NCBI GenBank assembly: GCA_965248965.1
Contig: CBDFKZ010000003.1
Span: 501,306-565,305 of the forward strand
Direction of reading: 5' to 3'
Length of the DNA stretch: 64,000 nucleotides
Source of the DNA: Sphingomonas sp.
GTDB taxonomy: Bacteria > Pseudomonadota > Alphaproteobacteria > Sphingomonadales > Sphingomonadaceae
Both the position numbers and the translations under genes were made by a program. The notes below the pieces were generated by a model. That model saw nothing but the letters and a program-made list of their open reading frames with translations. It was not told where the DNA came from and did not search any database. Of the stretch, positions 1-64,000 are shown piece after piece. Within the stretch, counting starts at the first letter, position 1, and every line of letters begins with the position of its first letter.

Positions 1-1
1 T

Positions 2-118
2 TCGGTTGAAGTGATCGAAGTGGTCGCCGCCGCCGACAAGGCAAAGGCGAAGCATCGCACTGTCCAGAAGGCGAAGGCCGCGGACAAGGATGCCAAGAAG
101 GCCGCTGCCAAGGCCTGA
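2..118 (+). CDS. rplO: 50S ribosomal protein L15, C-terminal fragment
   Basis: Open frame SVEVIEVVAAADKAKAKHRTVQKAKAADKDAKKAAAKA ends TGA at 116-118, directly upstream of secY (conserved rplO-secY order). Confidence 0.8.
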   Translation, partial: SVEVIEVVAAADKAKAKHRTVQKAKAADKDAKKAAAKA

Positions 119-193
119 TTCCATATCGGGCGGTTAGACAACGCGTGCTGCCGCCCTATATGACGCGCTGAGCATCCAGGAACCGAACGTCTT

Positions 194-1561
194 ATGGCAT
201 CCGCAGCCGACCGCATGGCCAGCAATATCAGCCTCGGCAAATTCGCCCAGGCCACCGAACTCCGCAAGCGCCTTTGGTTTACCCTGGGTGCACTCGTCGT
301 GTTTCGCTTTCTGAGCCACGTGCCGTTGCCGGGCGTCGATCCGCGCGCGCTGGCGACGCTGTACAATACGACGCGTGGCGGCGTGCTCGACTTCTTCAAC
401 AATTTCTCGGGCGGTGCGCTTGAGCGCATGAGCGTGATCGCGCTCGGCGTGATGCCTTACATCACGGCATCGATCGTGGTGCAGCTTTCCACCTCGCTGT
501 CCCCGCAACTCGCGGCGATCAAGAAAGAGGGTGAGAGCGGGCGCAAGCGGCTCAACCAGTACACGCGCTATGGCACCGTGCTGCTGACCGCGATCCAGGG
601 ATGGTTCATCGCGGTAGGCCTAGAGAACTGGGGTGCGGCGCAGGGCATTTCCGCCGTTATCGAACCGGGCCTGCTCTTCCGTATCACCTGCGTCGTATCG
701 CTCATCGGCGGCACGATGTTCCTGATGTGGCTGGGCGAGCAGATCACCAGCCGTGGCATCGGCAACGGCGTGTCACTGATCATCATGGCGGGTATCGTCA
801 GCCAGCTGCCGCGTGCGCTGGTAAACCTGTTCGAGGGTGCGCGCACGGGCACGATGAATCCGCTGCTGATCCTCGGCATTCTTGTGCTTGCAATAGGGCT
901 GATCGCGTTCATCTGCTTCATGGAGCGGGCGCAGCGTCGCGTGCTGATCCAATATCCGAAGCGCCAGACCGCGCGAGGGATGATGCAGGGCGACAAGAGC
1001 TTCCTGCCGCTCAAGATCAACACATCGGGCGTCATTCCGCCGATTTTCGCGTCCTCGCTGCTGCTGATGCCGCTGACCGTCGCACAGTTTGCAGGCAAGA
1101 GCGTGGCAGGCGAGAGCACGGCCGGCGACATCATGCTGCAGGTGACGAGCCTGCTCCAGCACGGTTCGCCGCTGTACATGGCGCTTTATGGCGCGGGCAT
1201 CATCTTCTTCAGCTTCTTTTACACCGCCGTCGTCTTCAATCCTGAGGAAACGGCCGAGAACCTGAAGAAATATGGCGGCTTCGTGCCGGGCATTCGTCCG
1301 GGCAAGACGACCGAAACCTATCTCGACTATGTGCTGACCCGCATCACCGTGATCGGCGCGGCCTATCTGACCCTGATCTGCCTGGTGCCGGAATTCATCA
1401 CGTCGCAGTTCGGTATTTCGCTGGCACTGGGCGGCACGAGCCTGCTGATCGTGGTCAATGTGACCATGGACACGGTGACGCAGATCCAGAGCCACCTGCT
1501 CGCACATCAATACGGCGACCTGATCAAGAAGTCGAAGCTGAAGGGCGCCCGTAACCGCTAA
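194..1561 (+). CDS. secY: Preprotein translocase subunit SecY
   Basis: Polytopic membrane protein with SecY motifs (SVIALGVMPYITASI, GIGNGVSLII, GGFVPGIRPG, LGGTSLLIVV). Confidence 0.99.
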   Translation: MASAADRMASNISLGKFAQATELRKRLWFTLGALVVFRFLSHVPLPGVDPRALATLYNTTRGGVLDFFNNFSGGALERMSVIALGVMPYITASIVVQLSTSLSPQLAAIKKEGESGRKRLNQYTRYGTVLLTAIQGWFIAVGLENWGAAQGISAVIEPGLLFRITCVVSLIGGTMFLMWLGEQITSRGIGNGVSLIIMAGIVSQLPRALVNLFEGARTGTMNPLLILGILVLAIGLIAFICFMERAQRRVLIQYPKRQTARGMMQGDKSFLPLKINTSGVIPPIFASSLLLMPLTVAQFAGKSVAGESTAGDIMLQVTSLLQHGSPLYMALYGAGIIFFSFFYTAVVFNPEETAENLKKYGGFVPGIRPGKTTETYLDYVLTRITVIGAAYLTLICLVPEFITSQFGISLALGGTSLLIVVNVTMDTVTQIQSHLLAHQYGDLIKKSKLKGARNR

Positions 1562-1594
1562 GGGGCGGCCGGGTTCTTAGGGGAGTTGCGGGCG

Positions 1595-2245
1595 ATGAAC
1601 ATCATTCTGCTCGGCCCGCCAGGGGCTGGCAAAGGCACGCAGGCCCAACGTCTTGTCGAAGATCGCGGCATGGTTCAGCTTTCGACGGGCGACATGCTGC
1701 GCGCCGCCGTCAAGGCGGGATCGCCGATCGGCCTGAAGGCCAAGGCAGTGATGGATGCGGGCGAGCTCGTCAGCGACGAAATTGTCGACGGCCTGATCGG
1801 TGACAAGCTCGATGCAATGCCTACGACGCAAGGTGCCATTTTCGATGGCTATCCCCGTACAGGTGCGCAGGCCGCGTCGCTCGACAAGATCCTGGCCGAC
1901 CGCGGTCGGACGCTGGACGCGGTGATCGAGCTCGAGGTCAACGAGGATGCACTCGTCGACAGGATCACCGGCCGCTACACGTGCGCGAAGTGCGGCACGG
2001 GCTATCATGATCGCTACGCCAAGCCCAAGGTCGAAGGCGTGTGCGACACTTGCGGTTCGACCGAATTCAAGCGTCGACCCGACGATAATGCGGAAACCGT
2101 CCGCACGCGCATGGCTGAGTATCGCGCCAAAACGGCGCCGATTCTGCCGATTTACGAAGCGCGCGGCCTTTTGACGCGGATCGACGGGATGGCTGATATC
2201 GACGTCGTGTCGGCAGCCATTGAAACTGTCCTGGGCGTCCGCTGA
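1595..2245 (+). CDS. adk: Adenylate kinase with Zn-finger LID
   Basis: GPPGAGKGTQA P-loop, LSTGDMLR, DGYPRT, CxxC...CxxC LID; follows secY. Confidence 0.98.
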   Translation: MNIILLGPPGAGKGTQAQRLVEDRGMVQLSTGDMLRAAVKAGSPIGLKAKAVMDAGELVSDEIVDGLIGDKLDAMPTTQGAIFDGYPRTGAQAASLDKILADRGRTLDAVIELEVNEDALVDRITGRYTCAKCGTGYHDRYAKPKVEGVCDTCGSTEFKRRPDDNAETVRTRMAEYRAKTAPILPIYEARGLLTRIDGMADIDVVSAAIETVLGVR

Positions 2246-2307
2246 CACCTGCTTCGAGCGAAGCGCGCCCGGCCCTGGAACATGCCAGCGCGACGATGCC
2301 AGCCTTG

Positions 2308-2332
2308 GGAACGTCAAACTCTTTTCGCCGTT
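2308..2332 (+). promoter_or_regulatory. Putative EcfG (general stress sigma) promoter 1
   Basis: GGAAC-N16-CGTT matches the alphaproteobacterial EcfG consensus. Confidence 0.55.
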
Positions 2333-2401
2333 CATCATTCAGGGCAGTTGGGCTGATGCCCCGGGCTTGGTCCGTGACCCTTGGCAAACTGCAGCTGTCG
2401 G

Positions 2402-2426
2402 GGAACGACGGTCCCGACGATGTGTT
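2402..2426 (+). promoter_or_regulatory. Putative EcfG promoter 2
   Basis: GGAAC-N16-TGTT about 20 nt upstream of the DUF2945 start. Confidence 0.6.
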
Positions 2427-2447
2427 AGCCTTCGAAAGGAGCATGGC

Positions 2448-2660
2448 ATGACAGGGAAGACATTCGCTAAGGGCGATGCCGTCGAATGGGATTCGAGCGG
2501 CGGGCACTCGATTGGCAAGGTGGTCAAGAAAATCACGAAGCCGACCCAGATCAAGGGGCACAAGGTTGCCGCCTCGAAGGACAACCCCGAGTATCTCGTC
2601 AAGTCGGACAAGTCGGGCGCGGTAGCTGCGCATAAGCCCGCAAGCCTGAAACCGAGGTAA
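2448..2660 (+). CDS. DUF2945 / hypervirulence-associated TUDOR-like small protein
   Basis: 70 aa, FAKGDAVEWDS...ASKDNPEYLVKSDKSGAVAAHKP pattern; AAGGAG RBS before ATG 2448. Confidence 0.8.
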   Translation: MTGKTFAKGDAVEWDSSGGHSIGKVVKKITKPTQIKGHKVAASKDNPEYLVKSDKSGAVAAHKPASLKPR

Positions 2661-2732
2661 GGGTAACGCCGATATTAGGATCTCGTTAACCGTGTCAGGC
2701 TAGACCGTCCTCTCGCCACAGAGGGCACCAGC

Positions 2733-3764
2733 TTGCATCAAGTCATTGATCTCGAGACGTTGCGTGCCACGGCGACGGGGCTACACGCAGATTACCGACC
2801 GGGCATGCCGCAGTCGCCGGTGTTCGTGTCAATCGTCGTTCCGGTGAAAGACGAAGAGGCATCGATTGTCACGTTCGTCGAGCGCGTGTCGGCAGTGCTG
2901 GACCGCGTCGCGCCGATGGGTGACTGGGAAATCCTGTTCATCGACGACGGCAGCCGCGATGCGACGTATGCTGTCATCTGCCAGGCCAACCGCAACGATC
3001 CGAGGATCAAGGCGCTCTCGCTGTCTCGGAATTTCGGCAAAGAGGCCGCGCTTTCGGCGGGTATCGATCACTGTCGCGGCCAAGTGGTCATCCCGATCGA
3101 CGTCGATCTGCAGGATCCGCCCGAAGTGATCGTGGAAATGATCGCCCGCTGGCGAGAGGGCTATGAGGTCGTTTACGGCGTGCGGCGAAGCCGGGCTTCT
3201 GACAGCTTCGCCAAGAGGTTGACGGCGCATCTCTACTACCGCGTTCACAACGGATTGTCCGAAGACAAGATCCCCGAACATGCCGGCGATTTCCGCCTGC
3301 TCGATCGCAAGGTCATCGCGACGTTGCGTCGGATGCCGGAACGCAACCGTTTCATGAAGGGCCTGTTTGCCTGGAGCGGATTTCGCCAAACGGCGGTCAC
3401 CTATGATCGGGTCGAACGCACAGCCGGGAAAAGCAAATTCAGCGGCTGGAAGCTATGGACGCTTGCGATCGACGGCATCACTTCCTCGTCGACGGTACCG
3501 TTGCGCGTCTGGAGCTATATCGGCGGCGTCATTGCCCTGGGCGCCTTGTCCTATGCGCTGTTCGTGACGGCGCGAACGGTCTTTTTCGGATCGCCGGTCA
3601 GCGGCTACCCGTCGATCATGGTTTCGATCATGTTCTTCGGCGGCGTGCAACTTTTGTCGCTGGGGGTGCTGGGCGAATATGTCGGCCGGGTCCTGATCGA
3701 AACGAAACAACGGCCGCTCTATGTCGTCCGCGACAGGGTGGGCAACGAGGAGCTTCCCGAATGA
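2733..3764 (+). CDS. GT2 glycosyltransferase, GtrB/polyprenol-phosphate glycosyltransferase type
   Basis: SIVVPVKDEE, FIDDGSRD, LSRNFGKEAA, DVDLQDPPE, GDFRLLDR and two C-terminal TM helices. Confidence 0.92.
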   Translation: MHQVIDLETLRATATGLHADYRPGMPQSPVFVSIVVPVKDEEASIVTFVERVSAVLDRVAPMGDWEILFIDDGSRDATYAVICQANRNDPRIKALSLSRNFGKEAALSAGIDHCRGQVVIPIDVDLQDPPEVIVEMIARWREGYEVVYGVRRSRASDSFAKRLTAHLYYRVHNGLSEDKIPEHAGDFRLLDRKVIATLRRMPERNRFMKGLFAWSGFRQTAVTYDRVERTAGKSKFSGWKLWTLAIDGITSSSTVPLRVWSYIGGVIALGALSYALFVTARTVFFGSPVSGYPSIMVSIMFFGGVQLLSLGVLGEYVGRVLIETKQRPLYVVRDRVGNEELPE

Positions 3765-4519
3765 CCGCAGCAGCGGCCCCCCGCCAGGGCGACATCGCGT
3801 TTCAGGCAAATCTATACGACGATCCCAACCCGACGCGGCGTGGCCTGCATCGCGCCCGCCGCGCGTGGGTCGAGGAGGCCGTGGACGAATTTCTGCCGCC
3901 CGCCGGCACGGCGATCGAAGTCGGCATCGGCTGCGGCCTGTTCACCCGCTTCATTGCGGGACGCGGGGGGGCAGTGACGGCAGTCGACATCAACCCTGCC
4001 TTCGTCGACGGGGTCCGCGACGTGGCGGGGGTTCGGGCCGTCCTGACCGATGCCACGCAAAAGATGGCGCTGGGCGAGCATGATTTGGCGCTCTGCACCG
4101 AAGTTCTTGAGCATGTGCCGCCGGCATCGTCGCTGGGCATGCTCCGCGCCTTGGCGGATGCGCTCCGCCCCGGCGGGGTCCTCGTCCTCACCACGCCGCA
4201 AGCGTTCTCGGTCGTGGAACTGTTCGCTCGTCTGCTGCGCTTCCCGCCCTTTCTGGCGCTGGCAAAGCAGCTGTACGGTGTCGCCGATGAACTGGGACAC
4301 ATCAACCTGCTGACCGCACGCCAGCTTCACGCACAGATCGAGCAAGCGGGTTTCATGATCGAGCGTGAAAGCCGCTTCGGATTCTATCTGCCGGGCATCG
4401 CCGAATTCGGTGGTATTGCCGGGCAGCGTGTCCTCACTTCGGTCGGCAACCGGCTGTCGAAGGTCGCCGGGCTACGCGCGCTGCTGTGGACGCAGGCTTA
4501 TGTGTTGCGCAAAATCTAG
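3761..4519 (+). CDS. Class I SAM-dependent methyltransferase
   Basis: IEVGIGCG motif I, VDIN, CTEVLEHV, LRPGGVLVLTTP; ATGA overlap with the GT2 stop. Confidence 0.88.
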   Translation: MTAAAAPRQGDIAFQANLYDDPNPTRRGLHRARRAWVEEAVDEFLPPAGTAIEVGIGCGLFTRFIAGRGGAVTAVDINPAFVDGVRDVAGVRAVLTDATQKMALGEHDLALCTEVLEHVPPASSLGMLRALADALRPGGVLVLTTPQAFSVVELFARLLRFPPFLALAKQLYGVADELGHINLLTARQLHAQIEQAGFMIERESRFGFYLPGIAEFGGIAGQRVLTSVGNRLSKVAGLRALLWTQAYVLRKI

Positions 4520-4528
4520 CGAGAGGGA

Positions 4529-4744
4529 CTATCGGTCGGCGCGTGCGGCGACAAAACACGCCGCATAGACGCGCGCGGCGCGCCCCACGAGCCGGATGTC
4601 CCGGACAAGAAAATGCACGAGAAGGCGGAGCAGGGTCAGCGGAATGGCAACCGCAAGCATGACCAGTCCCAGCGCCAGGCTACCGCGCACCGTCGAGGAC
4701 GGCTCAGCGACAACGGCGGGTATTTCAATTTTGCCCATGTACAT
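4529..4744 (-). CDS. Small hypothetical membrane protein
   Basis: 71 aa with one hydrophobic segment; GGAGA RBS upstream of the ATG. Confidence 0.5.
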   Translation of the reverse strand: MYMGKIEIPAVVAEPSSTVRGSLALGLVMLAVAIPLTLLRLLVHFLVRDIRLVGRAARVYAACFVAARADR

Positions 4745-4853
4745 CGCATTTCTCCTGCCGACGTCGGCACTCTGGAGCGATACGGTTAACGACGCGTAAA
4801 CGGTAACTGCCTGCTCCTTACTCCGGAAGCTCAGGCGCAGGCTGCGCTCACGC

Positions 4854-4882
4854 TTGACAGCTTTGGCTCATGTGCTTATCGG
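4854..4882 (+). promoter_or_regulatory. Putative sigma70 promoter of the rpsM operon
   Basis: TTGACA followed by a 17-nt spacer and a weak -10 (TATCGG), about 130 nt upstream of rpsM. Confidence 0.45.
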
Positions 4883-5012
4883 CGCGGGTTCCCATCAGAC
4901 AGTCGGAACGGCGGGTGCTTTTGCGCGCGCCGTATTCGTCGTTCGCTGTTGGGAATGACGCGAAGAGATAGGGTGTCTCGCCAGGCACCCTGTGGAGCTG
5001 GAGGATTTTTTT

Positions 5013-5381
5013 ATGGCACGAATTGCGGGAGTTAACATTCCCACCAACAAGCGCGTCCACATTGCGCTGACCTATATCCACGGCATTGGAAATACCAAGG
5101 CCAAGGAAATCACGACGAAGCTGGGCATTTCCGAATCGGCGCGCGTCCAGGACCTGACCGACCAGGAAGTGCTGCAGATCCGCGAAGCGATCGATGCGGG
5201 CTATACCGTCGAGGGTGACCTTCGCCGTACCGTGTCGCAGAATATCAAGCGCCTGATGGATCTTGCCTGCTATCGCGGCCTTCGTCACCGCAAGGGTCTG
5301 CCGGTCCGCGGCCAGCGCACGCACACCAATGCGCGCACCCGCAAGGGCAAGGCAAAGCCGATCGCCGGCAAGAAGAAATAA
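5013..5381 (+). CDS. rpsM: 30S ribosomal protein S13
   Basis: [10 protein letters not shown]...[27 protein letters not shown]. Confidence 0.99.
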
Positions 5382-5438
5382 GCCTGCGCGAGGCCCCCAA
5401 GGCCCCCGGGTTTCCTGCAAGATTAGGACAGCACAGAT

Positions 5439-5828
5439 ATGGCACGCGAACCACAGCGGATTAAGCGCCGCGAACGCAAGAACATCACCTCCGGCGTTGC
5501 GCATGTGAACGCCAGCTTCAACAACACGATGATCACGATCACCGACGCACAGGGCAACACGATCAGCTGGTCGAGCGCTGGCATGATGGGCTTCAAGGGT
5601 TCGCGAAAGTCGACCCCTTACGCGGCCCAGGTTGCCGCCGAAGATGCGGGCAAGAAGGCGTCCGAACATGGCGTCCGCACGCTCGAGGTCGAGGTCAAGG
5701 GCCCCGGCTCGGGTCGCGAAAGCGCTTTGCGCGCCCTGCAGGCCGTCGGTTTCAACATCACGAGCATCCGTGACGTGACGTCGATTCCGCACAATGGCGT
5801 GCGTCCTTCGAAGCGTCGCCGCGTTTAA
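5439..5828 (+). CDS. rpsK: 30S ribosomal protein S11
   Basis: [44 protein letters not shown]. Confidence 0.99.
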
Positions 5829-5916
5829 TTCGCGACAGATGCTCGAAGACGCACTCAATTCCGAATACCCGGCTGACCCGCTGACGAGCGCGTCGCCCAA
5901 CCCCAAGGGGAACACC

Positions 5917-7008
5917 GTGGCCGTCAACTCCAAGAACTGGCAGGAACTCAAGAAGCCCGTCGCGCTCGAGAAGAAAGCGGGCGGCGATACCAAGCGTCGT
6001 GCGACGTTCATCGCGGAGCCGCTCGAGCGGGGCTTCGGCCTGACGCTCGGCAATGCGCTGCGCCGCGTGCTGCTGTCTTCGCTGCAGGGCGCCGCCGTCA
6101 CGAGCATCAAGATCGAAAACGTGCTCCACGAGTTCAGCTCGCTGGCCGGCGTTCGCGAGGACGTGACCGACATCGTGCTCAACGTGAAGCAGATCGCGCT
6201 GCGCATGCAGGGCGAGGGGCCCAAGCGTCTCCAGCTGAGCGCGACCGGTCCGGCCGACGTCACCGCGGGCATGATCGCCATGTCGGGCGACATCGAGGTC
6301 ATGAACCCTGACCTCCTTATCTGCCATCTCGACGAAGGTGCAACGCTCAACATGGAGCTCACCGCCGACACGGGTAAGGGCTATGTCGCCGCCGCCAGCA
6401 ACCGACCCGCAGACGCGCCGATCGGCCTGGTCCCGGTCGACGCGCTCTATTCGCCGGTCAAGCAGGTCGCCTACAAGGTGGAAAACACCCGCGTCGGGCA
6501 GGAGCTCGACTATGACAAGCTGACCCTGACGATCGAGACCGACGGCACGATCACGCCCGAGGACGCGGTGGCCTATGCCGCGCGGATCCTGCAGGACCAG
6601 CTCAGCCTGTTCGTCCACTTCGACGACAGCTCGGCAGTCAGCCAGTCGCCGATCATCGGCATGGCGGCGCCCAGCGGTGCGGCGGGCGGCTTCGGCGGCG
6701 GTGTGCCGGCGAGCGAGAGCGACACCAACCAGCTCAACCGTTACCTGCTCAAGAAGGTCGACGAACTGGAACTGTCGGTGCGCAGCGCCAATTGTCTGAA
6801 GAACGACAACATCATCTACATCGGCGACTTGGTCGGCAAGAGTGAGGCAGAGATGCTCCGCACGCCGAACTTCGGCCGCAAGAGCCTGAACGAGATCAAG
6901 GAAGTGCTCTCGAGCATGGGCCTGCGCCTCGGCATGGACATCCCCGGATGGCCGCCCGAGAACATCGAGGACATGGCCAAGAAGCTCGAAGCGGAGCTGA
7001 TGGGCTAA
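5917..7008 (+). CDS. rpoA: RNA polymerase alpha subunit
   Basis: [48 protein letters not shown]; GTG start 5917 after an AAGGGG RBS. Confidence 0.99.
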
Positions 7009-7037
7009 AAGCCCCGAAGCAAAGCTTCAAGAGAGCC

Positions 7038-7091
7038 GCTCAAACAGAAAGAGCGCGTTACCGAGAGGTAGCGCGCTCTTTCTGTTTGAGC
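7038..7091. repeat. Long hairpin / REP-like inverted repeat with GAGA (GNRA) loop
   Basis: GCTCAAACAGAAAGAGCGCG-t-TACC-GAGA-GGTA-g-CGCGCTCTTTCTGTTTGAGC: 25-bp stem including one G-U pair, between convergent rpoA and the small secreted ORF. Confidence 0.85.
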
Positions 7092-7161
7092 CGGGCCGCG
7101 CCCGACCGGCCCTGGCGTCAGCCATGGACCGGCGAAGGCGCGGGTCTTGCCTGCGTTGCGC

Positions 7162-7344
7162 TCAGACCGGCTTCGCGCCCGGGGTGCCGCACTTGGCGAA
7201 TTTGCCATTGGCCTTGCAGCGTACCGGCGCCTTGGGAGCCGGAGGGCACTTGGTGAACTTGCCCTTGGCGTCCTTGCAAGGGGCGGCGAGCGCAGGGGTT
7301 GTCATCAGGCCGAGAGCGGCGATGGCAGCGAGCATGAGGCGCAT
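7162..7344 (-). CDS. Small secreted Lys/Cys-rich protein
   Basis: Signal peptide (MRLMLAAIAALGLMTTPALA) and a mature part with two C-K-x(2-3)-GKF-x-KC motifs; GGAGA RBS. Confidence 0.8.
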   Translation of the reverse strand: MRLMLAAIAALGLMTTPALAAPCKDAKGKFTKCPPAPKAPVRCKANGKFAKCGTPGAKPV

Positions 7345-7594
7345 GTGTGTCTCCGTTCAGACGGCGCCATCTCCTGTGGCGCCAATCATAGAATACGCGC
7401 GCGTAACGACAATTGCGAGATAAATTCAATGGCTTGAGTCCCGAGGTCCGGCGAGCGCCGACGCCGCACGCGCCAAGCGCTGCATCGGGCCGATGCTACG
7501 CTATGATGGCAGTGCGGGCTGTCGCGCGGGCCAAGGCGCGCTGCGGGGGCACACGCTCCCGACCAGTTCCCGGCGCGCCAAGGAAAGGTGGCGC

Positions 7595-9580
7595 TCAGTC
7601 GGCGGACGTCTTCATGAAGATGTATTCGTGCTGGGCATCATTGAGGACGAGAGCGGGCTTTGCCTCGCGCGTGGTCGACAGGAAAACAAATCCCCCCGAT
7701 CCCGGCGAGAAAGTGACAAGCGAAGTGGTGCCATCCTGGTTTTTCTTGGTCGCCACTTCCGACCAGATCGACGTGGCACGGGCCATGAGCTTGCCGCCCT
7801 CATAGCCGATGGTGAGGGGGCCCAGTTCGGGATTGCGGTAGGTGCCGACAAAGGCCCTGGCCTGTTGCGGCTTGACGGGGCGAGTGAGCTCGCTGCGGAA
7901 TTTGGCAAGCTCCTCGTCCGACCGCTTTGCGGCTGACGCGACGTTTTCAACGGCCTCAGGCTTCCCGTCGTAAAGAAGTTCGAGAAGGCGGCGCTGGACC
8001 GCGCGCGTCAGCGTATAGCCGGTCTCGCCGTTCGTCAGCACGACGACGCCGACCTGCGCCGCGGGGATGGCGAACCAGTTGCTCTTGTAGCCGAACATGC
8101 TGCCGCCGTGCTGGATGACCGACACGCCCATGCTGGCATCGTCCTCGAGGCCCATGCCGTACCAGATATTTTCGCCTGTCGGGACATTGTGGACCCGGCG
8201 CGCGAGCAGGTTCTCGACCGAGACGAGGCGCTTTCCGTTCGGCAAGAGGCCCTGGTCGAGCTCGTTACGGACATATTGCGCCATGTCGTGCGCCGACGAC
8301 CAGGCGCCGCCAGCGGGTCGGTAGGGAGCGACCGTGTCGTTGAAGCGAACGTCGAGAGTCGCGATCCTGCCGTCGATGTCGGTGTCGTAGGGCTTCGCCC
8401 AGTCGCCGGCCATGGCCTGGCGGTTGCTGAGCGTGGTGTTGCTCATGCCGAGGGGGTCGAAGATGCGCTCCTTGATCGCCTTGTCGAAAGCAGCGCCCAA
8501 TTCCATGTCCGGATAGATGATGTGGGCAGCGAGATAGCCTGCGGCGCTCGCCATCAGGTTGTTGTACTGGAATACCTCGCCGAATCCGCTGGTCGGCTGG
8601 GTCGCGGCGAGCTGGGTGAAGGTCTCCGTCGCCGCCGTGTCGGGCCGCGTGTTGAACAGCCACTGCATGTCCTTGCGCGGCAGGCCGGTGCAGGCGCAGA
8701 CGAGGTGCTTGACGAGCACCTTGCGCGTCGTTTCGTCGCTGCCGAGGCGGAAGGTCGGCATATAGTCGATGACCGGCTTGTTCCAGTCGAGCTTGCCCTG
8801 ATCGACGAGCGTCGCGAGCAGCAGCGTCGCCATGCCCTTGGTGTTGGAGGCGATCATGAACAGCGTGTCCTTGTCGACAGGCGCGCCGGTTGCCGTGTCC
8901 TTCACGCCGATGCCGCCTTCGTAGACGATCTTGCCCTGGTCGATGACGGCGAGGCCGACGCCGGGCACTTTGAGCGCCGTCATCGAGCTCTGGATGAAGC
9001 GCTTGAGTTGCTCGATGCGGGCGGCATCCATGCGGTGCGCGACTCTGCCCGCGAAATTTTCCTTGGCGAAGCCGGCCGGGCGCAGCGTGTCGGCCGAAGC
9101 GCCGAACTGACCGCCGCGCTTGGCGATGGTCGCGATCGCACCCTGCACGGCAACGACCGTCCAGGCCGTGCCCTTGCGGAAACCCACGGCCTGGGCAAAC
9201 GCCTTTTCGGCGGGGGGCACGTCGTAGCTGACGACGACCATTTCGTCCCAGCCGTCGCGTGCGGGCTGCGGCTGGACGAGGCGCACGGGGCGGGCGAAGG
9301 CGGGATCGGCGCTTTTCCATCCGGCGACGACGGCGCTGGCCCCGTCCTTCGCCACGGGCACGGCGACCAGGACCACGCTGAGGTCTTTTTCGGGTGCCGT
9401 GAATCGGACCGTTCCGCCGTCACGAGTGACCGCCCATCCTTCGGGGGGAACCATGGTGGCGTTGGCGCCAACGTTGAGGGGGGCGGCCGCACTCGCGGGC
9501 TTTTCCTGCGCAAGCGCGGCGCCGGTCGCCAGCGGTGCAGCCGAGACGGCCAATGCGGTTACGAATAGCTTGAGTCGCAT
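7595..9580 (-). CDS. Secreted serine hydrolase, beta-lactamase/class C-like family
   Basis: Signal peptide, SxxK (IASNTK), YxN (FQYNN) and HGG motifs, with extra N- and C-terminal domains. Confidence 0.9.
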   Translation of the reverse strand: MRLKLFVTALAVSAAPLATGAALAQEKPASAAAPLNVGANATMVPPEGWAVTRDGGTVRFTAPEKDLSVVLVAVPVAKDGASAVVAGWKSADPAFARPVRLVQPQPARDGWDEMVVVSYDVPPAEKAFAQAVGFRKGTAWTVVAVQGAIATIAKRGGQFGASADTLRPAGFAKENFAGRVAHRMDAARIEQLKRFIQSSMTALKVPGVGLAVIDQGKIVYEGGIGVKDTATGAPVDKDTLFMIASNTKGMATLLLATLVDQGKLDWNKPVIDYMPTFRLGSDETTRKVLVKHLVCACTGLPRKDMQWLFNTRPDTAATETFTQLAATQPTSGFGEVFQYNNLMASAAGYLAAHIIYPDMELGAAFDKAIKERIFDPLGMSNTTLSNRQAMAGDWAKPYDTDIDGRIATLDVRFNDTVAPYRPAGGAWSSAHDMAQYVRNELDQGLLPNGKRLVSVENLLARRVHNVPTGENIWYGMGLEDDASMGVSVIQHGGSMFGYKSNWFAIPAAQVGVVVLTNGETGYTLTRAVQRRLLELLYDGKPEAVENVASAAKRSDEELAKFRSELTRPVKPQQARAFVGTYRNPELGPLTIGYEGGKLMARATSIWSEVATKKNQDGTTSLVTFSPGSGGFVFLSTTREAKPALVLNDAQHEYIFMKTSAD

Positions 9581-9662
9581 GTGTTTTCCCCTCCGTTGGG
9601 GAAGTTGTGCGAAGACCCTAGGGGCATTGCAAGCACGATCTGGTCGCGGCCCGCGATGTTAG

Positions 9663-9748
9663 TGGTGGACAGGGTTGGATTCGAACCAACGTACCCTTGC
9701 GAGAGCAGATTTACAGTCTGCCGCCTTTAACCACTCGGCCACCTGTCC
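9663..9748 (-). tRNA. tRNA-Tyr (GUA)
   Basis: Reverse complement GGACAGG...GACTGTAAATC...long variable arm...GGTTCGAATCC...CCTGTCC-A-CCA. Confidence 0.97.
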
Positions 9749-9857
9749 ACATCGCCTCGATGCCTTGCGGCGTCTGCGGCGAGCGGGCGTCATTGGCGAA
9801 GCGGGCCTTGCCTGTCAATTGCGTGCGGGCGTAGGGCGTCTCGAAGAGGGAGACAAC

Positions 9858-10610
9858 ATGCGCCGGGGTAATCGTACAAGCAGCCATAACATCCAGCGAC
9901 CACGCTTTTGGGGTCGGCATGCGGTGACGGCCGCGCTCGCCAATCCGGAGCGCGTTGTCCACAAGATCTGGGGGACGCGCGAGGCGATCGGCAAGCTCGA
10001 ACTGCCGCCGGTCATCCCCATCGTCTATGCCGATGTCGCCGACCTGGGACGAATGGTGCCGCACGACGCGCCGCACCAGGGGCTGGTAATCGAGGTGAAC
10101 CCGCTCGAGGATGTGTGGCTGGGCGACCTGATGGACCAGGGGGCTGCAGACCGGCGGGCGCTGCTGGTGCTCGATTCGGTAACCGACCCGCACAATGTGG
10201 GTGCGATCCTGCGTTCGGCCGCAGCGTTCGACGCGCTGGGGATCGTTACACAGGACCGGCATGCACCGCCCGAGTCGGGTGCATTGGCAAAGGCCGCGTC
10301 GGGCGCGCTCGAGATCGTGCCCTGGGTGCGCGTGGTGAACCTGGCCCGGGCGCTCGACGAGATTGCCGAGGCGGGGTTTTGGCGGATCGGGTTGGCGGGT
10401 GAGACGCGCACAACGCTGGCACAGGCCCTGGGGCCGCAGAAAGTCGCGCTCGTGCTGGGCGCCGAGGGCGAGGGTATGCGGCAGAACGTCGCGGCGCATT
10501 GCGATGCGATCGCGCGCCTGCCGATTTCGCCGCGTGTCGAAAGCCTCAACGTGTCGAACGCGGCCGCGATCGCGCTCTATGCGGCGGCCCAGGTGGGGGT
10601 GACGGCATGA
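9858..10610 (+). CDS. rlmB: 23S rRNA (G2251-2'-O) methyltransferase, TrmH/SpoU family
   Basis: WGRHAVTAAL, PHQG, LDSVTDPHNVGAILRSA, VLGAEGEGMR, VESLNVSNAAAI. Confidence 0.93.
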   Translation: MRRGNRTSSHNIQRPRFWGRHAVTAALANPERVVHKIWGTREAIGKLELPPVIPIVYADVADLGRMVPHDAPHQGLVIEVNPLEDVWLGDLMDQGAADRRALLVLDSVTDPHNVGAILRSAAAFDALGIVTQDRHAPPESGALAKAASGALEIVPWVRVVNLARALDEIAEAGFWRIGLAGETRTTLAQALGPQKVALVLGAEGEGMRQNVAAHCDAIARLPISPRVESLNVSNAAAIALYAAAQVGVTA

Positions 10611-11305
10611 ACATGATTGCGCGGGCGGCGTTGGCGTTGGCGATGCCGCTGTTGCTGTGGGGATGCGTGCTGACGCCGGGCAAGTTCGTGTCGTCGCTGA
10701 CGATCAACGCCGACCGAACTTTCGTCTTTGCCTATAAGGGCGAGGTGATCGCGATCGATCCATCGTCGGCGCTGAAGGGGATCGGGGAGAGCAAGCCGGG
10801 GGAGGGCAAAGAGACAAAAGCCGACCCTGCCGTGGCCCGACTGCCAGCCGATGTCGATCCGGAGACAAAGAACCGTGCAATTGCCGACGCCCTCAAGAAA
10901 GAGGCTGGCTACCGCTCTGTCGTGTACCGGGGGAACGGCAAGTTCGACATCGACTATGTCATGTCGGGCAGCCTTACCCATGCTTTCCTGTTCCCCTTCA
11001 ATGCCGATGCGCAGGCGATCATCCCGTTCGTGATGGTCGAGGTGCGCCAGGCCGGCACCGTGCGCGTGCGCGCCCCGGGCTTTGCCAGCAATCAAAGCGG
11101 CACCATGACGGGCATGGGCGGAGGCGGGTCGGACGGGCCTAAATTTCTCGACGGCATTTTCACGCTCGATACCGACGCCGAAATCGTCAGCCAGAACAAT
11201 GAGGATGGCGCCAAGACTGCAGGCCCGCGCAAGCAGATCACGTGGCGCGTGACACCCGCTACCTGGGAGGAACCGTCAGCCGTGCTGCGGCTGAATAAGC
11301 TCTAG
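10607..11305 (+). CDS. Hypothetical lipoprotein
   Basis: Lipobox-like LLWGC after a hydrophobic leader; ATGA overlap with the rlmB stop. Confidence 0.8.
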
Positions 11306-11619
11306 TCTTCCTGCGCGATCGTCACCTTCAGCCCGTCGAGCGCCGCGGTGAAGGGCAGCTGGCACGACAGGCGCGAGGTTTCGTTGCGGTGGTCGGACGA
11401 ATCGAGCAGGTCGTTTTCGTCCTCGCCCATCGGCGCGACGAGCGACGCGAATTCGGGATCGACATGGACGTGGCAGGTCGCGCACGAACAGCAGCCGCCG
11501 CACAACGCCAGCAACTCGTCGATGCCATTGTCACGGATGACTTCCATCACGCTCAGGCCGGATTTGCCTTCGAGCTCGACAGTTTCTCCATCGCGCTTCG
11601 TGACGATCAGCTTCGGCAT
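11302..11619 (-). CDS. fdx: 2Fe-2S ferredoxin, adrenodoxin/putidaredoxin type
   Basis: [12 protein letters not shown]...RLSCQ ligands. Confidence 0.93.
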
Positions 11620-11690
11620 CGATAACTCCTGTCCCACCGGTTCGCCTGCGCCTATGTCGCGGCAGACACGCCAAGGCAAGGATGCGCGCA

Positions 11691-12308
11691 ATGGGATTGA
11701 GTGCCGAGCAACTGAAAGCGCATCTCGACGCGTTGGCGGCGCGCGACCCGCGCTTCGCCGCAGCGCTGGCGCTCGCCGATTATCCCGAGCCGCGTGTGCG
11801 CGACCGCGGCTATGTGACGCTGCTGCGCACGATCGTCGGGCAGCAGATCAGCTTCAAGGCAGCGGATGCGGTGTGGCTGAAGCTGGTTGCCGCGATTGGC
11901 GACGTTGCCGACCCGAACGCCCTGATCGCGCGCAGCGACGAAGCGTTGCGCGCGGCCGGATTGTCGCGGCAGAAGATCGGCTATGCCCGCAGCCTGGCAG
12001 AGCTGTGCGCGTCGGGCGCGCTGGATCTCGACGCGCTGCCTGCGGACGACGAGGAGGCGATCGCACGGCTCGTGCAGGTCAAGGGCATCGGCCGCTGGTC
12101 GGCGGAGGTGTATTTGCTGTTCGCCGAGGGACGTCCCGACATCTGGCCTGCGGGTGACCTGGCCGTTCAGGAATCGGTTCGCCGGATCATGAGCCATGAC
12201 GATCGCCCCGACGAGAAGGCGACACGGGCGATGGCGGAAGCGTGGCGGCCGTATCGCGGTGCGGCGGCGATCTTTGCCTGGCACCACTACAAGATACCGG
12301 TGATTTAG
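11691..12308 (+). CDS. DNA-3-methyladenine glycosylase II (HhH-GPD)
   Basis: [23 protein letters not shown] HhH motif, [14 protein letters not shown]. Confidence 0.92.
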
Positions 12309-12312
12309 GACG

Positions 12313-12344
12313 AGGCGCCGCCAGTGCCGGCACTGGCGGCGCCT
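12313..12344. repeat. Perfect spacerless 32-bp palindrome
   Basis: AGGCGCCGCCAGTGCC/GGCACTGGCGGCGCCT between convergent genes. Confidence 0.9.
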
Positions 12345-12353
12345 GTCCGTGGC

Positions 12354-13052
12354 TCAGGCGTAGCGCACTGACATGCGGGGCCGGCGGCGCATCGCAGCGC
12401 CGAAGATCCCGACGCCGGCGATCATCATCGTCCAGCTGGCGGGTTCGGGCACCGCCGAGATCGTCGCCGCGAACGTCAGGTCCTGCGACCCGTTGACAAC
12501 CTGGGCGAATGACAGCTCGTCGAGGTTCGCGCCCCGGGCACTGCCGACGATTGCACGTCCCAGGTTCGGATTTGCGTTCGCGATGGCGCAGGCACCTCCA
12601 GAGAAAGGATTGCACGACGAGATGTTCGCCGAGCCTGTGCCCGTGGTATAGTAGGTGCTGAGGAACGCGACGTAATTCTGCCCCGCCTTGACGTTGACGC
12701 CGGTCGGGTTGAAGTCGAGCACACCCGAAGCACCGGCGACGGCGCCGCTGCGCCACAGTTCGGCGCCCGGCGTGAAGGTCGTGGTGAGCGGCCCGTTCAG
12801 CGCGTAGACGATGGCCTGCACGGACGTCAGCGTCGATCCGCCGAGAAGAGTAAATTGCAGGTTGGTGAGATTGCCGGTCGTGGCGGCAGCGAAGCTCTCG
12901 CCGATAAAGACGGTCTGGCAGCCGCCGCCTTGATAGGGCCAGCCGCAGAGCGGGCCGACACTCGAGCCGCCATTGGGGTTACTGATCGTTTCGGCGTGTG
13001 CCCAACTTGCGCCGAAGGCGAGGGCGGCGGCGACAACTATTAACTTTCTCAT
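12354..13052 (-). CDS. PEPxxWA-CTERM surface protein
   Basis: Signal peptide plus C-terminal VPEPASWTMMIAGVGIFGAAMRRR. Confidence 0.92.
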   Translation of the reverse strand: MRKLIVVAAALAFGASWAHAETISNPNGGSSVGPLCGWPYQGGGCQTVFIGESFAAATTGNLTNLQFTLLGGSTLTSVQAIVYALNGPLTTTFTPGAELWRSGAVAGASGVLDFNPTGVNVKAGQNYVAFLSTYYTTGTGSANISSCNPFSGGACAIANANPNLGRAIVGSARGANLDELSFAQVVNGSQDLTFAATISAVPEPASWTMMIAGVGIFGAAMRRRPRMSVRYA

Positions 13053-13261
13053 GCAAATCAACTCCTCACACGGCACTCAACGCAGTGCCTTTGACACATC
13101 GACTCCGGGATTTCTGATCGGGAGAGCTGTGTTCGCCATCCCCGAGACGCGACAGTGCTGGCACGCCTAGATGACGTGGCGGTGACGTTTCCGCGACGTG
13201 TTAACGTCGTTCTTGTCGTGATCTTCGCGGGCGCAGGTGCGCCGGCTGCTCGTCGGTCGCG

Positions 13262-13744
13262 CTATTCAGCTGCGACCCGGTGAATCGTCCCTTCGAGAGT
13301 GGCAACGTTCAGACCGAATTTGTGGAACGACATGGAATTGCGGGCGCTGCGGCCATCTTGAGCAAAGGTCAGGCTCTGCACGACGCGCACCCCGTCGTCC
13401 ATGACGTAGTTCAAGCGTAGCACGCCATTGGCGTAGCGACCGGTGACGCCCGTTTTGGCACCCGTCAGCGTGCCCGCCACGACGCCCGGCGAGACTTCAC
13501 GCAAGCGCCAGATGCGGCGACGCGCGGGCTCGCCGGGACGCTCGACGACCTGGTCGAGGACGGTCGTGCCATCGGACTCGACTCTGCCGCTGCCGTGGTC
13601 GCGTACGGTTTCTGCGGCGCGAAAGATGATCTTTAGGCGTCCGGCGCTCTCGAGGCGTCCGACGAAAAAGCGTTCAGGTGAGGGAGCTTCGGCCCGAGCG
13701 GCGCCTGCCAGCAGGACGATGGGGACGAGAAGTGTAAATCGCAT
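13262..13744 (-). CDS. DUF3833-like exported beta-barrel protein
   Basis: Signal peptide, PERFFVGR...G, RRRIWRL, KFGLNVATL pattern. Confidence 0.65.
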   Translation of the reverse strand: MRFTLLVPIVLLAGAARAEAPSPERFFVGRLESAGRLKIIFRAAETVRDHGSGRVESDGTTVLDQVVERPGEPARRRIWRLREVSPGVVAGTLTGAKTGVTGRYANGVLRLNYVMDDGVRVVQSLTFAQDGRSARNSMSFHKFGLNVATLEGTIHRVAAE

Positions 13745-13866
13745 CGGTCAATCTGGTCGCGCACGACGCTTCAACGCAACCGAAAACTGGCTGCCGAATG
13801 GGACGCGACGCTGGAAGTTGCGAAGAGGCGCGGCGCCCAGACGTGCGCCGCGCCCCCAGTGCTTAA

Positions 13867-15279
13867 TCAGCCACTATAGTACATGTCGAATTCGACAGGG
13901 CTGGGCGCCATTTCCCAACGGTACACTTCCTGCCACTTCAACTCCATATAGGCGTCGATCTGGTCCTTGGTGAAGACGCCGCCTTTGAGCAGGAACTCCT
14001 GGTCGGCCTCGAGCGACTGGAGCGCCTCGCGCAGCGAGCCGCAAACGGTCGGGACCTGCGAGAGCTCCTCGGGCGGCAGGTCGTACAGGTTCTTGTCCAT
14101 CGCCTCGCCAGGGTGGATCTTGTTCTGGATCCCGTCGATGCCCGCCATCAGCAGCGCCGAGGTGGCGAGATAGGAGTTGCACAGGGGATCGGGGAAGCGG
14201 AACTCGACGCGCTTTGCCTTGGTGCCTGCGCCATAGGGAATGCGGCACGAGGCCGAACGGTTGCGTGCCGAATAGGCGAGCAGCACCGGCGCCTCGAACC
14301 CGGGGACCAGCCGCTTGTAGCTGTTGGTCGTCGGGTTGGTGAAGGCGTTGATCGCCTTGGCGTGCTTGATGACGCCGCCGATGAAGTAGAGGCAGGTGTC
14401 CGACAGGCCGGCATAGCCATTGCCCGCGAAGGTGTTTTCGCCCTTGTTCCAGATCGACATGTGCGTGTGCATGCCGCTGCCGTTGTCGGCCTTGATCGGC
14501 TTGGGCATGAAGGTCGCGGTCTTGCCATAGGCCTGGGCGACCATCTTCACGACGTACTTGTAGATCTGGATACGGTCGCAGGTCTCGACGAGCTTGCCGA
14601 AGGTCAGGCCGAGCTCGTGCTGCGAGGCGGCGACTTCGTGGTGATGCTTGTCCATGGGCAGGCCCATTTCCATGAGCGTGGTCACCATTTCGGCGCGGAT
14701 GTCGGTGGTGACGTCGACCGGACCGACGGGGAAATAGCCGCCCTTCGCACGCGGGCGATGGCCGAGGTTGCCGCTGTCGTACTTGGTGCCGCTGTTGGTG
14801 GGCAGTTCCGTGTCGTCGAGCTTGTAGTAGCTCGAGGCATAGGTGTTATCGAATTCGACGCTGTCGAACATGAAGAATTCGGGTTCCGGCCCGATGTAGA
14901 TCGTGTCGCCGAGCCCCGTCGACTGGAGATAGGTTTCGGCGCGCTTTGCGGTCGAGCGCGGGTCGCGCGAATAGAGCGAGCCGTCCTCGGGCTCCACGAT
15001 GTCGCAGATCAGGATCAGCATCGGCGTGGCCGAGAAGGGATCGATGTAGACCGCGTCCAGATCCGGCTTCAGGATCATGTCGCTCTCGTTGATTTCCTTC
15101 CACCCCTCGATCGACGATCCGTCGAACATCAGGCCGTCGGTCAGTTCGTTCTCACCGATGACGCCCGAACACATGGTCAGGTGGTGCCAGGCCCCCTTGG
15201 GATCGGTGAAGCGGACATCGACCCACTCGATCTCCTGGTCCTTGATCATCTTCAGAATGTCGGCCGGTTTGTTCGCCAT
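13867..15279 (-). CDS. glnA: Glutamine synthetase type I
   Basis: FDGSSIEGW, HHHEVA, ATFMPKP, DNGSGMH, NSYKRLVPGFEAP, RVEFRFPD, NLYDLPPEE. Confidence 0.99.
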   Translation of the reverse strand: MANKPADILKMIKDQEIEWVDVRFTDPKGAWHHLTMCSGVIGENELTDGLMFDGSSIEGWKEINESDMILKPDLDAVYIDPFSATPMLILICDIVEPEDGSLYSRDPRSTAKRAETYLQSTGLGDTIYIGPEPEFFMFDSVEFDNTYASSYYKLDDTELPTNSGTKYDSGNLGHRPRAKGGYFPVGPVDVTTDIRAEMVTTLMEMGLPMDKHHHEVAASQHELGLTFGKLVETCDRIQIYKYVVKMVAQAYGKTATFMPKPIKADNGSGMHTHMSIWNKGENTFAGNGYAGLSDTCLYFIGGVIKHAKAINAFTNPTTNSYKRLVPGFEAPVLLAYSARNRSASCRIPYGAGTKAKRVEFRFPDPLCNSYLATSALLMAGIDGIQNKIHPGEAMDKNLYDLPPEELSQVPTVCGSLREALQSLEADQEFLLKGGVFTKDQIDAYMELKWQEVYRWEMAPSPVEFDMYYSG

Positions 15280-15311
15280 GTGAAACTTGCCCTTCGCTCA
15301 GTGATAAAAAT

Positions 15312-15787
<476 letters not shown>

Positions 15788-15819
15788 GTCGTAGCGACCC
15801 GTGCCGCGACGGGTCGGCG

Positions 15820-16644
15820 CTAAAGAAAGGGGTGATGGCGTCCGGTGGGGCTGGTCGTGAAAACCTCGCACCCGGTGTCGGTAATCCCGATGCTATGTTC
15901 GAACTGCGCCGACAAAGTCTTGTCGCGGGTGACCGCCGTCCAGCCGTCCTCGAGGACCTTCACATCGCCGCGGCCGATGTTGATCATCGGCTCGATCGTG
16001 AAGAACATGCCGGGGCGCAATTCGGGACCGGTGCCGGGGCGGCCGGCGTGGACGACCTCGGGCGCGTCGTGGAACAGTCGGCCGATGCCATGGCCGCAGA
16101 AATCGCGGACGATGCCGTAGCGGTGCTTTTCGGCGAAGGTCTGGATGGCGTGGCCGATGTCGCCGATGGTGTTGCCGGGCCGCGCGGCCTCGATGCCGCG
16201 CATCATCGCCTCATAAGTCACCTCGACCAGTCGCTGTGCCTTGATCGGCAGGCGGCCGACCGCATAGGTGCGGTTGGTATCGCCGTGCCAGCCGTCGACG
16301 ATGCTGGTGACGTCGACATTGACGAGATCGCCCTCCTGCAGCCGCTTGCTGCCGGGAATCCCGTGGCACACGACATGGTTGATCGACGTGCAGCAGCTGT
16401 GGGTGAAACCGCGGTAGCCGAGCGTCGCCGGCAGGGCACCTGCATCGAGGGTCATCTGGCGGACATGGTCGTCGATCGCCTGAGTGGTGATGCCCGGCAC
16501 GATGACGTCGAAAAGCGAGTCGAGGATCTGCGCCGAAAGGAGGCCGGCACGGCGCATGCCGGCGAAGCCGTCTGCCCCGTGCAGCTTGATGGTTCCATCG
16601 CGCGCCTGACGGGCGTCGGTTTCGGCGGTCACATAGGTAGTCAT
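15820..16644 (-). CDS. map: Methionine aminopeptidase type I
   Basis: SINHVVCHGIP, VNVDVT, GWHGDT, FCGHGIG, TIEPMIN, SAQFEHS. Confidence 0.98.
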   Translation of the reverse strand: MTTYVTAETDARQARDGTIKLHGADGFAGMRRAGLLSAQILDSLFDVIVPGITTQAIDDHVRQMTLDAGALPATLGYRGFTHSCCTSINHVVCHGIPGSKRLQEGDLVNVDVTSIVDGWHGDTNRTYAVGRLPIKAQRLVEVTYEAMMRGIEAARPGNTIGDIGHAIQTFAEKHRYGIVRDFCGHGIGRLFHDAPEVVHAGRPGTGPELRPGMFFTIEPMINIGRGDVKVLEDGWTAVTRDKTLSAQFEHSIGITDTGCEVFTTSPTGRHHPFL

Positions 16645-16672
16645 GGCCCCGATATAGGGTTAGGGCGCGGCC

Positions 16673-17431
16673 ATGACCAGCCAACGCATTTGGACCGCCG
16701 CGCTTGCCGTGATCGGCGACGAAATCCTGTCGGGCCGCACGCAGGACAAGAACATCGCCCAGATCGCGCTGTGGCTGAACCTGCAGGGCATCCGCCTGCG
16801 CGAAGTCCGCGTCGTGCCCGATGTCGAGGACGCGATCGTCGAGGCCGTAAACGAGCTGCGGGCGCGGAACGACTATCTGTTCACGACCGGCGGTATCGGG
16901 CCGACGCACGACGACATTACGGTCGATGCGATGGCCAAGGCGCTGGGCGTCGAGGTGGTCGTGCACCCCAAAGCGCGGGCGGTACTCGAAAGCTATTACG
17001 AGACGCGCGGCGGCATCACCGAGGCGCGGCTGCGCATGGCGCGGGTGCCGGAGGGCGCGACGCTGATCGAGAACCGCATGTCGGGCGCGCCGGGCATCCG
17101 CCACGGCAATGTCTTCATCATGGCGGGCGTGCCGCACATCACCGCGATGATGCTCGACGCGCTTTCGGGAACGCTGGAAGGCGGCGCGCCGCTACTCAGC
17201 GCGACAATCGGCTGCTGGGTCGCGGAAAGCGAAGTGGCCGACCTGCTGCGTTCGACCGAGAAGGCGCGTGAGGGCTGCCAGATCGGGAGCTATCCATTCT
17301 TTCGCGAGGGACGGGTGGGTGCCAATTTCGTGGTGAGATCGACCGATCAGACGGTGCTCGACACCTGCATCGCGGCGCTGCGAGCCGGCCTCGAGGCGAC
17401 GGGACGCGAGACGGTCGCGGGCGGGATCTAG
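16673..17431 (+). CDS. CinA-like / molybdopterin-binding domain protein
   Basis: IGDEILSGRTQDKN, TTGGIGPTHDDIT, MAGVP. Confidence 0.88.
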   Translation: MTSQRIWTAALAVIGDEILSGRTQDKNIAQIALWLNLQGIRLREVRVVPDVEDAIVEAVNELRARNDYLFTTGGIGPTHDDITVDAMAKALGVEVVVHPKARAVLESYYETRGGITEARLRMARVPEGATLIENRMSGAPGIRHGNVFIMAGVPHITAMMLDALSGTLEGGAPLLSATIGCWVAESEVADLLRSTEKAREGCQIGSYPFFREGRVGANFVVRSTDQTVLDTCIAALRAGLEATGRETVAGGI

Positions 17432-18639
17432 CCGGGCTGCACCCGAGGCAAGCGCCGCAGCAGCACGAGTGCCAGCGCGCCGAAGATCGCCGCCACCGCA
17501 AAGGCCGCGCCGGGGAAATAGAACGGCGCCGCGCCGCTGGTGAACCAGGCCATCGGCTGCACCAGAACGAGCGGACCGACGATCGATCCGATGCCCAGCG
17601 CCATCGACGAGATGCCCTGGACCTCGCCCTGCGTCTCGGGAGTCGCGCGCCGGCTGAGCATCGCCATCAGGCTGGGCTGCACGAAACTCTGGATCGTGAT
17701 GAAGCCCATGGCGAGGAATGCCTGAAAGGTCGTGTGGACGAAGGCATAGGCAATGAAGCCGCATATCGCGACGACAAGACCGATCGTCGCCGCATCGCGC
17801 TCTCCGAAGCGCTTCACGGCGCGCCCGGTCAGGAAGATCTGGCTGAGCGCAATGGTCACCCCGACGGCAGCGAGGCTGAGGCCGATCATCCGTGGCGACC
17901 AGCCGAGCTGCGCGATGGCGTAAAAGCTCCAGGTCAACGGATAGACGAGGCTCGCGATCTGCCAGATGACAAGCACCACGGCGACGCCGAGCATGCCGGG
18001 CGCGGCGCGTGCGGCCCGGAGCGCACCGAAGGGATTGGCGCGTCGCCAATGGAACGGACGGCGATGGGCGGCGTCGAGCGTTTCGGGGAAGACGACCAGG
18101 CCGTAGAGGACATTGAGCGCGGCCATGGCGGCAGCTGCGTAAAAGGGCGCGCGGGGGCCCATTTCGCCCAGCAGCCCGCCGATCGCAGGCCCGAGCACAA
18201 AGCCGATGCCGAAGGCCGCGCTGACATAGCCGAAGGTCTTGGCGCGGTCTTCCGGCGTCGAGACGTCGGCGACGGCGGCCATGGCGGGCGCGTAGCTGCC
18301 GCCGAATGCGCCCGACATGACGCGCCCGATGAAGATGAGCGGCAGCGTATGGGCGACGGCAAGCAGCAGATAGTCGAGCGCGAGAAAGCTCAAGGCCGCC
18401 AGCAGCACCGGCCGACGCCCGAAGGCGTCGGACAGGTTGCCGAGCACGGGCGCGGAAAAGAACGACGCCGCCGCCATGGCCAGCCCCATCCACGCGCCGA
18501 TGCCGATGGCGTGGCTCAAGTCGATCCGGCCCACGGTCATCAGCAGTTGCGGCAACACGGGCATGATGAGCCCGAACCCGATGGCATCGATGAAGATGGT
18601 CACCAGCACGAACAGGGCGGAATGATTTCGTGCCGCCAT
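17428..18639 (-). CDS. MFS exporter, DHA1/TetA-like family
   Basis: IDAIGFGLIMPVLP, GNLSDAFGRRPVLL (motif A), GFVLGPAIGG (motif C), GEVQG. Confidence 0.92.
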   Translation of the reverse strand: MAARNHSALFVLVTIFIDAIGFGLIMPVLPQLLMTVGRIDLSHAIGIGAWMGLAMAAASFFSAPVLGNLSDAFGRRPVLLAALSFLALDYLLLAVAHTLPLIFIGRVMSGAFGGSYAPAMAAVADVSTPEDRAKTFGYVSAAFGIGFVLGPAIGGLLGEMGPRAPFYAAAAMAALNVLYGLVVFPETLDAAHRRPFHWRRANPFGALRAARAAPGMLGVAVVLVIWQIASLVYPLTWSFYAIAQLGWSPRMIGLSLAAVGVTIALSQIFLTGRAVKRFGERDAATIGLVVAICGFIAYAFVHTTFQAFLAMGFITIQSFVQPSLMAMLSRRATPETQGEVQGISSMALGIGSIVGPLVLVQPMAWFTSGAAPFYFPGAAFAVAAIFGALALVLLRRLPRVQPG

Positions 18640-19033
18640 GATGTGTCTTTCCCCCCGGTTGATCCGGATGGGGTTGCACGGAATGCCGCGTGGCTCAAGG
18701 GGCGCGGGCCATGCGCGCGCACCCTGTCCAAAGGTCACGAAGGTCCCGCCAGATCGGCCGGATACTCCGTTCAACCGTGGTTGACGCGCGACGAAGCGAG
18801 TGCAGCTGTCAATTGCGACGACGAGAAAGAGCCGGACGTCCCAACGAGACGAGTCGGCAAAGGATGATGGCAATATCGCGTGTAGGACAGCGATTTCAAT
18901 CTGCCGGACAGGTCGGAAATTCGGTGGCCGTGCGGTCGCGGGGCCGGTTGCGGTCGGGCGATGTCCCGCCGTGCTCGTCGTGGTCGGTCGGCTTGTTGAA
19001 CGTCCGCGTCGATGCGGCGCCCGTCACGAGCGT

Positions 19034-19065
19034 GGCGCAGCAGGAAACCGGGTCCCTGCTGCGCC
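19034..19065. terminator. GC-rich hairpin downstream of the PEP-CTERM gene
   Basis: GGCGCAGCAGG / CCTGCTGCGCC 11-bp stem; no clear U-tract. Confidence 0.45.
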
Positions 19066-19092
19066 GATACCCCGCTCAAAGATTGCGGATTG

Positions 19093-19821
19093 TTAAGCGG
19101 CGAGGGCTGCCTTTTGCGGCTGGCTGCGGCGTCGCAGCGCAGCACCCATCGTCCCGAAGCCCAGCAGCATCAGCGCCCAGGTGCCGGGTTCGGGCACGGC
19201 AGGCGTTGCCGCCGAGCTGAACGTGCCCAGACGGCCATTGCCGTAGAAGCCCTGGCCACCCGCGACGGAATATCCCAGACTCTGCGAGAGGTTCAGGCGG
19301 TTGTTGCCGGTGAAGGTCACGGCAGGGTCGTAGTTCAGCCCGGCGATCGGCGCATTGAACAGCGAATTGTCGAGCCTGAACTCGAACGTCGTCAGGCCAT
19401 TGGTCGTCGTCGACGCGACGTTGAACAGCGAGGAAGCCAGCGCGACGCTGCCGCCGACGCCGGGTACGAAGGCGTTGACGCCGGTCAGGCCGATTTCGAA
19501 CCCGAGGTCCGAACCGCTCCGCGTGGTCGAATCCAGGTCGAAGTACAGGTTGGCGAAGGGCCCGACGGCTTCGCCACCGGTCTGCGACACCAGCCCGTAC
19601 AGCGATCCATTGCTGTCGAGCAGGTTGATCGTGTAGCCCGCCGTCGCCTGATTGGTCGGCGTGCCGAAGTTGCCGTTGGGGGCCAACGGGTTGGTTTCCA
19701 CCGTAGCGGACGTCCCGCCCGCATATTCGGTTCCGCCGGTATTCTGACCGTCAACGGTCTGGGCCACAGCCGGCATCGCACTTGCGGCAAGAAGAACGGC
19801 CGCGAACTTGATCATCTTCAT
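19093..19821 (-). CDS. PEPxxWA-CTERM surface protein
   Basis: Signal peptide plus VPEPGTWALMLLGFGTMGAALRRR. Confidence 0.93.
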   Translation of the reverse strand: MKMIKFAAVLLAASAMPAVAQTVDGQNTGGTEYAGGTSATVETNPLAPNGNFGTPTNQATAGYTINLLDSNGSLYGLVSQTGGEAVGPFANLYFDLDSTTRSGSDLGFEIGLTGVNAFVPGVGGSVALASSLFNVASTTTNGLTTFEFRLDNSLFNAPIAGLNYDPAVTFTGNNRLNLSQSLGYSVAGGQGFYGNGRLGTFSSAATPAVPEPGTWALMLLGFGTMGAALRRRSQPQKAALAA

Positions 19822-19956
19822 ATTTTCACTCCCTAAGCTAAGCTACATCGACACGAAACAATCGCTCCCGAACTCGCGACGAGCCGGGCCCCACGCGTCC
19901 CCAAAACTTCGGCCGGTGTGGAAATTGCTGCGAACATGACATGCCCGCCGCGCTGC

Positions 19957-19997
19957 AGCATAGAAAAAACAGATATGTTTTCAATCCCATAATGGGA
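19957..19997 (-). promoter_or_regulatory. Sigma70-like promoter with overlapping palindromes
   Basis: Minus strand TTGAAA-N16-TATGCT; dyads AAAACA-N4-TGTTTT (19966-19981) and TCCCAT-A-ATGGGA (19985-19997). Confidence 0.5.
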
Positions 19998-20033
19998 CAC
20001 TGCCATTGTGGGACGGGCGGCCGGAGCCGGCGC

Positions 20034-20471
20034 TCAGCAGCCCGTTACGATCGCGTCGATCCGGCGCAGCGTGGCAACGAAGGCGCGCAGTTCGTCCTCG
20101 CCGAGGCCGCCGAAGATCCGCCTTTCGAGCTCCAGTGCCTTCGGGGCCACCTGGGCATAGAGTGCCTGGCCCTCGCTGCTGAGCGCGAGGTCTTGCGAGC
20201 GGCGATCCGTGGGGATCGGGACACGCGATACCAGGCCGCGCGCGGCGAGCGCGATGGCCGCGCGGCTTACTGTAACCTTGTCCATGCCGGTGCGGGCACA
20301 GATCGCCGCCTGGGTGATGCCGTCATGCTCGGCGATCACCGCGACGAGGCGCCATTCTGGGATCGTCATGCCGAACAGGCTTTCATAGGTGCGGGCAATG
20401 GCCTCGCTGACGAGGTTCGACGTGTACGACAGCCGATAAGGGACGAAATCGTCGAGGCGGAGCGTGCTCAT
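20034..20471 (-). CDS. MarR family regulator, divergent from hppD
   Basis: LTIPEWR-like helix, MDKVTVSRAA, DRRSQDL wing; 145 aa. Confidence 0.92.
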   Translation of the reverse strand: MSTLRLDDFVPYRLSYTSNLVSEAIARTYESLFGMTIPEWRLVAVIAEHDGITQAAICARTGMDKVTVSRAAIALAARGLVSRVPIPTDRRSQDLALSSEGQALYAQVAPKALELERRIFGGLGEDELRAFVATLRRIDAIVTGC

Positions 20472-20479
20472 TGCACGGT

Positions 20480-20528
20480 CGTATCAATTGACACGACCCG
20501 GTCAACTCCATATCGTTACATCTGATAC
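20480..20528. promoter_or_regulatory. Two putative MarR operators
   Basis: CGTATCAATTGACACG (20480-20495) and GTTACATCTGATAC (20515-20528): related imperfect dyads in the 75-bp divergent gap. Confidence 0.6.
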
Positions 20529-20546
20529 TATATCGGAGTGACGCGC

Positions 20547-21641
20547 ATGACCGACCTGTTCGAAAATCCCCTCGGCCTCGACGGGTTCGAGTTCGTCGAA
20601 TTCGCAGCGCCCGAGCGCGGCCTGCTGGAGCCCGTCTTCGCCGCCATGGGGTTCAGCCATGTCGCGCGGCACCGGTCGAAGGACGTCGACCTGTGGCGGC
20701 AGGGCGGCATCAACCTGATTGCCAATTACGAGCCCAAGTCGCCGGCCGCCTATTTCGCAGCCGAGCACGGGCCGTCGGCGTGCGGCATGGGGTTTCGCGT
20801 GCGCAATGCGCGTGCCGCCTATGACGCGGCGCTGGCTCGCGGCGCCGAGCCGGTCGAGACGCGCACCGGGCCGATGGAGTTGCGGCTGCCCGCGATCCGG
20901 GGGATCGGCGGCGCGATCATCTACCTGATCGACCGTTATGCGACGCTCGATAAGCCCGATGCGCTGTCGATCTACGACATCGACTTCGACTGGCTGCCGG
21001 GCGTCGACCGCGTGCCCGAGGGCGCCGGGTTCAAGCTGATCGATCACCTGACGCACAACGTCTATGGCGGGCGGATGGACCATTGGGCCAAGTTCTACGA
21101 GCGCATCTTCAACTTTCGCGAGATCCGCTATTTCGACATCAAGGGCGAGTATACCGGCCTTACCAGCCGCGCGATGACCGCGCCCGATGGCAAGATCCGC
21201 ATTCCGCTGAACGAGGAAGGCAAGCAGGGCGGCGGGCAGATCGAGGAATATCTGCGCGCGTACAACGGCGAGGGCATCCAGCACATCGCGCTGATCTGTG
21301 ACGACCTGATCGCCTGCATCGACCGGCTGCGCGCGAACGGCGTGCCGCTGATGGCGCCGCCGCCGGCCACCTATTATGCGCAGCTCGACGACCGCCTGCC
21401 GGGCCATGGCGAGCCGGTCGAGGAACTCAAGGCGCGCGGCATATTGCTCGACGGATCGACCGAGGGCGGCGACCCGCGGCTGCTGCTCCAGATTTTCGCG
21501 CAGGCGCAGATCGGGCCGGTGTTCTTCGAGTTCATCCAGCGCAAGAAGGACGAAGGGTTCGGTGAAGGCAATTTCACCGCGCTGTTCAAGAGCATCGAAG
21601 CCGACCAGCTCGAGCGCGGGGTGCTGGAGGGGGCGCAGTGA
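20547..21641 (+). CDS. hppD: 4-hydroxyphenylpyruvate dioxygenase
   Basis: [50 protein letters not shown]. Confidence 0.98.
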
Positions 21642-22363
21642 GCGGGGATCGTCTGAGGGAGCCCCTCCCCCTTGGGGGAGGGGTTGGGGTGGGGCAGTCA
21701 CGCGCCACCGGGACTGCGACTTCGGGAGAGAGACTGCCCCACCCCAACCCCTCCCCTGAAGGGGAGGGGCTTAGACGGCTGAACCCCTCCCCTGAAGGGG
21801 AGGGACTCAAGACTTTGCCCTTCACGCTCAACAAGATCCACCACGTCGCCTATCGCTGCCGCGACGCCAAGGAGACGGCGGACTGGTATGCGCGCATGCT
21901 GGGCATGACGTTCCAGACGGCGTTTTCCGAGGACCATGTGCCGTCGACCGGCGCATACGACCCGTACATGCACATCTTCCTCGACTGCGGCGGCGGCAAT
22001 GTGATCGCGTTCTTCGAGTTGCCCAAGCAGCCCGAAATGGGCCGCGACCCGAACACGCCCGAATGGGTGCAGCACATCGCGTTCCAGGTTGCCGATTTCG
22101 ACACGCTGAAGGCGGCGAAGGCGCACCTGGAAGCGCAGGGCGTCGACGTGCTGGGGCCGACCTATCACGGCATTTTCCGGTCGATCTATTTCTTCGACCC
22201 GAACGGCCACCGGCTGGAACTGGCGTGCGACATCGGCACGCCGGACCAATATGCCGAGCTGGCGCGGGTGGCGCCGCTGATGCTCGACGAATGGGTGCAG
22301 ACGAAGACCGCACCACGCCATGCCGACTGGCTGCATGTGGACCCGGGCTCGCTGGCGGAGTAG
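21638..22363 (+). CDS. VOC/glyoxalase family protein (start GTG 21638 through the repeat, or TTG 21815)
   Basis: [28 protein letters not shown] motifs. Confidence 0.9.
21660..21805. repeat. REP/RPE-like cruciform palindromic element with duplicated terminal hairpin
   Basis: Three CCCCTCCCC-loop-GGGGAGGG(G) hairpins (21660-21685, 21746-21772, 21782-21805); GGGGTGGGGCAGTC pairs with GACTGCCCCACCCC. Confidence 0.9.
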
Positions 22364-22398
22364 GCCCTGGGCCGAACGATAAAATAGCGGAGAGAGCC

Positions 22399-23400
22399 TT
22401 GAAACTTGCCTCACTCAAGGGTGGTCGTGACGGCCGCCTCGTCGTCGTGTCGGACGACCTGGCCTGGTGCGCGGATGCCGATCATATCGTCCCGACGCTG
22501 CAAGGCGCGCTCGACGACTGGGACCGGGTGAAGCCGCTGCTCGAGGCCCTGGCGACCGACCTCAGCCATGAGGCGATCCCGATGCGGCGCTTTCACGAGC
22601 GCGACGCGGCGGCACCGTTGCCGCGCGCATTCCAGTGGGCCGACGGATCGGCCTATGTAAACCATGTCGCGCTGGTGCGGCAGGCGCGCGGGGCAGAAAT
22701 GCCCGAGACGTTCTGGCACGATCCGCTGGTGTACCAGGGCGGCAGCGACGGCTTTCTGGGACCGCGCGACGCGATCCCGCTCGCCAACGAAAGCTGGGGC
22801 TGCGACATGGAAGCCGAGGTCGTGGTCGTGACCGGCGACGTGCCGCAGGGAGCAAGCCGGGACGAGGCACTGGCGGCGATCCGGCTGGTGGGGCTGACCA
22901 ACGACGTGAGCCTGCGCAACCTGATCCCGGGCGAGCTCGGCAAGGGGTTCGGATTTTACCAGTCGAAGCCGGCGAGTGCGTTTTCGCCCGTCTTCGTGAC
23001 GCCCGACGCGCTGGGCGACGCCTGGGCAGACGGCAAGCTGCACGGCGCGCTGAAGGTCGATCTCAACGGCCAGCCGTTCGGGCGCGCCGATGCGGGCGTC
23101 GACATGACGTTCGATTTCGGCACGCTGATCGCGCATCTGGCGAAGACGCGGTCGCTGGGGGCGGGCACGATCGTGGGGTCGGGGACGGTGTCGAACCGTG
23201 ACGCCGACGGCGGGCCGGGCAAGCCGATCAGCGAGGGCGGCCACGGCTATTCGTGCATCGCCGAAGTGCGCACGGTAGAGACGATCCGGTCGGGCGCGGC
23301 GGTGACGCCTTTCCTGAAAAAGGGCGATACGGTGCGCATCTGGATGGACGATGCCAAGCACCATCCGGTCTTCGGGGTGATCGAACAGACGGTCGGCTAG
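22399..23400 (+). CDS. Fumarylacetoacetate hydrolase family protein
   Basis: MKLASLK...RDGRL, PRAFQWADGSAY, DMEAE, NDVSLR, GSGTVSN. Confidence 0.93.
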   Translation: MKLASLKGGRDGRLVVVSDDLAWCADADHIVPTLQGALDDWDRVKPLLEALATDLSHEAIPMRRFHERDAAAPLPRAFQWADGSAYVNHVALVRQARGAEMPETFWHDPLVYQGGSDGFLGPRDAIPLANESWGCDMEAEVVVVTGDVPQGASRDEALAAIRLVGLTNDVSLRNLIPGELGKGFGFYQSKPASAFSPVFVTPDALGDAWADGKLHGALKVDLNGQPFGRADAGVDMTFDFGTLIAHLAKTRSLGAGTIVGSGTVSNRDADGGPGKPISEGGHGYSCIAEVRTVETIRSGAAVTPFLKKGDTVRIWMDDAKHHPVFGVIEQTVG

Positions 23401-24398
23401 GTCCCGAGCGCGAGCAGCGCGAGCAGCGCGAACGTCGCGAGCCAGTGGCTCCCCATGTAATCGTCGTCGAGGTGCGGCAGGCTGGCGGCCAGGTGAAGGT
23501 CGGCTGACGCACGCGCCGGCGCGATGGCGGGATGCCCGGGCGGCAGCGCAGCGGCGATGGCGCGCCAGCACCACGCGCGCGACAGGTTGAGCCCGTCGAG
23601 ATGCGCGATCTTGCCGTCGCTGCGGTCGGAGACATGGGCGGGCGTGAAAAGCGTCGCGGGCGATCCGGCGGCAGCACGCGGCAGGAAGGCGTCGAACCAG
23701 ACGGCGAACGCGTCGGCCGGCAGGACGCGCGCCATCAGCAGCGCCTCGCACAAGGCCGACGACAGGAATTCGTCGCCGCCGGGCTCCCAGGCCTGGCAAT
23801 CGCGGTCCTCCGCGAACCAGTCGCGGGCGCGGGCGTCGACCAGGGTAACGAGATCGAGGTCGTGGTCGACCGCCCAGTCGCGGGCGAGCGTCAGGGCGAA
23901 GCTGCTGTTGAAGTGCGTGCCGACGCGGATCGGGTAGGTGAGCTTTGGCAGGTAGGTGCGGAACCCGGCGGCGATGACGCGGGCCAGCGGTTCGAGCGCG
24001 GCCGCCCAGCCTGCATCGTGCCGCGCCAGTTCGCCGTGCAGCGCCAGCGCCCAGGTCCAGCCATAGGGGCGCGAAAATCCGCTGCTCGACGGGCGCGACA
24101 GGTAATCGACTTCGCCCGCCACTTTCGCGGGGACGAGCATGACATCGGCGCGGGCGCGGATGGCCGGTGCCTGGGGCAGGTCCGGGAAGCGGCGGAGAAT
24201 GGTCATCACTTGCCACCAGCCATGAACGCAGCTGTGCCAGTCGAAACTGCCGTGGAAGATGGGGTGCACTTCGGCCGGAGCGCGGATGTCGCCCGGTCCG
24301 GCCAGGACATGGTCGGGCTTGTAGGGCCACTGCCGGCCGAGATGCCCGAGCGTGATCTGCGCGAAGCGGCCGGCGAGATCGGGCGAGAGGTAGCTCAC
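23397..24398 (-). CDS. DUF2891 family protein
   Basis: HPIFHGSFDWHSCVHG, RPYGWTW, IRVGTHFNS, WEPGGDEFLS, HLDGLNLSRAW, HWLATFA; GTGA overlap with DUF979. Confidence 0.88.
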   Translation of the reverse strand: MSYLSPDLAGRFAQITLGHLGRQWPYKPDHVLAGPGDIRAPAEVHPIFHGSFDWHSCVHGWWQVMTILRRFPDLPQAPAIRARADVMLVPAKVAGEVDYLSRPSSSGFSRPYGWTWALALHGELARHDAGWAAALEPLARVIAAGFRTYLPKLTYPIRVGTHFNSSFALTLARDWAVDHDLDLVTLVDARARDWFAEDRDCQAWEPGGDEFLSSALCEALLMARVLPADAFAVWFDAFLPRAAAGSPATLFTPAHVSDRSDGKIAHLDGLNLSRAWCWRAIAAALPPGHPAIAPARASADLHLAASLPHLDDDYMGSHWLATFALLALLALGT

Positions 24399-25336
24399 CG
24401 GAACGCCAGGAAATAAAGCAGGGCGATATTGACCGCGAGCAGGGGCAGGGCGGTGGCGACCTGTGCCTTGATCACGGCGTTCCTGTCCCTGAGTTCGAGC
24501 AGCGCGGCGGGGACGAGGTTGTAATTGGCGGCCATGGGCGTGAGCAGCGTGCCGCAAAAGCCGGCCAGCATGCCGATGGCCGCGACGATCGCCGGGTCGC
24601 CGCCATAGGTCCGCACGAGAAGCGGGATGCCGATGGCGCCGGCCATGACGGGGAAGGCGGCAAAGGCGTTGCCCATGATCATCGTGAACAGCGCCATGCC
24701 GAGGCCATAGGCCATGACGGCGCCGAATATGCTGCCCGCCGGAATGGCGTTTTCGGCAATGCCGCCGACGACGGTGCCGACGCCCGCGAGCGCGAAGACG
24801 GCACCGAGGCTTGCCAGCATCTGCGGCAGGACGGCGGCCCAGCCGACCCCGTCCATCAGGCGGCGCCCTTCGTGGAACGGCGTGGCGGGGCGGGGGCGGA
24901 GCCAGGCGTAGTTGGTGGCGATGGCAACCAGCGTGCCCAGGGTCAGCGCGACGAGCGTCGTCTGCTTGGGGTCTACCAGTCCGGGCAACTGCTTGAACGC
25001 GAAGGTGCCGAGCAGGGCGACGGCGGGGATGATCAGCGCCGGGAGGAAGAGCCGGTTGCCACGCCGCGCCGCCTCCACGGCGCGTTGTTCGGGGCTGGTG
25101 GTGGCGCCTGCACCCTTGCCCATGGCGCCGCTGCCCGCGATGGCGACGAGGCCGAGCACGAGGACCCCGTTGCCGAGATTGCCGAGCCGGTCGCCGAACA
25201 GGAAACTGGTCGCGATGAGGGCGTAGAAGGCGGCATTGCCCCAGCGTTTCGGGTTGGTCGCATCACGTGCGCTGAACAGCGCGAAGGCGCCGAAGGTGAG
25301 CCCGGCCACCAGGTAGATCAGGTTCAGGCCGATCAT
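24395..25336 (-). CDS. DUF979 membrane protein (predicted 5-oxoproline transporter subunit)
   Basis: LPQMLASLG, FTMIMGNAFAAFPV, GFCGTLLTPMAANYN. Confidence 0.9.
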   Translation of the reverse strand: MIGLNLIYLVAGLTFGAFALFSARDATNPKRWGNAAFYALIATSFLFGDRLGNLGNGVLVLGLVAIAGSGAMGKGAGATTSPEQRAVEAARRGNRLFLPALIIPAVALLGTFAFKQLPGLVDPKQTTLVALTLGTLVAIATNYAWLRPRPATPFHEGRRLMDGVGWAAVLPQMLASLGAVFALAGVGTVVGGIAENAIPAGSIFGAVMAYGLGMALFTMIMGNAFAAFPVMAGAIGIPLLVRTYGGDPAIVAAIGMLAGFCGTLLTPMAANYNLVPAALLELRDRNAVIKAQVATALPLLAVNIALLYFLAFR

Positions 25337-25998
25337 CGCCGCGCGTCCCGGGCGAGGCGCCGGTCGAACAGCAGCAACCGGGTTCCGTGGATGAGCAGCG
25401 CGGCGATGGCGGTAGGGATCGCCCAGACCGAAAGCTGCAGGGGCTCGACCATGATGCCATATCCTTCGAGCACGCCCTTCATCAGCAGGATCGAGCCGAT
25501 GGCGATGAAGATGTCCTCGCCGAAGAACACGCCGATGTTGTCGGTGGCGGCGGCCATGGCGGGGACACGGTCGTCGCCCCGGTCGCGGTCGGGATACTGC
25601 TTGTCGGCGGCGGCCTCTGCCATCGGGGCGACGAGCGGGCGGACCGTCTGGGCGTGACCGGCAATCGAGATCAGGCCAAGCGCGGCGGTGAGCTGGCGAA
25701 AGACCAGATAGGCAAGCAGCAGGCGCCCGACGGTGGCGCCGCGCAGTTTTTCGATGAGGTCGCGGGCGCGCTGCTGCAGGCCGTGGCGTTCGAGCAGGCC
25801 GATGACGGGCAGGACGATGTAGATGACGGTGACGTAGCGGCTGTCGTTGAACGCCTTTCCGAAGGCCGCAACGATGGCGAGCGGGTCGAGCCCGGCGGCA
25901 AGCCCGGTGACCAGCGCGGAGACGGTGACGACCAGCAGCGGATTGAAGCGCAGCAGGAAGCCGGCGACGATTACCCCGATGCCCGCGAGCACCAGCAT
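25333..25998 (-). CDS. DUF969 membrane protein (predicted 5-oxoproline transporter subunit)
   Basis: RFNPLLVV, GLLERHGL, GHAQTVRPLVAPMAE, DNIGVFFGED. Confidence 0.9.
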   Translation of the reverse strand: MLVLAGIGVIVAGFLLRFNPLLVVTVSALVTGLAAGLDPLAIVAAFGKAFNDSRYVTVIYIVLPVIGLLERHGLQQRARDLIEKLRGATVGRLLLAYLVFRQLTAALGLISIAGHAQTVRPLVAPMAEAAADKQYPDRDRGDDRVPAMAAATDNIGVFFGEDIFIAIGSILLMKGVLEGYGIMVEPLQLSVWAIPTAIAALLIHGTRLLLFDRRLARDARR

Positions 25999-28900
25999 CA
26001 GGCGACCTTCCCGAAGCCGCCGCCGCCGGGCGTTTCGATGACGAAGACGTCGCCCGGGGCCATTTCGACGCTTGCCGTGGCGCCGAGCAGCTCGACGGTG
26101 CCGTCGCTGCGCTCGACGCGATTGATGCCCGTCCGGCCCGCGCCGCCGCCGGCCAGCCCGAAGGGCGGCACGCGCCGGTGATTGGACAGGATGCCCGCGT
26201 CCATGGCCTCGCGGAAAAGGATGCGGCGCACGACGCCGTTGCCGCCCCGGTGCGCGCCGGTACCGCCCGATCCGGCGCGGATCGCAAAGCTTTCGACGAG
26301 GACGGGGAATCGTGTCTCGAGGATCTCGGGGTCGGTGAGGCGGCTGTTGGTCATGTGCGTCTGCACGGCATCGGTGCCGTCGAAGCCCGGCCCCGCACCC
26401 GAGCCGCCGGCGATCGTCTCGTAATATTGGTGGCGCGCGTTGCCGAAGGTGAAGTTGTTCATCGTTCCCTGCGACCCCGCCAGTGCGCCGAGCGCGCCGA
26501 ACAGCGTGTCGGTAATGACCTGGCTCGTCTCGACATTGCCGGCAACCACGGCGGCATCGGGGCCGGGGTTGAGCATCGACCCGACCGGGACGCGGATGGT
26601 CACGGGGCGCAGGAAGCCGTCGTTGAGCGGGACCGGCGTGTCGATCAAGGTCCGCAGCACGTAAAGCACGGCGGCACGTACGACCGCGACGGGGGCGTTG
26701 AAATTGCTGGTTTGCTGTGGGCTCGTTCCGGCGAAGTCGATGTCGAGCGTGGCGTCTTCGCCGACGGTGACGTTCGCCCGCACGACCGATCCGTCGTCGA
26801 GTTCATAGGCGAAGCTGCCGCTCGACAGCGTCGGGATCAGGCGGCGGACGATGTCCTCGGCGTGATCCTGGACATGATCCATATAGGCGCGGACGACGGG
26901 CGCCCCGTAAAGCCCGCAGGCATCGAGCAGGCCCTGGGCCCCGCGCGCACAGGCCGCCGCCTGCGCGGCGAGGTCGGCGATGTTCATGTCGATGTTGCGC
27001 GCCGGACAGGGGCCCGACCCGAGCAGCGCGCGCGTCTCGGCTTCGCGCAGCAGCGCGTTCTCGACGAGCAGGAAATTGTCGAAGATGATGCCTTCCTGAT
27101 CGAGCCGCGTGCTGTCGGGGGGCATGGAGCCGGGGCTGATTCCGCCGATGTCGGCATGGTGCCCGCGCGCGGCGACGAAGAAGTCCGGCGTCGCGCTGTC
27201 GTCGCCGGCGAAGACCGGCTGGATCACGGTGATATCGGGCAAGTGGGTGCCCCCGTCATAGGGGGCGTTGAGCGCGTACACGTCGCCGCGACGGATGCCG
27301 CGCCCGTCGTCGGCGCGTCGGCGCAGGATGGCGCGAATGCTTTCGCCCATCGAACCGAGGTGGACCGGAATATGGGGCGCATTGGCAATCAGCGCGCCGT
27401 CGCCGGCGAACACCGCGCACGAGAAGTCGAGCCGCTCGCGGATGTTGACCGACGAGGCGCTGTGGCGGAGTGCCGCGCCCATTTCCTCGGCAATGCCCAT
27501 GAACATGCCGGCAAAGATCTCAAGGCGCGCCGGGTCGCGCACGGTGCCGATGGCGACGACGCTGCGCGCCGCCGCGCCCTTGAGGATCAGCACGCCGTCC
27601 GGATCCACCGTGGCGGTCCAGCCGGGCTCGACCATCGTCGTCGCCACGGGGTCGACGATCAGCGCGGGTCCCGGGATGGTCGCGGCTGCAGCAAGCTCGC
27701 TGCGGTTGAACACGGGCACGGGGCGACGCCGACCCTCGTGCCACATGTCGACCGTTTCGACGGGTGGGGCGCTGGCAGCGGGCAGGGGCGTTGCCGCCAA
27801 GTCCTTCGCGCCCGGCGACACGGCCTCGGCCCGCAGTGCGTCGACGACCAGCGTGCCCGCGTCGGCATAGCCGAAGCGCCGGCGGAACGCCGCGGTGAAG
27901 GCGGACGTCATGGCATCGACGGCGCCGAGCGGGATGTCGAAGCTGCTGTCGGATCCCTGGGTCCGCAAAAGGGCCGTGATCTCGACAGCGATGCCCGCCT
28001 CGTCCAGGCCCTGAGCGACGAGAGCATCGCGGGCCTCGGCAGCCAGTGCCGCCGCCTCGCGCTCGATGGCCGGCAGGGTCAGTGCGGAGAGGGGCATCGC
28101 GAGCGTGCGCTCACGCAAGACGCGCCGGTCCGCCAGACCCATGCCATAGGCCGACAATACCCCGGCGAGCGGATGGACCAGGACCGTGTCGATGCCCAGC
28201 GTCTCGGCGACCAAGCAGGCGTGCTGTCCGCCGGCGCCACCGAAACAGGCAAGCGCGAAACGGGCGACGTCATGGCCCCGTGCAATCGAAATCGCGCGGA
28301 TGGCGTTGGCCATGTCGGCCACGGCAATGCGAACGAAGCCTTCGGCGATATCCTCGACCGCGGTGCCGCCCATCGCTTCGGCGACTTCGCGCACCCGCGC
28401 AAACGAAGCAGCGGCGTCCAACGGCGCGTCGCGTGCCGGGCCGAACACCATCGGAAAATGCCGTCCCTGCAACTTGCCGAGCACGACATTGCAGTCGGTG
28501 ATCGTCAGCGGCCCGCCGCGGCGATAGCAGGCCGGGCCGGGATCGGCCCCGGCCGAGGCCGGACCTACGGCCAGCCGCCCGTCCTCGTACCGGCAGATCG
28601 AGCCACCGCCAGCCGCCACGGTATGGATCCGCAACATCGGCGCGCGAATGCGGACGCCCGCGACGATCGTCTCGTTGTCGCGTTCGTAGCGGTCGGCATA
28701 GAGCGAGACGTCGGTCGACGTGCCGCCCATGTCGAACCCGATGACCCGGTCGAACCCGGCGCAGGCCGAGGTTTGCGCCATGCCGACGATACCGCCGGCC
28801 GGGCCCGAAAGGATCGCGTCCTTGCCCTGGAAATGACGTCCCGGCGTGAGGCCGCCGTTCGACTGCATGTACAGCGGCTCGGCGCCGGCGAGTGCCGCCT

Positions 28901-29579
28901 CCAAGCCGTCGACATAGCGGCGAAGCACGCGCGACAGATAGGCGTCGACCACGCTGGTGTCGCCACGCCCGACAAGCTTCGCCAGCGCGCTGACCCGGTG
29001 GCTGACCGACACCTGGGTAAAGCCGATCTCGGTCGCGAGGTCGGCGAGTGCCGCCTCATGGGCGATGTGGCGGTAGCCGTGCATGAGCACGATCGCGACC
29101 GCGCGCAGCCCGCGCGCGTAAGCCGCCGTCAGCAGGGGACGCGTCGCCGCCAGGTCAAGCGGCACGAGCACTTTGCCTTCAGCCGTGACGCGCTCGTCGA
29201 TTTCCGCCACTTCCGCGAACAGCGGCATCGGGCGGACGATGTGCCGCGCGAAGATGTCAGGCCGGTCCTGCGTTCCGATGACCAGCGCATCGCCGAAGCC
29301 GCGCGTGATGATCAGCAGCACCGGTTCGCCGGTACGCTCGAGAAGCGCGTTGGTGGCGATCGTGGTGCCGAGGCGTATGTCGAGTGGCGGCAGGGGCCCC
29401 GAGGGCGTTTCGGTCAGGTCGCGGATAGCGGCGACGGCCGCGTCGTCATAGCGCCCGGGATCGACCGAGAGCAGTTTGGCGACACGAGACTCGCCTGTGG
29501 GTGTCCGCGCAATCACATCCGTGAACGTGCCGCCCCGGTCTATCCAGAAACTCCAGCGGGGTTGAGGGGCGGATGGCAC
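25998..29579 (-). CDS. ATP-dependent 5-oxoprolinase (fused hydantoinase A/B)
   Basis: [71 protein letters not shown]; 1193 aa. Confidence 0.95.
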
Positions 29580-30440
29580 TTATCCAGATAACGGCATTCG
29601 CCGCGGCATGGGAAGTGCCGATGCCCGACAAACGATGTCGACCCCGGCGATGGCTCAGGCGACATGCGCTGCGCCCGGGAAAAACATCGCGGCTGATTAT
29701 CGGATCGCCACGCACGCCAAGACCCTATGATCGCCGGCGGAAAGGTGGTAGCGTTCTCAACAAGGGCCGCGTTCGATAAACCAGATTTGGAGCAGAGGGC
29801 GCCCGCCGGCATCAGCCCGGCCTGTCGCACCCTGTCGGAAGTCTGTCTGCAGGGGGCCCGAAGCATGTGCGCACCTATTTCTGTCGCGTCGGTCGGTATG
29901 ACGTCCTGTCTCGAGCGCAGCGTTGCAGGCGCTGGAATTCCGGGACGTCTCGAACGGACTGCGTCTTCGCGGCGCCGGCCCAAGGCGCCCCAATGTTAAG
30001 GCGTTTTTGCGGTGATGCCGACGCAGCTGCGCAGGAATTCGCGTCACGCATGCCGATGCGCGTCGATCATGCTATATATATAGGAGAAACCGTGACGGTC
30101 CCGAAGCTTGGCCGGTACGGCTTAACATAGGTAATTTCCGAAGCTTTTCGCTGCCACCAAGACCGTCTATTCCCAATGATGGACCTAATGTGGCAGGGCA
30201 ATAAAAAGGGGCCGACTTCGTAGTAAAATCCGTTGTCAATCGCGAGTTTAGTCTGAATCGAAACTTGTTACATCGTATTCGGATCTCAACTCATACCGTT
30301 ATACGTATTTATAGATTTACCTCTGTTCCGCCCGTGTTGTATAGTCGATGTAGCAATTGACGAACATGATACATGACTGGCTCGGTAAGCGGGATTAATC
30401 TGTTGAAGAACTTAGGGAATTCAACTTGTTGTGCAGTCAG

Positions 30441-31106
30441 TTGACCAATTGCGAGAAGCCGGTTCAGGTATCGCGAAGCGTCTATGTGATCGACGATAAC
30501 GCTGACGTCCGCAAATCCTTGCACTTCCTGTTATCCGTATCGTCGATCACGGCGTGGCCCTTCGCTACCGCGACCGATTTCATCGAACAGCTTCCCGAGC
30601 TGGTGCCCGGACCCATTCTTCTCGACGTCCGCATGCCGCAGATCGATGGCCTCGAGATGCTGTCGATGCTCAAGGAGCGCGCGGTCGACTGGCCCGTCAT
30701 CGTGATGACGGCGCACAGCGATGTGCGCATTGCCGTCGGTGCGATGAAGCTGGGCGCGATCGACTTTCTCGAGAAGCCGTTCAAGACAGAACTGCTCGAA
30801 AAAGTGCTCGACCAGGCGTTCTCGCTCATCGATCAGGCAGACGGCACGCTCCGCCTGCGCGCAGAGGCGCGCGAGCGTTTTGACCGGCTGTCGCGGCGCG
30901 AACGCGAGGTCATGGCCAGCCTTGCCGATGGTGCGCCGAACAAGGTGGCCGCGCGCGAGCTGGGTCTCAGCGCCCGCACGGTCGAGATGCACCGGGCAAA
31001 TGCGCTGGGCAAGCTGGGCCTGAAGAGCATCGCCGAAGTCGTGAAGCTGGAAGTCGCGGCCGGTTTTCTCGACCGCTCCCTCAGATCGCAGAACAGCCTC
31101 AACTAG
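30441..31106 (+). CDS. FixJ/NarL-like response regulator
   Basis: VIDD, LLDVRMP phospho-Asp, FLEKPF, LSRRERE...NKVAA...TVEMHR LuxR HTH. Confidence 0.93.
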   Translation: MTNCEKPVQVSRSVYVIDDNADVRKSLHFLLSVSSITAWPFATATDFIEQLPELVPGPILLDVRMPQIDGLEMLSMLKERAVDWPVIVMTAHSDVRIAVGAMKLGAIDFLEKPFKTELLEKVLDQAFSLIDQADGTLRLRAEARERFDRLSRREREVMASLADGAPNKVAARELGLSARTVEMHRANALGKLGLKSIAEVVKLEVAAGFLDRSLRSQNSLN

Positions 31107-31152
31107 CGGTTCGACGTCCTGCCGGTGATGTCGAGCGGTTTGCGTCGGCGGA

Positions 31153-32343
31153 TCAAGGAAATACAGCGGCAACGATGCCGGCGACGTCCTGGGCGTCGAG
31201 TTCGTCGATGTTGACTGCCATGTCGGGCACGACGCTGTACCCTGTCGTAGCCCCCGAGCGGTCGAGCGTGACGCTCATGATGCGATAGGCGTCGCCGAAG
31301 CGGATCGCGGCAAGGCTGCCCACTGTGGCCGGACGGTCCGGGTCGGCAATCACGATCGTGCTTGGCGGCAGGCCGGCGCCGAGCGTGGCGCGGCAGACGC
31401 GCAGTGCAAAGGCCCGCGGCCCCGCACCGGCCGGCGTCTCGACAATCGCGCCGGTGGGCTCGGTGGCAATCAGCCCGCCCTGCAAGGGTGCGCCGAGCAC
31501 GGACAGGCGGCGAGGCTCGGGCGACATCGGCGCGTCGGATGAGCGCGGCCTGTGCTCGACGCGTTGAGGTTTCGCTTGCTGAAGCGCGGACGCCTGCCGA
31601 GCCGGATCGTCGGATTCGCGGGCGGCCGCGCGCAACTCCAGGCGCAGCTCGGCGATCTTGTTGCGCGTACGCGACCATCTTGCTTCCGGATCGGTGATCG
31701 TGGCCACGAAAGTGTCGAACTCACCCATCAGATAGCGTTCGGCGAGCTGCGCGACCAGCGTCTCGGTATCGGCCACGCCGAACAGACGACAGATCGATGC
31801 GAGTGTGGCATCGTTCCAGCGGGTCAGCGGCTTCTGTGCATTTTCGAGGCGAGAGAGAATGACGGCCGGAAGACCGAATTCCTGGTCCAGTCGGGCAATG
31901 GTCAGGCTCCGGTCCTTGTTTCGCTGCCACCGCAGGGCCGCACCGAGCAGAACGGCGTTCCGTTCGTCCTGAACGTCCCAACTTCGCGGGTCGTGAAAGG
32001 GGTCCGCCCAGGCCGCGATGTCGAAATCGGGCGCATCGATGTCGATCAGGAGATGCTCGGGGGCGATGCCGAGCGCGTCCGCGATGCGGATCAGTTCGTC
32101 GGCCCGTGCCGAGACTTCGCCCCGCTCGATCTTCGAAAGCCGGATGTAGGGAATGTCGGCCAGCTGATTGCTGAGCGCCATGAGCTTGTACAGTCCGCGC
32201 GACTGCCGATGCTCACGCACGCGGTTGGGAAAGACGAAGCCGCGATATCGGTCCGGGCAGATTTCCTCGAGCGAACGTGCCGTTGCCAGTTGCGCGTCAA
32301 GCGCGCGCGGCGACCGGCCCGTCCCTCGGCTTGCTGTTGCCAT
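31153..32343 (-). CDS. Regulator with two XRE HTH domains and a degenerate S24-like C-terminal domain
   Basis: NRVREHRQSRG...RLSKIERGE; LGAALRWQR...ILSRLENAQ; AFALRV...IVIADPD. Confidence 0.8.
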   Translation of the reverse strand: MATASRGTGRSPRALDAQLATARSLEEICPDRYRGFVFPNRVREHRQSRGLYKLMALSNQLADIPYIRLSKIERGEVSARADELIRIADALGIAPEHLLIDIDAPDFDIAAWADPFHDPRSWDVQDERNAVLLGAALRWQRNKDRSLTIARLDQEFGLPAVILSRLENAQKPLTRWNDATLASICRLFGVADTETLVAQLAERYLMGEFDTFVATITDPEARWSRTRNKIAELRLELRAAARESDDPARQASALQQAKPQRVEHRPRSSDAPMSPEPRRLSVLGAPLQGGLIATEPTGAIVETPAGAGPRAFALRVCRATLGAGLPPSTIVIADPDRPATVGSLAAIRFGDAYRIMSVTLDRSGATTGYSVVPDMAVNIDELDAQDVAGIVAAVFP

Positions 32344-32441
32344 TGCTCGTAACCCCGGATCGCGAAGGGGCCACCCGTCCCCCTGCCTGAGCCGATGATA
32401 TAGGAGCAATCGTGAGAATTCAATTGACGCTCAATTAGTTG

Positions 32442-32933
32442 CTAATGGAGCACTTCGCTGGCTGGTGGCGCGACCAGATTTGCCCATACGCTGTTGGCGG
32501 CAAAGGGAAGCAGACAGGTCGTCGGACACAGCCCCGATTGGTGGCGCGCCAGCCAGCCGGGTGAGAGCGGCGAGGGGTTGTCCGATGAGAACGCAACCCC
32601 GCCGCCGTCGGTAAAAATCCCCAGCGCCGGTGGCAGTGCGTTCACGGGCCAGCGGCGCGCGATTTCGGCGAGCAGGACCACGGCGGCATCCTCCAGCGCG
32701 GCAAGGCTCCAGCTGAGCGGGTCGCCGGAGGAAATCGGCGCCAGATCGACGACGCGACAACTGCCGTCCCATGCGCTCGTGGTCAGCCTTGAGCGGTCGT
32801 CCGTCCCGGTAAGGGTGGCACTCAGCAATATGGCGCTGTTTGCCGCGAGAACCGGTCTTGCATGGAGGGCCAGGCGCTCGGCGATCCGGACCAACGCGGT
32901 GGGGGCACCGGGGAGCTTGCGCGCCCTGGACAT
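32442..32933 (-). CDS. Hypothetical protein
   Basis: 163 aa ORF filling the gap between the sigma and XRE genes, same strand; no motif recognised. Confidence 0.65.
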   Translation of the reverse strand: MSRARKLPGAPTALVRIAERLALHARPVLAANSAILLSATLTGTDDRSRLTTSAWDGSCRVVDLAPISSGDPLSWSLAALEDAAVVLLAEIARRWPVNALPPALGIFTDGGGVAFSSDNPSPLSPGWLARHQSGLCPTTCLLPFAANSVWANLVAPPASEVLH

Positions 32934-33068
32934 CGGTGCGCCGTGATGCGGGACGCTCCACCCGTTGGACGACTTCATGCGGCGCTTATCCCTTATATCA
33001 ACAATGCAGTACTGCGCCTGCTGTCACGCAAGGGGAGCACCGCAAGTGCGGGTGCTCCCAAACGGCCG

Positions 33069-34169
33069 TCAATGCCGGGCGGCGCTGCCCGGCGCGTTTC
33101 CGCCCAGCCGCTTCATGGCGGGAACCGGAGCGGGATTGGGGGCAATCGAGTCGATATCGACAAGCGAGGGATGCGACGCGGCCACCACATTGGCAGGTAT
33201 GGCAATGACGCGCGACAGCGTGTTGTGCGGCTGGCCTTCGGCAGGCAGCATCGACACCTTGGGCTGCTCGCCGGACACCTTGGGCGCACGCGTGCGGGCC
33301 GGCTTTGCGTAGCTTTTGCCGTATTCGGCCATTACGGCGAACTGCGGCTCGCTGGCGGCCAGTTCGGCGATCGACCGCGAGGCGCGCTTGGTGATCTGGC
33401 GGACACGTTCCTTCGTGACTCCGGTCGTCTCGCCAAGCTGGTCAAGCGTGTCGGCCTGGAAGACCCGACGCTCGACGATTTCGCGATCGCGATCCAGCTT
33501 TTGCTCGAGCTTTTCGAGTTCTTCGGGGCAGATGCCGTGCGTCCGCGTGCGGCGGAGCAGGGCGGCCGCGCGTTCGACCGGATCGGTCACCGACAGGCGT
33601 TTTGCCCGCGGCCGCTTGCGCAGCTGGTCAAGCGCGGCGGCGCGCTGATGATTGATATAGCCGTCCACGAGCGACCGGGTCGCCGCATGGGCAAGATAGT
33701 CGGACGCAGCGGATTCGGTGCGCGCCAGCGCGCATTCGTCCTCGATGATGGACTCGAGCGTGGATTCCTCGCCGTCGGCGCCCGACGTGACCGAGTGAAG
33801 GGAGACCGTCGTCGCCGCGACCTTCTTTGCCGAGGGACGCTGGTCGGTCATGACCCGGAAGCGAAGCGACTGAAGCTCGCCGCGGATCTGCCAGTTGACG
33901 AAGGTCGTGAAGAGTGCCTTTTCGGGGTCGTAACCCTGGATCGCCCGGTGCACGGCGATGGCGCAGCACTGCTCGGCGTCTTCCCAATGGGCCGTCAGGC
34001 CGTACTGGCGGATGAAATGGCGGATGCGCGGTGCGATCAGCTTGAGGATCGAGGCGAACGCCCGGTCCACGGCGGCACGCTGCCGCGCGCTGGACACGTC
34101 GTCACCCTTCGGCATGCTCTCGATGACTGCCGCAACGGCCGCCTCCAGCGCAATCGTGGTCTTTGACAT
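33069..34169 (-). CDS. Divergent sigma70-family RNA polymerase sigma factor
   Basis: Region 2 EDAEQ...VHRAIQGYDPEK...FTTFVNWQIRGE; region 3.2 VSLHS...STLESIIED; region 4.2 TLDQLGETTGVTKERVRQI. Confidence 0.85.
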   Translation of the reverse strand: MSKTTIALEAAVAAVIESMPKGDDVSSARQRAAVDRAFASILKLIAPRIRHFIRQYGLTAHWEDAEQCCAIAVHRAIQGYDPEKALFTTFVNWQIRGELQSLRFRVMTDQRPSAKKVAATTVSLHSVTSGADGEESTLESIIEDECALARTESAASDYLAHAATRSLVDGYINHQRAAALDQLRKRPRAKRLSVTDPVERAAALLRRTRTHGICPEELEKLEQKLDRDREIVERRVFQADTLDQLGETTGVTKERVRQITKRASRSIAELAASEPQFAVMAEYGKSYAKPARTRAPKVSGEQPKVSMLPAEGQPHNTLSRVIAIPANVVAASHPSLVDIDSIAPNPAPVPAMKRLGGNAPGSAARH

Positions 34170-34338
34170 GGTTAACCCCCAGAAAAGAAAAGCAGGTTGG
34201 CCCCGCGCCAACCGTCGCCCTCACCACGTCTTTCTGGCATCGGAGAGTTAATAGGAGTGTTATCATCCTATACGAAAATATACGTAACCATCCTATAAAA
34301 GCATGGTGCTGAGGATGTTTAGCGGCGAGTGGACCCGG

Positions 34339-35295
34339 TTAAGACGCGAAACGCCCCGGCGTTACGTGGCGATCGACATAGTCGAGCAGCCACGACCGAT
34401 GGGCGCTGGCGGCGTCGCCTGTCGCCGCAATCCGGCGGTTTGCGCTGGCCGTGCCGACCTGGGCATCGAGGAGGACCCTGGCGCGTCCACTGTCGAGCCC
34501 GCCCTTCAGGAAGCGTATCGCGTCGCCGGTCCCCAGGTGATGGCCGATATAGGCGGCGCGCGCCACCGTGGCGACGTCGCCGCCGATGGCGATCCCCGCA
34601 TTCTTCAGCTTTTCGACGCTCCGCAACGCATAGTCGGCGGTCGCGTTGATCGATGCGGATCCATCATAGCGGAGCGCCAGCAGCGCCGAGCGGGCAGCGG
34701 GGAGAATGCGTCCGTCACTGCCGAGCCAGCCCTGTCGACTGGCAACGCCGTTCAGCCAGGTACCCGCGCGCTCGGCCTCGCTCTGCCAGGTGCCGGCCAG
34801 AAACTGGCCGAGGCCGGCTGCGCTCGAGCGCGGATTGCGCGACGTCGTGTTCCATTTCCCGTCACAGTTCTTGCCCGCTTCCGCATCGACGATGGCGGCC
34901 AGGGCGGCAGGCGGCAGACCCGTGCGCTCTGCCGCGGCATGGATCGTGTCGCGATAGGCACTGTTGGGACCCAGGCCCGCAACGGGCGCGCTCGTCGAGG
35001 CGGCAACCGGCGACCCGGTCGCAACGGGAATCTCCGCCGCGGCAGCATCGTCTTTCACGGGATCGGCAGGCGTCGCTGCCGACGCTTTCGTCGACTGCGG
35101 CCCGAGCAGCGACAACAGCGAATCGAGATTGAACGTGTCGCAGCGCTGCGCCGATTGCGCCTGGTCTTCCGCATCGGATTCGCTGCCGAGTGCGGCGCGC
35201 CACAGACGCGCCGTTACGTCGCTCTGCGCCTGGGAATAGATGAGCGCGGCCTTTTCACTCGGGCTCATGCGGCTGAGATCGTTGGCAATCAGCAT
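34339..35295 (-). CDS. Lytic transglycosylase/muramidase, possible FlgJ-like rod peptidoglycan hydrolase
   Basis: AIVDAE catalytic Glu and SSAAGLGQF lysozyme-like motif; overlaps the fliJ stop. Confidence 0.75.
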   Translation of the reverse strand: MLIANDLSRMSPSEKAALIYSQAQSDVTARLWRAALGSESDAEDQAQSAQRCDTFNLDSLLSLLGPQSTKASAATPADPVKDDAAAAEIPVATGSPVAASTSAPVAGLGPNSAYRDTIHAAAERTGLPPAALAAIVDAEAGKNCDGKWNTTSRNPRSSAAGLGQFLAGTWQSEAERAGTWLNGVASRQGWLGSDGRILPAARSALLALRYDGSASINATADYALRSVEKLKNAGIAIGGDVATVARAAYIGHHLGTGDAIRFLKGGLDSGRARVLLDAQVGTASANRRIAATGDAASAHRSWLLDYVDRHVTPGRFAS

Positions 35296-35744
35296 GCGGC
35301 CGGCCCTTCAAGACGCCTTTGCCCCGCGCCGACACGATTTAGCCGGTTGAAACGCGCGGCCGAGAAGTCGTCGATCTGATCCTGCTCGGCCTTTGCCAGC
35401 ACAAGGCTCGCTTCGCTTCGAAAGCGATCGGCGGCGCCTTCGATAGCGGCCATTTCGCCAAAGGCCTTCGCCGCTTCCTGGCGAAGGCTGCCGAGCCGTG
35501 TTCCCACGGCGACGGCGTCGCGCACGATTTCCGTGCGCGCTGCGCGCATGCGCGCGCCAAAGGCCGGGGCCGCGCAGCGCCAGTCGCTGGCGGCGAGAAG
35601 TGCCTCGTCACGCAAAGAGGTCTCGATCGCCTGATGTCTTTGGCCGAGGATTTCGAGCTGATTCAGTTCGGCAGCGATCGACAGGCGCATCGCGTCGATC
35701 TGGCGCTGCAGCAGCCGCAGCACGGCATCATAGGGCGTTTTCAT
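35289..35744 (-). CDS. fliJ: Flagellar export protein FliJ
   Basis: Coiled-coil protein coupled to fliI, with EQDQIDD C-terminal motif. Confidence 0.7.
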   Translation of the reverse strand: MKTPYDAVLRLLQRQIDAMRLSIAAELNQLEILGQRHQAIETSLRDEALLAASDWRCAAPAFGARMRAARTEIVRDAVAVGTRLGSLRQEAAKAFGEMAAIEGAADRFRSEASLVLAKAEQDQIDDFSAARFNRLNRVGAGQRRLEGPAAC

Positions 35745-37066
35745 TCGGCGACCTCGAGCAGGGCCGCCAGTCGGGCGAAGCTGTCTTCGGGGGAGCCGCG
35801 GTCCTGCTTGGTCTGCGTCAGCAGTGCCTCGATCTGCGGTGCGAGCGCAATGGCGCGATCGACCTCTGCGTTCGCGCCGGCGGCATAGGCCCCCAGCCGC
35901 ACGATCTCTTCCATGTCGCCATAGGTCGACAATATCGACCGCGCAGCGAGGCGGAGCCGGTTCTGGTCGTCGTCGAGCGCGCCGGGAAGCGTGCGGGAAA
36001 CCGACTTCAATATGTCGATCGCCGGGTAGCGGCCGCGCTCGGCAATGCGTCGCGTAATGACGATATGCCCGTCCAATATGCCGCGTACGGCATCGGCAAC
36101 GGGCTCGTTATGGTCGTCGCCATCGACGAGCACGGTGAACAAGCCGGTTATCGAGCCCTGGCCCGGCAGTCCGGGGCCAGCGCGTTCGAGCAGGCGCGGC
36201 AGCTCGGCAAAGACGGTAGGTGTGTAGCCCTTGGTCGCGGCCGGTTCGCCGCTGGCGAGGCCGATCTCGCGCTGAGCCATGGCGAACCGGGTCACCGAGT
36301 CCATCAGGCACAGGACATTCAGCCCCTGATCGCGAAAATGTTCCGCAACCGCCATTGTCGTCCAGGCAGCCTGGCGGCGCATCAGTGCCGGCTCGTCGGA
36401 CGTCGCCACGACGACGACGCTGCGTGCCAGCCCTTCGGGTCCGAGGTCGTCCTCGACGAATTCCTGAACTTCACGGCCCCGCTCGCCGATCAGGCCGATG
36501 ACGGCGACGTCGCATCCTGTCCAGCGGGCAAGCATGGACAGCAGGACCGACTTGCCGACGCCGGAGCCGGCAAACAGACCCAATCGCTGCCCCTGGCAAA
36601 GCGGCGCAAAGATATCGAGGGCGCGGACTCCCGTTGCCACATAACTGCCGACGCGGGCGCGTTGCGCCGCCGGCGGCGGGGAGGCCTTGATGGGATAGAG
36701 GTCATGGCCGGGCAAGATCGCTCCCTTGCCGTCGATGGGGTTGCCGAGCCCGTCGACCATGCGGCCGAGCCAGGCGGCACCGGGCCGCACCGAAAAGCGG
36801 CCGGCGATCAGGTTTGCGCGCGCACCCGACATGATGCCCTGGGGGTCGCTGAAGGGCAGGCAGTGCGCCACGTCGCGATCGAGCCCCGTGACCTCGGCGG
36901 CGACAATGCCGTCGGCGGCAACGACGTCCACGTGCGACCCGATCTGGGCCGCCCCGGTCAATCCCTCGACCTCGATCAGGGCGCCCCGCACGCCGATCAC
37001 CCGACCGAAGCGCTGGTCGGGCACGTGTTCCCGCATCGTGCGCGCGGCAGCAGCAAGTGACCTCAT
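35741..37066 (-). CDS. fliI: Flagellar export ATPase FliI
   Basis: GLFAGSGVGKS, LIGERGREV, MDSVTRFAMAQREIG, LDGHIV. Confidence 0.97.
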   Translation of the reverse strand: MRSLAAAARTMREHVPDQRFGRVIGVRGALIEVEGLTGAAQIGSHVDVVAADGIVAAEVTGLDRDVAHCLPFSDPQGIMSGARANLIAGRFSVRPGAAWLGRMVDGLGNPIDGKGAILPGHDLYPIKASPPPAAQRARVGSYVATGVRALDIFAPLCQGQRLGLFAGSGVGKSVLLSMLARWTGCDVAVIGLIGERGREVQEFVEDDLGPEGLARSVVVVATSDEPALMRRQAAWTTMAVAEHFRDQGLNVLCLMDSVTRFAMAQREIGLASGEPAATKGYTPTVFAELPRLLERAGPGLPGQGSITGLFTVLVDGDDHNEPVADAVRGILDGHIVITRRIAERGRYPAIDILKSVSRTLPGALDDDQNRLRLAARSILSTYGDMEEIVRLGAYAAGANAEVDRAIALAPQIEALLTQTKQDRGSPEDSFARLAALLEVAE

Positions 37067-37074
37067 CGATCTGG

Positions 37075-37479
37075 TCAGGCAGCCTGGGGAACGGCGCGTT
37101 CAAGCGCCGTCGTCTCATAGTCGATCAGCACGCGGCAGTCGGCGAGGGCGCGATAATAATTGCCCGTTGCCACCTTGTGGGCGAACCGCGCGCACAAGGC
37201 CTTGGCCTCGAGGGATTCGAGCGCGCCGAGAAGGTCGCTCAGATACTGAATGATCGCATCCTGATGCTTGGTCTGCGACTTGGGGTCGATGTAGGCCATC
37301 ATGCAGGAAAAATAGAGCCGCCGCGCCGGTGTCACGGCGTCTTCCGCGGACATGACCTCGCGACCGCGCAGAAGAGAGACATTGTTCTCCACGATCAGGT
37401 CGGTGCGGCCGACCGCGCGCATCACGGCGCCGTTCACGATCATCTTCTCACCGTCGCGCAGGGAAATACGAAGCGTCAT
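37075..37479 (-). CDS. flbT: Flagellin translational regulator FlbT
   Basis: MTLRISLRDGEKMIVNGAV...TPARRLYF...YYRAL. Confidence 0.92.
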   Translation of the reverse strand: MTLRISLRDGEKMIVNGAVMRAVGRTDLIVENNVSLLRGREVMSAEDAVTPARRLYFSCMMAYIDPKSQTKHQDAIIQYLSDLLGALESLEAKALCARFAHKVATGNYYRALADCRVLIDYETTALERAVPQAA

Positions 37480-37639
37480 CACAGGTCCTTTGTGGCTTAG
37501 TGGTCTTATAGGATGGTGGCGCCCCGCAGGCGGCGCTTTGCCGAATTTTTGCCAAATGCCCCGACCCGGCAAAGTTCATCCTACAATTAAAGTCACGAGC
37601 GCCACCCGACGCTCAAATGCTTATTGCCGGAGAACCTTC

Positions 37640-38941
37640 TTGAGCCTCTATTCTGCCCTGTATGCCGGTGTCTCCGGTCTGAGCGCGCAAGCCAACGCAA
37701 TGGCCAGCGTCGCCGACAACATCACCAACATCAACACCGTCGGCTACAAGAATGCGGAAACGCAGTTCCGCACGCTGGTTTCCGACGGTCGTGGCAATGT
37801 GCCCTATTCGGCGGCTGGCGTCAGCGCGACGACGCGCACGCTCGTTTCAAAGGAAGGCGTTCTCCAGGCCTCGAGCAGCGTGACCGATCTCGGAATCGCC
37901 GGCGCCGGCTTCTTCGTCACGCGCGACGGCATCGGTCCGAATGCGAGCATCGCCTATACCCGGGCCGGCTCGTTCGCACCCGACACCCAGGGCTATCTGA
38001 AAAACTCGGGTGGCTATTTCCTGCAGGGCTGGCCGCTCGATTCGCTGGGCAATTTCGTCAACAGCGGCAGCACGGACGCGCTTATTCCGATCCGAGTCAC
38101 CCAATTGACGGGCACGGCTGCGGCGACGAGCAAAGTCGAAATGCGCGCCAATCTGGATTCCACGGCGACGGCCATCACCGGCCCCTATGCAGCGGGCAAC
38201 ATGGCGGCGGGCACGGTGGTGCCCCAGTTCTCGCGCCAGGTGGATGTGACCGATGCGCAGGGCGGCAGCCATGCCGTGACGCTCGCGTTCGTGAAAACCG
38301 GGTCGAACACCTGGGCCGGCGAAATCTATGCGGTACCGGCGACCGATGTATCGACACCCAATGGTCTGCTCGCCAGCGGCACCGTGAAGTTCAACGCGGA
38401 TGGGTCGCTCGACCTGACCAACTCCAGCCCTGCGCTCTTCGGCACGATCACACCTTCGTGGACCAATGGCGCGGGCACCGGACCGATCGTGCTGAGCCTC
38501 GGCACGAACGGCGGTCTCGATGGCCTCACCCAATTCGGCAGCCCGTCGGCCGTGATTTCGTCGACCGTCAACGGCGGCCTGCTCGGCAGCGTGGCGTCGA
38601 TGCGCATCTCTGAAGCGGGCGTCGTCAGCGCCGTCTTCGACGACGGGACGTCGCGCGCTGTGTTCCAGCTGCCCCTCGCCAGTTTCCAGAATCCCGACGG
38701 GCTTACGCGTTTGCCAGGCAATGGATTCGGCGAGTCGGACCAGTCGGGCAGCGTCGCCATCAACAGTCCCGGCGCCCTGGGGACCGGCAAGATCGCCTCG
38801 AACACCCTCGAAGCGTCGACTGTCGACCTGGCACAGGAGTTCACCAACATGATCCGGTTCCAGCGCGCCTATAGTGCTTCGTCCAAGATCATCACGACGG
38901 TGGACGAGATGCTGCAGGAAGTCAGCAACCTGAAACGATAA
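37640..38941 (+). CDS. flgE: Flagellar hook protein
   Basis: GVSGL...ADNITNINTVGYK, YTRAGSF, LEASTVDLAQEFTNMI; TTG start after GGAGA. Confidence 0.96.
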   Translation: MSLYSALYAGVSGLSAQANAMASVADNITNINTVGYKNAETQFRTLVSDGRGNVPYSAAGVSATTRTLVSKEGVLQASSSVTDLGIAGAGFFVTRDGIGPNASIAYTRAGSFAPDTQGYLKNSGGYFLQGWPLDSLGNFVNSGSTDALIPIRVTQLTGTAAATSKVEMRANLDSTATAITGPYAAGNMAAGTVVPQFSRQVDVTDAQGGSHAVTLAFVKTGSNTWAGEIYAVPATDVSTPNGLLASGTVKFNADGSLDLTNSSPALFGTITPSWTNGAGTGPIVLSLGTNGGLDGLTQFGSPSAVISSTVNGGLLGSVASMRISEAGVVSAVFDDGTSRAVFQLPLASFQNPDGLTRLPGNGFGESDQSGSVAINSPGALGTGKIASNTLEASTVDLAQEFTNMIRFQRAYSASSKIITTVDEMLQEVSNLKR

Positions 38942-38999
38942 TCGCATGAGCCGGGCAAGGAGCCGACGATAAGGGCTGCTACCAAGAGGAACTACAGAG

Positions 39000-41093
39000 G
39001 TGTCACTGAACGAGATTTTGGGATCAGCCATATCCGGCCTGAATGCGTCGCAGGCAGGATTGCGCTCGGTTTCCAACAATATCGCAAATGTCGGCACGCC
39101 TGGCTATGCGCGCGAAACCGTCGCCCAGACAACGGGCGTGACCGCTGGTCGCGTCAACGGCGTGACCGTCGGCGAACCGAGCAGGGTGGCCGACCGGTTC
39201 CTGGAAGCCACCGTTTTTCGGCGCTCGGGCGACATGGGTTCCGCGGACGTGACGTCCAACTACCTGGGCCGGCTGCAATCGCTGCTGGGGGCGCCGGGTT
39301 CCGAATTCGGGCTCCCCGCGCGCCTGGACGCCATCGATTCCGCTGCCGTCGCAATGACCGGGACGCAGGCTTCGCCCCAGGCCGTCGCCTCTTTTGCGGC
39401 CAACGTCCAGGGCGCGATCTCGTCGCTCAACCAGCTCGGCAAGGACGTCGAGGGGTTGAAGGGCGACGTCCAATCCGAAGTCGGCGATACCGTCGACCGG
39501 GTAAACGCGCTGCTCGTGCGCATCGACGACCTCAACCACAGCGTCGCGCGCCTCGACGGCACCGGCTATAGTTCCGCCGGGGCGGCCGACCAGCGCATGG
39601 CGGCGATCGAGGAATTGAGCGGGCTGATCAAGCTGACGGTGCGGCAACAGCCCGACGGCAAGTTGTCGCTGGACACAGCCTCGGGCGTCCCGCTGCTCGA
39701 CAACCGGCTGCGGCAATTGTCGCTGCCGGCTTCCAGCGGGCCGCAGGTCAGCTATCCGGCGATTACCGTCCGCTTTGCAGACACGGCAAGTGGCCCCGGC
39801 CCGGCGACCGGCGACAAGCTGGATTCGGCGTCGGTCGGCGGCAAGCTTGGCGGGCTGATCGATCTGCGCGACCGGGCGTTGCCGGCTTTCTCCGAGCAGC
39901 TGGGGGTCTTGTTCACCGGGCTTTCGCAGAGCCTCAACAGTGTCGCGAATGCCGGCACGACAGTGCCCGCGCCCGCCCGGCTGGATGGTCGGGCGTCGGC
40001 ATTGACGGGTACCGATCGCCTGGGCTTTACCGGCTCAGCCATCTTTGCCGTGACCAAGGCGACGGGCGAGCTTGTGGCGTCGACCACGATCGATTTCTCG
40101 GCGCTGCCCGCGAATGCGACGCTCAACGACGTCCTGGCGAGGATCAACACGGATCTCCAGGGCAGTGCCACCGCCTCGTTCAGCGGCGGCGTCCTTTCGT
40201 TCAAGGCAAACAGCCCCGGCAACGGCGTCGTGATCGCCCAGGACGCGACGGCGCCCAGCGACCGGGGCGGCGTCGGTTTCTCCCAATATTTCGGCATGAA
40301 CGACATGGTTCGCAGCGCGACCAGCACGCTTGTGCCATCGGGCTTCGCGCCGACCGACCCCCATGGGTTCGCGACAGGACAGACCGCCAATTTCGTCCTG
40401 CGGGATGCGTCGGGACGCGCGCTGACCAGCTATACCATGACGGGCCAGACCGGACCGACCTTTGGCGACCTCGTCAGCGAACTCAACGCCAGCCCGCTCG
40501 CCGGCTTTGGCAGTTTCGCCATGGACGCGAAGGGGCGTATCCAGTTCGCGCCCAGCGCGAACGTGCTCGGAACGTCGCTGTCGGTCACCTCGGATTCGAC
40601 CGACCGCCTGGGTACGGGCCAATCCTTTTCCAACATCGCTCAGCTGACGGGCGCGTCGAGCGGCCTGACGACGGCAAGTGTCAGGCCCGACATTCTGACA
40701 AGTCCGGGCAAGCTCGGTCTTGCGCGCTTTCAGCAGGGCATGAACGTCGGCGCCAAGGTGCTCGGAGCCGGTGACAATCGCGGCGCGACGGCGTTCGTCG
40801 ATGCCCTTGCCGCGAACGTGGACCTGGGCAAGGACGGCATCAATTCGACGAGCGCACGCGCCGCCACCCTTTTGGGCAGTGCCGGCACGGCTGCGTCCCA
40901 GGCGGCATCGAGCCTTGCCGACGCGACCGCGCGGCGCGACGATGCGGTCAACCGTCGCGACAGCTTTTCCGGCGTCAATATCGACGAGGAACTCTCGAAC
41001 ATGGTGGTCCTCCAGAACAGCTATTCCGCCGCCGCACGTGTCATCAGCACGGCCAGCGACATGTACGACACCCTGCTGTCGATGGTCCGATAA
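39000..41093 (+). CDS. flgK: Hook-associated protein 1
   Basis: SNNIANVGTPGYAR...SGVNIDEELSNM...SYSAAAR. Confidence 0.96.
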   Translation: MSLNEILGSAISGLNASQAGLRSVSNNIANVGTPGYARETVAQTTGVTAGRVNGVTVGEPSRVADRFLEATVFRRSGDMGSADVTSNYLGRLQSLLGAPGSEFGLPARLDAIDSAAVAMTGTQASPQAVASFAANVQGAISSLNQLGKDVEGLKGDVQSEVGDTVDRVNALLVRIDDLNHSVARLDGTGYSSAGAADQRMAAIEELSGLIKLTVRQQPDGKLSLDTASGVPLLDNRLRQLSLPASSGPQVSYPAITVRFADTASGPGPATGDKLDSASVGGKLGGLIDLRDRALPAFSEQLGVLFTGLSQSLNSVANAGTTVPAPARLDGRASALTGTDRLGFTGSAIFAVTKATGELVASTTIDFSALPANATLNDVLARINTDLQGSATASFSGGVLSFKANSPGNGVVIAQDATAPSDRGGVGFSQYFGMNDMVRSATSTLVPSGFAPTDPHGFATGQTANFVLRDASGRALTSYTMTGQTGPTFGDLVSELNASPLAGFGSFAMDAKGRIQFAPSANVLGTSLSVTSDSTDRLGTGQSFSNIAQLTGASSGLTTASVRPDILTSPGKLGLARFQQGMNVGAKVLGAGDNRGATAFVDALAANVDLGKDGINSTSARAATLLGSAGTAASQAASSLADATARRDDAVNRRDSFSGVNIDEELSNMVVLQNSYSAAARVISTASDMYDTLLSMVR

Positions 41094-41103
41094 GGAAAAA
41101 CCT

Positions 41104-42012
41104 ATGTCCCGCGTCGCGACGATCCCCTTCCAGCGCACCATGTCCTCGGCCATGCAGCAGGCGCAGCAGGCGCTTTCCAAGACACAGGTGCAGCTCGCCA
41201 CGGGCAAAAAGGTCAGCGACTATGCGGGCCTCGGGACGGCGGCCGTTCGAAACATCTCGAGTCACTCGCTGCTGGCGCGACACGAGGCCTATGCCGCCGC
41301 GTCCACTGTCGCCGGCACGACGCTCGCCTTCAACGACGCGCACATGAGCGCGATCGACACCGGCGCGATGTCGCTGAAGAAGGATATCCTCACGGCAATC
41401 GGCACCGGCAAGGGAACCGGATTGCAGGATTCGATCAACGCGGCCTTCTCGCAGTTCCGCGCCTCGCTGAACGCCGCCGAAGGCGGTGGCGCGCTCTTCG
41501 GGGGATCGCAGACCAACGGACCGCCCTTCCTGGTGAACACGGTCGCCGATTCACTGAACACACCGGCAAGCGCCGCATTCGCCAACGACAGCATCAAGTC
41601 TTCGGCACGGCTGGCGGACGGCACCGACGTCGAATTCGGCGTCACCGCAAGCGAGATCGGCAGCGGGCTGTATGCCGCCTTTCAGACGCTCGCCAGCGCG
41701 GGGACGATCGGCGACAACCCGACGCAGGCACAGCTCGACATACTCGGTCAGGCCGCCGGCCAGATCGATGCCGGTCTATCGACGCTGCGCGACGTCAACG
41801 CGGAGAACGGTCGCAAACAGGCGCAAACCGAAGCGCTCGGGACGCGGGCGTCCGACCGGGCGACCCTGCTGCAGGGCGTGATTTCGGTGGATGAAGACGC
41901 CGACCTCGGCCAGGTCGCCATCGACCTGGCTCAGCAAAAGTCGGTGCTGCAGGCCAGCTATTCGGTGTTCTCGCAGCTTTCCGGGCTCAGCCTCGTCAAC
42001 TTCCTGAAATAG
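41104..42012 (+). CDS. flgL: Hook-associated protein 3
   Basis: QLATGKK, LFGGSQT, EDADLGQVA...LSLVNFL; follows flgK. Confidence 0.88.
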   Translation: MSRVATIPFQRTMSSAMQQAQQALSKTQVQLATGKKVSDYAGLGTAAVRNISSHSLLARHEAYAAASTVAGTTLAFNDAHMSAIDTGAMSLKKDILTAIGTGKGTGLQDSINAAFSQFRASLNAAEGGGALFGGSQTNGPPFLVNTVADSLNTPASAAFANDSIKSSARLADGTDVEFGVTASEIGSGLYAAFQTLASAGTIGDNPTQAQLDILGQAAGQIDAGLSTLRDVNAENGRKQAQTEALGTRASDRATLLQGVISVDEDADLGQVAIDLAQQKSVLQASYSVFSQLSGLSLVNFLK

Positions 42013-42054
42013 TCGCCCCAAGGCTGTCCCGACCGGGTTTCCGGCCCGCGCGGT

Positions 42055-43926
42055 TCAGCCAACCGGGGCGGACGGGACGGCCGCCGTATCGACGAGGTCG
42101 GCGATGTCGCCGGCTGGGCTGGCGGACGGGATCGCAGCCATGGCGGTCGTCATCGTGGCCGGGTCGATCGTTCCGATCGTACCCGTCAGCGTATTGAACG
42201 TCGCGGCAGTGGGCAGTTTGGCGAAGGCGGCCACGTAACGGTCATGCAGGCGCGCCAGCGCGTCCTCCCGACCCAGCATGGCCAGCGCAATCGCGTAGCG
42301 CAGGATCTTGGCCTGAACGACCTCCGTAAGCGGCTCCGACTTCCCGAGCGACGTTTCGGTCACATCGACAAGCGCCTTCCAATCGCGACGCTTCCAGTAG
42401 AACTCGCCCCGAATGGCATCGCCGTCGGGTACGTCCTGAAGGACGGCAAGCGCTTCGTTCGCGCGTCCCAGCTTGTCGAGCGCCACGGCTTCGACGCGGT
42501 GGCGCGCCCAGAGCATCTCGTCGGGATAGACGTTCCCTTCGGTCTCGCGGATCGCATCGAGCGCCCGGGCCGGTTTTCCTGCCAGGATGAACAGCGTGGC
42601 GACACGTGCCGACAAGGGTCCCTGGGCGACGTCCTGCGTCCGGACGACAAGCTGGTGTTCGAGCAACTCGGCGGCGCGTTCGTAAAGCCCGGCCGTCTGA
42701 AGGCGGTCGGCAAATTGCGAGACGAGCAGGTCGCCGGCCGCCCCCGCCGGCGACAGGTCCCGATAATCCCAGTAGAGCCCGGCGACCTGATCGAGCGGCA
42801 TGGGGTTCTGGGGCGACAGCGTCGCGGCAAGTACCGATTGAAGTTCGGCAAGCAGCGTCGAGCGATTGCTGCCCCCCCCGAAATAGCGAAAAAGTGTCGC
42901 GCCGGCTTCGAGCGTGCCCCGCATGTCGCCGCCCAGCTTCGACAGCGTGTAGGAAAGTTGCAGGGCGCGCTGCTCGATGTCGTCGCCGCGCCACAGGAAC
43001 CGGATCCGTTTCAGCCGGGCCATGGTGTCGATCGGAATACGACCCGTGCCTGCCTTTGCCTCGAGCCGGCTAAGCTCGGCATCGAGGCGCTGGCCATAAT
43101 CTCCCGACTTGCCGACGCGCGCGAGCAGCAACTGTCCGGCTGCGATATTGCCGCGCGCGACCATCGCCCGGCCGCGCAGCAAATTCGCGGCAGGATCCTT
43201 CTCGGGCATCGTCCTGAGCAGTTCGATCACAAGCGCCGGATTGCCGGTGCGGGCTGCGCTGGCCGCTACCGCCAGAAGAAAAGGCGCGCGAACGGCGCCA
43301 TGTCGCCGATTGAGCGCTGGTATGGCGCAGTTGACCTGGCGGAGTGCGAGGACGTCGTCGCCATTTTCGGCGAAGGCACGCATGCGCCACGCGCAAGCCT
43401 CGGGATTGGTGGCAAGGGCCTCGCTCGACAGGGCGGTGACCGCGGCGGCGGGGCGCCGCAGCTGGGTCAGCGTTGCGCCGAGCGCGAGGTCGAAATTCGG
43501 CACCAGCGCGATGTCGGGCTCGTCCTGTTGCATGACCTCGAGCGCGCCCAACGCCTCGGCGGCGCGGCCGCGACCGATCTGGCTTCGCGCATAGTCCCAT
43601 CGGGCCGCCTGCCGCGTGGCCGGCGTCGCGTTCGTCAACCCTTTGAGGGTCGCATCGTAACTGAGGACTTTCCACCCGCCGGGGAGGGATATCGCGGGCT
43701 GTCCGGCAAATTGCGGCGCAAAGGGCGCGACGTTGCTGGGGCGGCGGAACGGGGCAAACGTAGCCTGTGCCGCATCGGCCGGAACGTCGTCCTTGGCAGC
43801 AGCGGGACCGGCTGCCTGCGGCGCGGTCGTCGCCACGGGTGCCGCGGCCGTTGGAGACGGGTCGGCAGCCGGCGGCGCGCCGGCTGTCGTCGCCGCAATC
43901 GCCAGGAGCGAAATCGCCGAGCGCAT
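42055..43926 (-). CDS. Exported TPR-like flagellar accessory protein
   Basis: Signal-like N-terminus, Pro/Ala linker and long helical repeat-like body; within the flagellar cluster. Confidence 0.75.
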   Translation of the reverse strand: MRSAISLLAIAATTAGAPPAADPSPTAAAPVATTAPQAAGPAAAKDDVPADAAQATFAPFRRPSNVAPFAPQFAGQPAISLPGGWKVLSYDATLKGLTNATPATRQAARWDYARSQIGRGRAAEALGALEVMQQDEPDIALVPNFDLALGATLTQLRRPAAAVTALSSEALATNPEACAWRMRAFAENGDDVLALRQVNCAIPALNRRHGAVRAPFLLAVAASAARTGNPALVIELLRTMPEKDPAANLLRGRAMVARGNIAAGQLLLARVGKSGDYGQRLDAELSRLEAKAGTGRIPIDTMARLKRIRFLWRGDDIEQRALQLSYTLSKLGGDMRGTLEAGATLFRYFGGGSNRSTLLAELQSVLAATLSPQNPMPLDQVAGLYWDYRDLSPAGAAGDLLVSQFADRLQTAGLYERAAELLEHQLVVRTQDVAQGPLSARVATLFILAGKPARALDAIRETEGNVYPDEMLWARHRVEAVALDKLGRANEALAVLQDVPDGDAIRGEFYWKRRDWKALVDVTETSLGKSEPLTEVVQAKILRYAIALAMLGREDALARLHDRYVAAFAKLPTAATFNTLTGTIGTIDPATMTTAMAAIPSASPAGDIADLVDTAAVPSAPVG

Positions 43927-44144
43927 TACTGTAGACCCAGCTTCGGCAGCAGCGAGATACCGGCGGCGCCGATCATGCTGCCGATGAGAAAAATCATGGC
44001 ATAAAGCACGCCCGACGAAGAAGTTTTGGGGGAAACCGATGCCTCGCCTGCCGCCGGCACGACGTCGTCGGCGCGGCGGACCGGCACCGCAGGTGTCGAG
44101 CTGTCGACCAGCTTGACGCGGGCCGGCCTCTGATCTCGGCTCAT
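43926..44144 (-). CDS. Small single-pass membrane protein
   Basis: 72 aa with a C-terminal TM helix; TAATG overlap with the TPR gene. Confidence 0.7.
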   Translation of the reverse strand: MSRDQRPARVKLVDSSTPAVPVRRADDVVPAAGEASVSPKTSSSGVLYAMIFLIGSMIGAAGISLLPKLGLQ

Positions 44145-44220
44145 GGATGTCCCTTCTGTGCTTGATATCCTCTATTATAGGGGGAGCGAGGCGCGCGCGT
44201 GCGCCCCGCCCGGAGTTCCT

Positions 44221-44625
44221 GTGACTAAAAAGACCCTCTTCAAGGCCGCGTCGCTGCTCGCTCTGGCCTCGACCGGCAGCGCCAGTGCGGCGGACAATGG
44301 CCCCCCCGACCGGCCCGAACCGCAGTTCGTGCCCATGCCGCTGATCGTCGTGCCGATCGTGGGTGCCGACAGCATCGAGGGATCGCTGCGCTTCAAGCTC
44401 GTGCTGTCTGCAAAAGACGAAGCGGGGAAGGAACATCTGACCGAGAAATTGCCGGTTCTGCGGGCTGTTTCCGTCGCAGGCGCCATGGAGTTCGCCCGCC
44501 TTTTCGCGTCGGCGCAAAGACCCGTGGACGTGAGCAAGCTGAGCAGCGACCTGACGAAGGCGCTGCGAACGGCCGACGCCCAGGTCGACCGCGTGCTGAT
44601 CGTCGAGGTCTCGGCCGTCAGCTAG
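44221..44625 (+). CDS. Second FliL-like protein
   Basis: Signal peptide, QFVPMPLIVVP, FKLVL, VDRVLIVEV FliL-like fold pattern; GTG start after GGAG. Confidence 0.6.
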   Translation: MTKKTLFKAASLLALASTGSASAADNGPPDRPEPQFVPMPLIVVPIVGADSIEGSLRFKLVLSAKDEAGKEHLTEKLPVLRAVSVAGAMEFARLFASAQRPVDVSKLSSDLTKALRTADAQVDRVLIVEVSAVS

Positions 44626-44628
44626 CAG

Positions 44629-45183
44629 CTAGGGCGCGGCTCGCCGCCCGGAAGGCAGCGGCGGGGCGAGTACGGGCTTCGGCTTCAGGGCTTCCTTGCG
44701 GGCAAGCGACATGCTGAGATCTGCAGCTCCCTTGGGGGTCATGGCTGCCAGGATCATCGCCGTCGACCGGTCGCGCATCCGCTGTGCAACTTTCATCTGA
44801 ACGTCCATGTCGAGCTGCTCGAAGACCAGGGCAGCCTTGCCCGGTTTCATGCTCTGGTAGATCTTGGCCAGATTGTCATATTGCGCCTCTTGCGCAGCGG
44901 CAGGACTGCCGGGTGCGGCGGGGCCGCTTGCAGCCTGCTGGCGCGCCCGCAATTCTGCCTTCAGCCGTTCCTCGGTGGCTCGGGCGGCTTGCTCACGCAA
45001 CTCGAGCGCCCGACCGCGTTGACGGGCGTTTGCATCGCGCGTGGCGACGTCTTGCTTGATGGCCGTGCCCAATCGGGTTGCGGGGGCTTCCGACGCCGGC
45101 GACACCGCGCCCACGGCGTGCGCGACGGTCGATACGGCGGCGGCGACAGCGGTCAGCATCAGGAGTGACGGTTTGCGCTTCAT
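44629..45183 (-). CDS. MotE-like protein (MgtE N-terminal-like domain)
   Basis: LAKIYQSMKPGKAALVF...AMILAAM. Confidence 0.82.
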   Translation of the reverse strand: MKRKPSLLMLTAVAAAVSTVAHAVGAVSPASEAPATRLGTAIKQDVATRDANARQRGRALELREQAARATEERLKAELRARQQAASGPAAPGSPAAAQEAQYDNLAKIYQSMKPGKAALVFEQLDMDVQMKVAQRMRDRSTAMILAAMTPKGAADLSMSLARKEALKPKPVLAPPLPSGRRAAP

Positions 45184-45596
45184 GCGACCGCACTCACCTG
45201 GCGCCGCGGCGCAGGTTGTGGCGCGACCTTTGGCTTGGTGGCCTTGACCTTGGGCTCGATCGCCGGCGGCATTACCGCCTTTTTGCTCATGCTGACGGCC
45301 TCGACGATGCGTTCCGCCACGGAATCGGCGATGCCGGACATGACGGTCAGTTCCTCGCGCATGGCGGTTCCGCTCGCGATGACCTGTGCATTGGCCGCAC
45401 ATTCGGTCCTGAGAATTTCGCGCAGGTCCGCCAGGACCGTTCGAGCCTCCGCCGTCGACGCGTCGAGCGCCGAGATAATGGCGCCGAAGTCATCGCTTTT
45501 CACGGCGCGCAGTGCCCGGAGAAGGCGAAGGCTCTGCACCAGCACGGCTATGCAGAACATCATGGTGAGGATGTTGCTAAAGGTTGCGAAGGTCAT
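45180..45596 (-). CDS. DUF6468 / possibly PflI-like membrane-anchored coiled-coil protein
   Basis: N-terminal TM helix, coiled coil and Pro/Lys-rich tail; third gene of the fliL-fliM operon. Confidence 0.65.
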   Translation of the reverse strand: MTFATFSNILTMMFCIAVLVQSLRLLRALRAVKSDDFGAIISALDASTAEARTVLADLREILRTECAANAQVIASGTAMREELTVMSGIADSVAERIVEAVSMSKKAVMPPAIEPKVKATKPKVAPQPAPRRQVSAVA

Positions 45597-46609
45597 CGCT
45601 TGGTCTCCTTGAACATGTCGGTCACGAGCCGGACCGCGACATTATTGCTGCGCTGGCCGATTTGCGCCCGCCCGAGCGCTATGCCCCCGCACTGGACCTC
45701 GAGAGCGTCGTCGGGCGCGGTGTGAAGCGCGATCGTCTGGCCGACCTTGAACGCGCCGACCTCTTCGAGCCGCAACGTCCGTTCGCCCAGGACCACGTCG
45801 ATCGAAACATCCGTCTTCAACAGTTCGGAGGCCATGTGTGCCTCCCAAATGTTGCCGCGGCCGACCTTGCGGCCCATGAAACGCTGCAGCAGCTTTTCAC
45901 GGACCGGCTCCATCGTCGCATAGGGTAGCAGGATGCTGAACCGGCCACCGCGGCCTTCCATGTCGACGCGGAAGGTTGCGACGGCGGCGATATTGGTGGG
46001 CTCGGCGATCGCGGCAAAGCGCGGGCTGGTCTCCACGCGCTCGAGCTGCATGTTGATCGACGCAATCGGTTCGAAAGCTGCGGCCAGATCCGCGAGGGCG
46101 AGCTGCAGCATCTGGGAAACCAGCGTCGTCTCGATGGTCGTGAAGGCCCGTCCTTCGATCCGCCGCGTATTGCCGCCCCGCCGGCCGCCGAGCAGCGCGT
46201 CGACGACGGCGTAGATCAGGCTCGATTCGACCGTAACGATCCCGTAATTGTCCCACTCCGGGACATTGAAGACGCCGATCATGGCCGGCATCTCGAGGCG
46301 GCTCATGAAATCGCCGAAGCGGATCGACGTCAGTTCGTCGAGGCTGACGTCGATGGCGTCGGTCGTCAGGTTGCGCATGCTCGAGGCGAAGCTGCGCACC
46401 ATGTGCTCGCACACGACCTCGAGCATCGGCAGGCGCTCGTGACTGATGATGTTGGACTCGATGACGGCCTTGAGGCCGCTCTTGCGCGCGACCGGTGCGG
46501 TGTCGCCGAACAAGGCGTCGATGCCAGCCTGGTCGAAGGCGTCGTCCTCTGCCAGGCCGTCGGCGATCGGCGGGTCGGGCAGGTCGAAGTCGATGGCTTC
46601 CTCGCTCAT
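45593..46609 (-). CDS. fliM: Flagellar motor switch protein FliM
   Basis: FDQAGIDALF CheY-binding-like peptide, ERLPMLE, RAFTTIE, C-terminal SPOA domain. Confidence 0.95.
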   Translation of the reverse strand: MSEEAIDFDLPDPPIADGLAEDDAFDQAGIDALFGDTAPVARKSGLKAVIESNIISHERLPMLEVVCEHMVRSFASSMRNLTTDAIDVSLDELTSIRFGDFMSRLEMPAMIGVFNVPEWDNYGIVTVESSLIYAVVDALLGGRRGGNTRRIEGRAFTTIETTLVSQMLQLALADLAAAFEPIASINMQLERVETSPRFAAIAEPTNIAAVATFRVDMEGRGGRFSILLPYATMEPVREKLLQRFMGRKVGRGNIWEAHMASELLKTDVSIDVVLGERTLRLEEVGAFKVGQTIALHTAPDDALEVQCGGIALGRAQIGQRSNNVAVRLVTDMFKETKR

Positions 46610-47115
46610 TGCTGGATCAGGTCCTGAATGAGTATGTCCTTGATCTGGTTCGGCCCTACCGCGCCCACCGCGCGCACCAGCATTTCTTCCTTGATCCGGA
46701 AGACCGCCGCAGAACCGCTCAGATCCTCGGGGCGCAGTTCGCGCAGGAAGGGCTGGAACGCATCGACGATCAGGGGAAGCTTCTTTTTGAGATCGTCCGC
46801 CTTGCTCGCGGTGACGGGTACCAGCGTGAAGCGGATCTTGAGAAAGCGGGCCGAGCCGTCCGCCTCGCGCAGGTTGACCACCATCGGCGGCGCCTCGATG
46901 TACCTGACCTCGCCCTCGTCATGGGCTTCGGACGCGACCTCGTCGGTCGGCTCGCTGCGGCCGAGCAACATATAGGCAGCTCCGCCACCGACCAGGAGCA
47001 GGGCGGCAACGGCGGCGGCGATAATGACCAACTTCTTGCTAAAACGCGGTTTTTTGGGTGCAGACGTACCTTCGGGTACCTCTTCTGCGACGATTTCCGG
47101 CACGGCTTCTGACAA
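46606..47115 (-). CDS. fliL: Flagellar basal-body protein FliL
   Basis: N-terminal TM helix, MVVNL, FLRELRPEDLSGSAAVFRIKEEM. Confidence 0.93.
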   Translation of the reverse strand: MSEAVPEIVAEEVPEGTSAPKKPRFSKKLVIIAAAVAALLLVGGGAAYMLLGRSEPTDEVASEAHDEGEVRYIEAPPMVVNLREADGSARFLKIRFTLVPVTASKADDLKKKLPLIVDAFQPFLRELRPEDLSGSAAVFRIKEEMLVRAVGAVGPNQIKDILIQDLIQQ

Positions 47116-47254
47116 CGGCTTGCCTTTCGTTCCACGGACGCAGGAGAAATTGTTCCCGCCGCCCCAATTCATCTCGTTCCGTCTATTATAGGAGAGGTAC
47201 CGGGCAAATTCTGCCTAGTGCCATCGGAACGAAGATTTATCTGGAGCGAACGAG

Positions 47255-47998
47255 ATGGATGTCTCATCCTATGTTCTGTTGAGCCACGAGCAGGCGCTGC
47301 GCCGGCGGCTGGACGTCGCCGCCAACAACATGGCCAACAGCAGCACGGTCGGCTTCAAGCGCGAACAGCCGGTGTTCCACGAATATGTCGAGCAGGCAGG
47401 CGACGCGAGCGTGCCGGCTGCGGGCAACACGTCTTATGTGCTCGATTACGGAGCCGTCCACGACACGGCGGCAGGGGCGTTCCAGCAGACCGGGAATGCG
47501 CTCGACGTGATGATCGACGGGCCGGGCTACCTCGGCGTCGAAGCACCCGATGGCAGCACGGCCTATACGCGCGCCGGCTTCGTCAAGGTGCTCGGCTCCG
47601 GCGATCTGGCAACGGCCGGCGGGCAACGACTGCTCGATGAAAACGGCAAGCCGATCAACGTCCCGCCCGACCAACAGGCGAACCTCAGCATCGGCAGCGA
47701 CGGCTCGGTCATGAACGGCACCGATGTGCTCGGCAGGCTCGCCGTGACGGTGTTTGCCGATGAAGGCGCAGTGTCGCCGCGCGGCGACGGCATGATGATC
47801 GGGACGGGCGGTCGCGTGCTTGGCGCTGCCGAAACCAAGCTGAAGTCGGGCGGCGTTGAATCCTCGAACGTCCAGCCGATCGCCGAGACGACGGCCATGG
47901 TCGAGATCCTTCGCTCCTACCAGACGAGCCAGCGCCTGTCGCAGGCGCTCGACGATCTTCGCAAGAACGCCATCGATCGGCTCGGCCGGATCACCTGA
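47255..47998 (+). CDS. flgF: Basal-body rod protein FlgF
   Basis: DVAANNMANSSTVGFK, TGNALDV, YTRAG, ESSNVQP. Confidence 0.93.
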   Translation: MDVSSYVLLSHEQALRRRLDVAANNMANSSTVGFKREQPVFHEYVEQAGDASVPAAGNTSYVLDYGAVHDTAAGAFQQTGNALDVMIDGPGYLGVEAPDGSTAYTRAGFVKVLGSGDLATAGGQRLLDENGKPINVPPDQQANLSIGSDGSVMNGTDVLGRLAVTVFADEGAVSPRGDGMMIGTGGRVLGAAETKLKSGGVESSNVQPIAETTAMVEILRSYQTSQRLSQALDDLRKNAIDRLGRIT

Positions 47999-48043
47999 TG
48001 CCTGTCGCTTCCCGCTTCCTGATTTCTTCCTGAAAGGATTTCC

Positions 48044-48826
48044 ATGCGCTCTCTCTCGATCGCCGCCACGGGCATGCTGGCCCAGCAGACCAACGTGGAC
48101 GTCATCTCGAACAACATCGCCAACATGAGCACGACCGCGTTCAAGCGGCAGCGCGCCGAATTCCAGGATCTGCTGTATCAGCAGGTCTCGCGTGCCGGTG
48201 CCGCGTCGGGCAGCAATACCAAGTTGCCGACCGGGATCGAGATCGGCGCAGGCGTGAAGACCGGCGGAGTCTATCGCATTTCCGAACAGGGCGCGCTTTC
48301 TCAAACGGGGAACCCGTATGACATGGCGATCCAGGGCCGCGGGTTTTTCCAGATCACCCTGCCGAGCGGCGAAACCGGCTATACCCGCGACGGGTCATTC
48401 CAGCTGTCCGACCAGGGCGAGCTGGTGACGGCCGACGGCTTTCCGGTCCAGCCGGGCATCACGGTACCGCAGGGTGCGGTTGCCGTGACCGTGTCGAAAA
48501 CGGGCGAAGTGCAGGTCACCATTGCCGGCACGCCGGCGCCCCAGACGGTCGGGCAGCTGCAGCTGGCGACTTTCGTCAATGAAGCGGGACTGCAGGCGCT
48601 CGGCGGCAATAATTTCCTGGAGACCGCAGCGTCGGGCCAGGCGACGATAGCGTCCCCGGGCGAACCCGGCTTTGGCACCCTCACGCAGGGGTTCATCGAA
48701 CAGTCGAACGTGAATCCGGTCAGCGAGATCACCGCGCTGATCACGGCGCAACGCGCCTATGAAATGAACAGCCGGGTGGTGAAGACGGCGGACGAGATGC
48801 TGGCGACCACCAGCCAGTTGCGCTGA
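48044..48826 (+). CDS. flgG: Distal rod protein FlgG
   Basis: ISNNIANMSTTAFKRQRAEFQDLLYQ...AQRAYEMNSR. Confidence 0.97.
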   Translation: MRSLSIAATGMLAQQTNVDVISNNIANMSTTAFKRQRAEFQDLLYQQVSRAGAASGSNTKLPTGIEIGAGVKTGGVYRISEQGALSQTGNPYDMAIQGRGFFQITLPSGETGYTRDGSFQLSDQGELVTADGFPVQPGITVPQGAVAVTVSKTGEVQVTIAGTPAPQTVGQLQLATFVNEAGLQALGGNNFLETAASGQATIASPGEPGFGTLTQGFIEQSNVNPVSEITALITAQRAYEMNSRVVKTADEMLATTSQLR

Positions 48827-48827
48827 C

Positions 48828-49301
48828 ATGCGGACCGTCCACATCCTGGTCGTGGGTATCGGCTTGCTGGCGGCGCCGCTGTTCGCTCAGTCCACCCTGC
48901 CGCCGGATCCGGTGGCGCCGACGGTCACGGTCCCCGTGCTCGACCATGCCGTCGCCAAGGGCGATCTGCTGAGTGCCGGCGATTTCGTGCCGAAGGAAAT
49001 ATCCGCGGCAGAAGCGCGCGGGGCTCCCGCGCTGAAGCAAGTCGTCGGCATGGAAGCGCAACGGGCATTGTCCGCAGAGAGCGTCGTCCGCACGTCGGAC
49101 GTCATCCGCCCGCAACTCGTCCGCCGCGGCGAGCCGGTCACGATCACCCTGCGCGATGGCGGCCTGTCGATCAGCACCGAGGGGCGCGCACTGGGCAGCG
49201 GCGCTGCGGGCGAATTCGTTCGCGTCGTCAGCCTGTCGACCAATCGCACGCTCGACGGCGTCGTCGAAGGCACCGGCGCTGTCCGCGTCGCAGCCCATTG
49301 A
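48828..49301 (+). CDS. flgA: P-ring chaperone FlgA
   Basis: SAF domain, VRRGEPV, GRALGSG; lies between flgG and flgH. Confidence 0.9.
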   Translation: MRTVHILVVGIGLLAAPLFAQSTLPPDPVAPTVTVPVLDHAVAKGDLLSAGDFVPKEISAAEARGAPALKQVVGMEAQRALSAESVVRTSDVIRPQLVRRGEPVTITLRDGGLSISTEGRALGSGAAGEFVRVVSLSTNRTLDGVVEGTGAVRVAAH

Positions 49302-49323
49302 ATCTTATCCCGGGAAATCGATC

Positions 49324-50091
49324 ATGAAACATTTCGCATCAATGACCTTGCTTGCCGGCCTGCTGTCGGGCTGCGGCGCCGTCGGCCACCTGAAAGCCGT
49401 CGGCAAACCGCCCAAGATGACGGCGATGGAAGAGATGCCGAGCCCCGCCGTGCAGCCCTCGATCGGCCTTCAGGGCGCGAGCAACCGTGCAGGCGGCGAG
49501 GTTGCGGCGGTCGCGCCGACGCCACCGGCGCCGGCGCCCAGTGCATCGCTGTTCCGTACCGGCGCCGGTGCGTTCTTCCGCGACCAACGTGCCGGGCGTG
49601 TGGGCGATATCCTGACGATCCGCATCAATGTCGCCGACAAGGCCGCGGTCGACAACACGACGACGCGCAGCCGCGGCGGCAGCGAGAAGTCGGGCATAGC
49701 GTCGCTGCTCGGCTTGCAGACCCCGTTGGCCAAGCTGACAGGCACGGATCCGTCGAAGCTGGTCGATACCAACTCGACGTCGCAGTCGAGCGGTGCCGGC
49801 AACACGAGCCGAAGCGAGACGATCAACATGACCATGGCGGCAACCGTCGTCGGCGTCATGCCCAACGGCAATCTGGTGATCCGCGGCAAGCAGGAAGTGC
49901 GCGTCAACTTCGAACTCCGCGAACTTGTCGTATCCGGCATCGTCCGCCCGGAAGATATCGCGCGTGACAACAGTATCCGCCACAGCCAGATCGCCGAAGC
50001 CCGGATCAGCTATGGCGGGCGCGGCCAGCTGACCGATGCGCAGCAGGCCCGCTGGGGACAGCAAATCTACGACGCGTTGTTTCCGTTCTGA
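49324..50091 (+). CDS. flgH: L-ring protein FlgH
   Basis: Lipobox LLSGC, FFRDQRA...VGDILT, GNLVIRG, ARISYGGRG. Confidence 0.96.
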   Translation: MKHFASMTLLAGLLSGCGAVGHLKAVGKPPKMTAMEEMPSPAVQPSIGLQGASNRAGGEVAAVAPTPPAPAPSASLFRTGAGAFFRDQRAGRVGDILTIRINVADKAAVDNTTTRSRGGSEKSGIASLLGLQTPLAKLTGTDPSKLVDTNSTSQSSGAGNTSRSETINMTMAATVVGVMPNGNLVIRGKQEVRVNFELRELVVSGIVRPEDIARDNSIRHSQIAEARISYGGRGQLTDAQQARWGQQIYDALFPF

Positions 50092-50109
50092 CTACAGTCA
50101 CTTGGTACA

Positions 50110-50125
50110 CTAACCCACAGTTAAC
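50110..50125 (+). promoter_or_regulatory. CtrA-like box upstream of flagellin
   Basis: CTAA-N7-TTAAC, one mismatch to TTAA-N7-TTAAC. Confidence 0.45.
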
Positions 50126-50267
50126 CTTAAATAAAACTGGGTGTTGATTTTGGTTAGCCTGTAATCCTTCCCACAATGAAGGGCGAGCCGGAAGACTTCG
50201 GTGCGTCGCGGGCCAGCGCTTCTGGCCCAGGTCGCAGAAGCGACCTTTCATCCAGAAGGACAAGATC

Positions 50268-51122
50268 ATGGGTTTATCGGTCAACACCAACACCGGCGCG
50301 ATGGCAGCTCTCCAGAGCCTGACATCGACCACCAAGGCACTCAGCATGACGTCGAACCGGATCACCACCGGTATGAACGTCTCGTCGACCAAGGATAACT
50401 CGGCAGCCTATACGACTGCCCAGAGCCTCCGCAGCGACCTGGGCGGCCTGCAGGCGGTGACTTCCTCGCTGGCACGCGCCAAGAGCGTGACCGACGTGGC
50501 GATCGCCGGTGCCGAGCAGATTTCCGATGTCGTCAACCAGATGAAGGCGAAGGCCTATCAGGCGGCCGATGCGGGAATCGATCAGTCAGCGCGTGACAAC
50601 ATCAACAAGGACTTCACGGCCCTTCGCGATCAGATCACGACGATCGTCAACGCGTCCAACTTCAACGGGACCAACCTGCTGAAGGCAAGCGGCGGCAGCG
50701 TTAGCGCGCTTCAGTCGCTGCAGGACTCGAACAGCACGACCACCGGCTGGCAGCCAGATGCGCTGTCGGTCGCCAACCAGGGCCTTGACCTGGGCGGCTC
50801 GGTGATCACGGTCGCCGCAAGTGGCAACGTCAGCACGGCTGCTGCTGCCACGTCGATGATCGACACGCTGACGACGACCCAGACCAACCTGGCCACTTCG
50901 CTCAGCGATCTGGGTTCGGCTTCGCGCAACATCGATGCGCAGTCGACGTTCACCAGCAAGCTGTCCGATTCGATCGATGCAGGTATCGGCAACCTTGTCG
51001 ATGCCGATCTGGCCAAGGAATCGGCGAAGCTTCAGGCTCTCCAGGTCAAGCAGCAGCTTGGCGTGCAGGCCCTGTCGATCGCCAACCAGGCGCCGCAGAC
51101 GATCACGTCGCTGTTCCGTTAA
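50268..51122 (+). CDS. Flagellin, Caulobacter Flj-type
   Basis: SVNTNTGAM...RITTG...GNLVDADLAKESAKLQALQVKQQLGVQALSIANQ; 284 aa. Confidence 0.97.
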   Translation: MGLSVNTNTGAMAALQSLTSTTKALSMTSNRITTGMNVSSTKDNSAAYTTAQSLRSDLGGLQAVTSSLARAKSVTDVAIAGAEQISDVVNQMKAKAYQAADAGIDQSARDNINKDFTALRDQITTIVNASNFNGTNLLKASGGSVSALQSLQDSNSTTTGWQPDALSVANQGLDLGGSVITVAASGNVSTAAAATSMIDTLTTTQTNLATSLSDLGSASRNIDAQSTFTSKLSDSIDAGIGNLVDADLAKESAKLQALQVKQQLGVQALSIANQAPQTITSLFR

Positions 51123-51134
51123 GGAATGGAGACA

Positions 51135-51156
51135 CCTCCGGCAGCAATGCCGGGGG
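51135..51156 (+). terminator. Hairpin after flagellin
   Basis: CCTCCGGCA-GCAA-TGCCGGGGG; further hairpins follow to about 51230. Confidence 0.5.
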
Positions 51157-51260
51157 CTTCTGCAGGGGGGCCGGGACGACGTGTATCGTCTCGGCCCTTC
51201 GCGTTTCCGCCGCCGGAATTCGTCCGGCGGCTCAGTTTGCTTTAGGTGGAGGAATCCGCT

Positions 51261-51665
51261 GTGTTTCCAAGAATTCGCGAGATCACGGATGCTTTCGGTG
51301 CGTGTCTGCGGGTCAGCGTCGATGCGCACCCGACCGGGGCGCTGGTGGTTTTCGACCGGCCCGACCGCATGCTCTATCCGACGGCCGTGCTCGATGGATA
51401 TGGCGCCGAGGTGCTGTGTGGCTATATCATGGCGGCCCGCCTGGCCCTGCCCAACGATCTGCCCGAAGAGGTCGTCGACGGGCCGTTCGCGTCGCGCTTC
51501 GGCCTTGAGCAAGGGGATCGCACGGCGCTGGTCGTCAAGCAGTCGGGCGCTCGCCATGATTTCGAGATCCCCGCGCCGTTCTGGGACCGGCTGTACGCCG
51601 AATTGTGCGTCGTCATCGCGCATTCGCGCGAGATCGGGCGCCGGTCGGCGACGCGGCTTCAATGA
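51261..51665 (+). CDS. Hypothetical protein
   Basis: GGAGGA RBS before GTG; globular-looking 134 aa; no family recognised. Confidence 0.75.
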   Translation: MFPRIREITDAFGACLRVSVDAHPTGALVVFDRPDRMLYPTAVLDGYGAEVLCGYIMAARLALPNDLPEEVVDGPFASRFGLEQGDRTALVVKQSGARHDFEIPAPFWDRLYAELCVVIAHSREIGRRSATRLQ

Positions 51666-51779
51666 CGTAGCAATACCTAGGCATTTTTCCTGAATAGTCG
51701 GCGCGCTCGGTCGCGCCCATCCGATTGGGGCCGGCGCATCTCGATGCGTCGGCTTGTCGCTTAACTCGCGGGGGGTCGC

Positions 51780-52226
51780 ATGAAACCGGAATATGTCGTC
51801 CTTGGCCAAGACCGGGCTGCTTATGCAAACACGCAGCCGCAGCCCGAATTTCGGGTCAGCCTGACGCTTGCCATTTCGGACACGCGCGCCCTCTGGACGG
51901 CGGCCGCGGCTCGCCTGCTTGCCGTGCCGGGCACCACGCTGGAAGAGGTGATCGAGGTTATCGGACCGAGTGAAGATCCCTCGCCGCATGACTGCCTTGC
52001 CGCGCTGACCAAGCCCGACGTCTTGCCCGGCTGTGTACTTGCCGATTTCTGGATCGACGGCTTGCCCGAGACCAAGGCGCGCCATGAGCCTGTCCGCAGC
52101 GCCGTGGAGCGCCGCGTGATCGCGGCCGAGCGTCCCGTAAAATCGATTTCTGCGCGAACAGAGGTTGCGCCCGGCTTGCGCATTTCCCTTTCGGACGGGT
52201 CCCCGCATCAACGACAGGTAAACTGA
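51780..52226 (+). CDS. Hypothetical protein
   Basis: 148 aa ORF with a G-rich RBS-like stretch, followed by a terminator. Confidence 0.7.
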   Translation: MKPEYVVLGQDRAAYANTQPQPEFRVSLTLAISDTRALWTAAAARLLAVPGTTLEEVIEVIGPSEDPSPHDCLAALTKPDVLPGCVLADFWIDGLPETKARHEPVRSAVERRVIAAERPVKSISARTEVAPGLRISLSDGSPHQRQVN

Positions 52227-52264
52227 CAGATCGAAGTTTCTTCGGGATCGCATTCACAAGAAAC

Positions 52265-52297
52265 AAAAAAAACAGGCCGGAAACGGCCTGTTTTTTT
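52265..52297. terminator. Bidirectional intrinsic terminator
   Basis: A8-CAGGCC-GGAAAC-GGCCTG-T7. Confidence 0.92.
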
Positions 52298-52380
52298 ATG
52301 TCGGGATAGGGACGGCGGGGAAGGTGGGAACCCGGAAGCAGTGGGGGCGGGGTGGGGGTGGGGGATGCTTCCGGGCTCCT
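52265..52380 (-). ncRNA. Candidate small RNA (or flgD 3' UTR element) with a C-rich loop
   Basis: TATAAT at 52386-52391 (minus strand); 14-bp stem starting at the predicted +1 with a 25-nt C-rich loop; U8 terminator. Confidence 0.55.
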
Positions 52381-52447
52381 GTTTCATTATAGAAAGGCGT
52401 CTTGCGTTGCGGCCTTTCTGCAAAAAAACTTTCTTACTTTCAGATGC

Positions 52448-53137
52448 TTACGCTGCAGAAGCGAGGCCGATCAGCGTGTTGATCGGCAATTGGGCACCGT
52501 TTACGTCGAGCGAAATTCCGCCGTTTTCCGCGCTGATGCCCCCGACCGTGCCGACGCTGTGGATCGTTACCGGCACGGTCGCCCCAGCGGCATTCCGAGC
52601 GGTCATCGACAGAGTGTAGGCACCTGCCGGCGCCTTGTCGCCATTGGCGAGCGTGCCGTCCCAGCTGAAGCTGCCCTGGCGACCGCCAAGGTTCACGTCG
52701 CGCGTGTCGACCACGGCGCCCGCGGCGTTGGTGATCTGCATCTTGCCCGAAGCTACGGCGACGTCCGCCGAATAGGTCCAGCTCGCCGGCTTCGCGCCCA
52801 GCCCGGCCACCGCGGAGTTGAATTCGGCGTCCTTGCCGATGAAGCCCGATGCCTGGGCCATGGTCTGGTTCGTCAGGCTGGCAAGAATGTCCTTCAGCGT
52901 CGACGATTGCTGGACGGTCTGTTCGACCTGCGAATATTGCACGAGCTGCTGGGTATATTGCGCGCTGTCCATGGGGCTCAGCGGATCCTGGTTCTGCATC
53001 TGCGTCGTCAGAAGCTTCAGGAACATGTTGAAATCAGCGCCGATTGTGCCCTTCGGCGATGTACTGGCAGTCGCCAGCGACTGCAGGCCGGTGCTCGCCG
53101 AAGCCGGAAGGCTGGCTGAGGGAGAGATGAGTGTCAT
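52448..53137 (-). CDS. flgD: Hook capping protein FlgD
   Basis: FLKLLTTQMQNQDPLSPMD, QYSQVEQ, FSWDG. Confidence 0.96.
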   Translation of the reverse strand: MTLISPSASLPASASTGLQSLATASTSPKGTIGADFNMFLKLLTTQMQNQDPLSPMDSAQYTQQLVQYSQVEQTVQQSSTLKDILASLTNQTMAQASGFIGKDAEFNSAVAGLGAKPASWTYSADVAVASGKMQITNAAGAVVDTRDVNLGGRQGSFSWDGTLANGDKAPAGAYTLSMTARNAAGATVPVTIHSVGTVGGISAENGGISLDVNGAQLPINTLIGLASAA

Positions 53138-53149
53138 GTCGGCTGTTTC

Positions 53150-54520
53150 CTATGCCATGAGGTTGTAACGGCCGCGCGTCTGCAGGGTGCGGAACGCGGT
53201 CTGGTCGAATATTTCGGGCTCTACATCGGCCCCGTTGCCCTGCCTGGGCGTGGCAGTCTGCCATGGCGTGCGCGGCTGGCCGCCGCTGCCTCGCTCACCG
53301 CTGTCGAAGCGCAAAACATGGGTTTCGCTGCGGAACCCGGCGTCGTTCAGGGCGCGCGACAGGTCGGCACTGTCCCGGCGCAACATGTCGAGCGCGGCCG
53401 GCTTGTCGGCAGCGAACACCGTGCTCAGGCCCCCGCGATCGTCGAACGACATGCGCACTTCGATCCGGCCGAGTTCGGCCGGCGAAAGATGGACGACCAG
53501 CTGGTCGCCGCCCGCAGAGATGCGCCGGACGACTTCCACGCCAAGATCATGGCCGAGGCGTCCGGGTTGTGCCGCGATGACCGGCTGCGCAGCCGGTGGC
53601 GCCTTTGCGTCCGGGGCATGGGTCGGCGCGCGCACGGACTCTTGACCGGTAAGGGCTGATGCACCCACCGACGTCTCGCCCTTGGCGGATGCCGCCGTCG
53701 GAAGCGCGAAACCCGCCGCATCGCCGTCAGGGCTCGCACGGGTCGCCTGACCAGTGGTCGGGTCGATGTCGTGTGCCGGGTGCCCCGAAATGCCGGTGAC
53801 GGCACCTTTGCCTGTCGCGGGATCGGGATCGACGCTGCCCCGGGTGCCCGGTGCGGCGCCGTTCACGCCCGGCACCGGCACGGCAGGAAGAGGAACGGCC
53901 GGCGACGCAACCGCCGCGACGGGCTCGCCGCCGAGTGCAGGATCGGGGTCTTTTTCGGCCTTTCCCGTGTCCGCCTTTCGCTCGGAAGGCTGCGCGTTGC
54001 GAACGGGTCCGGATCGGTCGAACGGCCGGGAAAGCACGACCATGCAGACACCGGCGGGCAGCGACGGGTCCGCTTCGCCTTCACCGGTATTTTTTCCAGT
54101 TTTCGGATCGCCCTTCGAGACAAGCTGGTCTGTCGGCTGATTCACTCCCTTTTGCACGGCGTTCTGGACAGGAACCGGCGGCGCCTCTCCGGTGCCGGGC
54201 GGAAGCAAGGGCTCAGCTTTGACGATCTGCGGCGACGGCGGCTCGAGCCCGGATGCGCCTGGCGTCGGTTCCGCCGGCACAGGCGCGCCGTCACTCGGAC
54301 CGGCGACCAGAATGTCCGGCCCGAAAAGGGGCGACGAGAGCGGCGTCTTCCCGCTTGCTCCCGTCGATGGTGCATCATTCTGCGTCGATGCGCCTGCAGT
54401 CCCCGCGAGCGACGAGTCGACCGCCGAGGCAAAGCCCGCGCTGCTTTCGCTTGCGGAGGCAGGGTCGGGTCGCAAGCTGGCAGGCGGTCTGACGGGTTGG
54501 GGCTTTACGGCGTAATCCAT
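53150..54520 (-). CDS. fliK: Hook-length control protein FliK
   Basis: Low-complexity Pro/Ala N-terminus and LSPAELGRIEVRM T3S4 domain; upstream of flgD. Confidence 0.9.
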   Translation of the reverse strand: MDYAVKPQPVRPPASLRPDPASASESSAGFASAVDSSLAGTAGASTQNDAPSTGASGKTPLSSPLFGPDILVAGPSDGAPVPAEPTPGASGLEPPSPQIVKAEPLLPPGTGEAPPVPVQNAVQKGVNQPTDQLVSKGDPKTGKNTGEGEADPSLPAGVCMVVLSRPFDRSGPVRNAQPSERKADTGKAEKDPDPALGGEPVAAVASPAVPLPAVPVPGVNGAAPGTRGSVDPDPATGKGAVTGISGHPAHDIDPTTGQATRASPDGDAAGFALPTAASAKGETSVGASALTGQESVRAPTHAPDAKAPPAAQPVIAAQPGRLGHDLGVEVVRRISAGGDQLVVHLSPAELGRIEVRMSFDDRGGLSTVFAADKPAALDMLRRDSADLSRALNDAGFRSETHVLRFDSGERGSGGQPRTPWQTATPRQGNGADVEPEIFDQTAFRTLQTRGRYNLMA

Positions 54521-54590
54521 GCAATGCCTCTCATCGGGGCGCGCAGGCCCTTGTCTCTCTTATAGACGGCTGGCGCTGCAGACGGCCGAT

Positions 54591-56672
54591 TCAGCCGATC
54601 GTCCCCAGCGCCCGCACCCGCGCGCGGGCGTGAATTTCATTCTGCGACAGCACCACGGTGGCGGGCCGCACCCGCTCGATGATCGAGCGGACGAAGGGCC
54701 GGATCGACGGATTGGTCAGCATGCACGGGATGTCACCATTCGCGGCCAATCGGTCGTATGTTTCGCGCACAGCGGCAATGAAGGCCTGCAGGCTCGACGG
54801 TGCCATCGCCAGATGACGGTCGTCGCCCTGGCCGACGATGCTTTCGGCGAATTCATTGTCCCAGTGCGCCGACAAGGTCAGGATCGGAATCGTCCCTTCC
54901 CGGGTTTGCTGGGCCGAGATCTGGCGCGCCAGCCGGCTGCGGACATGCTCGGTCATCAGCGTCAGATTCTGGTGCAGCGGCGCGGCCTCGGCGATCCCTT
55001 CCATGATCGTCGGAATGTCGCGGATCGAAATGCCTTCGGACAGCAGGTTCTGCAGGATGCGCTGGACGCCCGAGATCGAGATCTTCGACGGCACGATTTC
55101 GGAAACGAGCTTCTCTGAATCCTTGTGGATTTCGGTAATCAGCTTGTGCGTTTCGGTGAAGGACAGCAGGTCGGCGATATTGTCCTTGACCAGTTCGGTC
55201 AGGTGGGTCGTGATGATCGTGCCGCAATCCACCACCGTCAGGCCGCGGACGCCGGCCTCGTCCCGCATGGCGCGGTCGATCCACAGCGCCGGCAGGTTGA
55301 ACACGGGTTCGCGCGTTTCCTCGCCTGAAATGCCGAGATTGCCCCCGTCGGCGTTGATGACGAGCAGCTTGTCCAGCCGGATCTCGCCGCGTGCCGCCTC
55401 GGTCTCCTTGATGTAGACGACGTATTCGTTGGCCTGCAGCGCCATGTTGTCGATGATGCGGACCGCGGGCAGGACGAAGCCGAAGTCGAGCGCCATCTGG
55501 CGGCGCAATGCCCGAACCTGGTCGTCGAGGCGCGGCTCGGCCGTGGAATCGTTGATCAGGGGCAGCAGCGCATAGCCGATTTCCAGTCGAACGGAGTCGA
55601 TCGCCAGCGTCCGGGAAACCGGTTCGTCGGCCTGTTGCGCCGCGGCACCGGCGGTGGCTTCGACAAGACGCTCGGCCGCGACCTCGGCTTCGGCGCGCTT
55701 GGTCATCTTCCACGCCAGCCAGCCGGCAAGTCCGGCGAAGGCGGCAAACGGGATAAAGGGCAGTCCCGGCATGATCGCCAGGCCGCCCATCAGCGCCGCT
55801 ACCATGCCGAAAGCCTTGGGATACCGGCCAAGCTGGACGCCGAGAGCGGCGCCCGTCTTGCCGCTGACGCCGCCCTTCGACACGAGAAGTCCGGCTGCGG
55901 TCGATACGATCAGGGCGGGGATCTGGCTGACCAGCCCGTCGCCGACGGTCAGGATGGTATAGCTGTGGAACGCCTGGTCGATCGGCACGCCGTGAATCGC
56001 CACGCCGATGATGAGGCCGACGATGATGTTGATCGCCGTGATCATCAGGCCGGCAACCGCGTCGCCCTTCACGAACTTCGACGCACCGTCCATGGCGCCG
56101 TAGAACCCGCTTTCGGCTTCGATCTCGCTGCGGCGTTCGCGCGCCTGCTGTTCGGTGATCATGCCCGCCGACAGGTCCGCATCGATCGCCATTTGCTTGC
56201 CGGGCATGGCGTCGAGGCTGAAGCGCGCGGCGACCTCTGCAATTCGGCCCGAACCCTTGGTGATCACGACGAAATTGATGACGACGAGAATGGCGAAGAT
56301 GGTGAGGCCGATGACCGGTTCGCCCCCCATCAGGAATTCGCCGAACGCGCCGATGACGCCGCCGGCAGCCTGGCTGCCTTCGTGCCCGTGCGACAGGATC
56401 AGCCGGGTCGATGCGAGGTTGAGGCCCAGCCGCAGCATCGTGGCGATCAGCAGGATCGTCGGAAACGCCGACAGTTCGAGCGGCTTTTCGATGAACAGCG
56501 CCGTCATGAGGATCATCACCGACAGGGTGATCGACAGCGCAAGCCCCATGTCGAGCATCCACGCCGGCAATGGCAGGATCAGCATGGCGATGATGGCGAC
56601 GACCGAGCCCGCCAGCGCGATGTCCGGCGTAAGCCCGAAGCGCCGGGTCAGGTCGTTCAGTATCGATTTCAT
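54591..56672 (-). CDS. flhA: Export gate protein FlhA
   Basis: RIAEVAARFSLDAMPGKQMAIDADL, FYGAMDGASKFVKGDA, TVGDGLVSQIPAL. Confidence 0.98.
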   Translation of the reverse strand: MKSILNDLTRRFGLTPDIALAGSVVAIIAMLILPLPAWMLDMGLALSITLSVMILMTALFIEKPLELSAFPTILLIATMLRLGLNLASTRLILSHGHEGSQAAGGVIGAFGEFLMGGEPVIGLTIFAILVVINFVVITKGSGRIAEVAARFSLDAMPGKQMAIDADLSAGMITEQQARERRSEIEAESGFYGAMDGASKFVKGDAVAGLMITAINIIVGLIIGVAIHGVPIDQAFHSYTILTVGDGLVSQIPALIVSTAAGLLVSKGGVSGKTGAALGVQLGRYPKAFGMVAALMGGLAIMPGLPFIPFAAFAGLAGWLAWKMTKRAEAEVAAERLVEATAGAAAQQADEPVSRTLAIDSVRLEIGYALLPLINDSTAEPRLDDQVRALRRQMALDFGFVLPAVRIIDNMALQANEYVVYIKETEAARGEIRLDKLLVINADGGNLGISGEETREPVFNLPALWIDRAMRDEAGVRGLTVVDCGTIITTHLTELVKDNIADLLSFTETHKLITEIHKDSEKLVSEIVPSKISISGVQRILQNLLSEGISIRDIPTIMEGIAEAAPLHQNLTLMTEHVRSRLARQISAQQTREGTIPILTLSAHWDNEFAESIVGQGDDRHLAMAPSSLQAFIAAVRETYDRLAANGDIPCMLTNPSIRPFVRSIIERVRPATVVLSQNEIHARARVRALGTIG

Positions 56673-56682
56673 CGGACGGTGC

Positions 56683-58023
56683 TCAATGCGCCGGCTCGAC
56701 GGCAATGCCGGCCTCGATGAATGTCCTCAGCTTGTTGCGCATCGTGCGCACCGAGATGCCGAGGATCGTCGAGGCCGTGGTGCGGTTGCCGCCGCAATGT
56801 TCGAGCGTGTGAAGGATCAGGTCGCGTTCGACATCGTCGACGGTGCGACCGACGAGGGACGCGGCCGGATCTCGGCCGATCGTGGGCTTCGATGCCCCCA
56901 GAGGCTTGCCGTCGGCCGCGACGATCGCGCTGCCCTGGATCCGTTCGCCCTGGGCAAGCAGGACGGCGCGATGGATCACGCTTTCGAGCTCGCGGACATT
57001 GCCGGGCCACTCATGGCGGGTGAGCGACTGTATGGCATCGGGCGCGAAGGGACGCGCGGCCAGGCCGTTCGCGGCGGCGAACCGCGCGCCGAAATATTGC
57101 GCGATGGCGATGATATCGTCGCCACGTGTGCGTAGCGGCGGTATCGCTACGCGGACGAGGGACAGGCGCGTAAGCAGGCTGCCGAGGAACTGCCCCTTGG
57201 CGACGAGGGCGTCGAGATCGACGGACGTGCCGGCGATGATGCGCGCGTGCGACATCGGGGCGCCGCCTTCGGCGGACCTCGCTTGCTGCACCTGGAGCAT
57301 CGTCAGCAGGCGCGCCTGGGTGGCGAGCGCCAGCGATCCGATTTCGCGCAAATAGATGGTGCCGTACCGGGCGTCCTCCAGCCCGCCACGGCGCGGCGCG
57401 ACGGCACCGGCGAAATCGCCGGCGCCATGGCCGAACAGTTCGGAGTCGATGATGTCGCTGCTCGTGCTGGCGCAGTCGACGGTCAGGAAGCGTCCGGTCC
57501 TTGCCGATGCGGCGTGCACGGTGCGGGCGAAGATTTCGCGACCGCTGCCGAGCTCCCCGCTGATGATAATGGGTGCGCTCGACGGCGCCATGGCAAGGCC
57601 GAGCGACAGCGCGCGACGCAGTTCCGGGTCGTCGCCGACGAGCCGGGCGCCATGCCGGGCCACCGACAGGATTGCCGCTGCAATGAGATCGGCCTGCGGC
57701 GGCAGCGGGACATAGTCGCGCGCGCCGCCCCGAATGGCGGCAACGGCGCGGTCGGCCGACGCGTCGATACCGCAGGCGATGACCGGGACGGCGATATGTT
57801 CGGCGCGGAGTTGCGCGATGAAGCGCGCAACGTCCTCGGCGACGTCGATCATGACAAGATCGCTGCCCGTGTCGCGCAATTTGCGAAGCGCCGTGCCGGC
57901 GTCGTCCGCCATGACGACATTGGCGCCGGTCTCTCGGGCCATCGCGGCGGCGGTGCGGAATTCGCTGCCGGGCGCGCCGACCAGAAGCATGTGAATGGAT
58001 CCGGTAGCCAGCACCACGCTCAA
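56683..58023 (-). CDS. flbD: FlbD-like regulator with degenerate AAA+ domain
   Basis: Receiver + AAA+ + Fis HTH (ILGISVRTMRNKL), downstream of fliN as in Caulobacter; catalytic motifs altered. Confidence 0.88.
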   Translation of the reverse strand: MSVVLATGSIHMLLVGAPGSEFRTAAAMARETGANVVMADDAGTALRKLRDTGSDLVMIDVAEDVARFIAQLRAEHIAVPVIACGIDASADRAVAAIRGGARDYVPLPPQADLIAAAILSVARHGARLVGDDPELRRALSLGLAMAPSSAPIIISGELGSGREIFARTVHAASARTGRFLTVDCASTSSDIIDSELFGHGAGDFAGAVAPRRGGLEDARYGTIYLREIGSLALATQARLLTMLQVQQARSAEGGAPMSHARIIAGTSVDLDALVAKGQFLGSLLTRLSLVRVAIPPLRTRGDDIIAIAQYFGARFAAANGLAARPFAPDAIQSLTRHEWPGNVRELESVIHRAVLLAQGERIQGSAIVAADGKPLGASKPTIGRDPAASLVGRTVDDVERDLILHTLEHCGGNRTTASTILGISVRTMRNKLRTFIEAGIAVEPAH

Positions 58024-58394
58024 TGCTCCTGGCGGACGATTTCGGTCAGCGTTACGCCAAGCGAATTCTCAATCATCACGACCTCGCCGCGGGCGATGAG
58101 GCGGTTGTTGACGAAGATGTCGACCGGCTCGCCGACGCGGCGATCGAGCTCGACCACGGCGCCCGCTTTCAGCTGCATCAGCGCGCCAATCGCAATGCGT
58201 GACCTGCCGAGCACGGCCTGTACCTTGACGGGCACGTCATAGACGGCCTCCAGGCGTTCGGCCGCCGCCTCGGGCGTCTCGCTTACCGGGTCGGGCCCGC
58301 CGAAATCCTCGAGCGGCGGCGGGTTACCGGGAAGGTTTTCCGCCAGCATCACTTCCTGCGCTTCGCTGTCCATGTTTTGGGGAGTCTCCATCAT
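58020..58394 (-). CDS. fliN: Motor switch protein FliN
   Basis: AVYDVPVKVQAVLGRS...GEPVDIFVNNRLIARGEVV. Confidence 0.95.
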   Translation of the reverse strand: MMETPQNMDSEAQEVMLAENLPGNPPPLEDFGGPDPVSETPEAAAERLEAVYDVPVKVQAVLGRSRIAIGALMQLKAGAVVELDRRVGEPVDIFVNNRLIARGEVVMIENSLGVTLTEIVRQEH

Positions 58395-60031
58395 GCGTTC
58401 ATCCACTGGCGGATCACCGACGCCGCTTCGGCGGGGCTTTCACTGACCGATGTGCCGATCTTCTTGAGCGACGACAGTTTGATGCGGCCGTCGACCTGGG
58501 CGAGGGCGATTTCCTGGTCGAGCAACGCGGTGTCTTCGCCCGCGACCCGCATCGCGTCGATCTGTTGCAGCGCTTCGGGGTCGCCGCTGGCGATCCGCGT
58601 CGCGAGTGCCTGCGCGTCGGCCGTCTGGTTCGTCAGCAGGCGTTCGTCGTCGGCACGCTGGCCGGGCTTGGGTCGCAGCATGCGCATGGCAATCAGTCCC
58701 GCCCCGGCGATCACCAGCAATTTCAGCAGGCTGAATATCTGATCGGCCGAGATCCAGGAGACATAGGACATGAGCCCGCCTTGTCCGTCGCCAGCCGCGT
58801 CGGCTGCGGCAAAGGCCATGTTCTCGACGACGACGCTGTCACCGCGTGCCTGGTCGAAACCGACCGCATTCTGGACGAGGCGCGTCAGCCTCGCGATCTC
58901 GGGTGCCGGCAGGCCTTTCTTGCCGCCGTCGACCATGACCGCGACGGTCAGCCGCGTCAGCTTGCCCGGTGCGCGCACCGTGATGGTGTGCGTCTGGCTG
59001 TTCTCGTACGTCGTGTCCTCGGACGTCTCGTTGCGTGCGGACTTGCGGGTGTCGCCGCCGCCAGCGCCGGTCCCCGCAGCGCCCTGGTTTTCGGGGAGCT
59101 GCGTGCCGACGGAAACGCCGGCCGGGGCAGGGCCGTTCTCGTTGCTCTGGTCGCCGCTTTCGACGGTGACCTGATGGCCGATCACCTGCTTGTCGGGATC
59201 GAAGACATTGGTTTCCTCGCGGGTCTGGTCGCGCGCGACCTGAGCCGACACTTCGGCGCGAACCTTGCCAATGCCGACGATCGGTTCGAGCATTCCTTCG
59301 ATCTGCGATCGAACACGGTTCTCGATGCCGGTCTGGCGCTCGTCCGCCGCAGAGGCGCCTGCGTCGTCGGCATCTCCCGCCCGCGCGAGCAACGCGCCGG
59401 TCTGGTCGACGATCGACACCTGTTCGGCCGAAAGTTCCGGCACCGACGAGGAGACGAGATAGCGGATCGCCTGTACCGCGCTGGCGGGAAGCCGTCCGCG
59501 CGTCTTGAGCGACACGGCCGCGGTGGCCTTGCGCGTCTCGGCGGCGAACATCGCCCGTTCGGGCATGACGATATGCACGCGCGCCTTGGCCACATTGTCG
59601 AGGCTCTGAAGCGACTTTTCGAGTTCGCCTTCGATCGCGCGCGTCTCGTTCATGCGCGCGCGCGACGACGACACGCCGAACGGCTGTTCCGCGTCGAGCA
59701 CTTCGTAGCCGACCTTGCCGCTCAACTTGTCGGCAGCCATCGCCATGCGCAGCTCGGGCAATTTGTCCTTCGGCGCCATGATCGACGTGCCATCGGCGGA
59801 AAGCTGGAACGGCACGTTCTGCGCAGTCAGCTTGGCGGTGATCGCCTGCGCGGTCGAGGCATCGAGGTCGGTATAGAGAAAGCCCATTTCGCTGGATCCG
59901 CCGCGCATGGCGACGGTCGCGAGCACGCCGAGGAGGGCGAGGGCGACACCGCCCATGATGAAGAGGCGCCGCGACCCCAGCTGCGCGAAAAATTTCTGCA
60001 ATCCGTCCAAGACCGGCTCCGCCACTGACAC
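58391..60031 (-). CDS. fliF: MS-ring protein FliF
   Basis: Two TM helices, GYEVLD, RAIEGEL, ARVHIV, RLTVAVMVDG, NAVGFDQARGD. Confidence 0.96.
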   Translation of the reverse strand: MSVAEPVLDGLQKFFAQLGSRRLFIMGGVALALLGVLATVAMRGGSSEMGFLYTDLDASTAQAITAKLTAQNVPFQLSADGTSIMAPKDKLPELRMAMAADKLSGKVGYEVLDAEQPFGVSSSRARMNETRAIEGELEKSLQSLDNVAKARVHIVMPERAMFAAETRKATAAVSLKTRGRLPASAVQAIRYLVSSSVPELSAEQVSIVDQTGALLARAGDADDAGASAADERQTGIENRVRSQIEGMLEPIVGIGKVRAEVSAQVARDQTREETNVFDPDKQVIGHQVTVESGDQSNENGPAPAGVSVGTQLPENQGAAGTGAGGGDTRKSARNETSEDTTYENSQTHTITVRAPGKLTRLTVAVMVDGGKKGLPAPEIARLTRLVQNAVGFDQARGDSVVVENMAFAAADAAGDGQGGLMSYVSWISADQIFSLLKLLVIAGAGLIAMRMLRPKPGQRADDERLLTNQTADAQALATRIASGDPEALQQIDAMRVAGEDTALLDQEIALAQVDGRIKLSSLKKIGTSVSESPAEAASVIRQWMNA

Positions 60032-60105
60032 CGGGCTGCAAAGCCCGTCAGATCATTATAGGAGGAAGCGGTGGGAAAAATTTGCCGGGTAGGAAATTCT
60101 TGCCG

Positions 60106-60786
60106 TCAGGCGGGGTCAGCCGTCGCCTCGGCCGCCGCCGGCACGTCGAGGCCAAGTTCGGTCAGGATCGCCGCCCGGCGCGCCTCGGCGTTGAGCGCAA
60201 GGCCTCCCTGCTCCCAGGAAATCAGGGCATCGCCAATGGCCTGTGTTGGATCGCCGATGGCAAGCAACGACAGGCGACGCCGCTCGCGCCCCTGCCGCCC
60301 GGCGATCAACTCCTCTGTCGCCTCGAGCAGCGACGGATGAACCCGGATCTGCAATTCCTGCCCGCGGGCAACTTGTGTGAGCACACGGCCGATGGCTTCG
60401 TCGATAGCTGCAGTCGGGTCGCTTTCCAGCGCGCGAGCAGCCAGCCCCTCTGCAGCGGCCATCGCGACTTCGGCGGCGGCGCGCGACGTGCGCAGCTCGA
60501 CGGCCTCGAATTCGTTCTCCACGGCTTCGATCGAGCTGTGCAGTGCGTCGGTTGCCGCGAGCATCGCCGCGTTGACCTCCCCGCGCGCATGCGCAAGTCC
60601 GGCCTCGAAGCCTTCGGCACGGGCAACCGCGACATTCGTCTCGAGCATCGATCGCAACAGGTCGACCTCGGCGGTCAGGGCCATGATGCGTTCGCTGTCG
60701 TTCTGTCCGGGCGCCGCGCGCGCGGGGCTGGCCGCCGCGAAGACGCGATCGAAAGCAAACGGCTTGATGTGAAATGACTGGTCCAA
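60106..60786 (-). CDS. fliH: FliH (FlbE-like)
   Basis: IKPFAFDRVF N-terminus, GFEAG, GDALISWEQGG. Confidence 0.85.
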   Translation of the reverse strand: MDQSFHIKPFAFDRVFAAASPARAAPGQNDSERIMALTAEVDLLRSMLETNVAVARAEGFEAGLAHARGEVNAAMLAATDALHSSIEAVENEFEAVELRTSRAAAEVAMAAAEGLAARALESDPTAAIDEAIGRVLTQVARGQELQIRVHPSLLEATEELIAGRQGRERRRLSLLAIGDPTQAIGDALISWEQGGLALNAEARRAAILTELGLDVPAAAEATADPA

Positions 60787-60813
60787 ATGCCGTCCCCGTC
60801 CCGTTCGCTCAGT

Positions 60814-61863
60814 CTACAGGATCATCGCGTCGTCGTTCTTCGGATCGACGAGCATGATTTCGCCGCTGTCGGCGAGTTGCTTGGCAAGCCGGACGAGTGC
60901 GCTTTGAGCCTCTTCGCATTCGCGCGCGCGCACCGGACCCATCGCCGCCATGTCTTCCTTGAGCAGCTTGGACGCGCGTTCGGTCATCGCCCCGAAGAAA
61001 AGGTCGCGCATCGGCGCCGGCGCCCCCTTCAGGGCGAGCGCCATTTCGCGCTTGTCGGCGTTGCGGACGATCGTGGCGACGGCCGGTTGCATCAGGTTAC
61101 CGAGATCCTCGAAGGTGAACATCAGCGCGCGGATCCGTTCGGCAGCGTCGGGCGCCTTTTCGTCGAGCGCCGACAGCATGGCTTCCTCGGTCGCGCGGTC
61201 GAGCGCGTTGAACACTTCTGCCATTGTTTCGTGCGGGTCGCGCCGCTGCGAGCGTGACAGGTTGCTCATGAACTCGTTCTTCAGCGTATGCTCGACCTCG
61301 ACCAGCACCTTTTTCTGGACGGTATCCATGCGGAGCATGCGCATGATGACGTCGACCGACAAGTCGCGCGGCAGCTCCGCCAGGACGCGTGCGCCGTGGT
61401 CGGGCTTGAGCTTGCTCAGGATGACGGCGACGGTCTGGGGATATTCGTTCTTCAGATAGTTGGCGAGGACGTTTTCGCTGACGTTGGACAATTTGTCCCA
61501 CATCGTGCGGCCTGAGGGGCCGCGGATGTCCTCCATGATTTCCTTAACCCGGTCGTCGGGCAAGATGCCGTCGAGCAGCCGCTCGGTCGTTTCGAACGAT
61601 CCATGCAACGACGCCATGCTCGAAATCTCGCCCGAAAACTGGACGAGCAAGTGTTCGACGACGACCGAGGGCACACGGCCCAGCTGCGCGATGGCCGCCG
61701 ACAGCTCGCGCACCTCGTCGTTGGACAGCATTTCCCAGATGGGCGCGCCGTGTTCCTTTCCCAGCGCCAGCATCAACGCAGCAGCCTTTTCGTGGCCGGA
61801 AAACTTCTTCAGCTCGGCAGGCGGATTACTCAGCGCCAACATACTCTTTCGGCTCCCAGACAT
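60814..61863 (-). CDS. fliG: Motor switch protein FliG
   Basis: EKAAALMLALG, EYPQTVAVIL, MFTFEDL, NMTE-like AMTERAS, EEAQ. Confidence 0.96.
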   Translation of the reverse strand: MSGSRKSMLALSNPPAELKKFSGHEKAAALMLALGKEHGAPIWEMLSNDEVRELSAAIAQLGRVPSVVVEHLLVQFSGEISSMASLHGSFETTERLLDGILPDDRVKEIMEDIRGPSGRTMWDKLSNVSENVLANYLKNEYPQTVAVILSKLKPDHGARVLAELPRDLSVDVIMRMLRMDTVQKKVLVEVEHTLKNEFMSNLSRSQRRDPHETMAEVFNALDRATEEAMLSALDEKAPDAAERIRALMFTFEDLGNLMQPAVATIVRNADKREMALALKGAPAPMRDLFFGAMTERASKLLKEDMAAMGPVRARECEEAQSALVRLAKQLADSGEIMLVDPKNDDAMIL

Positions 61864-61947
61864 ATAATGAAGGTTAACGCGTCATCACGGCGGCACATGC
61901 GTCTATTATAGGAAGGAGAAGACGCGCGGAGCTCAAGCGGTGATCTT

Positions 61948-64000
61948 ATGACGGTAAATCTTTCAAACGGCCTGGCCGCCCTGTCGATGCTGTCGAACAC
62001 GAACAGCTATGCCGATTTTGCAACCCCGGCAGCGCCGGAATCGCTTGCCGTCCGCAAGGCGAAGGCTCAGTTCACGCTTGCGCCCACGACCCCGCCCTGG
62101 AAGCAGCCTGCGACGAAGACGCCCGAAGCTTCCCGTATCACGGCGATCAAGCAGCTCAGCACCATCATCGACAATACCACGACGTCGCCCACTGCCGGCT
62201 CGCGCGATGTCCAGACTGCGTTCACAACCTACAAGGCGCTCGACAAGCTGATGCTGCTGGCGACGGCCGCGTCGCGGACGACGACAACCGACAGCGAGCA
62301 CGTCAGCCTGCAGACGGCATTCGCCAAAGGGCTGAGCGATCTGCAGCAGTTCCTGGGCCAAGCCGGGTCGGACAAGGTCAATTTGTCGTTCGGGCTTCCC
62401 ACGCGCCGGGCGGAGACCGTGCCGATAACGCCGTCCGATCCGGTCAAGTTCACCGGCAAGGGCATCGTCGACGCGCGCGACGCGCCGCTGCCGCTCGACG
62501 GAACCGAAGTTTTCAAGATCTCGCTCGACAAGCCGGGTGCGAGCGACACGCTGACCATCGACATGTCGAAGGTCGTGCTGCCGGCAACGCTCGATCGATT
62601 GTCGAGCGCCTTCAACGATGCCATCAAGGCGATCGAACTGCGCAAGCCCGATGGCTCGGTCGTGCTCGACGACAACGGCAATCCGACGCCCCGCTGGCTC
62701 GTTCGCTTCCTGCCCGACAAATCCACGGGCAAATGGGGGCTGTCCGTGCAGGCGCCGAACGGCGCCGAGCGCGTCTCGATCGATCAGGTCGGTGCGCCCG
62801 ACGCGCTCGTCGTCGCCACCGGGCAAACGGCGGTGGGCGCTGCGCCGGTGACGCAAATGCTGCGCTTCAACGACGCTGCCGGCGACCTGGCCCGCGATCC
62901 GCTGGCGACGATCGCCGCGACCGACACCGCGGGAACGGCGCGTGCGAAGCTGACGGCGACGAAGCCCAAAACCCTTCCCGGCACCACGCCGCCGCCGGCA
63001 CCCGGTCCCCTGCAGGCCGCAACGACCACGCAAGCGATCACGACCGACGCTGCCGGTAACACCTATCTCGTCGGCACGACGGCCGGCGACCTTCAGTCCA
63101 ACCGGTCGAGCGGTTCGGAAGATCTCTTCCTGACGAAGCTCGACAGCGAAGGTGCCGTGGTCTGGCAACGCAGCCTCGGTGCGCCCGCGGGCGCAAAAGG
63201 TGCAGCCATTGCCGTCGCTGCCAATGGCGATGTCACGGTTGCGGGCACGGTGACGGGCATGCTGGATGGGCAGAGCACCGACGGCGACATGGTCGTTGCG
63301 CGCTACGCCGCAAATGGCGACGAGAAGTTCGCCACGGTGTTGCAGTCGGCAGGTCCCGACAGCGCCAATGCGCTGGCGCTGGGCGCCGATGGCTCGGTCT
63401 TTGTCGGCGGCAAGGCCGCGACCGGCGGCGGCGATGCGTTTGTCGCGCGCCTCGACGCATCCGGCAAGGTCCAGCAACGCCGCACGATCGACGGCGGCGG
63501 CAGCGATTCCGTCACCGCGCTGGCCGTGGACGGCGACGGCAATTTGCTTGCCCTCATCAACAGCAACGGCGTGGCGCAGCTGCGGCGTCTGAGCTCGGAC
63601 GCGCTTGGTACCGAGCTCGGTAGCCTTTCGCTCGGCCAGGCCGATGCGCGCGCACTCGCCGTGGCGCCCGATGGCCAGATCGCTGTCGCCGGCGCAACCA
63701 GCAAGGCGCTGAACGGCGCACAGGCGAATTCGAGGAGCGACGGGCGCGACGGCTTTGTCACGCGGATCAACAGCGCGCTTGGCAACGCCACGACCACCTA
63801 TATTGCAACGCCCGCCGACGACCAGGTCGACAGCGTCGCGTTCATGAACGGTGCGATCTATGCCGGCGGCCGCACCGCCGGGGCGATCGAAGGCAACCGC
63901 ATCGGCTCGGTCGACGGCTTTGTTGCCCGGCTCGACGCCGCCAGCGGCGGCATTCAGGACGTGACCCAATTCGGCCAGCAGGCGATGTCGAGCGAACCCG
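61948..64000 (+). CDS. Large SBBP beta-propeller repeat protein, FlaEY-like (runs off the window end)
   Basis: Frame from ATG 61948, translated at its start and around 63.0 kb, with no stop seen: TTPPW N-terminal motif and repeats such as ITTDAAGNTYLVGTT...DLFLTKLDSEG. It is absent from the ORF track, consistent with no stop inside the window. Confidence 0.8.
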   Translation, partial: MTVNLSNGLAALSMLSNTNSYADFATPAAPESLAVRKAKAQFTLAPTTPPWKQPATKTPEASRITAIKQLSTIIDNTTTSPTAGSRDVQTAFTTYKALDKLMLLATAASRTTTTDSEHVSLQTAFAKGLSDLQQFLGQAGSDKVNLSFGLPTRRAETVPITPSDPVKFTGKGIVDARDAPLPLDGTEVFKISLDKPGASDTLTIDMSKVVLPATLDRLSSAFNDAIKAIELRKPDGSVVLDDNGNPTPRWLVRFLPDKSTGKWGLSVQAPNGAERVSIDQVGAPDALVVATGQTAVGAAPVTQMLRFNDAAGDLARDPLATIAATDTAGTARAKLTATKPKTLPGTTPPPAPGPLQAATTTQAITTDAAGNTYLVGTTAGDLQSNRSSGSEDLFLTKLDSEGAVVWQRSLGAPAGAKGAAIAVAANGDVTVAGTVTGMLDGQSTDGDMVVARYAANGDEKFATVLQSAGPDSANALALGADGSVFVGGKAATGGGDAFVARLDASGKVQQRRTIDGGGSDSVTALAVDGDGNLLALINSNGVAQLRRLSSDALGTELGSLSLGQADARALAVAPDGQIAVAGATSKALNGAQANSRSDGRDGFVTRINSALGNATTTYIATPADDQVDSVAFMNGAIYAGGRTAGAIEGNRIGSVDGFVARLDAASGGIQDVTQFGQQAMSSEP

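Follow-up and report, generated by a model that had tools for sequence, protein, structure and literature searches.

The flagellar cluster of this Sphingomonas raises the question of which promoter element precedes its operons and which sigma factor reads it. The cluster occupies 30-64 kb of the window, the 64,000-nt stretch of DNA analysed here, and the hexamers that a first-pass annotation had listed in front of flagellar operons are all present where it placed them. Measured against dinucleotide shuffles of the window, YCTATAA occurs ten times where 0.81 are expected, with nine of the ten inside the flagellar cluster; TATAAT occurs six times (1.37 expected), always within 44-62 kb; and CCTATA 22 times (2.07 expected), about half of these being coding Ala-Tyr. 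The 12-base box is TCCTATAATAGA. Our comparisons suggest that it acts as a stand-alone -10 without a -35 before nearly all flagellar and chemoreceptor operons in this Sphingomonas and its relatives.

The box reads CCTATAAT on the minus strand at 61905-61912, the putative -10 of fliG-fliH, 41 nt from the fliG ATG at 61863 (FliG domains are confirmed in the product), and at 60055-60062, that of fliF-fliN-flbD-flhA, where it is kept in 28 of 31 loci; the conserved fliF start is the TTG at 60010, with a GGGG-type Shine-Dalgarno sequence before it. The same form stands at 47185-47192 before the fliL-fliM operon, with CCTATA(A/T)TAGA invariant in 17 loci. Since the true fliL start is the TTG at 47115, preceded by a conserved GAAAGG, the leader would measure about 70 nt. 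It recurs at 44174-44181, where CCTATAATAG is invariant in 16 loci. Several gene labels given earlier needed correction: this last site serves no named fli gene but a 72-aa ORF (43926-44144) and the gene of a 623-aa secreted protein (42055-43926), and the one at 52386 precedes a small-RNA candidate. Read on the plus strand, as TCTATTAT, the boxes at 61905, 47185 and 44174 also face a divergent gene starting at 61948 (box at 61902-61909), flgF-flgG-flgA-flgH (47182-47189) and a FliL-like gene at 44221-44625 (44171-44178). In the gap between fliG and its divergent neighbour, (C/T)CTATAATAG(A/G) is invariant in 41 sphingomonad loci, with diverging flanks.

Further minus-strand members are TCTATAAG at 54559-54566 before fliK-flgD, 38 nt from the ATG at 54520 and with YCTATAA(T/G) invariant in eight loci, and CCTATAAG at 37505-37512 before flbT-fliI-fliJ and a 318-aa gene, 25 nt from the ATG at 37479. 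On the flbT side of the gap CCTATAA is the sole conserved block, invariant in 11 loci, and the flbT box was found again in the compared loci L097, L099, L100, L106 and L107. The ATCC-TACAAT previously noted before flgE proved to be conserved, as the variant CCTACAAT (37580-37587, plus strand, before flgE-flgK-flgL, 52 nt from the TTG at 37640): nine of 11 loci keep it, in some genera the flgE box is CCTATAAT (L100), and L105-L107 carry a YCTATWW-type box. Support is weaker for the variant CCTATATC at 32397-32404 (minus strand) before an XRE-type regulator gene (ATG 32343), whose box is CCTATAT or CCTATAC in three of five genomes.

For three other listed hexamers the box reading was not confirmed. 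At 30077 no downstream gene was found. At 34248, upstream of a sigma factor gene, the conserved feature is (T)TAAC-N7-TTAA with a reversed box: this control region (34248-34299) contains a CtrA-like TAAC-N7-TTAA on the minus strand (34248-34262) and, on the plus strand, the reversed boxes CCTATAC (34267-34273) and CCTATAAA (34292-34299), and the arrangement ATATAGGA-N2-3-(G)TTA-N7-TTAA is kept in nine genomes. The flagellin promoter region (50158-50177, plus strand), for which a box near 50172 had been proposed, is a block kept in 11 loci: a degenerate CCTGTAAT (50158-50165), variable at -12, is followed by a conserved TTTCCACAAT ending at 50177, and the latter, though box-like, was rejected as a member, as its -12 and -10 positions do not match the box. 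The degenerate site 13 nt upstream of TTTCCACAAT has the form CCNATAWT. The RNA runs found consisted of metatranscriptome contigs and metagenomic DNA; one such contig starts at 50219.

In alignments of eight to 41 orthologous gaps (fliG, fliF, fliK, fliL, flbT, the 72-aa/TPR operon and the small-RNA candidate), T-C/T-C-TATAA-T shows little or no variation, whereas the non-coding flanks diverge to the point of being unalignable. The class-weighted profile (T C/T C T A T A A T A g a) consists of one block carrying about 19 bits, and no conserved -35 appears in the aligned profile. A or G is enriched 7-8 nt 3' of the box, at the presumed +1/+2, and the start codon follows at 25-70 nt with a Shine-Dalgarno sequence between. 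This phylogenetic footprint shows that selection acts on the box. From hexamer, orientation, spacing and downstream purine, which fit a TAnnnT-type -10, we infer that it is a -10 promoter element. The first-pass annotation had described a recurrent -10-type box with a pyrimidine or CC prefix and no common -35, and had read it as an extended -10. The description is borne out by conservation in up to 41 genomes, and the reading is further backed by the Shine-Dalgarno and start-codon spacing and by a purine where transcription would be expected to begin.

Three short divergent gaps contain the near-palindrome CCTATAATAG(A/G), which offers a -10 on both strands. This near-perfect inverted repeat might alternatively be the operator of a dimeric factor recognising CTAT-A-ATAG, with the real promoters elsewhere; the cluster is flanked by regulator genes, and XRE-type or FixJ-type regulators beside it would be the candidates. 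We consider such an operator improbable. The fliF, fliK and flbT sites keep the left half, CCTATAA, only, and its retention at flbT without a palindrome favours a -10 element over a dimeric operator. At fliL the exchange of TATAAT and TATATT keeps TAnnnT on both strands and breaks the palindrome. Moreover, the gaps have no other conserved block fit to be a promoter, and the spacing and downstream purine suit a -10.

A box (TCTATAAT, 52386-52393, minus strand) also precedes the small-RNA candidate of about 115 nt (52262-52380, minus strand), in the gap where flgD and a 148-aa gene converge; here the position of CTATAAT is kept in six genomes. At its 5' end the predicted transcript has a hairpin whose loop is rich in C, and an intrinsic terminator follows (MFE -47.9 kcal/mol, z -9.0). 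In its orthologues the stem sequences differ but the hairpin is retained, with a loop GCCCCCC(U)U, and a search of Rfam returned no matching family.

The box is largely confined to motility genes. In a background sample of about 270 kb, a comparison based on gene calls found it upstream of 30 of 41 motility transcription units versus 2 of 81 non-motility units (p ~4e-17, with orthologous and hence non-independent promoters counted). The refutation that the first-pass annotation had named, a lack of enrichment over other promoters, is thus not borne out. The bias of TTGAC is opposite: it occurs in 1 of 41 motility and 15 of 81 non-motility upstream regions, as would be expected of an extended -10 that requires no -35. 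About 190 kb of non-flagellar flanks showed no excess of boxes over chance. Members beyond the window are flgI and, in four other genera, MCP and Alginate_exp-family genes. A tRNA promoter reads TTGACA-N18-AATGAC. The earlier caveat that a housekeeping sigma could read the motif was nevertheless well founded: map has a conserved YCTATAT box, exactly 6 nt 5' of the ATG in four of five genomes (a leaderless layout), gyrB has a CTATAT-type box in the same layout in one locus (L010), and secY has CCCTATAT with TTAGAC 17 nt upstream. The map and gyrB boxes indicate that the housekeeping holoenzyme is able to use such a -10 without a clear -35, and sequence alone therefore cannot assign the box its sigma factor.

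Housekeeping promoters follow CTTGAC-N17-CTATAT in S. meliloti and TTGACGS-N10-14-GCTANAWC in Caulobacter. They share with the box the C at -13 and the TATAW core; however, they combine a TTGAC -35 with a poorly conserved -10, and the motility class does the reverse. The main rival explanation starts from this likeness: the box might be the optimal extended -10 for the RpoD of this lineage, with a preference for C at -13, so that flagellar promoters would be strong -35-independent RpoD promoters and the sigma factor encoded in the cluster would have other targets or a modulating role. We regard this as a genuine possibility, though we lean against it. The optimum for sigma-70 is universally TATAAT; map, gyrB and secY provide housekeeping examples; in Caulobacter the housekeeping sigma, together with CtrA, serves the class II flagellar genes (background in PMC6180460); and in S. 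meliloti the promoter motifs of RpoD overlap with those of RpoH (PMC3616915). On the other hand, an RpoD box should hardly be restricted to 2 of 81 non-motility regions, where TTGAC is favoured, and alphaproteobacterial sigma-70 promoters do not usually show near-total invariance from -14 to -8; in S. meliloti their -10 is reported to be weakly conserved (PMC3616915). The motility regulon is reported to be CtrA-dependent (Francez-Charlot 2015, as relayed in PMC6180460 and PMC8116508). Constitutive promoters at all motility operons would leave this dependence no route, and most box promoters have no other conserved site. Taken together, a footprint limited to the -10 and the reported CtrA dependence suggest that regulation acts through a sigma factor.

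The Caulobacter-type hierarchy employs CtrA for class II and FlbD with sigma-54 for classes III and IV, and shares with the sphingomonad cluster the gene set flbT, flbD, fliF/G/N and flhA. Likewise shared with other alphaproteobacterial-type clusters is a GGCA-N5-TGCC operator at fliF. Here two GGCA-N5-T(T/G)CC sites (60092-60104 and 60074-60086, minus strand), kept in sphingomonads as GGCAAAAATTTCC and CGGCAAAAACTGCCG, lie 11 nt 5' of the fliF box, and in L058-L096, the loci of the other alphaproteobacterial type, the same palindrome, TAGGCAAAAATTGCCTAG, likewise stands 5' of fliF. These sites are probably an ftr-like operator, the binding factor presumed to be FlbD, which represses fliF in the Caulobacter-type hierarchy (PMC3096577). 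A second probable FlbD-type operator is the palindrome CTAGGCAGAATTTGCC (GGCA-N5-TGCC, 47203-47218, minus strand) 10 nt 5' of the fliL box, nearly invariant as CACTAGGCAGAAnTTGCC in 17 loci.

Beyond these operators the two systems differ. The flbD gene (56683-58023, minus strand) encodes degenerate AAA+ motifs, with GDFAGA for GAFTGA, RE for DE in Walker B and GSGRE as Walker A. In every alignable sphingomonad FlbD, GAFTGA is absent and the Walker B Asp is replaced by R, whereas L058-L096 are all canonical. No sigma-54 promoter of the GG-N10-GC type (TGGCAC-N5-TTGC, -24/-12) was found in the cluster gaps, and the GGCA-N5-TGCC sites have a GG-to-GC spacing of 8 nt, in contrast to the 10 nt of sigma-54. 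CtrA sites (TTAA-N7-TTAA, which in class II promoters overlaps the -35 region) are absent at sphingomonad fliF, fliG, fliL, flbT, fliK and the 72-aa ORF; only the sigma gene and flagellin have CtrA-like sites upstream. In L058-L096 a CtrA-like TTAAC-N7-TTNAC comes after the fliF operator and the box is missing, while in sphingomonads one box class covers both early and late genes.

The candidate reader of the box is the divergent sigma-70-family factor of 366 aa encoded at 33069-34169 on the minus strand. It belongs to the sigma-70 family by both region 2, which is recognisable (FTTFVNWQIRGELQS), and region 4 (Pfam Sigma70_r4); one homologue has Sigma70_r2, and TIGR02937 scores 39.7 bits over residues 37-268, just below the cut-off of 42.9. 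Region 2 aligns to RpoS, and to E. coli FliA at 34% identity. The best PDB sequence matches are RpoS, in region 4 only, and the top Foldseek matches of the AF2 model are SigA, SigB, WhiG and sigma-28, with TM-scores of only about 0.2. None of the NCBIfam subfamily cut-offs was reached, the match being to the superfamily only: FliA/WhiG (TIGR02479, 25.2 bits, cut-off 189.6), SigB/F/G (24 bits, cut-off 234) and RpoH (32.9 bits, cut-off 323, the highest among named families) were all rejected. To judge from these scores it is an orphan group-3-like sigma factor; its C-terminus is extended by about 90 aa, and its conserved region 4.2 helix (TKERVRQITKRA) closely resembles that of sigma-70. In nine genomes of at least five genera (the window, L011, L097-L100 and L105-L107) its gene always follows flbT-fliI-fliJ and a gene of about 320 aa, a fixed position inside the cluster that an RpoD-read box leaves unexplained.

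Of the possible readers of the box we favour this sigma factor, at about even odds. Against it, region 4.2 is close to that of sigma-70, yet the box promoters have no -35; the box before the sigma gene itself is reversed in orientation; TATAAT with C at -13 suits the alphaproteobacterial housekeeping sigma as well; and map and gyrB carry YCTATAT boxes. That an RpoH-type (sigma-32-like) factor reads it, as the CC prefix had suggested to the first-pass annotation, is very unlikely. RpoH -10 elements do have a C-rich prefix. The RpoH promoter (CCCCATNT / CYTATNT) is compatible with the box at the -10; however, box promoters have no CTTGAA-like -35, nor one of any kind. RpoD and RpoH motifs overlap in S. 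meliloti, as noted, and RpoH models gave the top named-family score of the cluster sigma, but so far under the cut-off that the protein is not RpoH. We know of no precedent for a motility-only regulon under the control of a heat-shock sigma.

Among known systems, the late flagellar promoters of sigma-28 (FliA), TAAA-N15-GCCGATAA, offer parallels in organisation: a dedicated promoter class spans flagellar, chemoreceptor and regulator genes, the extended -10 is long and has CC-ATAA in common with the box (GCCGATAA versus TCCTATAA), and the sigma gene lies within the flagellar cluster. As flgM has its own cognate promoter, so the gene directly 3' of the cluster sigma gene has its own box in two genomes. 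The box was nevertheless rejected as a sigma-28 promoter: TAAA is absent, T replaces G in the -10, TCCTATAA matches six of the eight positions of GCCGATAA, the class includes early genes (fliF, fliG, fliL, flbT-fliI) besides late ones, and the cluster sigma stays far below the FliA/WhiG cut-off. Sigma-S (RpoS) promoters, which read TCTATACTTAA, have C at -13 and can dispense with a -35, resemble the box in the T(-14) C(-13) prefix and in an extended -10 without a conserved -35, and RpoS is the closest PDB match of the cluster sigma in region 4. Unlike the RpoS regulon, however, that of the box concerns motility, not stress, and we know of no RpoS in alphaproteobacteria. The extended -10 of E. 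coli, TGnTATAAT, in which upstream bases compensate for a missing -35, shares the apparently -35-independent layout; it was set aside, as the box extension is (T)CC/TC, with T, C/T and C at -15 to -13, and TG at -15/-14 is absent.

In the mechanism that we favour, T-C/T-C-TATAA-T(-AGA) would be the core -10 of one promoter class that, in Sphingomonadaceae, drives nearly all of the motility regulon: flgI, fliG, fliF, fliK, fliL, flgF, flbT, flgE, accessory and neighbouring chemoreceptor genes, and the small RNA. RNA polymerase would recognise the extended -10 block alone and start at the purine 7-8 nt 3' of it, and where divergent genes are separated by a very short gap, the near-palindrome CCTATAATAGG would give each strand a -10. 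The holoenzyme would carry the cluster sigma as a functional analogue of FliA, which in this lineage may have replaced the CtrA-plus-sigma-70 and FlbD-plus-sigma-54 promoters of other alphaproteobacteria, with FlbD reduced to modulating fliF and fliL by binding DNA. If this is true, a previously uncharacterised sigma factor inside the flagellar cluster would read the motility box.

A short block of the form T-C/T-C-TATAA-T precedes most motility operons of this Sphingomonas sp. window, and in each set of orthologous gaps given below this box stands out as an island of identity within otherwise unalignable DNA. All the hexamers that the first-pass annotation had listed are present at their positions. 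TATAAT occurs six times, always at 44-62 kb, where dinucleotide shuffles of the window predict 1.37; by the same measure CCTATA is found 22 times instead of 2.07 (about half of these being coding GCC-TAT), and YCTATAA ten times instead of 0.81, nine of them in the flagellar cluster and the tenth in coding sequence. Orthologous intergenic regions were aligned from 16 genome loci (fliM), 80 metagenome loci (fliG), seven loci with homologues of the cluster sigma, a divergent sigma-70-family protein, and four loci for map. The conserved block reads CCTATA(A/T)TAGA in the fliL/flgF gap (17 sequences), CCTATAA before flbT and CCTACAAT before flgE (11 sequences), CCTATAATAG between a 72-aa ORF and a FliL-like gene (16 sequences), (C/T)CTATAATAG(A/G) between fliG and the gene divergent from it (41 sequences), YCTATAA(T/G) before fliK (eight sequences) and CTATAAT at the site at 52386 (six sequences), while 28 of 31 sequences have (C/T)CTATAAT before fliF. 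The class-weighted profile, T C/T C T A T A A T A g a, holds about 19 bits and carries no information at -35, in agreement with the first-pass impression that no -35 is shared; a weak AT-rich zone lies farther upstream, and A/G is enriched 7-8 nt downstream of the hexamer.

The window has a GC content of about 65%, its FliM shares 93% identity with the FliM of a Sphingomonas MAG, and its close relatives are all Sphingomonadaceae. Genes were assigned by Pfam, tblastn and synteny, simple GC3-based calling being too noisy. Housekeeping genes (secY, adk, ribosomal proteins, a tRNA, glnA, map and oxoprolinase) occupy 1-30 kb, and an alpha-type flagellar cluster 30-64 kb. The minus strand of the cluster carries an XRE-type regulator (ATG at 32343), a 178-aa gene with no named function (32442-32978), the sigma-70-family gene (33069-34169), a 318-aa gene without named function with a fliJ-like gene, fliI and flbT (to 37479), a 623-aa secreted protein with the 72-aa ORF (42055-44144), genes for an MgtE_N and a DUF6468 protein with fliM and fliL (44629-47115), flgD and fliK (52448-54520), flhA, flbD, fliN and fliF (54591-60010), and fliH and fliG (60106-61863). 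On the plus strand lie a FixJ-like response regulator (30426-31106), flgE-flgK-flgL (37640-42012), the FliL-like gene (44221-44625), flgF-G-A-H (47255-50091), flagellin (50268-51122), which is followed by two genes without named function, and a beta-propeller-like gene (61948 onward). The stop of the 72-aa ORF (43926-44144, minus strand) overlaps the ATG of the 623-aa signal-peptide protein (42055-43926, minus strand); both, and the FliL-like secreted protein on the plus strand, are kept in relatives, and Pfam yields no family for any of the three. An 820-aa ORF (42055-44517), which would place the box at 44174 in coding DNA, was rejected as a high-GC artefact because conservation begins only at the ATG at 43926 and the plus-strand gene fills 44221-44625. 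The oxoprolinase gene is separated from the FixJ-like regulator by a gene-free, partly AT-rich stretch of 846 nt (29580-30425), which yielded neither a convincing ORF nor an orthologous sequence and holds CCTATATATATAG (30077-30084, minus strand) and TCTATAA (30309-30315, minus strand).

The conserved block is best read as a -10 element. As an operator, the alternative, it would be expected neither to keep its left half CCTATAA alone, as it does at flbT, fliF and fliK, nor to lose its palindrome, as it does at fliL, where species switch between TATAAT and TATATT and thereby keep TAnnnT on both strands; we consider an operator very unlikely. The -10 reading is further favoured because most box gaps contain no other conserved block able to be a promoter, and because the box stands at a fitting distance from both Shine-Dalgarno sequence and start codon once starts are corrected (TTG at 47115 for fliL, TTG at 60010 for fliF, and the 72-aa ORF in place of the 820-aa shadow ORF). 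Three very short divergent gaps (76-139 nt) contain CCTATAATAG(A/G), which is TCTATTAT or CCTATTAT on the opposite strand; these appear to be back-to-back -10 elements that between them serve both operons. Public metatranscriptome contigs cover flagellin alone, without start-site resolution, one of them beginning at 50219, about 35 nt past the predicted start; RNA runs containing the locus behave as metagenomic DNA, likewise without start-site resolution.

The box is strongly tied to motility genes. In sphingomonad loci totalling 795 kb, YCTATAA occurs at 0.231/kb in flagellar-marked DNA and at 0.075/kb elsewhere. Ten of the 14 matches outside flagellar-marked DNA are a conserved box promoter before flgI, just past the window, where the upstream sequence reads YCTATAAGA, and the other four are near the chance expectation estimated from shuffle rates. 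The enrichment over other promoters that the first-pass annotation had proposed to check is borne out by the gene calls of 11 loci and the window: YCTATWW or CCTACAA on the sense strand, at most 200 nt upstream, precedes 30 of 41 motility transcription units and two of 81 others (p ~4e-17), while TTGAC precedes one of the 41 and 15 of the 81 (p 0.011), p-values that overstate the case because orthologous promoters are not independent, though the direction is unambiguous. Perfect boxes also stand before chemoreceptor and Alginate_exp-family genes adjoining the cluster in Stakelama, Novosphingobium, Sphingosinicella and Edaphosphingomonas, the MCP and Alginate_exp-family outer-membrane genes having CCTATAAT/G upstream. 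These further members of the regulon outside the window, flgI included, were found past its right end in comparison loci L024, L027, L029, L032, L038, L039, L046, L048, L052 and L057, and in L100 and L105-L107. The tRNA gene region of the window (9666-9830, minus strand) shows the reverse architecture, TTGACA-N18-AATGAC, with a textbook -35 and a weak -10.

Two housekeeping genes bear on the question of which sigma factor reads the box. Upstream of map (window 16645-16659, minus strand; L101-L104) the sequence (C/T)CTATAT(C/T) lies exactly 6 nt before the ATG in four of five genomes despite differing upstream neighbours and flanks, and at one locus (L010, about 17735-17749) gyrB has CCTATATG in the same layout, again exactly 6 nt before the ATG. 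This arrangement suggests that both are promoters of leaderless mRNAs, and it shows that, at essential genes, some holoenzyme can work from a C(-13)-TATAT box without an obvious -35. The caveat in the first-pass annotation that the housekeeping sigma could read such sites is thus justified. RpoD might then recognize the motility box as an optimal extended -10 with C at -13/-14, a serious possibility that we nevertheless rather doubt; a reading by RpoH seems to us highly improbable.

The obvious candidate reader is the cluster sigma itself (33069-34169, minus strand; 366 aa). It matches the sigma-70 superfamily model, its region 2 is recognisable (ILKLIAPRIRHFIRQYGL...DAEQCCAIAVHRAI..YDP.KAQFTTFVNWQIRGELQSLRFR) and its region 4 canonical, and it reaches the cut-off of none of the subfamily models RpoH (33 bits), FliA/WhiG (25) and SigB/F/G (24). 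Both domains are confident in the AlphaFold model, for which the top Foldseek matches are sigma factors at TM-scores of only about 0.2; region 2 is 34% identical to that of E. coli FliA. Region 4.2 resembles that of sigma-70, yet the box promoters have no visible -35. Homologues occur in Sphingomonadales under generic annotation only, and in each of nine genomes the gene comes after flbT-fliI-fliJ-(about 320 aa), often succeeded by a 175-aa gene, which has its own perfect box in two genomes, and an XRE-type gene. These form a conserved three-gene module (31153-34169, minus strand; L097-L100, L011, L106), in which sigma is joined by a protein of about 175 aa, whose C-terminus RWP.NALPP..GIFTDGGGVAFSSD.PSPLSP.WL is invariant, and by an XRE-type protein with two HTHs and a length of about 380 aa. 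As a guess, the second protein might be an anti-sigma factor; for the 178-aa version in the window the search gave no family match and only 13 homologues, and its AF2 model is of low confidence (pLDDT 47).

Two of the sites first listed as boxes proved to be something else. TATTAA at 34248, before the sigma gene, is the right half of a conserved (T)TAAC-N7-TTAA, the CtrA-like TAAC-N7-TTAA at 34248-34262; the boxes conserved upstream of this gene are in reverse orientation (34267-34273 and 34292-34299, plus strand) and are directed towards the preceding gene, into its 3' end. The layout of this control region (34170-34338), in which a G-rich Shine-Dalgarno sequence is also immediately preceded by a conserved hairpin (34195-34213), is conserved in nine genomes. 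Before flagellin, near 50172, there is no true box: conserved there are TTTCCACAAT and a degenerate CCNATAWT, together with a CtrA-like TTAACC-N4-5-AATAAA and a long, structured 5' UTR. In the window the region upstream (50092-50267, plus strand) has the CtrA-like TTAACCTTAAATAAA at 50121-50135 and a 5' UTR, about 85 nt long, in which the hairpins GGGCCAGCGCTTCTGGCCC and GTCGCAGAAGCGAC are conserved; translational control of the FlbT type may act on these.

Comparison with other alphaproteobacterial-type clusters indicates how the promoters differ. At 39 fliG loci of 56-60% identity (L058-L096) the gene order is fliF-fliG-...-fliN-flbD-flhA; where the upstream sequence is usable, fliF is typically preceded by TAGGCAAAAATTGCCTAG and then by a CtrA-like TTAAC-N7-TTNAC, and no box is found before it. 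Before fliF, a palindrome, (CT)AGGCA-N5-TGCC(TAG), shows deep conservation in these clusters and in the sphingomonads, and in the latter GGCA-N5-TGCC is also present at fliL (window 47203-47218 and 60074-60104, minus strand, upstream of fliL and fliF). From its conservation and its ftr-like form, we take it to be probably an FlbD operator. In sphingomonads the box lies 10-11 nt downstream of this operator, in the place of the CtrA site of the other loci. We rejected a reading of these palindromes as sigma-54 promoters: their spacing is 8 nt rather than 10, and GG-N10-GC occurs in no gap of the cluster. FlbD itself also differs in its motifs: GESGTGKE, GAFTGA and Walker B DE are canonical in L058-L096, whereas every sphingomonad locus with an alignable segment (L017-L057) has lost GAFTGA, mostly in favour of GAFPGA, GDFAGA, GAFEGA or GAFDGA, with a few more degenerate or deleted, and Walker B, where alignable, no longer has DE but an R followed by an acidic or some other residue, in most cases RE or RD. 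Walker A is variable, and the FlbD of the window (56683-58023, minus strand) also lacks its Lys (GSGRE). In Caulobacter fliF is repressed by FlbD (PMC3096577); a repressor-only role in sphingomonads is plausible.

A conserved small-RNA candidate of about 115 nt under a box promoter (52262-52393, minus strand) occupies the gap in which flgD and a 148-aa gene converge. It has a 5' hairpin whose C-rich loop spans 25 nt, and an intrinsic terminator (z -9). Single-sequence folds of its orthologues keep the hairpin with differing stems and a GCCCCCC(U)U loop; RNAalifold predicts no pairs for it, the length-variable loops being unalignable by MAFFT. Rfam has no family for the candidate (matches in 52200-52460 are sub-threshold noise), and over the whole window only a tRNA reaches the gathering score. 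The GGGGG/GGGGA Shine-Dalgarno sequences of sigma and other flagellar genes are complementary to this C-rich loop, so that feedback by such pairing is possible, if speculative.

The best explanation of these observations, in which our confidence is evenly divided, is a single class of box promoters read by the cluster sigma. The box would be the sole recognition element of this class, and the motility regulon would be controlled at the level of the sigma factor, which is the simplest scheme because most box promoters have no other footprint and Sphingomonas motility has been reported to be CtrA-dependent (Francez-Charlot 2015, as cited in PMC6180460 and PMC8116508). More tentatively, and falling somewhat short of a balance in its favour, we propose that a single-tier regulon has replaced the ancestral hierarchy (CtrA and sigma-70, then FlbD and sigma-54) in Sphingomonadaceae: the orphan cluster sigma would read an TCCTATAAT box that has no -35, both at flagellar genes, early as well as late, and at those for chemoreceptors and the small RNA with the C-rich loop, FlbD would persist only as a degenerate, sigma-54-independent DNA-binding protein, and the sigma gene would stand under a CtrA-like site, its reverse box perhaps providing feedback. 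The sphingomonad literature searched assumes a Caulobacter-like scheme with CtrA, FlbD/sigma-54 and FlbT/FlaF (PMC8921679, the single sphingomonad study found that discusses flagellar regulation), and the search returned no paper describing the box or the cluster sigma. We argue from sequence comparison that this scheme does not apply in these sphingomonads because sigma-54 promoters are absent, FlbD is degenerate and class II genes have no CtrA boxes; instead, one very stringent -10-only promoter class appears to span the whole motility regulon. This class belongs to a known kind, the regulon-specific promoter, and is probably paired with an alternative sigma; it is new in how it is built (a -10 alone, carrying a TCC prefix), in covering early and late genes at once, and in the protein family from which its candidate reader comes.

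The control of flagellar genes in sphingomonads is almost unstudied. Should RpoD read the box, it would still constitute an unusual extended -10 class with C at -13/-14 and one would have to ask what regulates motility in the first place. With the cluster sigma as its reader, the two would form a new sigma/promoter pair and a clean case of wholesale promoter replacement inside a conserved cluster, and would offer a compact, orthogonal, -35-free engineering promoter for an industrially and ecologically important genus.

Follow-up and report, generated by a model that had tools for sequence, protein, structure and literature searches.

The window analyzed here, a 64,000-nucleotide stretch of Sphingomonas sp. 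DNA, carries a flagellar gene set of the alpha (Caulobacter-like) type. Judging from its sequence, transcription of this set appears no longer to pass through sigma-54. A directional 9-bp element, TCCTAYAAK, is found ahead of nearly every transcription unit, 12-60 nt before the start codon; it is phylogenetically conserved and marks the motility regulon. We cautiously favor a reading in which a sigma-70-family factor encoded within the cluster would recognize this box as a -35-independent extended -10 element, while FlbD would serve as an ATPase-dead DNA-binding protein at GGCAAA-N-TTTGCC palindromes.

Gene Content of the Flagellar Cluster

The region from 30.4 to 64 kb of the window is an alpha-type flagellar cluster on a Sphingomonadales chromosome, and the structural set named in the initial annotation is borne out by Pfam and NCBIfam profile matches. 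On the minus strand, flbT (37075-37479; Pfam FlbT, E=1.5e-36), fliI (35741-37066; Pfam ATP-synt_ab and T3SS_ATPase_C), fliJ (35289-35744; weak Pfam FliJ) and, as the last gene, orf318 (34339-35295) form an operon (34339-37479) whose order is conserved across loci. Divergent from it lie flgE, flgK and flgL, for the hook and hook-associated proteins (37640-42012, plus strand; Pfam). Further Pfam-assigned sets are the fliL-fliM-orf138-motE-like operon (44629-47172, minus), in which orf138 matches DUF6468 weakly, flgF-flgG-flgA-flgH (47255-50091, plus), the flagellin gene (50268-51122, plus; Flagellin_N/C), fliK-flgD (52448-54567 including its box, minus) and fliG-fliH (60106-61863, minus). The fliF-fliN-flbD*-flhA operon (54591-60031, minus) was assigned with both Pfam and NCBIfam. 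The gene cut by the window end (61948-64000, plus) was assigned as a FlaEY orthologue because its product is 44% identical to an Iodidimonas protein bearing Pfam FlaEY_3rd. Frame analysis and translation also delimited a small membrane protein gene (43936-44145, minus), followed downstream by a gene for a secreted protein of about 600 aa (42055-43860, minus). Neither has an assigned family; the pair (42055-44145) is conserved by tblastn in 31 loci.

A Conserved Promoter-Like Box

The initial annotation had claimed a shared YCC-TATAA(T/G) box ahead of most operons, and the counts agree: YCCTAYAAK occurs seven times against 0.40 expected, a number reached in 0 of 100 shuffles. Six of these copies fall between genes in the proper orientation, at a distance of 12-52 nt from the start codon, and precede flbT, flgE, fliL, fliF, fliG and the small membrane-protein operon. 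TATAAK hexamers are similarly concentrated, with nine of the ten in the 64-kb window falling within the flagellar half. Divergent genes have one copy apiece; for example, the flbT box TCCTATAAG (37505-37513, minus) lies 25 nt before the ATG, and the flgE-flgK-flgL box TCCTACAAT (37579-37587, plus) lies 52 nt before the TTG start at 37640. The same sequence, TCCTATAAT, is found on the minus strand 12 nt before fliL (47193 to 47185), 23 nt before fliF (60063 to 60055) and 41 nt before fliG (61905-61913). The box of the small membrane-protein gene, CCCTATAAT (44174-44182, minus; 28 nt before the gene), overlaps an opposite-strand CTCTATTAT pointing to orf160. One-mismatch variants precede fliK (GTCTATAAG, 54567 to 54559, minus), fliC, the regulator genes and a candidate sRNA.

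The box is also retained in other genomes. Conservation extends to 63 orthologous flbT-flgE gaps with diverged flanks, where the flgE-side copy has the consensus caTCCTAcAAT. The 80 loci examined, totaling 1.48 Mb, contain 153 exact boxes; flbT, flgE, sigma and orf178 account for almost all of them, and the remainder lie at motA, chemoreceptor (MCP) and GGDEF-EAL genes. Alignment of 29 diverse promoters on the box yielded neither a conserved -35 element nor a conserved dyad partner. By comparison, the single housekeeping promoter examined, that of tRNA-Tyr, is -35-dominated (TTGACA-N17-CAATGA). TATAAG variants of the box are common; G at -7 would be unfavorable for RpoD. In Iodidimonas, a member of a different order, the box recurs beside another degenerate FlbD, with six exact copies ahead of flgI, fliG, fliF, fliK, motA and flaF. 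The fliG copy occupies the same position as in the window, and the variant found at fliK in the window precedes fliX.

Absence of Sigma-54 Promoter Motifs and Alteration of FlbD

The claimed absence of -24/-12 sites from the flagellar gaps held up in motif scans of the window and of 57 orthologous gaps. In the window, TGGCACN5TTGCW with up to two mismatches matched 21 times against 27 expected, never within a flagellar gap, and the 57 orthologous flbT-flgE gaps contained no GG-N10-GC site within three mismatches. As a positive control, a near-perfect -24/-12 site, TGGCACgcttaTTGAT, was recovered in the same window 22 nt before glnB of glnB-glnA; on this ground, sigma-54 is probably present in the organism. 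The window's flagellar intergenic gaps likewise contain no sigma-28 promoter (no TAAA-N15-GCCGATAA).

FlbD (flbD*, 56683-58023, minus) has Caulobacter FlbD as its best NCBIfam model, scoring 440 bits where the cut-off is 750. In studied bEBPs, ATP hydrolysis and sigma-54 contact depend on the Walker B Asp and GAFTGA Thr. Aligned to ZraR, the window protein shows Walker A as GELGSGRE (Lys to Arg), Walker B DE as RE (Asp to Arg), GAFTGA as GDFAGA with loss of the Thr, and Leu at the first Arg finger. Among the Sphingomonadales orthologues in the matches listed, the Walker B change is present in 120 of 120, and GAFTGA is altered with loss of the Thr in 118 of 120. The earlier description of a degenerate FlbD stands for the catalytic and sigma-54-contact residues but not as general decay: most relatives retain both the Walker A Lys and the Arg fingers. 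The sequence hallmark of the clade is the pair Walker B Asp to Arg and GAFTGA Thr loss.

Palindromes of the form GGCAAA-N-TTTGCC, which we take to resemble the Caulobacter ftr element, accompany several boxes. Two ftr-like elements, GCCGAATTTTTGCC and GGCAAAGTTC, lie between the divergent flbT and flgE promoters (37527-37580), and the palindrome CCCGGCAAATTTTGCC of this gap is conserved in orthologous gaps. Another, GGCAAATTCTGCC (47203-47215), lies in the fliL/flgF gap and is conserved together with the fliL box in one relative (locus L016). Upstream of fliF (60055-60104, minus), ftr-like repeats CGGCAAATTTTTCC and CGGCAAGAATTTCC sit just upstream of the box, an arrangement repeated upstream of Iodidimonas fliF.

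The Cluster-Encoded Sigma Factor and Neighboring Regulators

A divergent, unannotated sigma-70-family protein of 366 aa is encoded at 33069-34169 (minus). It comprises sigma2 (1-110), a linker and long helix, sigma4 (215-282) and a disordered C-terminal tail, as indicated by Pfam (Sigma70_r4, E=1.7e-8; r2, E=0.003) and by an AF2 model with Foldseek matches to sigma factors. It falls under the cut-off for every NCBIfam sigma family and belongs to a family of about 700 proteins; our searches returned no paper describing this flagellar-cluster sigma. Linkage of the gene to flagellar clusters elsewhere had been set beforehand as a refutation test, and the order fliI-fliJ-orf318-sigma is found in 70 of 78 informative loci; lone copies outside synteny are recent duplicates. 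Comparison of 81 sequences shows a sigma2 domain that is at least 95% invariant, which matches the invariance of the box. No sigma residues were found to change in step with the replacement of TCC by CTC/NNC in one clade.

Upstream of sigma (34248-34299), a sense-strand variant box, CTCCTATTAA (34257 to 34248), is accompanied by two antisense-oriented boxes, TCCTATAC (34266-34273) and TCCTATAAA (34291-34299), as inverted repeats. The arrangement TATAGGA-N10-12-TCC(T/G)(A/T)TTAA is conserved across loci, and its promoter variant, TCC(T/G)(A/T)TTAA, looks unlike the regulon box. Of 78 loci, 27 have a CtrA motif upstream of sigma, where 0.009 would be expected per 300 bp.

The other regulators that the initial annotation placed beside sigma are all present, and XRE2 is conserved with it, but the FixJ-type gene and orf178 are not conserved members; only sigma keeps its cluster position order-wide, in those 70 of 78 loci. 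XRE2 (31153-32343, minus; Pfam HTH_31/HTH_3) carries tandem helix-turn-helix motifs and, at its C-terminus, a domain of unknown fold. Its presence in 48 of 80 loci, together with 47% full-length identity to the product of a gene adjoining flgD in Iodidimonas, identifies it, by sequence, as a conserved flagellar-cluster regulator. Between sigma and XRE2, orf178 (32442-32978, minus) encodes a fast-evolving protein with tblastn matches in 37 of 80 loci (28-82% identity) and no match in Pfam, NCBIfam or PDB; a role as sigma partner or anti-sigma is speculative. The FixJ/NarL-type response regulator (30426-31106, plus; start codon uncertain; Pfam Response_reg and GerE; NCBIfam FixJ, 205 bits against a cut-off of 255) is a high-identity neighbor only in the two closest relatives (L002/L003) and was rejected as a module member.

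Proposed Regulation and Alternatives

In the reading we favor, the embedded sigma would guide RNA polymerase to TCCTAYAAK and thereby drive the whole flagellar, chemotaxis and c-di-GMP regulon. FlbD*, no longer able to remodel the sigma-54 holoenzyme but retaining its Fis-type HTH, would bind the ftr-like palindromes at fliF, fliL/flgF and flbT/flgE and there activate or repress transcription in the conventional manner; FliX probably still gates it. Sigma expression would be fed by CtrA in many lineages, through the upstream motif TTAACCAT, with XRE2, orf178 and the inverted repeats of the box in the sigma promoter probably contributing as well. We infer that sigma is the reader from its association with the box and from the -10-like form of the latter; RpoD with activators, or XRE2, are possible readers.

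A perfect TATAAT is also the RpoD consensus, the universal RpoD -10, and therefore the housekeeping sigma with an activator could read the box. The -35-less promoters would then be activated by FlbD* at the palindromes, by CtrA or by XRE2, with the embedded sigma serving only a gene subset or another, unrecognized promoter. This is unlikely, but several points speak for it: a number of boxes have a palindrome 35-50 bp upstream, a typical class I/II activator position, sigma's own promoter variant departs from the regulon box, and bEBP relatives lacking GAFTGA (VpsR and Caulobacter NtrC) are reported to work with sigma-70. However, the invariant TCC at -15 to -13 differs from the RpoD extended -10 (TGn), many sites read TATAAG or TACAAT, many box promoters lack a palindrome, and the box is virtually missing from non-motility genes in 1.5 Mb; moreover, an almost invariant in-cluster sigma gene would be left with no role.

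It is less probable still that the box is a transcription factor binding site, most plausibly for XRE2, rather than a promoter element. XRE2 accompanies the system in both orders and matches the box in breadth of conservation, and the inverted repeats TATAGGA-N10-12-TCCTAT upstream of sigma look operator-like, whereas the box elsewhere is single, strictly gene-oriented, -10-like and at promoter distance from start codons, with a separate copy for each divergent gene and no dyad partner in the 29 promoters. Continued use of sigma-54 and FlbD, through atypical -24/-12 promoters missed by the scans and with the FlbD changes tolerated, is very improbable. The glnB promoter and the intact Walker A and Arg fingers of most orthologues speak for it, but the empty gaps of the window and its 57 counterparts, and the near-universal Walker B and GAFTGA losses, weigh against it.

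Comparison With Known Systems

The initial annotation proposed a third regulatory architecture. The conserved box and the lack of sigma-54 and sigma-28 promoters are upheld, but other sigma-54-independent alpha-type schemes are already known, namely Rhodobacter fla2, rhizobial schemes and Azospirillum RpoE6. The fla2 set of Rhodobacter (Cereibacter) sphaeroides is likewise an alpha-type set expressed without any RpoN, but it lacks FlbD and is CtrA-driven, with CtrA boxes at divergent promoters (PMC6180460). In the window, fliC alone has a CtrA-like site, other lineages have such sites upstream of sigma, and a different box dominates. RpoE6 of Azospirillum brasilense is also an alternative sigma encoded beside flagellar genes (in the flagellin cluster) of an alphaproteobacterium; however, it is an ECF sigma with an anti-sigma partner, from a family unrelated to the window sigma, and governs a minor flagellin and metabolic genes rather than the whole flagellar regulon (PMC12826043).

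The FliA (sigma-28)/FlgM system of gamma- and beta-proteobacteria and Firmicutes resembles the present one in having an alternative sigma-70-family factor encoded within flagellar genes, and the putative regulon of the window sigma similarly includes motA, chemoreceptors and flagellin. In contrast to FliA, the window sigma is 366 aa with a long disordered tail, and its box also precedes the early genes fliF, fliG and fliL. Membership in the FliA family was rejected (TIGR02479, 24.9 bits against a cut-off of 189.6), and no FlgM was recognized.

The hierarchy of Caulobacter crescentus, from CtrA through FlbD/FliX and sigma-54 to FlbT/FlaF, is matched in gene content and order (fliF..fliN-flbD-flhA, flbT, flaEY), in fliX and flaF of the Iodidimonas locus, in an FlbD orthologous by best model and synteny, in ftr-like palindromes at fliF and the hook operon, and in the presence, in many lineages, of a CtrA motif ahead of the top regulator. 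The window differs in lacking -24/-12 promoters at hook, flagellin and other genes and in having an FlbD with neither the Walker B Asp nor the GAFTGA Thr; sigma-54 promoters give way to the 9-bp box and a sigma-70-family gene. Rhodobacter capsulatus NtrC and HupR are bEBP-derived, sigma-54-independent AAA+/Fis-HTH regulators that no longer have the GAFTGA contact and work at promoters of the sigma-70 type. Vibrio VpsR and Caulobacter NtrC are reported to be comparable proteins, active at such promoters after loss of that contact. Compared with these, the window FlbD is a separate lineage, with a clade-wide Walker B Asp to Arg change and a place inside a flagellar operon.

Flagellin Control and a Candidate sRNA

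Flagellin appears to be controlled by a weaker variant of the box. Its upstream region (50110-50177, plus), conserved in L016, contains a CtrA-like site, CTAAcccacagTTAAC (50110-50124), and the variant box TCCCACAAT (50169-50177). Next comes a structured 5' UTR, also conserved, through which FlbT/FlaF control may be kept. The gene is transcribed in two freshwater metatranscriptomes; metatranscriptome contigs yielded no 5' ends that could be used. The sRNA claimed behind the same box is present as a candidate predicted from sequence, about 115 nt long (transcript 52265-52384, minus; 52265-52391 with its box) and without a matching Rfam family. It is preceded by the variant box TTCTATAAT (52391 to 52383, minus), and its predicted fold (z = -9.0) has a 5' hairpin with a C-rich 25-nt loop, then a CU-rich linker, and closes with an intrinsic terminator.

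Organization of the Flagellar Cluster

Genes in the window were called from codon-position GC and then assigned with Pfam and NCBIfam models. The G+C content of the window is 62-70%. Housekeeping genes (secY, rpoA, tRNA-Tyr, glnB-glnA, oxoprolinase) fill the first 30 kb, and an alpha-type flagellar cluster occupies the sequence from 30.4 kb on. On the minus strand, flbT-fliI-fliJ-orf318 (orf318 being the ORF after fliJ, 34339-35295(-)) is followed by a divergent sigma-70-family gene (33069-34169(-)), orf178 (32442-32978(-)), and the gene for a tandem-HTH XRE protein, XRE2 (31153-32343(-)). The genes flgE-flgK-flgL lie on the plus strand and are followed by minus-strand genes for a small membrane protein and a secreted protein. 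The onward order is fliL-fliM-orf138 (weak DUF6468)-motE-like, flgF-G-A-H, flagellin, two unknown ORFs, flgD-fliK, fliF-fliN-flbD-flhA, and fliG-fliH; the final gene is a large divergent ORF (flaEY) with 44% identity to a protein carrying Pfam FlaEY_3rd. The nearest relatives of all cluster proteins are from Sphingomonas and other Sphingomonadales. An AT-rich, non-coding stretch of 850 bp (29580-30425) separates the oxoprolinase gene from a FixJ-type gene; it is not kept even in relatives whose sigma is 95-97% identical and is therefore probably a variable junction.

A Shared Putative Promoter Box

Nine of the 10 TATAAK hexamers in the 64-kb window fall in its flagellar half. The longer 9-mer YCCTAYAAK was found seven times versus 0.40 expected, a count reached in none of 100 shuffles, and all copies but one are intergenic and aimed at a gene start 12-52 nt downstream. 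Exact boxes precede flbT, flgE, the small membrane-protein operon, fliL, fliF, and fliG, and variants, mostly one position off, sit before fliK (GTCTATAAG), flagellin (TCCCACAAT), a candidate sRNA (TTCTATAAT), orf178 (TGATATAAG), XRE2 (TCCTATATC), sigma (TCCTATTAA), and flaEY (ACATATAAT). The shared box before most operons that the initial annotation had described is thus borne out.

A scan of one genome per species returned 235 sigma-encoding loci, of which 80 were fetched; the flbT-flgE gap could be extracted in 63. Amid diverged sequence, these gaps keep three elements: TCCTATAAg by flbT, caTCCTAcAAT by flgE, and the palindrome CCCGGCAAATTTTGCC between them. The 80 loci (1.48 Mb) hold 153 exact boxes, nearly all at flbT, flgE, sigma, or orf178, while more distant copies precede motA (2 loci), methyl-accepting chemotaxis proteins (3), and GGDEF-EAL proteins (3). 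Alignment of 29 different promoters on the box revealed no conserved -35 and no other conserved element. The 9-mer, which is conserved, directional, and similar to a -10 element, sits where a promoter would be expected and marks a motility regulon. We take the box to resemble the CYTATNT-type -10 elements of RpoH.

The one housekeeping promoter inspected, that of tRNA-Tyr (9749-9815(-)), apparently reads TTGACA-N17-CAATGA. Its -35 is strong and its -10 weak, a design opposite to that of the flagellar boxes. Three divergent gaps (44168-44182, 47183-47195, and 61903-61915) read (G/C)TCTATTATAGG(A/G), and in them a minus-strand YCCTATAAT overlaps a plus-strand (G/C)TC-TATTAT facing orf160, flgF, and flaEY; divergent promoters may share one AT core there. 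Several genomes have, directly after XRE2, a GGDEF-EAL gene that carries a box of its own (fetched loci L037 at 12945, L047 at 12871, L032 at 4684, and L009 at 13105), which ties the module to c-di-GMP turnover.

Sigma-54 Promoters and the Degenerate FlbD

Two further claims of the initial annotation, that the flagellar gaps contain no convincing -24/-12 site and that FlbD lacks catalytic and sigma-54-contact residues, have also held. With up to two mismatches, TGGCACN5TTGCW gave 21 matches in the window versus 27 in shuffles, i.e., no enrichment, and both matches of the flagellar half lie outside intergenic gaps. The best match of the window, the near-consensus TGGCACgcttaTTGAT (15673-15688(-)), is situated 22 nt before the start codon of glnB (15312-15650(-)), which is followed by glnA (13867-15297(-)). 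As glnB-glnA is a classical sigma-54 target, this site served as a positive control; it indicates that the organism very probably has sigma-54 (RpoN) and that the scan is able to find such sites. The hook operon of Caulobacter has a textbook sigma-54 promoter. In 57 orthologous flbT-flgE gaps, no GG-N10-GC site was found within three mismatches. Sigma-28 promoters, considered as drivers of the cluster, were ruled out by the count of TAAA-N15-GCCGATAA, which is at chance level in the window, with none in the flagellar gaps.

The window FlbD (56683-58023(-)) has as its top match NF050807, the equivalog model of Caulobacter FlbD, at 440 bits (under the cut-off of 750), and the order fliN-flbD-flhA is identical in the window and in Iodidimonas. 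Best model match and synteny together place the protein in the FlbD orthologue group. Its motif states were read from an alignment to ZraR and NtrC1. The canonical Walker A motif GxxGxGKE is GELGSGRE (K to R), the GAFTGA loop is GDFAGA, the DE of Walker B is RE (YLREIG), and the first Arg finger is Leu; the Fis-type HTH is intact. The protein thus departs from sigma-54 enhancer-binding proteins (bEBPs) in the GAFTGA loop (sigma-54 contact) and in the Walker B motif hhhhDE (ATP hydrolysis). Among the 120 best FlbD orthologues, all from Sphingomonadales where the source names the organism, the Walker B Asp is Arg in every one and GAFTGA is altered in 118, mostly to GAFPGA or GAFAGA, so that P or A stands in place of the Thr. 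Most members of this set retain the Walker A Lys and both Arg fingers; the K-to-R exchange is seen in the window protein and those most closely related to it. The picture was similar in a search of 1.8 billion cluster representatives, in which the ~15 nearest 50%-identity clusters share the Walker B Arg and an altered GAFTGA, and canonical FlbD-like proteins (GAFTGA plus DE) start at ~43% identity. The degenerate clade also takes in Sphingorhabdus and Iodidimonas, and the degeneracy is not a private decay of the window lineage. Studied bEBPs need two of the altered residues, the Walker B Asp and the GAFTGA Thr, to hydrolyze ATP and to contact sigma-54. From the loss of both, we infer that the clade cannot activate sigma-54; the PGAP label "sigma-54-dependent transcriptional regulator" is probably wrong for these proteins.

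The Embedded Sigma Factor and Its Neighbors

Region 4 of the sigma factor belongs to Pfam Sigma70_r4 (E=1.7e-8, 34.3 bits versus a cut-off of 24.1), and the only PDB sequences that the protein matches are region 4 of RpoS, RpoH, and SigA (E ~1e-5). Region 2 scores 17.7 bits with Sigma70_r2, under the cut-off of 24, and at least 95% of the sigma2 region is invariant in 81 sequences. The protein falls under the cut-off of every curated NCBIfam sigma family, including FliA/WhiG (sigma-28; TIGR02479, 24.9 versus 189.6 bits), RpoH (sigma-32; TIGR02392, 33 versus 323), and ECF (group 4; TIGR02937, 39.6 versus 42.9). It is not a compact sigma2-sigma4 protein of the ECF kind, having 366 residues with a linker plus helix of ~100 residues and an 85-residue tail. 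An AlphaFold (AF2) model from 14 homologues has a confident helical sigma2, a linker and long helix, sigma4, and the tail as a disordered segment; its top Foldseek matches are sigma factors (probability 0.99-1.0), but with low TM-scores. The family has ~700 members in the protein collection, with generic names only, and a literature search found no publication on it. In the clade whose boxes lack TCC, a search for co-variation found no clade-specific sigma substitutions. The disordered tail (residues 283-366, 33069-33320) carries a conserved LP..(Q)PHN.L.RV.A motif and frequently ends in ...ARH; it might bind a partner or act as a signal for degradation or export.

Linkage of the sigma module to flagellar clusters elsewhere, set beforehand as a check, was recovered in 70 of 78 informative loci, two of the 80 being cut at a contig end. 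Directly upstream of sigma, orf318 is found in 70 loci, fliJ in 68, and fliI in 67; flgE is found in 63. The remaining eight loci are lone sigma copies among housekeeping genes, e.g., sucB/lpdA or a dienelactone hydrolase gene. These copies nest within flagellar-linked clades of the sigma tree, by which a non-flagellar subfamily was ruled out, and six come from genomes that also carry a flagellar-linked copy. They are thus lineage-specific duplicates, and linkage to flagellar genes is ancestral. Some Sphingomonas have such a second copy away from flagellar genes (L044, L045, L076, L077, L079, and L081), beside sucB/lpdA or dienelactone hydrolase/FUSC genes.

The regulators initially listed as co-located fared differently: besides sigma, XRE2 persists, following it in 48 of the 80 loci, and the FixJ gene drops out, being a high-identity neighbor in the two closest relatives only. 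The unknown ORF, orf178, is detectable in 37 loci. No PDB sequence relative was found for XRE2 or orf178; a single-sequence AF2 model of XRE2 reached a pLDDT of only 41.7, too low for use. The C-terminal domain of XRE2 may be S24/LexA-like.

A Related Locus in Iodidimonas

Iodidimonas sp. SYSU 1G8 also encodes a degenerate FlbD (GAFEGA plus LRD) and shares the gene order of the window, with flaEY and then fliG-fliH-fliF-fliN-flbD-flhA-fliK-flgD. After flgD come an XRE2 orthologue (47% identity, full length), flaF, motA, and che genes, and fliX and flgI lie upstream. This 21-kb locus has six exact TCCTATAAT boxes, 40-60 nt before flgI, fliG, fliF, fliK, motA, and flaF, and no sigma-54-like site at an intergenic promoter position. 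The box, the degenerate FlbD, and XRE2 therefore travel together in two orders. Repeats of the form CCCGGCAAA..TTTCC upstream of fliF are common to Iodidimonas and the window.

Proposed Regulatory Hierarchy and Alternatives

The initial annotation proposed that the cluster was rewired from sigma-54/FlbD to a dedicated sigma factor. The core of this proposal stands, namely the FlbD residues, the box, the absent sigma-54 sites, and the synteny of sigma; the link between sigma and box is a reading towards which we lean. The embedded sigma would read the box as an extended -10 with no need for a -35. FlbD, probably still under FliX, would activate or repress in the conventional way by binding GGCAAA-N-TTTGCC palindromes; the palindromes sit at fliF, the hook operon, and fliL/flgF and presumably resemble the Caulobacter ftr element. 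CtrA (in many lineages), XRE2, and possibly orf178 would set the level or activity of sigma, and FlbT/FlaF would still control flagellin post-transcriptionally. More broadly, and with slightly less than even confidence, this lineage may be the master flagellar sigma of Sphingomonadales, perhaps also of Iodidimonadales, acting at -35-independent TCCTAYAAK boxes of flagellar genes of all three stages (early, middle, and late) and of motA, chemoreceptor, and c-di-GMP genes. It would be an ancestral replacement of sigma-54, with FlbD kept as an ATPase-dead, FliX-gated DNA-binding checkpoint and XRE2 recruited as an additional conserved regulator.

The box could instead be read by RpoD plus activators, and FlbD with its intact HTH is itself a possible activator; the promoters keep nothing else in common beside the box, and the sigma gene stays with the cluster across species. 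We consider this alternative unlikely, though it is the strongest of the three. Binding of the box by XRE2 would suit the Iodidimonas locus, where both occur; the box has the look and position of a -10 element, and this reading strikes us as improbable. Residual use of sigma-54 would draw on a factor that the organism very probably has; the scan that recovered the glnB site found none in the flagellar gaps, and we give this possibility hardly any weight.

Flagellar regulation in Alphaproteobacteria is usually put under two schemes, the Caulobacter one (CtrA to sigma-54/FlbD) and the rhizobial ones. The cluster looks like that of Caulobacter but lacks the -24/-12 promoters of hook, rod/ring, and flagellin genes by which that hierarchy is defined. 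The system works like a FliA regulon, but its sigma is not a FliA-family member. Parallels to the window FlbD are VpsR and Caulobacter NtrC, bEBP relatives without GAFTGA that are reported to act without sigma-54. Rhodobacter fla2 is likewise an alpha-type set and is expressed without RpoN, with FlbD absent and CtrA acting directly (PMC6180460). The window differs in its TTAA-N7-TTAA sites, which do not mark the flagellar promoters at large: the flagellar half has only two overlapping one-mismatch sites, both upstream of fliC (flagellin). Alphaproteobacteria had no known flagellum-specific sigma, according to a December 2025 paper, until the ECF sigma RpoE6, which serves a minor flagellin (PMC12826043). 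A motility study of Sphingomonas sp. WG assumes a Caulobacter-like scheme with FlbD as sigma-54 activator (PMC8921679). If the favored sigma-box link is right, the present system is better described as a flagellar hierarchy in which a dedicated alternative sigma has command and an enhancer-binding protein has been re-purposed. An order that is very common in the environment and plant-associated would then depend for its entire motility regulon on a new sigma family, whose promoter is unusually simple. The system would also record how control passed cleanly, in evolution, from sigma-54 to a sigma-70-type factor while the old activator took on another role. For these genomes, the box can already be used to predict which genes belong to the motility regulon.

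Possible Control of the Sigma Factor and of Flagellin

The ungapped TTAACCAT has been named as a CtrA motif (PMC6180460). Of 78 loci, 27 have it in the 300 nt preceding sigma, versus 0.009 expected per 300 bp, and these sites account for 27 of all 45 occurrences in the loci; it is absent upstream of sigma in the window's own lineage. L076, L077, and L081, all lone copies, and the rearranged L074 retain it ~153 nt upstream of sigma. Ahead of sigma, the loci keep the arrangement TATAGGA-N10-12-TCC(T/G)(A/T)TTAA, in which a sense variant box comes after antisense-oriented boxes and forms inverted repeats with them. In the window, the box copies TCCTATAC and TCCTATAAA (34266-34299(+)) face away from sigma and run antisense toward the 3' end of orf318; other loci keep similar antisense boxes. 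Their role could be that of an antisense promoter or of one half of an operator.

The CtrA-like sites, variant box, and structured 5' UTR of flagellin are all kept in Sphingomonas sp. BK036. The UTR (50185-50267; L016 18620-18710 in BK036) folds into hairpins GGGCCAGCGCTTCTGGCCC / GGTCGCAGAAGCGACC and is a likely FlbT/FlaF target. In Sphingomonas sp. WG, the CckA-ChpT-CtrA pathway affects flagellar gene expression (PMC8921679), and the CtrA-like sites at flagellin and upstream of sigma fit this effect. Two freshwater metatranscriptomes cover flagellin (50214-51176) with several contigs at 99-100% identity, from the same organism or a very close relative. Only this gene was covered, as short unitigs, with no usable 5' ends and no sRNA reads.

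Of the candidate sRNA noted initially behind the box (~115 nt, 52265-52391, minus strand), the sequence features stand, and neither these metatranscriptomes nor Rfam, which gave no family above threshold within 29.5-64 kb, added to them. The candidate has a TATAAT box, a 14-bp stem, a 25-nt loop almost all C (AUCCCCCACCCCCACCCCGCCCCCAC), a CU-rich single-stranded stretch (CCUUCCCC), and a strong terminator. Its C- and CU-rich parts could pair with Shine-Dalgarno sequences.

Follow-up and report, generated by a model that had tools for sequence, protein, structure and literature searches.

How does a protein that resembles a phage repressor come to be encoded beside the genes of a flagellum, and what might it do there? 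The question is raised by a minus-strand gene in the window (the whole 64,000-nucleotide stretch of Sphingomonas sp. DNA that was analysed), which the initial annotation described as a tandem-XRE repressor with a catalytically dead S24 domain. We call its product the regulator; the gene and the parts of the protein are located as follows (AF2, AlphaFold model; CTD, C-terminal domain).

31153–32343, minus strand: regulator gene, tandem HTH and pseudo-S24, 396 residues (ORF list and translation, homologues, conserved N-terminus).
32044–32232, minus strand: XRE HTH unit 1 (HTH1), approximately residues 38–100 (Pfam HTH_3, AF2 helices, invariant columns).
31729–31974, minus strand: XRE HTH unit 2 (HTH2), approximately residues 124–205 (Pfam HTH_31 and HTH_26, AF2 helices, invariant columns).
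31510–31716, minus strand: helical connector, residues 210–255 (long helix 219–245), then a variable linker, approximately residues 256–278 (AF2, alignment).
31156–31509, minus strand: C-terminal domain of LexA/CI type (S24 fold), catalytic residues absent, residues 279–396 (Foldseek, profile search, hhalign).

The gene begins with the ATG at 32341–32343 and ends with the stop codon at 31153–31155. A TTG at 32409 would give a longer ORF, but the single sigma-70-like promoter match (TTGAAT-17-TATCAT) in the scanned 30.9–34.4 kb lies downstream of it; in the alignment, the homologues start close to the ATG at 32343. The database copy of the regulator has 342 residues and is called from Met55; that start would remove part of HTH1, yet conservation in the alignment runs from Asp31 onward. 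The family has 439 database matches and its CTD is highly conserved, with ten invariant columns across 56 sequences; given this many homologues and so strongly conserved a CTD, the features described here are not a chance observation.

The chain contains two XRE matches, both over the curated Pfam cut-offs, that is, the tandem arrangement that had been read from the letters alone. In the first unit, HTH_3 matches residues 68–97 (30.9 bits; cut-off, 23) and is found in all 56 of the family members scanned; the recognition helix is PYIRLSKIERGE, and the residues from Y66 to E76 are nearly all invariant in the alignment. In the second unit, HTH_31 matches residues 133–195 (35.5 bits; cut-off, 27) and HTH_26 matches residues 143–190, also above its curated cut-off; the recognition helix is PAVILSRLENAQKP, in which V161, S164, R165, E167, N168, and A169 are invariant. 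The AF2 model of the whole protein (pLDDT 89) contains two helical bundles (approximately residues 42–98 and 124–205), which together with the Pfam matches bear out both units. In the alignment, the connector/linker region that follows varies and has gaps, and linker residues 258–272 are modelled with pLDDT below 50.

The CTD is all-beta and is modelled with confidence over residues 279–394 (AF2). Using Foldseek against the PDB, the best 12 matches are to lambda CI, a lambda-186 hybrid repressor, or LexA, and LexA, lambda CI, and 186 CI are matched with probabilities of 0.98–1.0; the match to 2ho0 has an E-value of 2e-5 and a target TM of 0.67 over 130 columns. Against the viral library BFVD, 31 matches have E ≤ 1e-3, and phage CI or LexA-like repressors account for most of those that carry a name. 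The Pfam S24 model (PF00717) does not reach threshold on the regulator (E of approximately 0.1 in just two of the 56 family members); the same model detects four true S24 genes in the same genome. Searches of PDB sequences with the whole protein and with the CTD profile returned no S24 entry, so the S24 relationship surfaced only by fold comparison and by a very large profile search; in the latter, the CTD family profile retrieved genuine HTH_3+Peptidase_S24 proteins at E-values of 1e-5 to 1e-3 from 1.84 billion proteins. Alignment of the CTD with these proteins using hhalign gives 98.7% probability (E 3e-16) for an S24 set that was picked by the query profile itself; alignment with 31 alphaproteobacterial LexA-type S24 domains chosen independently of the query is collinear and weak (P 0.014 global, 0.086 local). 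At the profile level, the homology covers the core 'AGPRAFALRV...VVDPDR'. Judged from these profile alignments, the CTD is homologous to S24 and lies outside the curated Pfam model; the S24-like fold that the initial annotation proposed is thus recovered by structure prediction with Foldseek, by profile search, and by hhalign.

Three segments of the CTD correspond to the catalytic elements of S24 peptidases; the counterparts of Ser119 and Lys156 are alignment-based assignments.

31474–31494, minus strand: vestigial cleavage-site strand GAPLQGG, G284–G290 (hhalign, column counts).
31381–31392, minus strand: RATL, R318–L321, in the place of the G-D-S-M nucleophile motif of S24 (S24 profile alignments, column counts).
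31270–31287, minus strand: YRIMSV strand, Y353–V358, counterpart of the catalytic-Lys strand of S24 (global hhalign with the S24 domains of 31 alphaproteobacterial proteins, column counts).

Two independent profile alignments place RATL on GDSM. Across the 56 sequences the motif reads R-A/P-T-L, with R318 and L321 invariant and position 320 occupied by Thr in 52, Ser in three, and Pro in one. On the Lys strand, global hhalign aligns Lys with position 356, which is always hydrophobic (L, V, or M); the register of this strand is uncertain by approximately two residues, which would allow the invariant R354 to take the place of the Lys. The CTD of the regulator contains zero lysines, and Lys is below 30% in every column of the CTD alignment. 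The residues aligned with the Ala-Gly scissile bond, Q288–G289, are not conserved (P, A, G, Q, and others at 288; D, G, N, H, or E at 289); G284 is kept in 55 of the 56 sequences and G290 is invariant. With Thr for Ser, no Lys column, and a degenerate Ala-Gly, the CTD is almost certainly non-cleaving; because the catalytic residues are missing, no RecA-dependent self-cleavage is predicted. The strings 'AFALRVCRATLG' and 'YRIMSV', on which the first reading of the domain relied, are both present in the translation. Its substitution of RATL for GDSM stands on the profile alignments and column counts, as does its missing catalytic Lys, and its description of the protein as non-cleavable agrees with the residues, which predict no canonical self-cleavage.

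The regulator is the last gene of a three-gene tail, of which the other members are as follows.

33069–34211, minus strand: divergent sigma-70-family gene, head of the tail (sigma-like gene, orf178, regulator) (Pfam Sigma70_r4, NCBIfam).
32442–32978, minus strand: conserved 178-aa gene (orf178), between the sigma-like gene and the regulator (synteny).

The sigma-like gene is identified by a Pfam Sigma70_r4 match and weak NCBIfam sigma-70 matches. In 58 of 82 loci it immediately precedes the regulator on the shared strand, and the order flbT-fliI-fliJ-orf318-sigma-(orf178)-regulator is found in approximately 50 of the 82. The protein encoded by orf178 has no Pfam match; its AF2 model (pLDDT 85) was compared with the PDB for an anti-sigma or anti-repressor fold, and no match has E ≤ 0.001 (the best is EsaG/DUF600, E 0.23). 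The gene is detected at the same position in 47 of the 82 loci; its product is a possible partner protein of the regulator, although, being undetected in approximately 40% of the loci, it cannot be a universal one.

Beyond the tail, the regulator is tied both physically and phyletically to the Caulobacter-type (FlbT/FlaF/FlbD) flagellar cluster, and only in the Sphingomonadales, the order of all 155 of the 155 relatives from a reference-genome collection. Approximately 70 of 80 fetched relatives have adjoining flagellar genes, and in three more loci that were checked with Pfam, FlgI or FlhB is encoded within 3.5 kb. In ten Novosphingobium-type loci, the regulator adjoins flhA-fliN-fliF-fliH-fliG; in all, it is located beside flagellar genes in at least three cluster arrangements, which track the clades of the regulator tree, and a branch with 91/98 support sets the 83 flagellar-linked proteins apart from the others in the tree. 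A GGDEF-EAL gene is directly downstream of the regulator in one of the clades. When 150 genomes of the order were searched with the whole-protein profile, only the regulator's own copy was found, and the CTD profile gave the same result; because the regulator is rare in the sampled order, the co-occurrence test was performed in the genus. Among 41 genomes of the genus the FlbT-type cluster is patchy (five genomes); the regulator is present in four of these five and in none of the other 36, and in the fifth its expected position is past the end of the contig.

A promoter-like site precedes the regulator gene.

32395–32423, minus strand: TTGAAT-17-TATCAT, the sigma-70-like match mentioned above (promoter scan).

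This site overlaps a cluster-specific CTCCTATA box (32399–32406), approximately 56 nt upstream of the ATG. The box occurs four times in the window (0.09 expected) and is common to the promoter regions of the regulator, fliF, and other cluster genes; in 19 of the 82 loci, a TCCTATA box precedes the orthologue. Boxes of the (C)CTATA type point in the direction of the genes that follow, and ahead of the sigma-like gene they recur as direct repeats every 25 nt. Searches for repeats in five intergenic regions returned only CCTATA-type boxes and identified no operator; an 8-bp palindrome in the regulator promoter, TCAATTGA, was considered as an operator and rejected, as it is not enriched. We found no published mutant of the regulator in the literature, and a search of public sequencing runs identified none as RNA. 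Taken together, the case for a flagellar role is strong but circumstantial, and the regulator probably helps to switch the flagellar cluster on or off. Of the initial annotation's phrase 'domesticated for flagellar control', the strict neighborhood, the co-occurrence, and the flagellar-type promoter box uphold the flagellar association; the control itself is inference.

The more distant relatives of the regulator suggest where it came from. Tandem-HTH proteins of this kind adjoin genes for DnaB, a MobA/MobL relaxase, or VirB6-like proteins, and one is encoded on a plasmid of Croceicoccus, in the company of toxin-antitoxin and IS66 genes; these replication, relaxase, VirB6, and plasmid neighbors fit an origin in a mobile element. 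Three of the relatives (P0176, P0180, and P0184) match the CTD profile at E-values of 1e-10 to 1e-7 and adjoin a TrbL/VirB6-like gene. They share the three-part architecture, that is, a tandem HTH followed by a Ser-less S24-like domain, with 'LCTRRLG...' where S24 has GDSM; however, they form a separate, long-branched clade in another gene context, with no flagellar link. Comparison of P0170, a second-tier protein, with a curated phage collection gave nothing beyond a single-HTH match. The earlier proposal that the regulator lineage is phage-repressor-derived is plausible in light of the reach of the profile to HTH+S24 proteins, the folds in the viral library, and the mobile-element relatives; the direction of transfer, from a mobile element to the flagellar cluster, is inferred only.

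Our preferred reading, to which we assign a probability of approximately 0.7, is that the regulator is an operator-binding, oligomerizing, non-self-cutting protein of the lambda-CI/LexA type that sets the expression of the flagellar cluster and was recruited from a mobile element. The two unlike HTH units would bind a conserved, probably bipartite, asymmetric operator, and the pseudo-S24 domain would mediate oligomerization, by analogy with CI and LexA. The 'repressor' of the initial annotation and its 'dimerisation or sensing' by the CTD are candidate roles. Bound in this way, the regulator would set the expression state of the cluster, most likely by repressing the neighboring sigma-like gene and/or its own promoter. 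Its activity would be tuned not by RecA-stimulated cleavage but by a partner bound in the former active-site cleft, which is predicted to be lined by the invariant R318 and R354; the candidate partners are the orf178 protein and a small ligand. The origin of the lineage was probably the recruitment of a tandem-HTH repressor that was already non-cleaving. A bolder proposal, that the three-gene tail is a self-contained, lysogeny-like on/off switch for motility that travels with the cluster and has the Arg318/Arg354 cleft as its receptor, strikes us as doubtful; on that proposal, either the orf178 protein or a small anionic molecule would occupy the cleft, and the GGDEF-EAL gene in one clade makes c-di-GMP a candidate ligand.

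Several other explanations of the same locus have to be weighed against regulation by a non-cleaving repressor. The protein might instead be an activator that binds the (C)CTATA-type boxes as asymmetric sites and brings in RNA polymerase, in the manner of lambda CI at PRM. Two unlike HTH units in tandem are well matched to an asymmetric site, the near-invariance of the two recognition helices across the order implies a conserved target, and the orientation of the boxes with the downstream genes and their 25-nt-period repeats upstream of the sigma-like gene would be expected; however, the box holds a near-perfect −10 hexamer (TATAAT) and precedes the regulator in just those 19 of 82 loci, and nothing directly connects the protein with it, so we consider activation possible but unlikely. 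Proteolysis might also have been retained, either by Thr320 (or Ser) acting with Arg354 or by a protease acting in trans, as in ImmR/ImmA and DdrO/IrrE. The residue at the Ser position is a possible nucleophile in nearly all of the sequences (Thr in 52 of the 56, Ser in 3), the invariant R354 is close to the Lys position, and the cleavage-site strand with its two glycines is retained; the best match of HTH1 among PDB sequences is DdrO, at an E-value of 0.038 only. The domain is without any Lys, however, Arg would serve poorly as a general base, the positions matching the scissile Ala-Gly are not conserved, and no gene for an ImmA/IrrE-type metalloprotease was found among the scanned neighbors; we judge this explanation highly improbable.

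The neighborhoods of the distant relatives raise the further prospect that the regulator is a leftover immunity or maintenance repressor that was carried along with a transferred flagellar island and controls genes of the element rather than motility. The patchiness of the cluster (5 of 41 genomes in the genus) and the company kept by the closest non-flagellar relatives (DnaB, MobA/MobL relaxase, and VirB6-like genes or the Croceicoccus plasmid) are what such a history would leave. Against it, no integrase, replication, or transfer genes flank the regulator in the window and the loci examined; moreover, the protein is strongly conserved over its whole length, remains by flagellar genes across at least three arrangements that track its tree, and has a promoter box in common with fliF and other cluster genes. 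This origin story without a motility role is improbable, and we return to the preferred reading, a repressor-type regulator of the flagellar cluster, for comparison with known systems.

Lambda CI, LexA, and UmuD (MEROPS S24, PF00717) are built on a similar plan, in which a linker connects an N-terminal HTH to a beta domain that has the fold of the regulator's CTD. The regulator differs in having two HTH units instead of one, in its Ser-to-Thr replacement, absent Lys, degenerate Ala-Gly, and sub-threshold Pfam score, and in its location in a chromosomal flagellar context, not an SOS or prophage context. In phage 186 CI and the Gifsy-type repressors, the CTD oligomerizes and the repressor is inactivated by a bound protein (antirepressors, in the case of Gifsy) and not by self-cleavage; these proteins have a single DNA-binding domain and serve prophage immunity, and the fold matches to 186 CI (PDB 2fkd and 2fjr) are at Foldseek ranks 35 and 38, weaker than those to lambda CI or LexA. 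SinR and SlrR of Bacillus subtilis are XRE-family HTH repressors whose oligomerization partners set a motile/sessile switch; the analogy is functional only, because their CTDs are unrelated, they have a single HTH, and their genes are outside the flagellar cluster.

Descriptions of flagellar regulation in sphingomonads are scarce; the single paper that we found on it models the regulation on Caulobacter (CtrA, FlbD/FliX, and FlbT/FlaF), and the regulator gene is unmentioned (PMC8921679). The conservation of the regulator only with the FlbT-type cluster and an adjoining sigma-like factor points to an extra layer of control. The regulator adds a case in which a self-cleaving phage-repressor domain has been reused as a non-catalytic module, and the wider, unnamed family with two XRE heads and a dead S24 domain spans mobile elements, secretion loci, and the flagellar cluster. 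The precedent is RogA of Caulobacter crescentus, in which an HTH is joined to an S24 autopeptidase-like domain without the key catalytic residues, and which directly represses gafYZ, the dedicated activator of a domesticated machine (PMC9632790). The likeness is one of architecture, an alphaproteobacterial HTH with a catalytically dead S24-like domain; RogA, in contrast to the regulator with its doubled HTH, has a single HTH in 213 residues and controls a gene transfer agent. Dead-S24 repressors are thus already known, and the tandem-HTH form in the flagellar cluster would be a variant of them.

The regulator is encoded by the final gene of a co-directional minus-strand series in the window:

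37075-37572, minus strand, flbT
35741-37066, minus strand, fliI
35289-35744, minus strand, fliJ (weak match)
34339-35295, minus strand, orf318, a 318-aa gene without known function
33069-34211, minus strand, divergent sigma-70-family (sigma-like) gene
32442-32978, minus strand, orf178, a 178-aa gene without known function
31153-32343, minus strand, the regulator (ATG at 32343, stop at 31153-31155, 396 aa)

Further flagellar genes (flgK, flgL, fliM, flhA, fliN, fliF, fliH, and fliG) flank the series on both sides; a gene for a FixJ-type response regulator, conserved only in the closest relatives, converges on the 3' end of the regulator gene. A longer reading frame from a TTG at 32409 is unlikely on two counts. 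A scan of 30.9-34.4 kb gave a single sigma-70-like promoter match (minus strand, TTGAAT-17-TATCAT, 32423-32395), and the TTG is upstream of it; in addition, homologues start at positions that correspond to the ATG. The public record of the protein starts at Met55 (342 aa), which would deprive the first helix-turn-helix (HTH) unit of its initial helices. Family conservation extends from Asp31 on, and judged from the sequence the Met55 start looks like an annotation error. The stretch concerned is 32181-32343 (minus strand); the homologues and the position of the promoter favor the ATG at 32343.

Two XRE-type HTH regions score above the curated Pfam cut-offs (residues 68-97 with HTH_3, residues 133-195 with HTH_31/HTH_26), and HTH_3 is matched in all 56 family members scanned. 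In the AlphaFold2 model (56-sequence alignment as input; mean pLDDT 89), the tandem HTH proposed by the initial annotation is recovered as two helical bundles (approximately residues 42-98 and 124-205), followed by a long helix (219-245), a disordered linker (258-272), and an all-beta domain (279-394). Conservation across the family is highest in two stretches, the recognition helices PYIRLSKIERGE and PAVILSRLENA; this argues for two functional HTH units that read a conserved target.

The C-terminal domain (CTD; residues 279-396) is S24-like by two independent lines, predicted fold and sequence homology, even though the last 120 residues are covered by no Pfam or NCBIfam model and PF00717, which detects four genuine S24 genes in the same genome, does not match the regulator. 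In Foldseek searches of the PDB, the best 12 matches are lambda CI, a lambda-186 hybrid repressor, or LexA, with a lambda CI fragment that includes the cleavage-site region ranked first (2ho0; E 2e-5, target TM 0.67, 130 columns) and phage 186 CI among the lower-ranked matches. Among viral predicted structures there are 31 matches with E <= 1e-3, and those with names are mostly LexA-like proteins or phage 'repressor protein CI'; in the best match, the alignment to a 339-aa protein spans 368 columns. We also searched 1.84 billion representative proteins with a profile of the CTD only (alignment A2; 56 sequences from the window and the fetched loci). The matches fall into three tiers: the regulator's own family, more distant tandem-HTH proteins, and proteins of 200-270 aa (E 1e-5 to 1e-3) that have GDSM and that Pfam identifies as genuine HTH_3 plus Peptidase_S24 proteins (E down to 4e-30). 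Profile-profile comparison with this third tier gives 98.7% probability over 77 columns, with an E of 3e-16 that is inflated because the targets were chosen by the query profile; 31 LexA-type domains chosen independently of the query also align collinearly, though weakly (P 0.014).

In both profile alignments R318-A-T320-L321 falls on G-D-S-M, as the initial annotation had proposed in reading RATL in place of this motif. Position 320 is Thr in 52 of the 56 sequences, Ser in three, and Pro in one, with R318 and L321 invariant. The catalytic Lys, reported as missing from the YRIMSV strand, is indeed absent: the window's CTD contains no lysine, no column of the 56-sequence CTD alignment has at least 30% Lys, and position 356, which aligns with the catalytic Lys, is always L, V, or M, with an invariant arginine (R354) two residues earlier; the register of this strand is uncertain by approximately two residues, and no register supplies a Lys. 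Residues 288/289, aligned with the Ala-Gly scissile bond, are variable. The glycines that flank this scissile-bond equivalent are, however, conserved (G284 in 55/56; G290 invariant). Therefore, as read from the alignments, none of the three defining features of S24 self-cleavage is present, while the fold and the linker strand are strongly constrained (10 invariant columns). A lineage represented by loci L107 and L113 has an insertion of approximately 17 residues in the hairpin that precedes the Lys-strand equivalent. The regulator is thus a real feature that was read correctly, and the initial sequence observation is confirmed in every detail.

The database contains 439 homologues, always from Sphingomonadales where the source names the organism, and their product names say nothing beyond 'XRE/helix-turn-helix'. 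A one-genome-per-species scan identified 155 loci, all in Sphingomonadales; 80 of these were fetched and, with two others, make up the 82 loci examined. The sigma-like gene is immediately upstream on the same strand in 58 of the 82, and the complete order flbT-fliI-fliJ-orf318-sigma-(orf178)-regulator is found in approximately 50. In ten Novosphingobium-type loci the regulator is located approximately 1.7 kb after a flhA-fliN-fliF-fliH-fliG block. The window's flagellar genes were not seen in the remaining loci, for several because little upstream sequence is available; in the three of these checked with Pfam (L074, L086, and L098), FlgI or FlhB is encoded 2.4-3.5 kb further on. In two of them a GGDEF-EAL gene directly follows the regulator (gap 15-82 nt), hinting at a connection to c-di-GMP:

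L074, 11225-12598, GGDEF-EAL-linked locus
L098, 11221-12654, GGDEF-EAL-linked locus

A maximum-likelihood tree places 83 flagellar-linked proteins on one side of a branch (support 91/98), and the three types of context largely correspond to clades. The clade with a differing flagellar-cluster arrangement has nine loci on the tree, and GGDEF-EAL is present in both members whose neighbors were scanned. The genome of Sphingomonas echinoides RIT-Gs-1 has two complete flbT...sigma-orf178-regulator sets (L051 and L113).

By profile searches, the regulator is absent from 150 sampled genomes of the order. Within the window's genus, the CTD profile matches four of 41 genomes, and FlbT (PF07378) is found in those same four and one other, in which FlbT is 5.5 kb from a contig end and the regulator would be expected just past it. 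Some FlhA is present in 35 of the 41, with the window's high-scoring type confined to the five FlbT genomes. The regulator therefore tracks a single type of flagellar cluster, one with a patchy distribution; it does not track flagella as such. The FlbT-type cluster supplies the sole FlhA in the five genomes, including this one, and 30 others lack FlbT and possess an FlhA of a type with a lower score against the Pfam model; two alternative flagellar systems in one genus suggest whole-cluster replacement or horizontal transfer.

The second-tier proteins share the complete architecture and likewise lack the Ser (e.g., 'VKATLGPGLP' and 'LCTRRLGSLLP' in the GDSM region). Distant tandem-HTH/dead-S24 relatives show a divergent layout next to a conserved gene trio:

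L118, 4549-5739, distant tandem-HTH/dead-S24 relative, divergent from genes for approximately 160 aa, approximately 430-560 aa, and a DnaB-type helicase
L120, 4344-5576, distant relative with the same divergent trio
L119, 3217-4482, distant relative with a similar layout, neighbors without Pfam matches

The arrangement in L118 and L120 resembles the repressor/replication module of an uncharacterized plasmid or phage group. Among the second-tier proteins, P0170 and P0169 are divergent from a small gene, a gene for approximately 430-560 aa, and a DnaB-type helicase; in the P0170 contig, the opposite flank has a MobA/MobL relaxase at a distance of 3.8 kb. P0196 has the same divergent layout with neighbors that have no Pfam matches on record, P0191 directly follows a DnaB-type helicase in the same orientation, and P0176 is preceded by a TrbL/VirB6-like gene that encodes a Peptidase_M23 domain. 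The Croceicoccus marinus plasmid pCME4A9II encodes a 388-aa relative (27% identity over 331 residues; same 'LG.G.P' motif) amid toxin-antitoxin and IS66 genes. These sequences fit a mobile-element repressor lineage, already non-cleaving and with two HTHs, one branch of which became fixed in a flagellar cluster; we infer this direction of transfer because the non-flagellar relatives are broad and diverse.

We sought an operator and identified none. The octamer CTCCTATA overlaps the promoter-like site in the 98-nt gap upstream of the regulator and occurs four times in the window (0.09 expected), the other copies being upstream of fliF (60057), upstream of a gene ending at 47172, and in a gene-poor gap (30079). 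Boxes of the related CCTATA type are located ahead of fliG, flbT, and the sigma-like gene. Upstream of the last, three such boxes lie within 52 nt (34248-34299), two as plus-strand direct repeats 25 nt apart and one inverted on the minus strand; these could be divergent promoters or binding sites for the regulator. The stretch 29580-30425 (approximately 850 bp) has lower G+C and no convincing ORF; its CTCCTATA box (30079-30086, minus strand) is followed by TATATATAG, and the nearest approximately 500 nt downstream contain no gene start. The box may point to a small gene or RNA that is missing from the annotation.

The regulator has a DNA-binding architecture in which both recognition helices are conserved, a conserved but non-catalytic S24-fold CTD, and a predicted flagellar-type promoter of its own, and it is strictly linked to the cluster. 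If CI, LexA, and RogA are taken as models, the CTD would mediate oligomerization and the regulator would bind close to promoters within the cluster; the target that requires the fewest assumptions would be the adjoining sigma-like gene and/or its own promoter, giving a simple switch, and its action could be either repression or activation. With self-cleavage excluded on sequence grounds, any input must therefore act through binding, for which the candidates would be orf178 or a small ligand in the cleft lined by the invariant R318 and R354. The orf178 gene is found in 47 of the 82 loci, and its product has an invariant core (RWP...P...G..TDG.G); its AlphaFold2 model is confident (pLDDT 85, pTM 0.79), and it has no Pfam family and no PDB fold match with E <= 0.001 (best EsaG/DUF600, E 0.23). 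The product may have an undescribed fold and could be a partner for either the sigma factor or the regulator.

A full-text literature search found no description of the regulator. Phage 186 CI and the Gifsy-type repressors, which are under antirepressor control, are non-cleaving LexA/CI-like regulators. Another, from Caulobacter, is RogA (PMC9632790). The non-cleaving LexA/CI-like design is thus already established; what is new is that a doubled HTH and a dead S24 domain are combined in a group that is named and culturable, and that this combination has become a fixed part of a flagellar gene cluster, adjoining a dedicated sigma-like factor.
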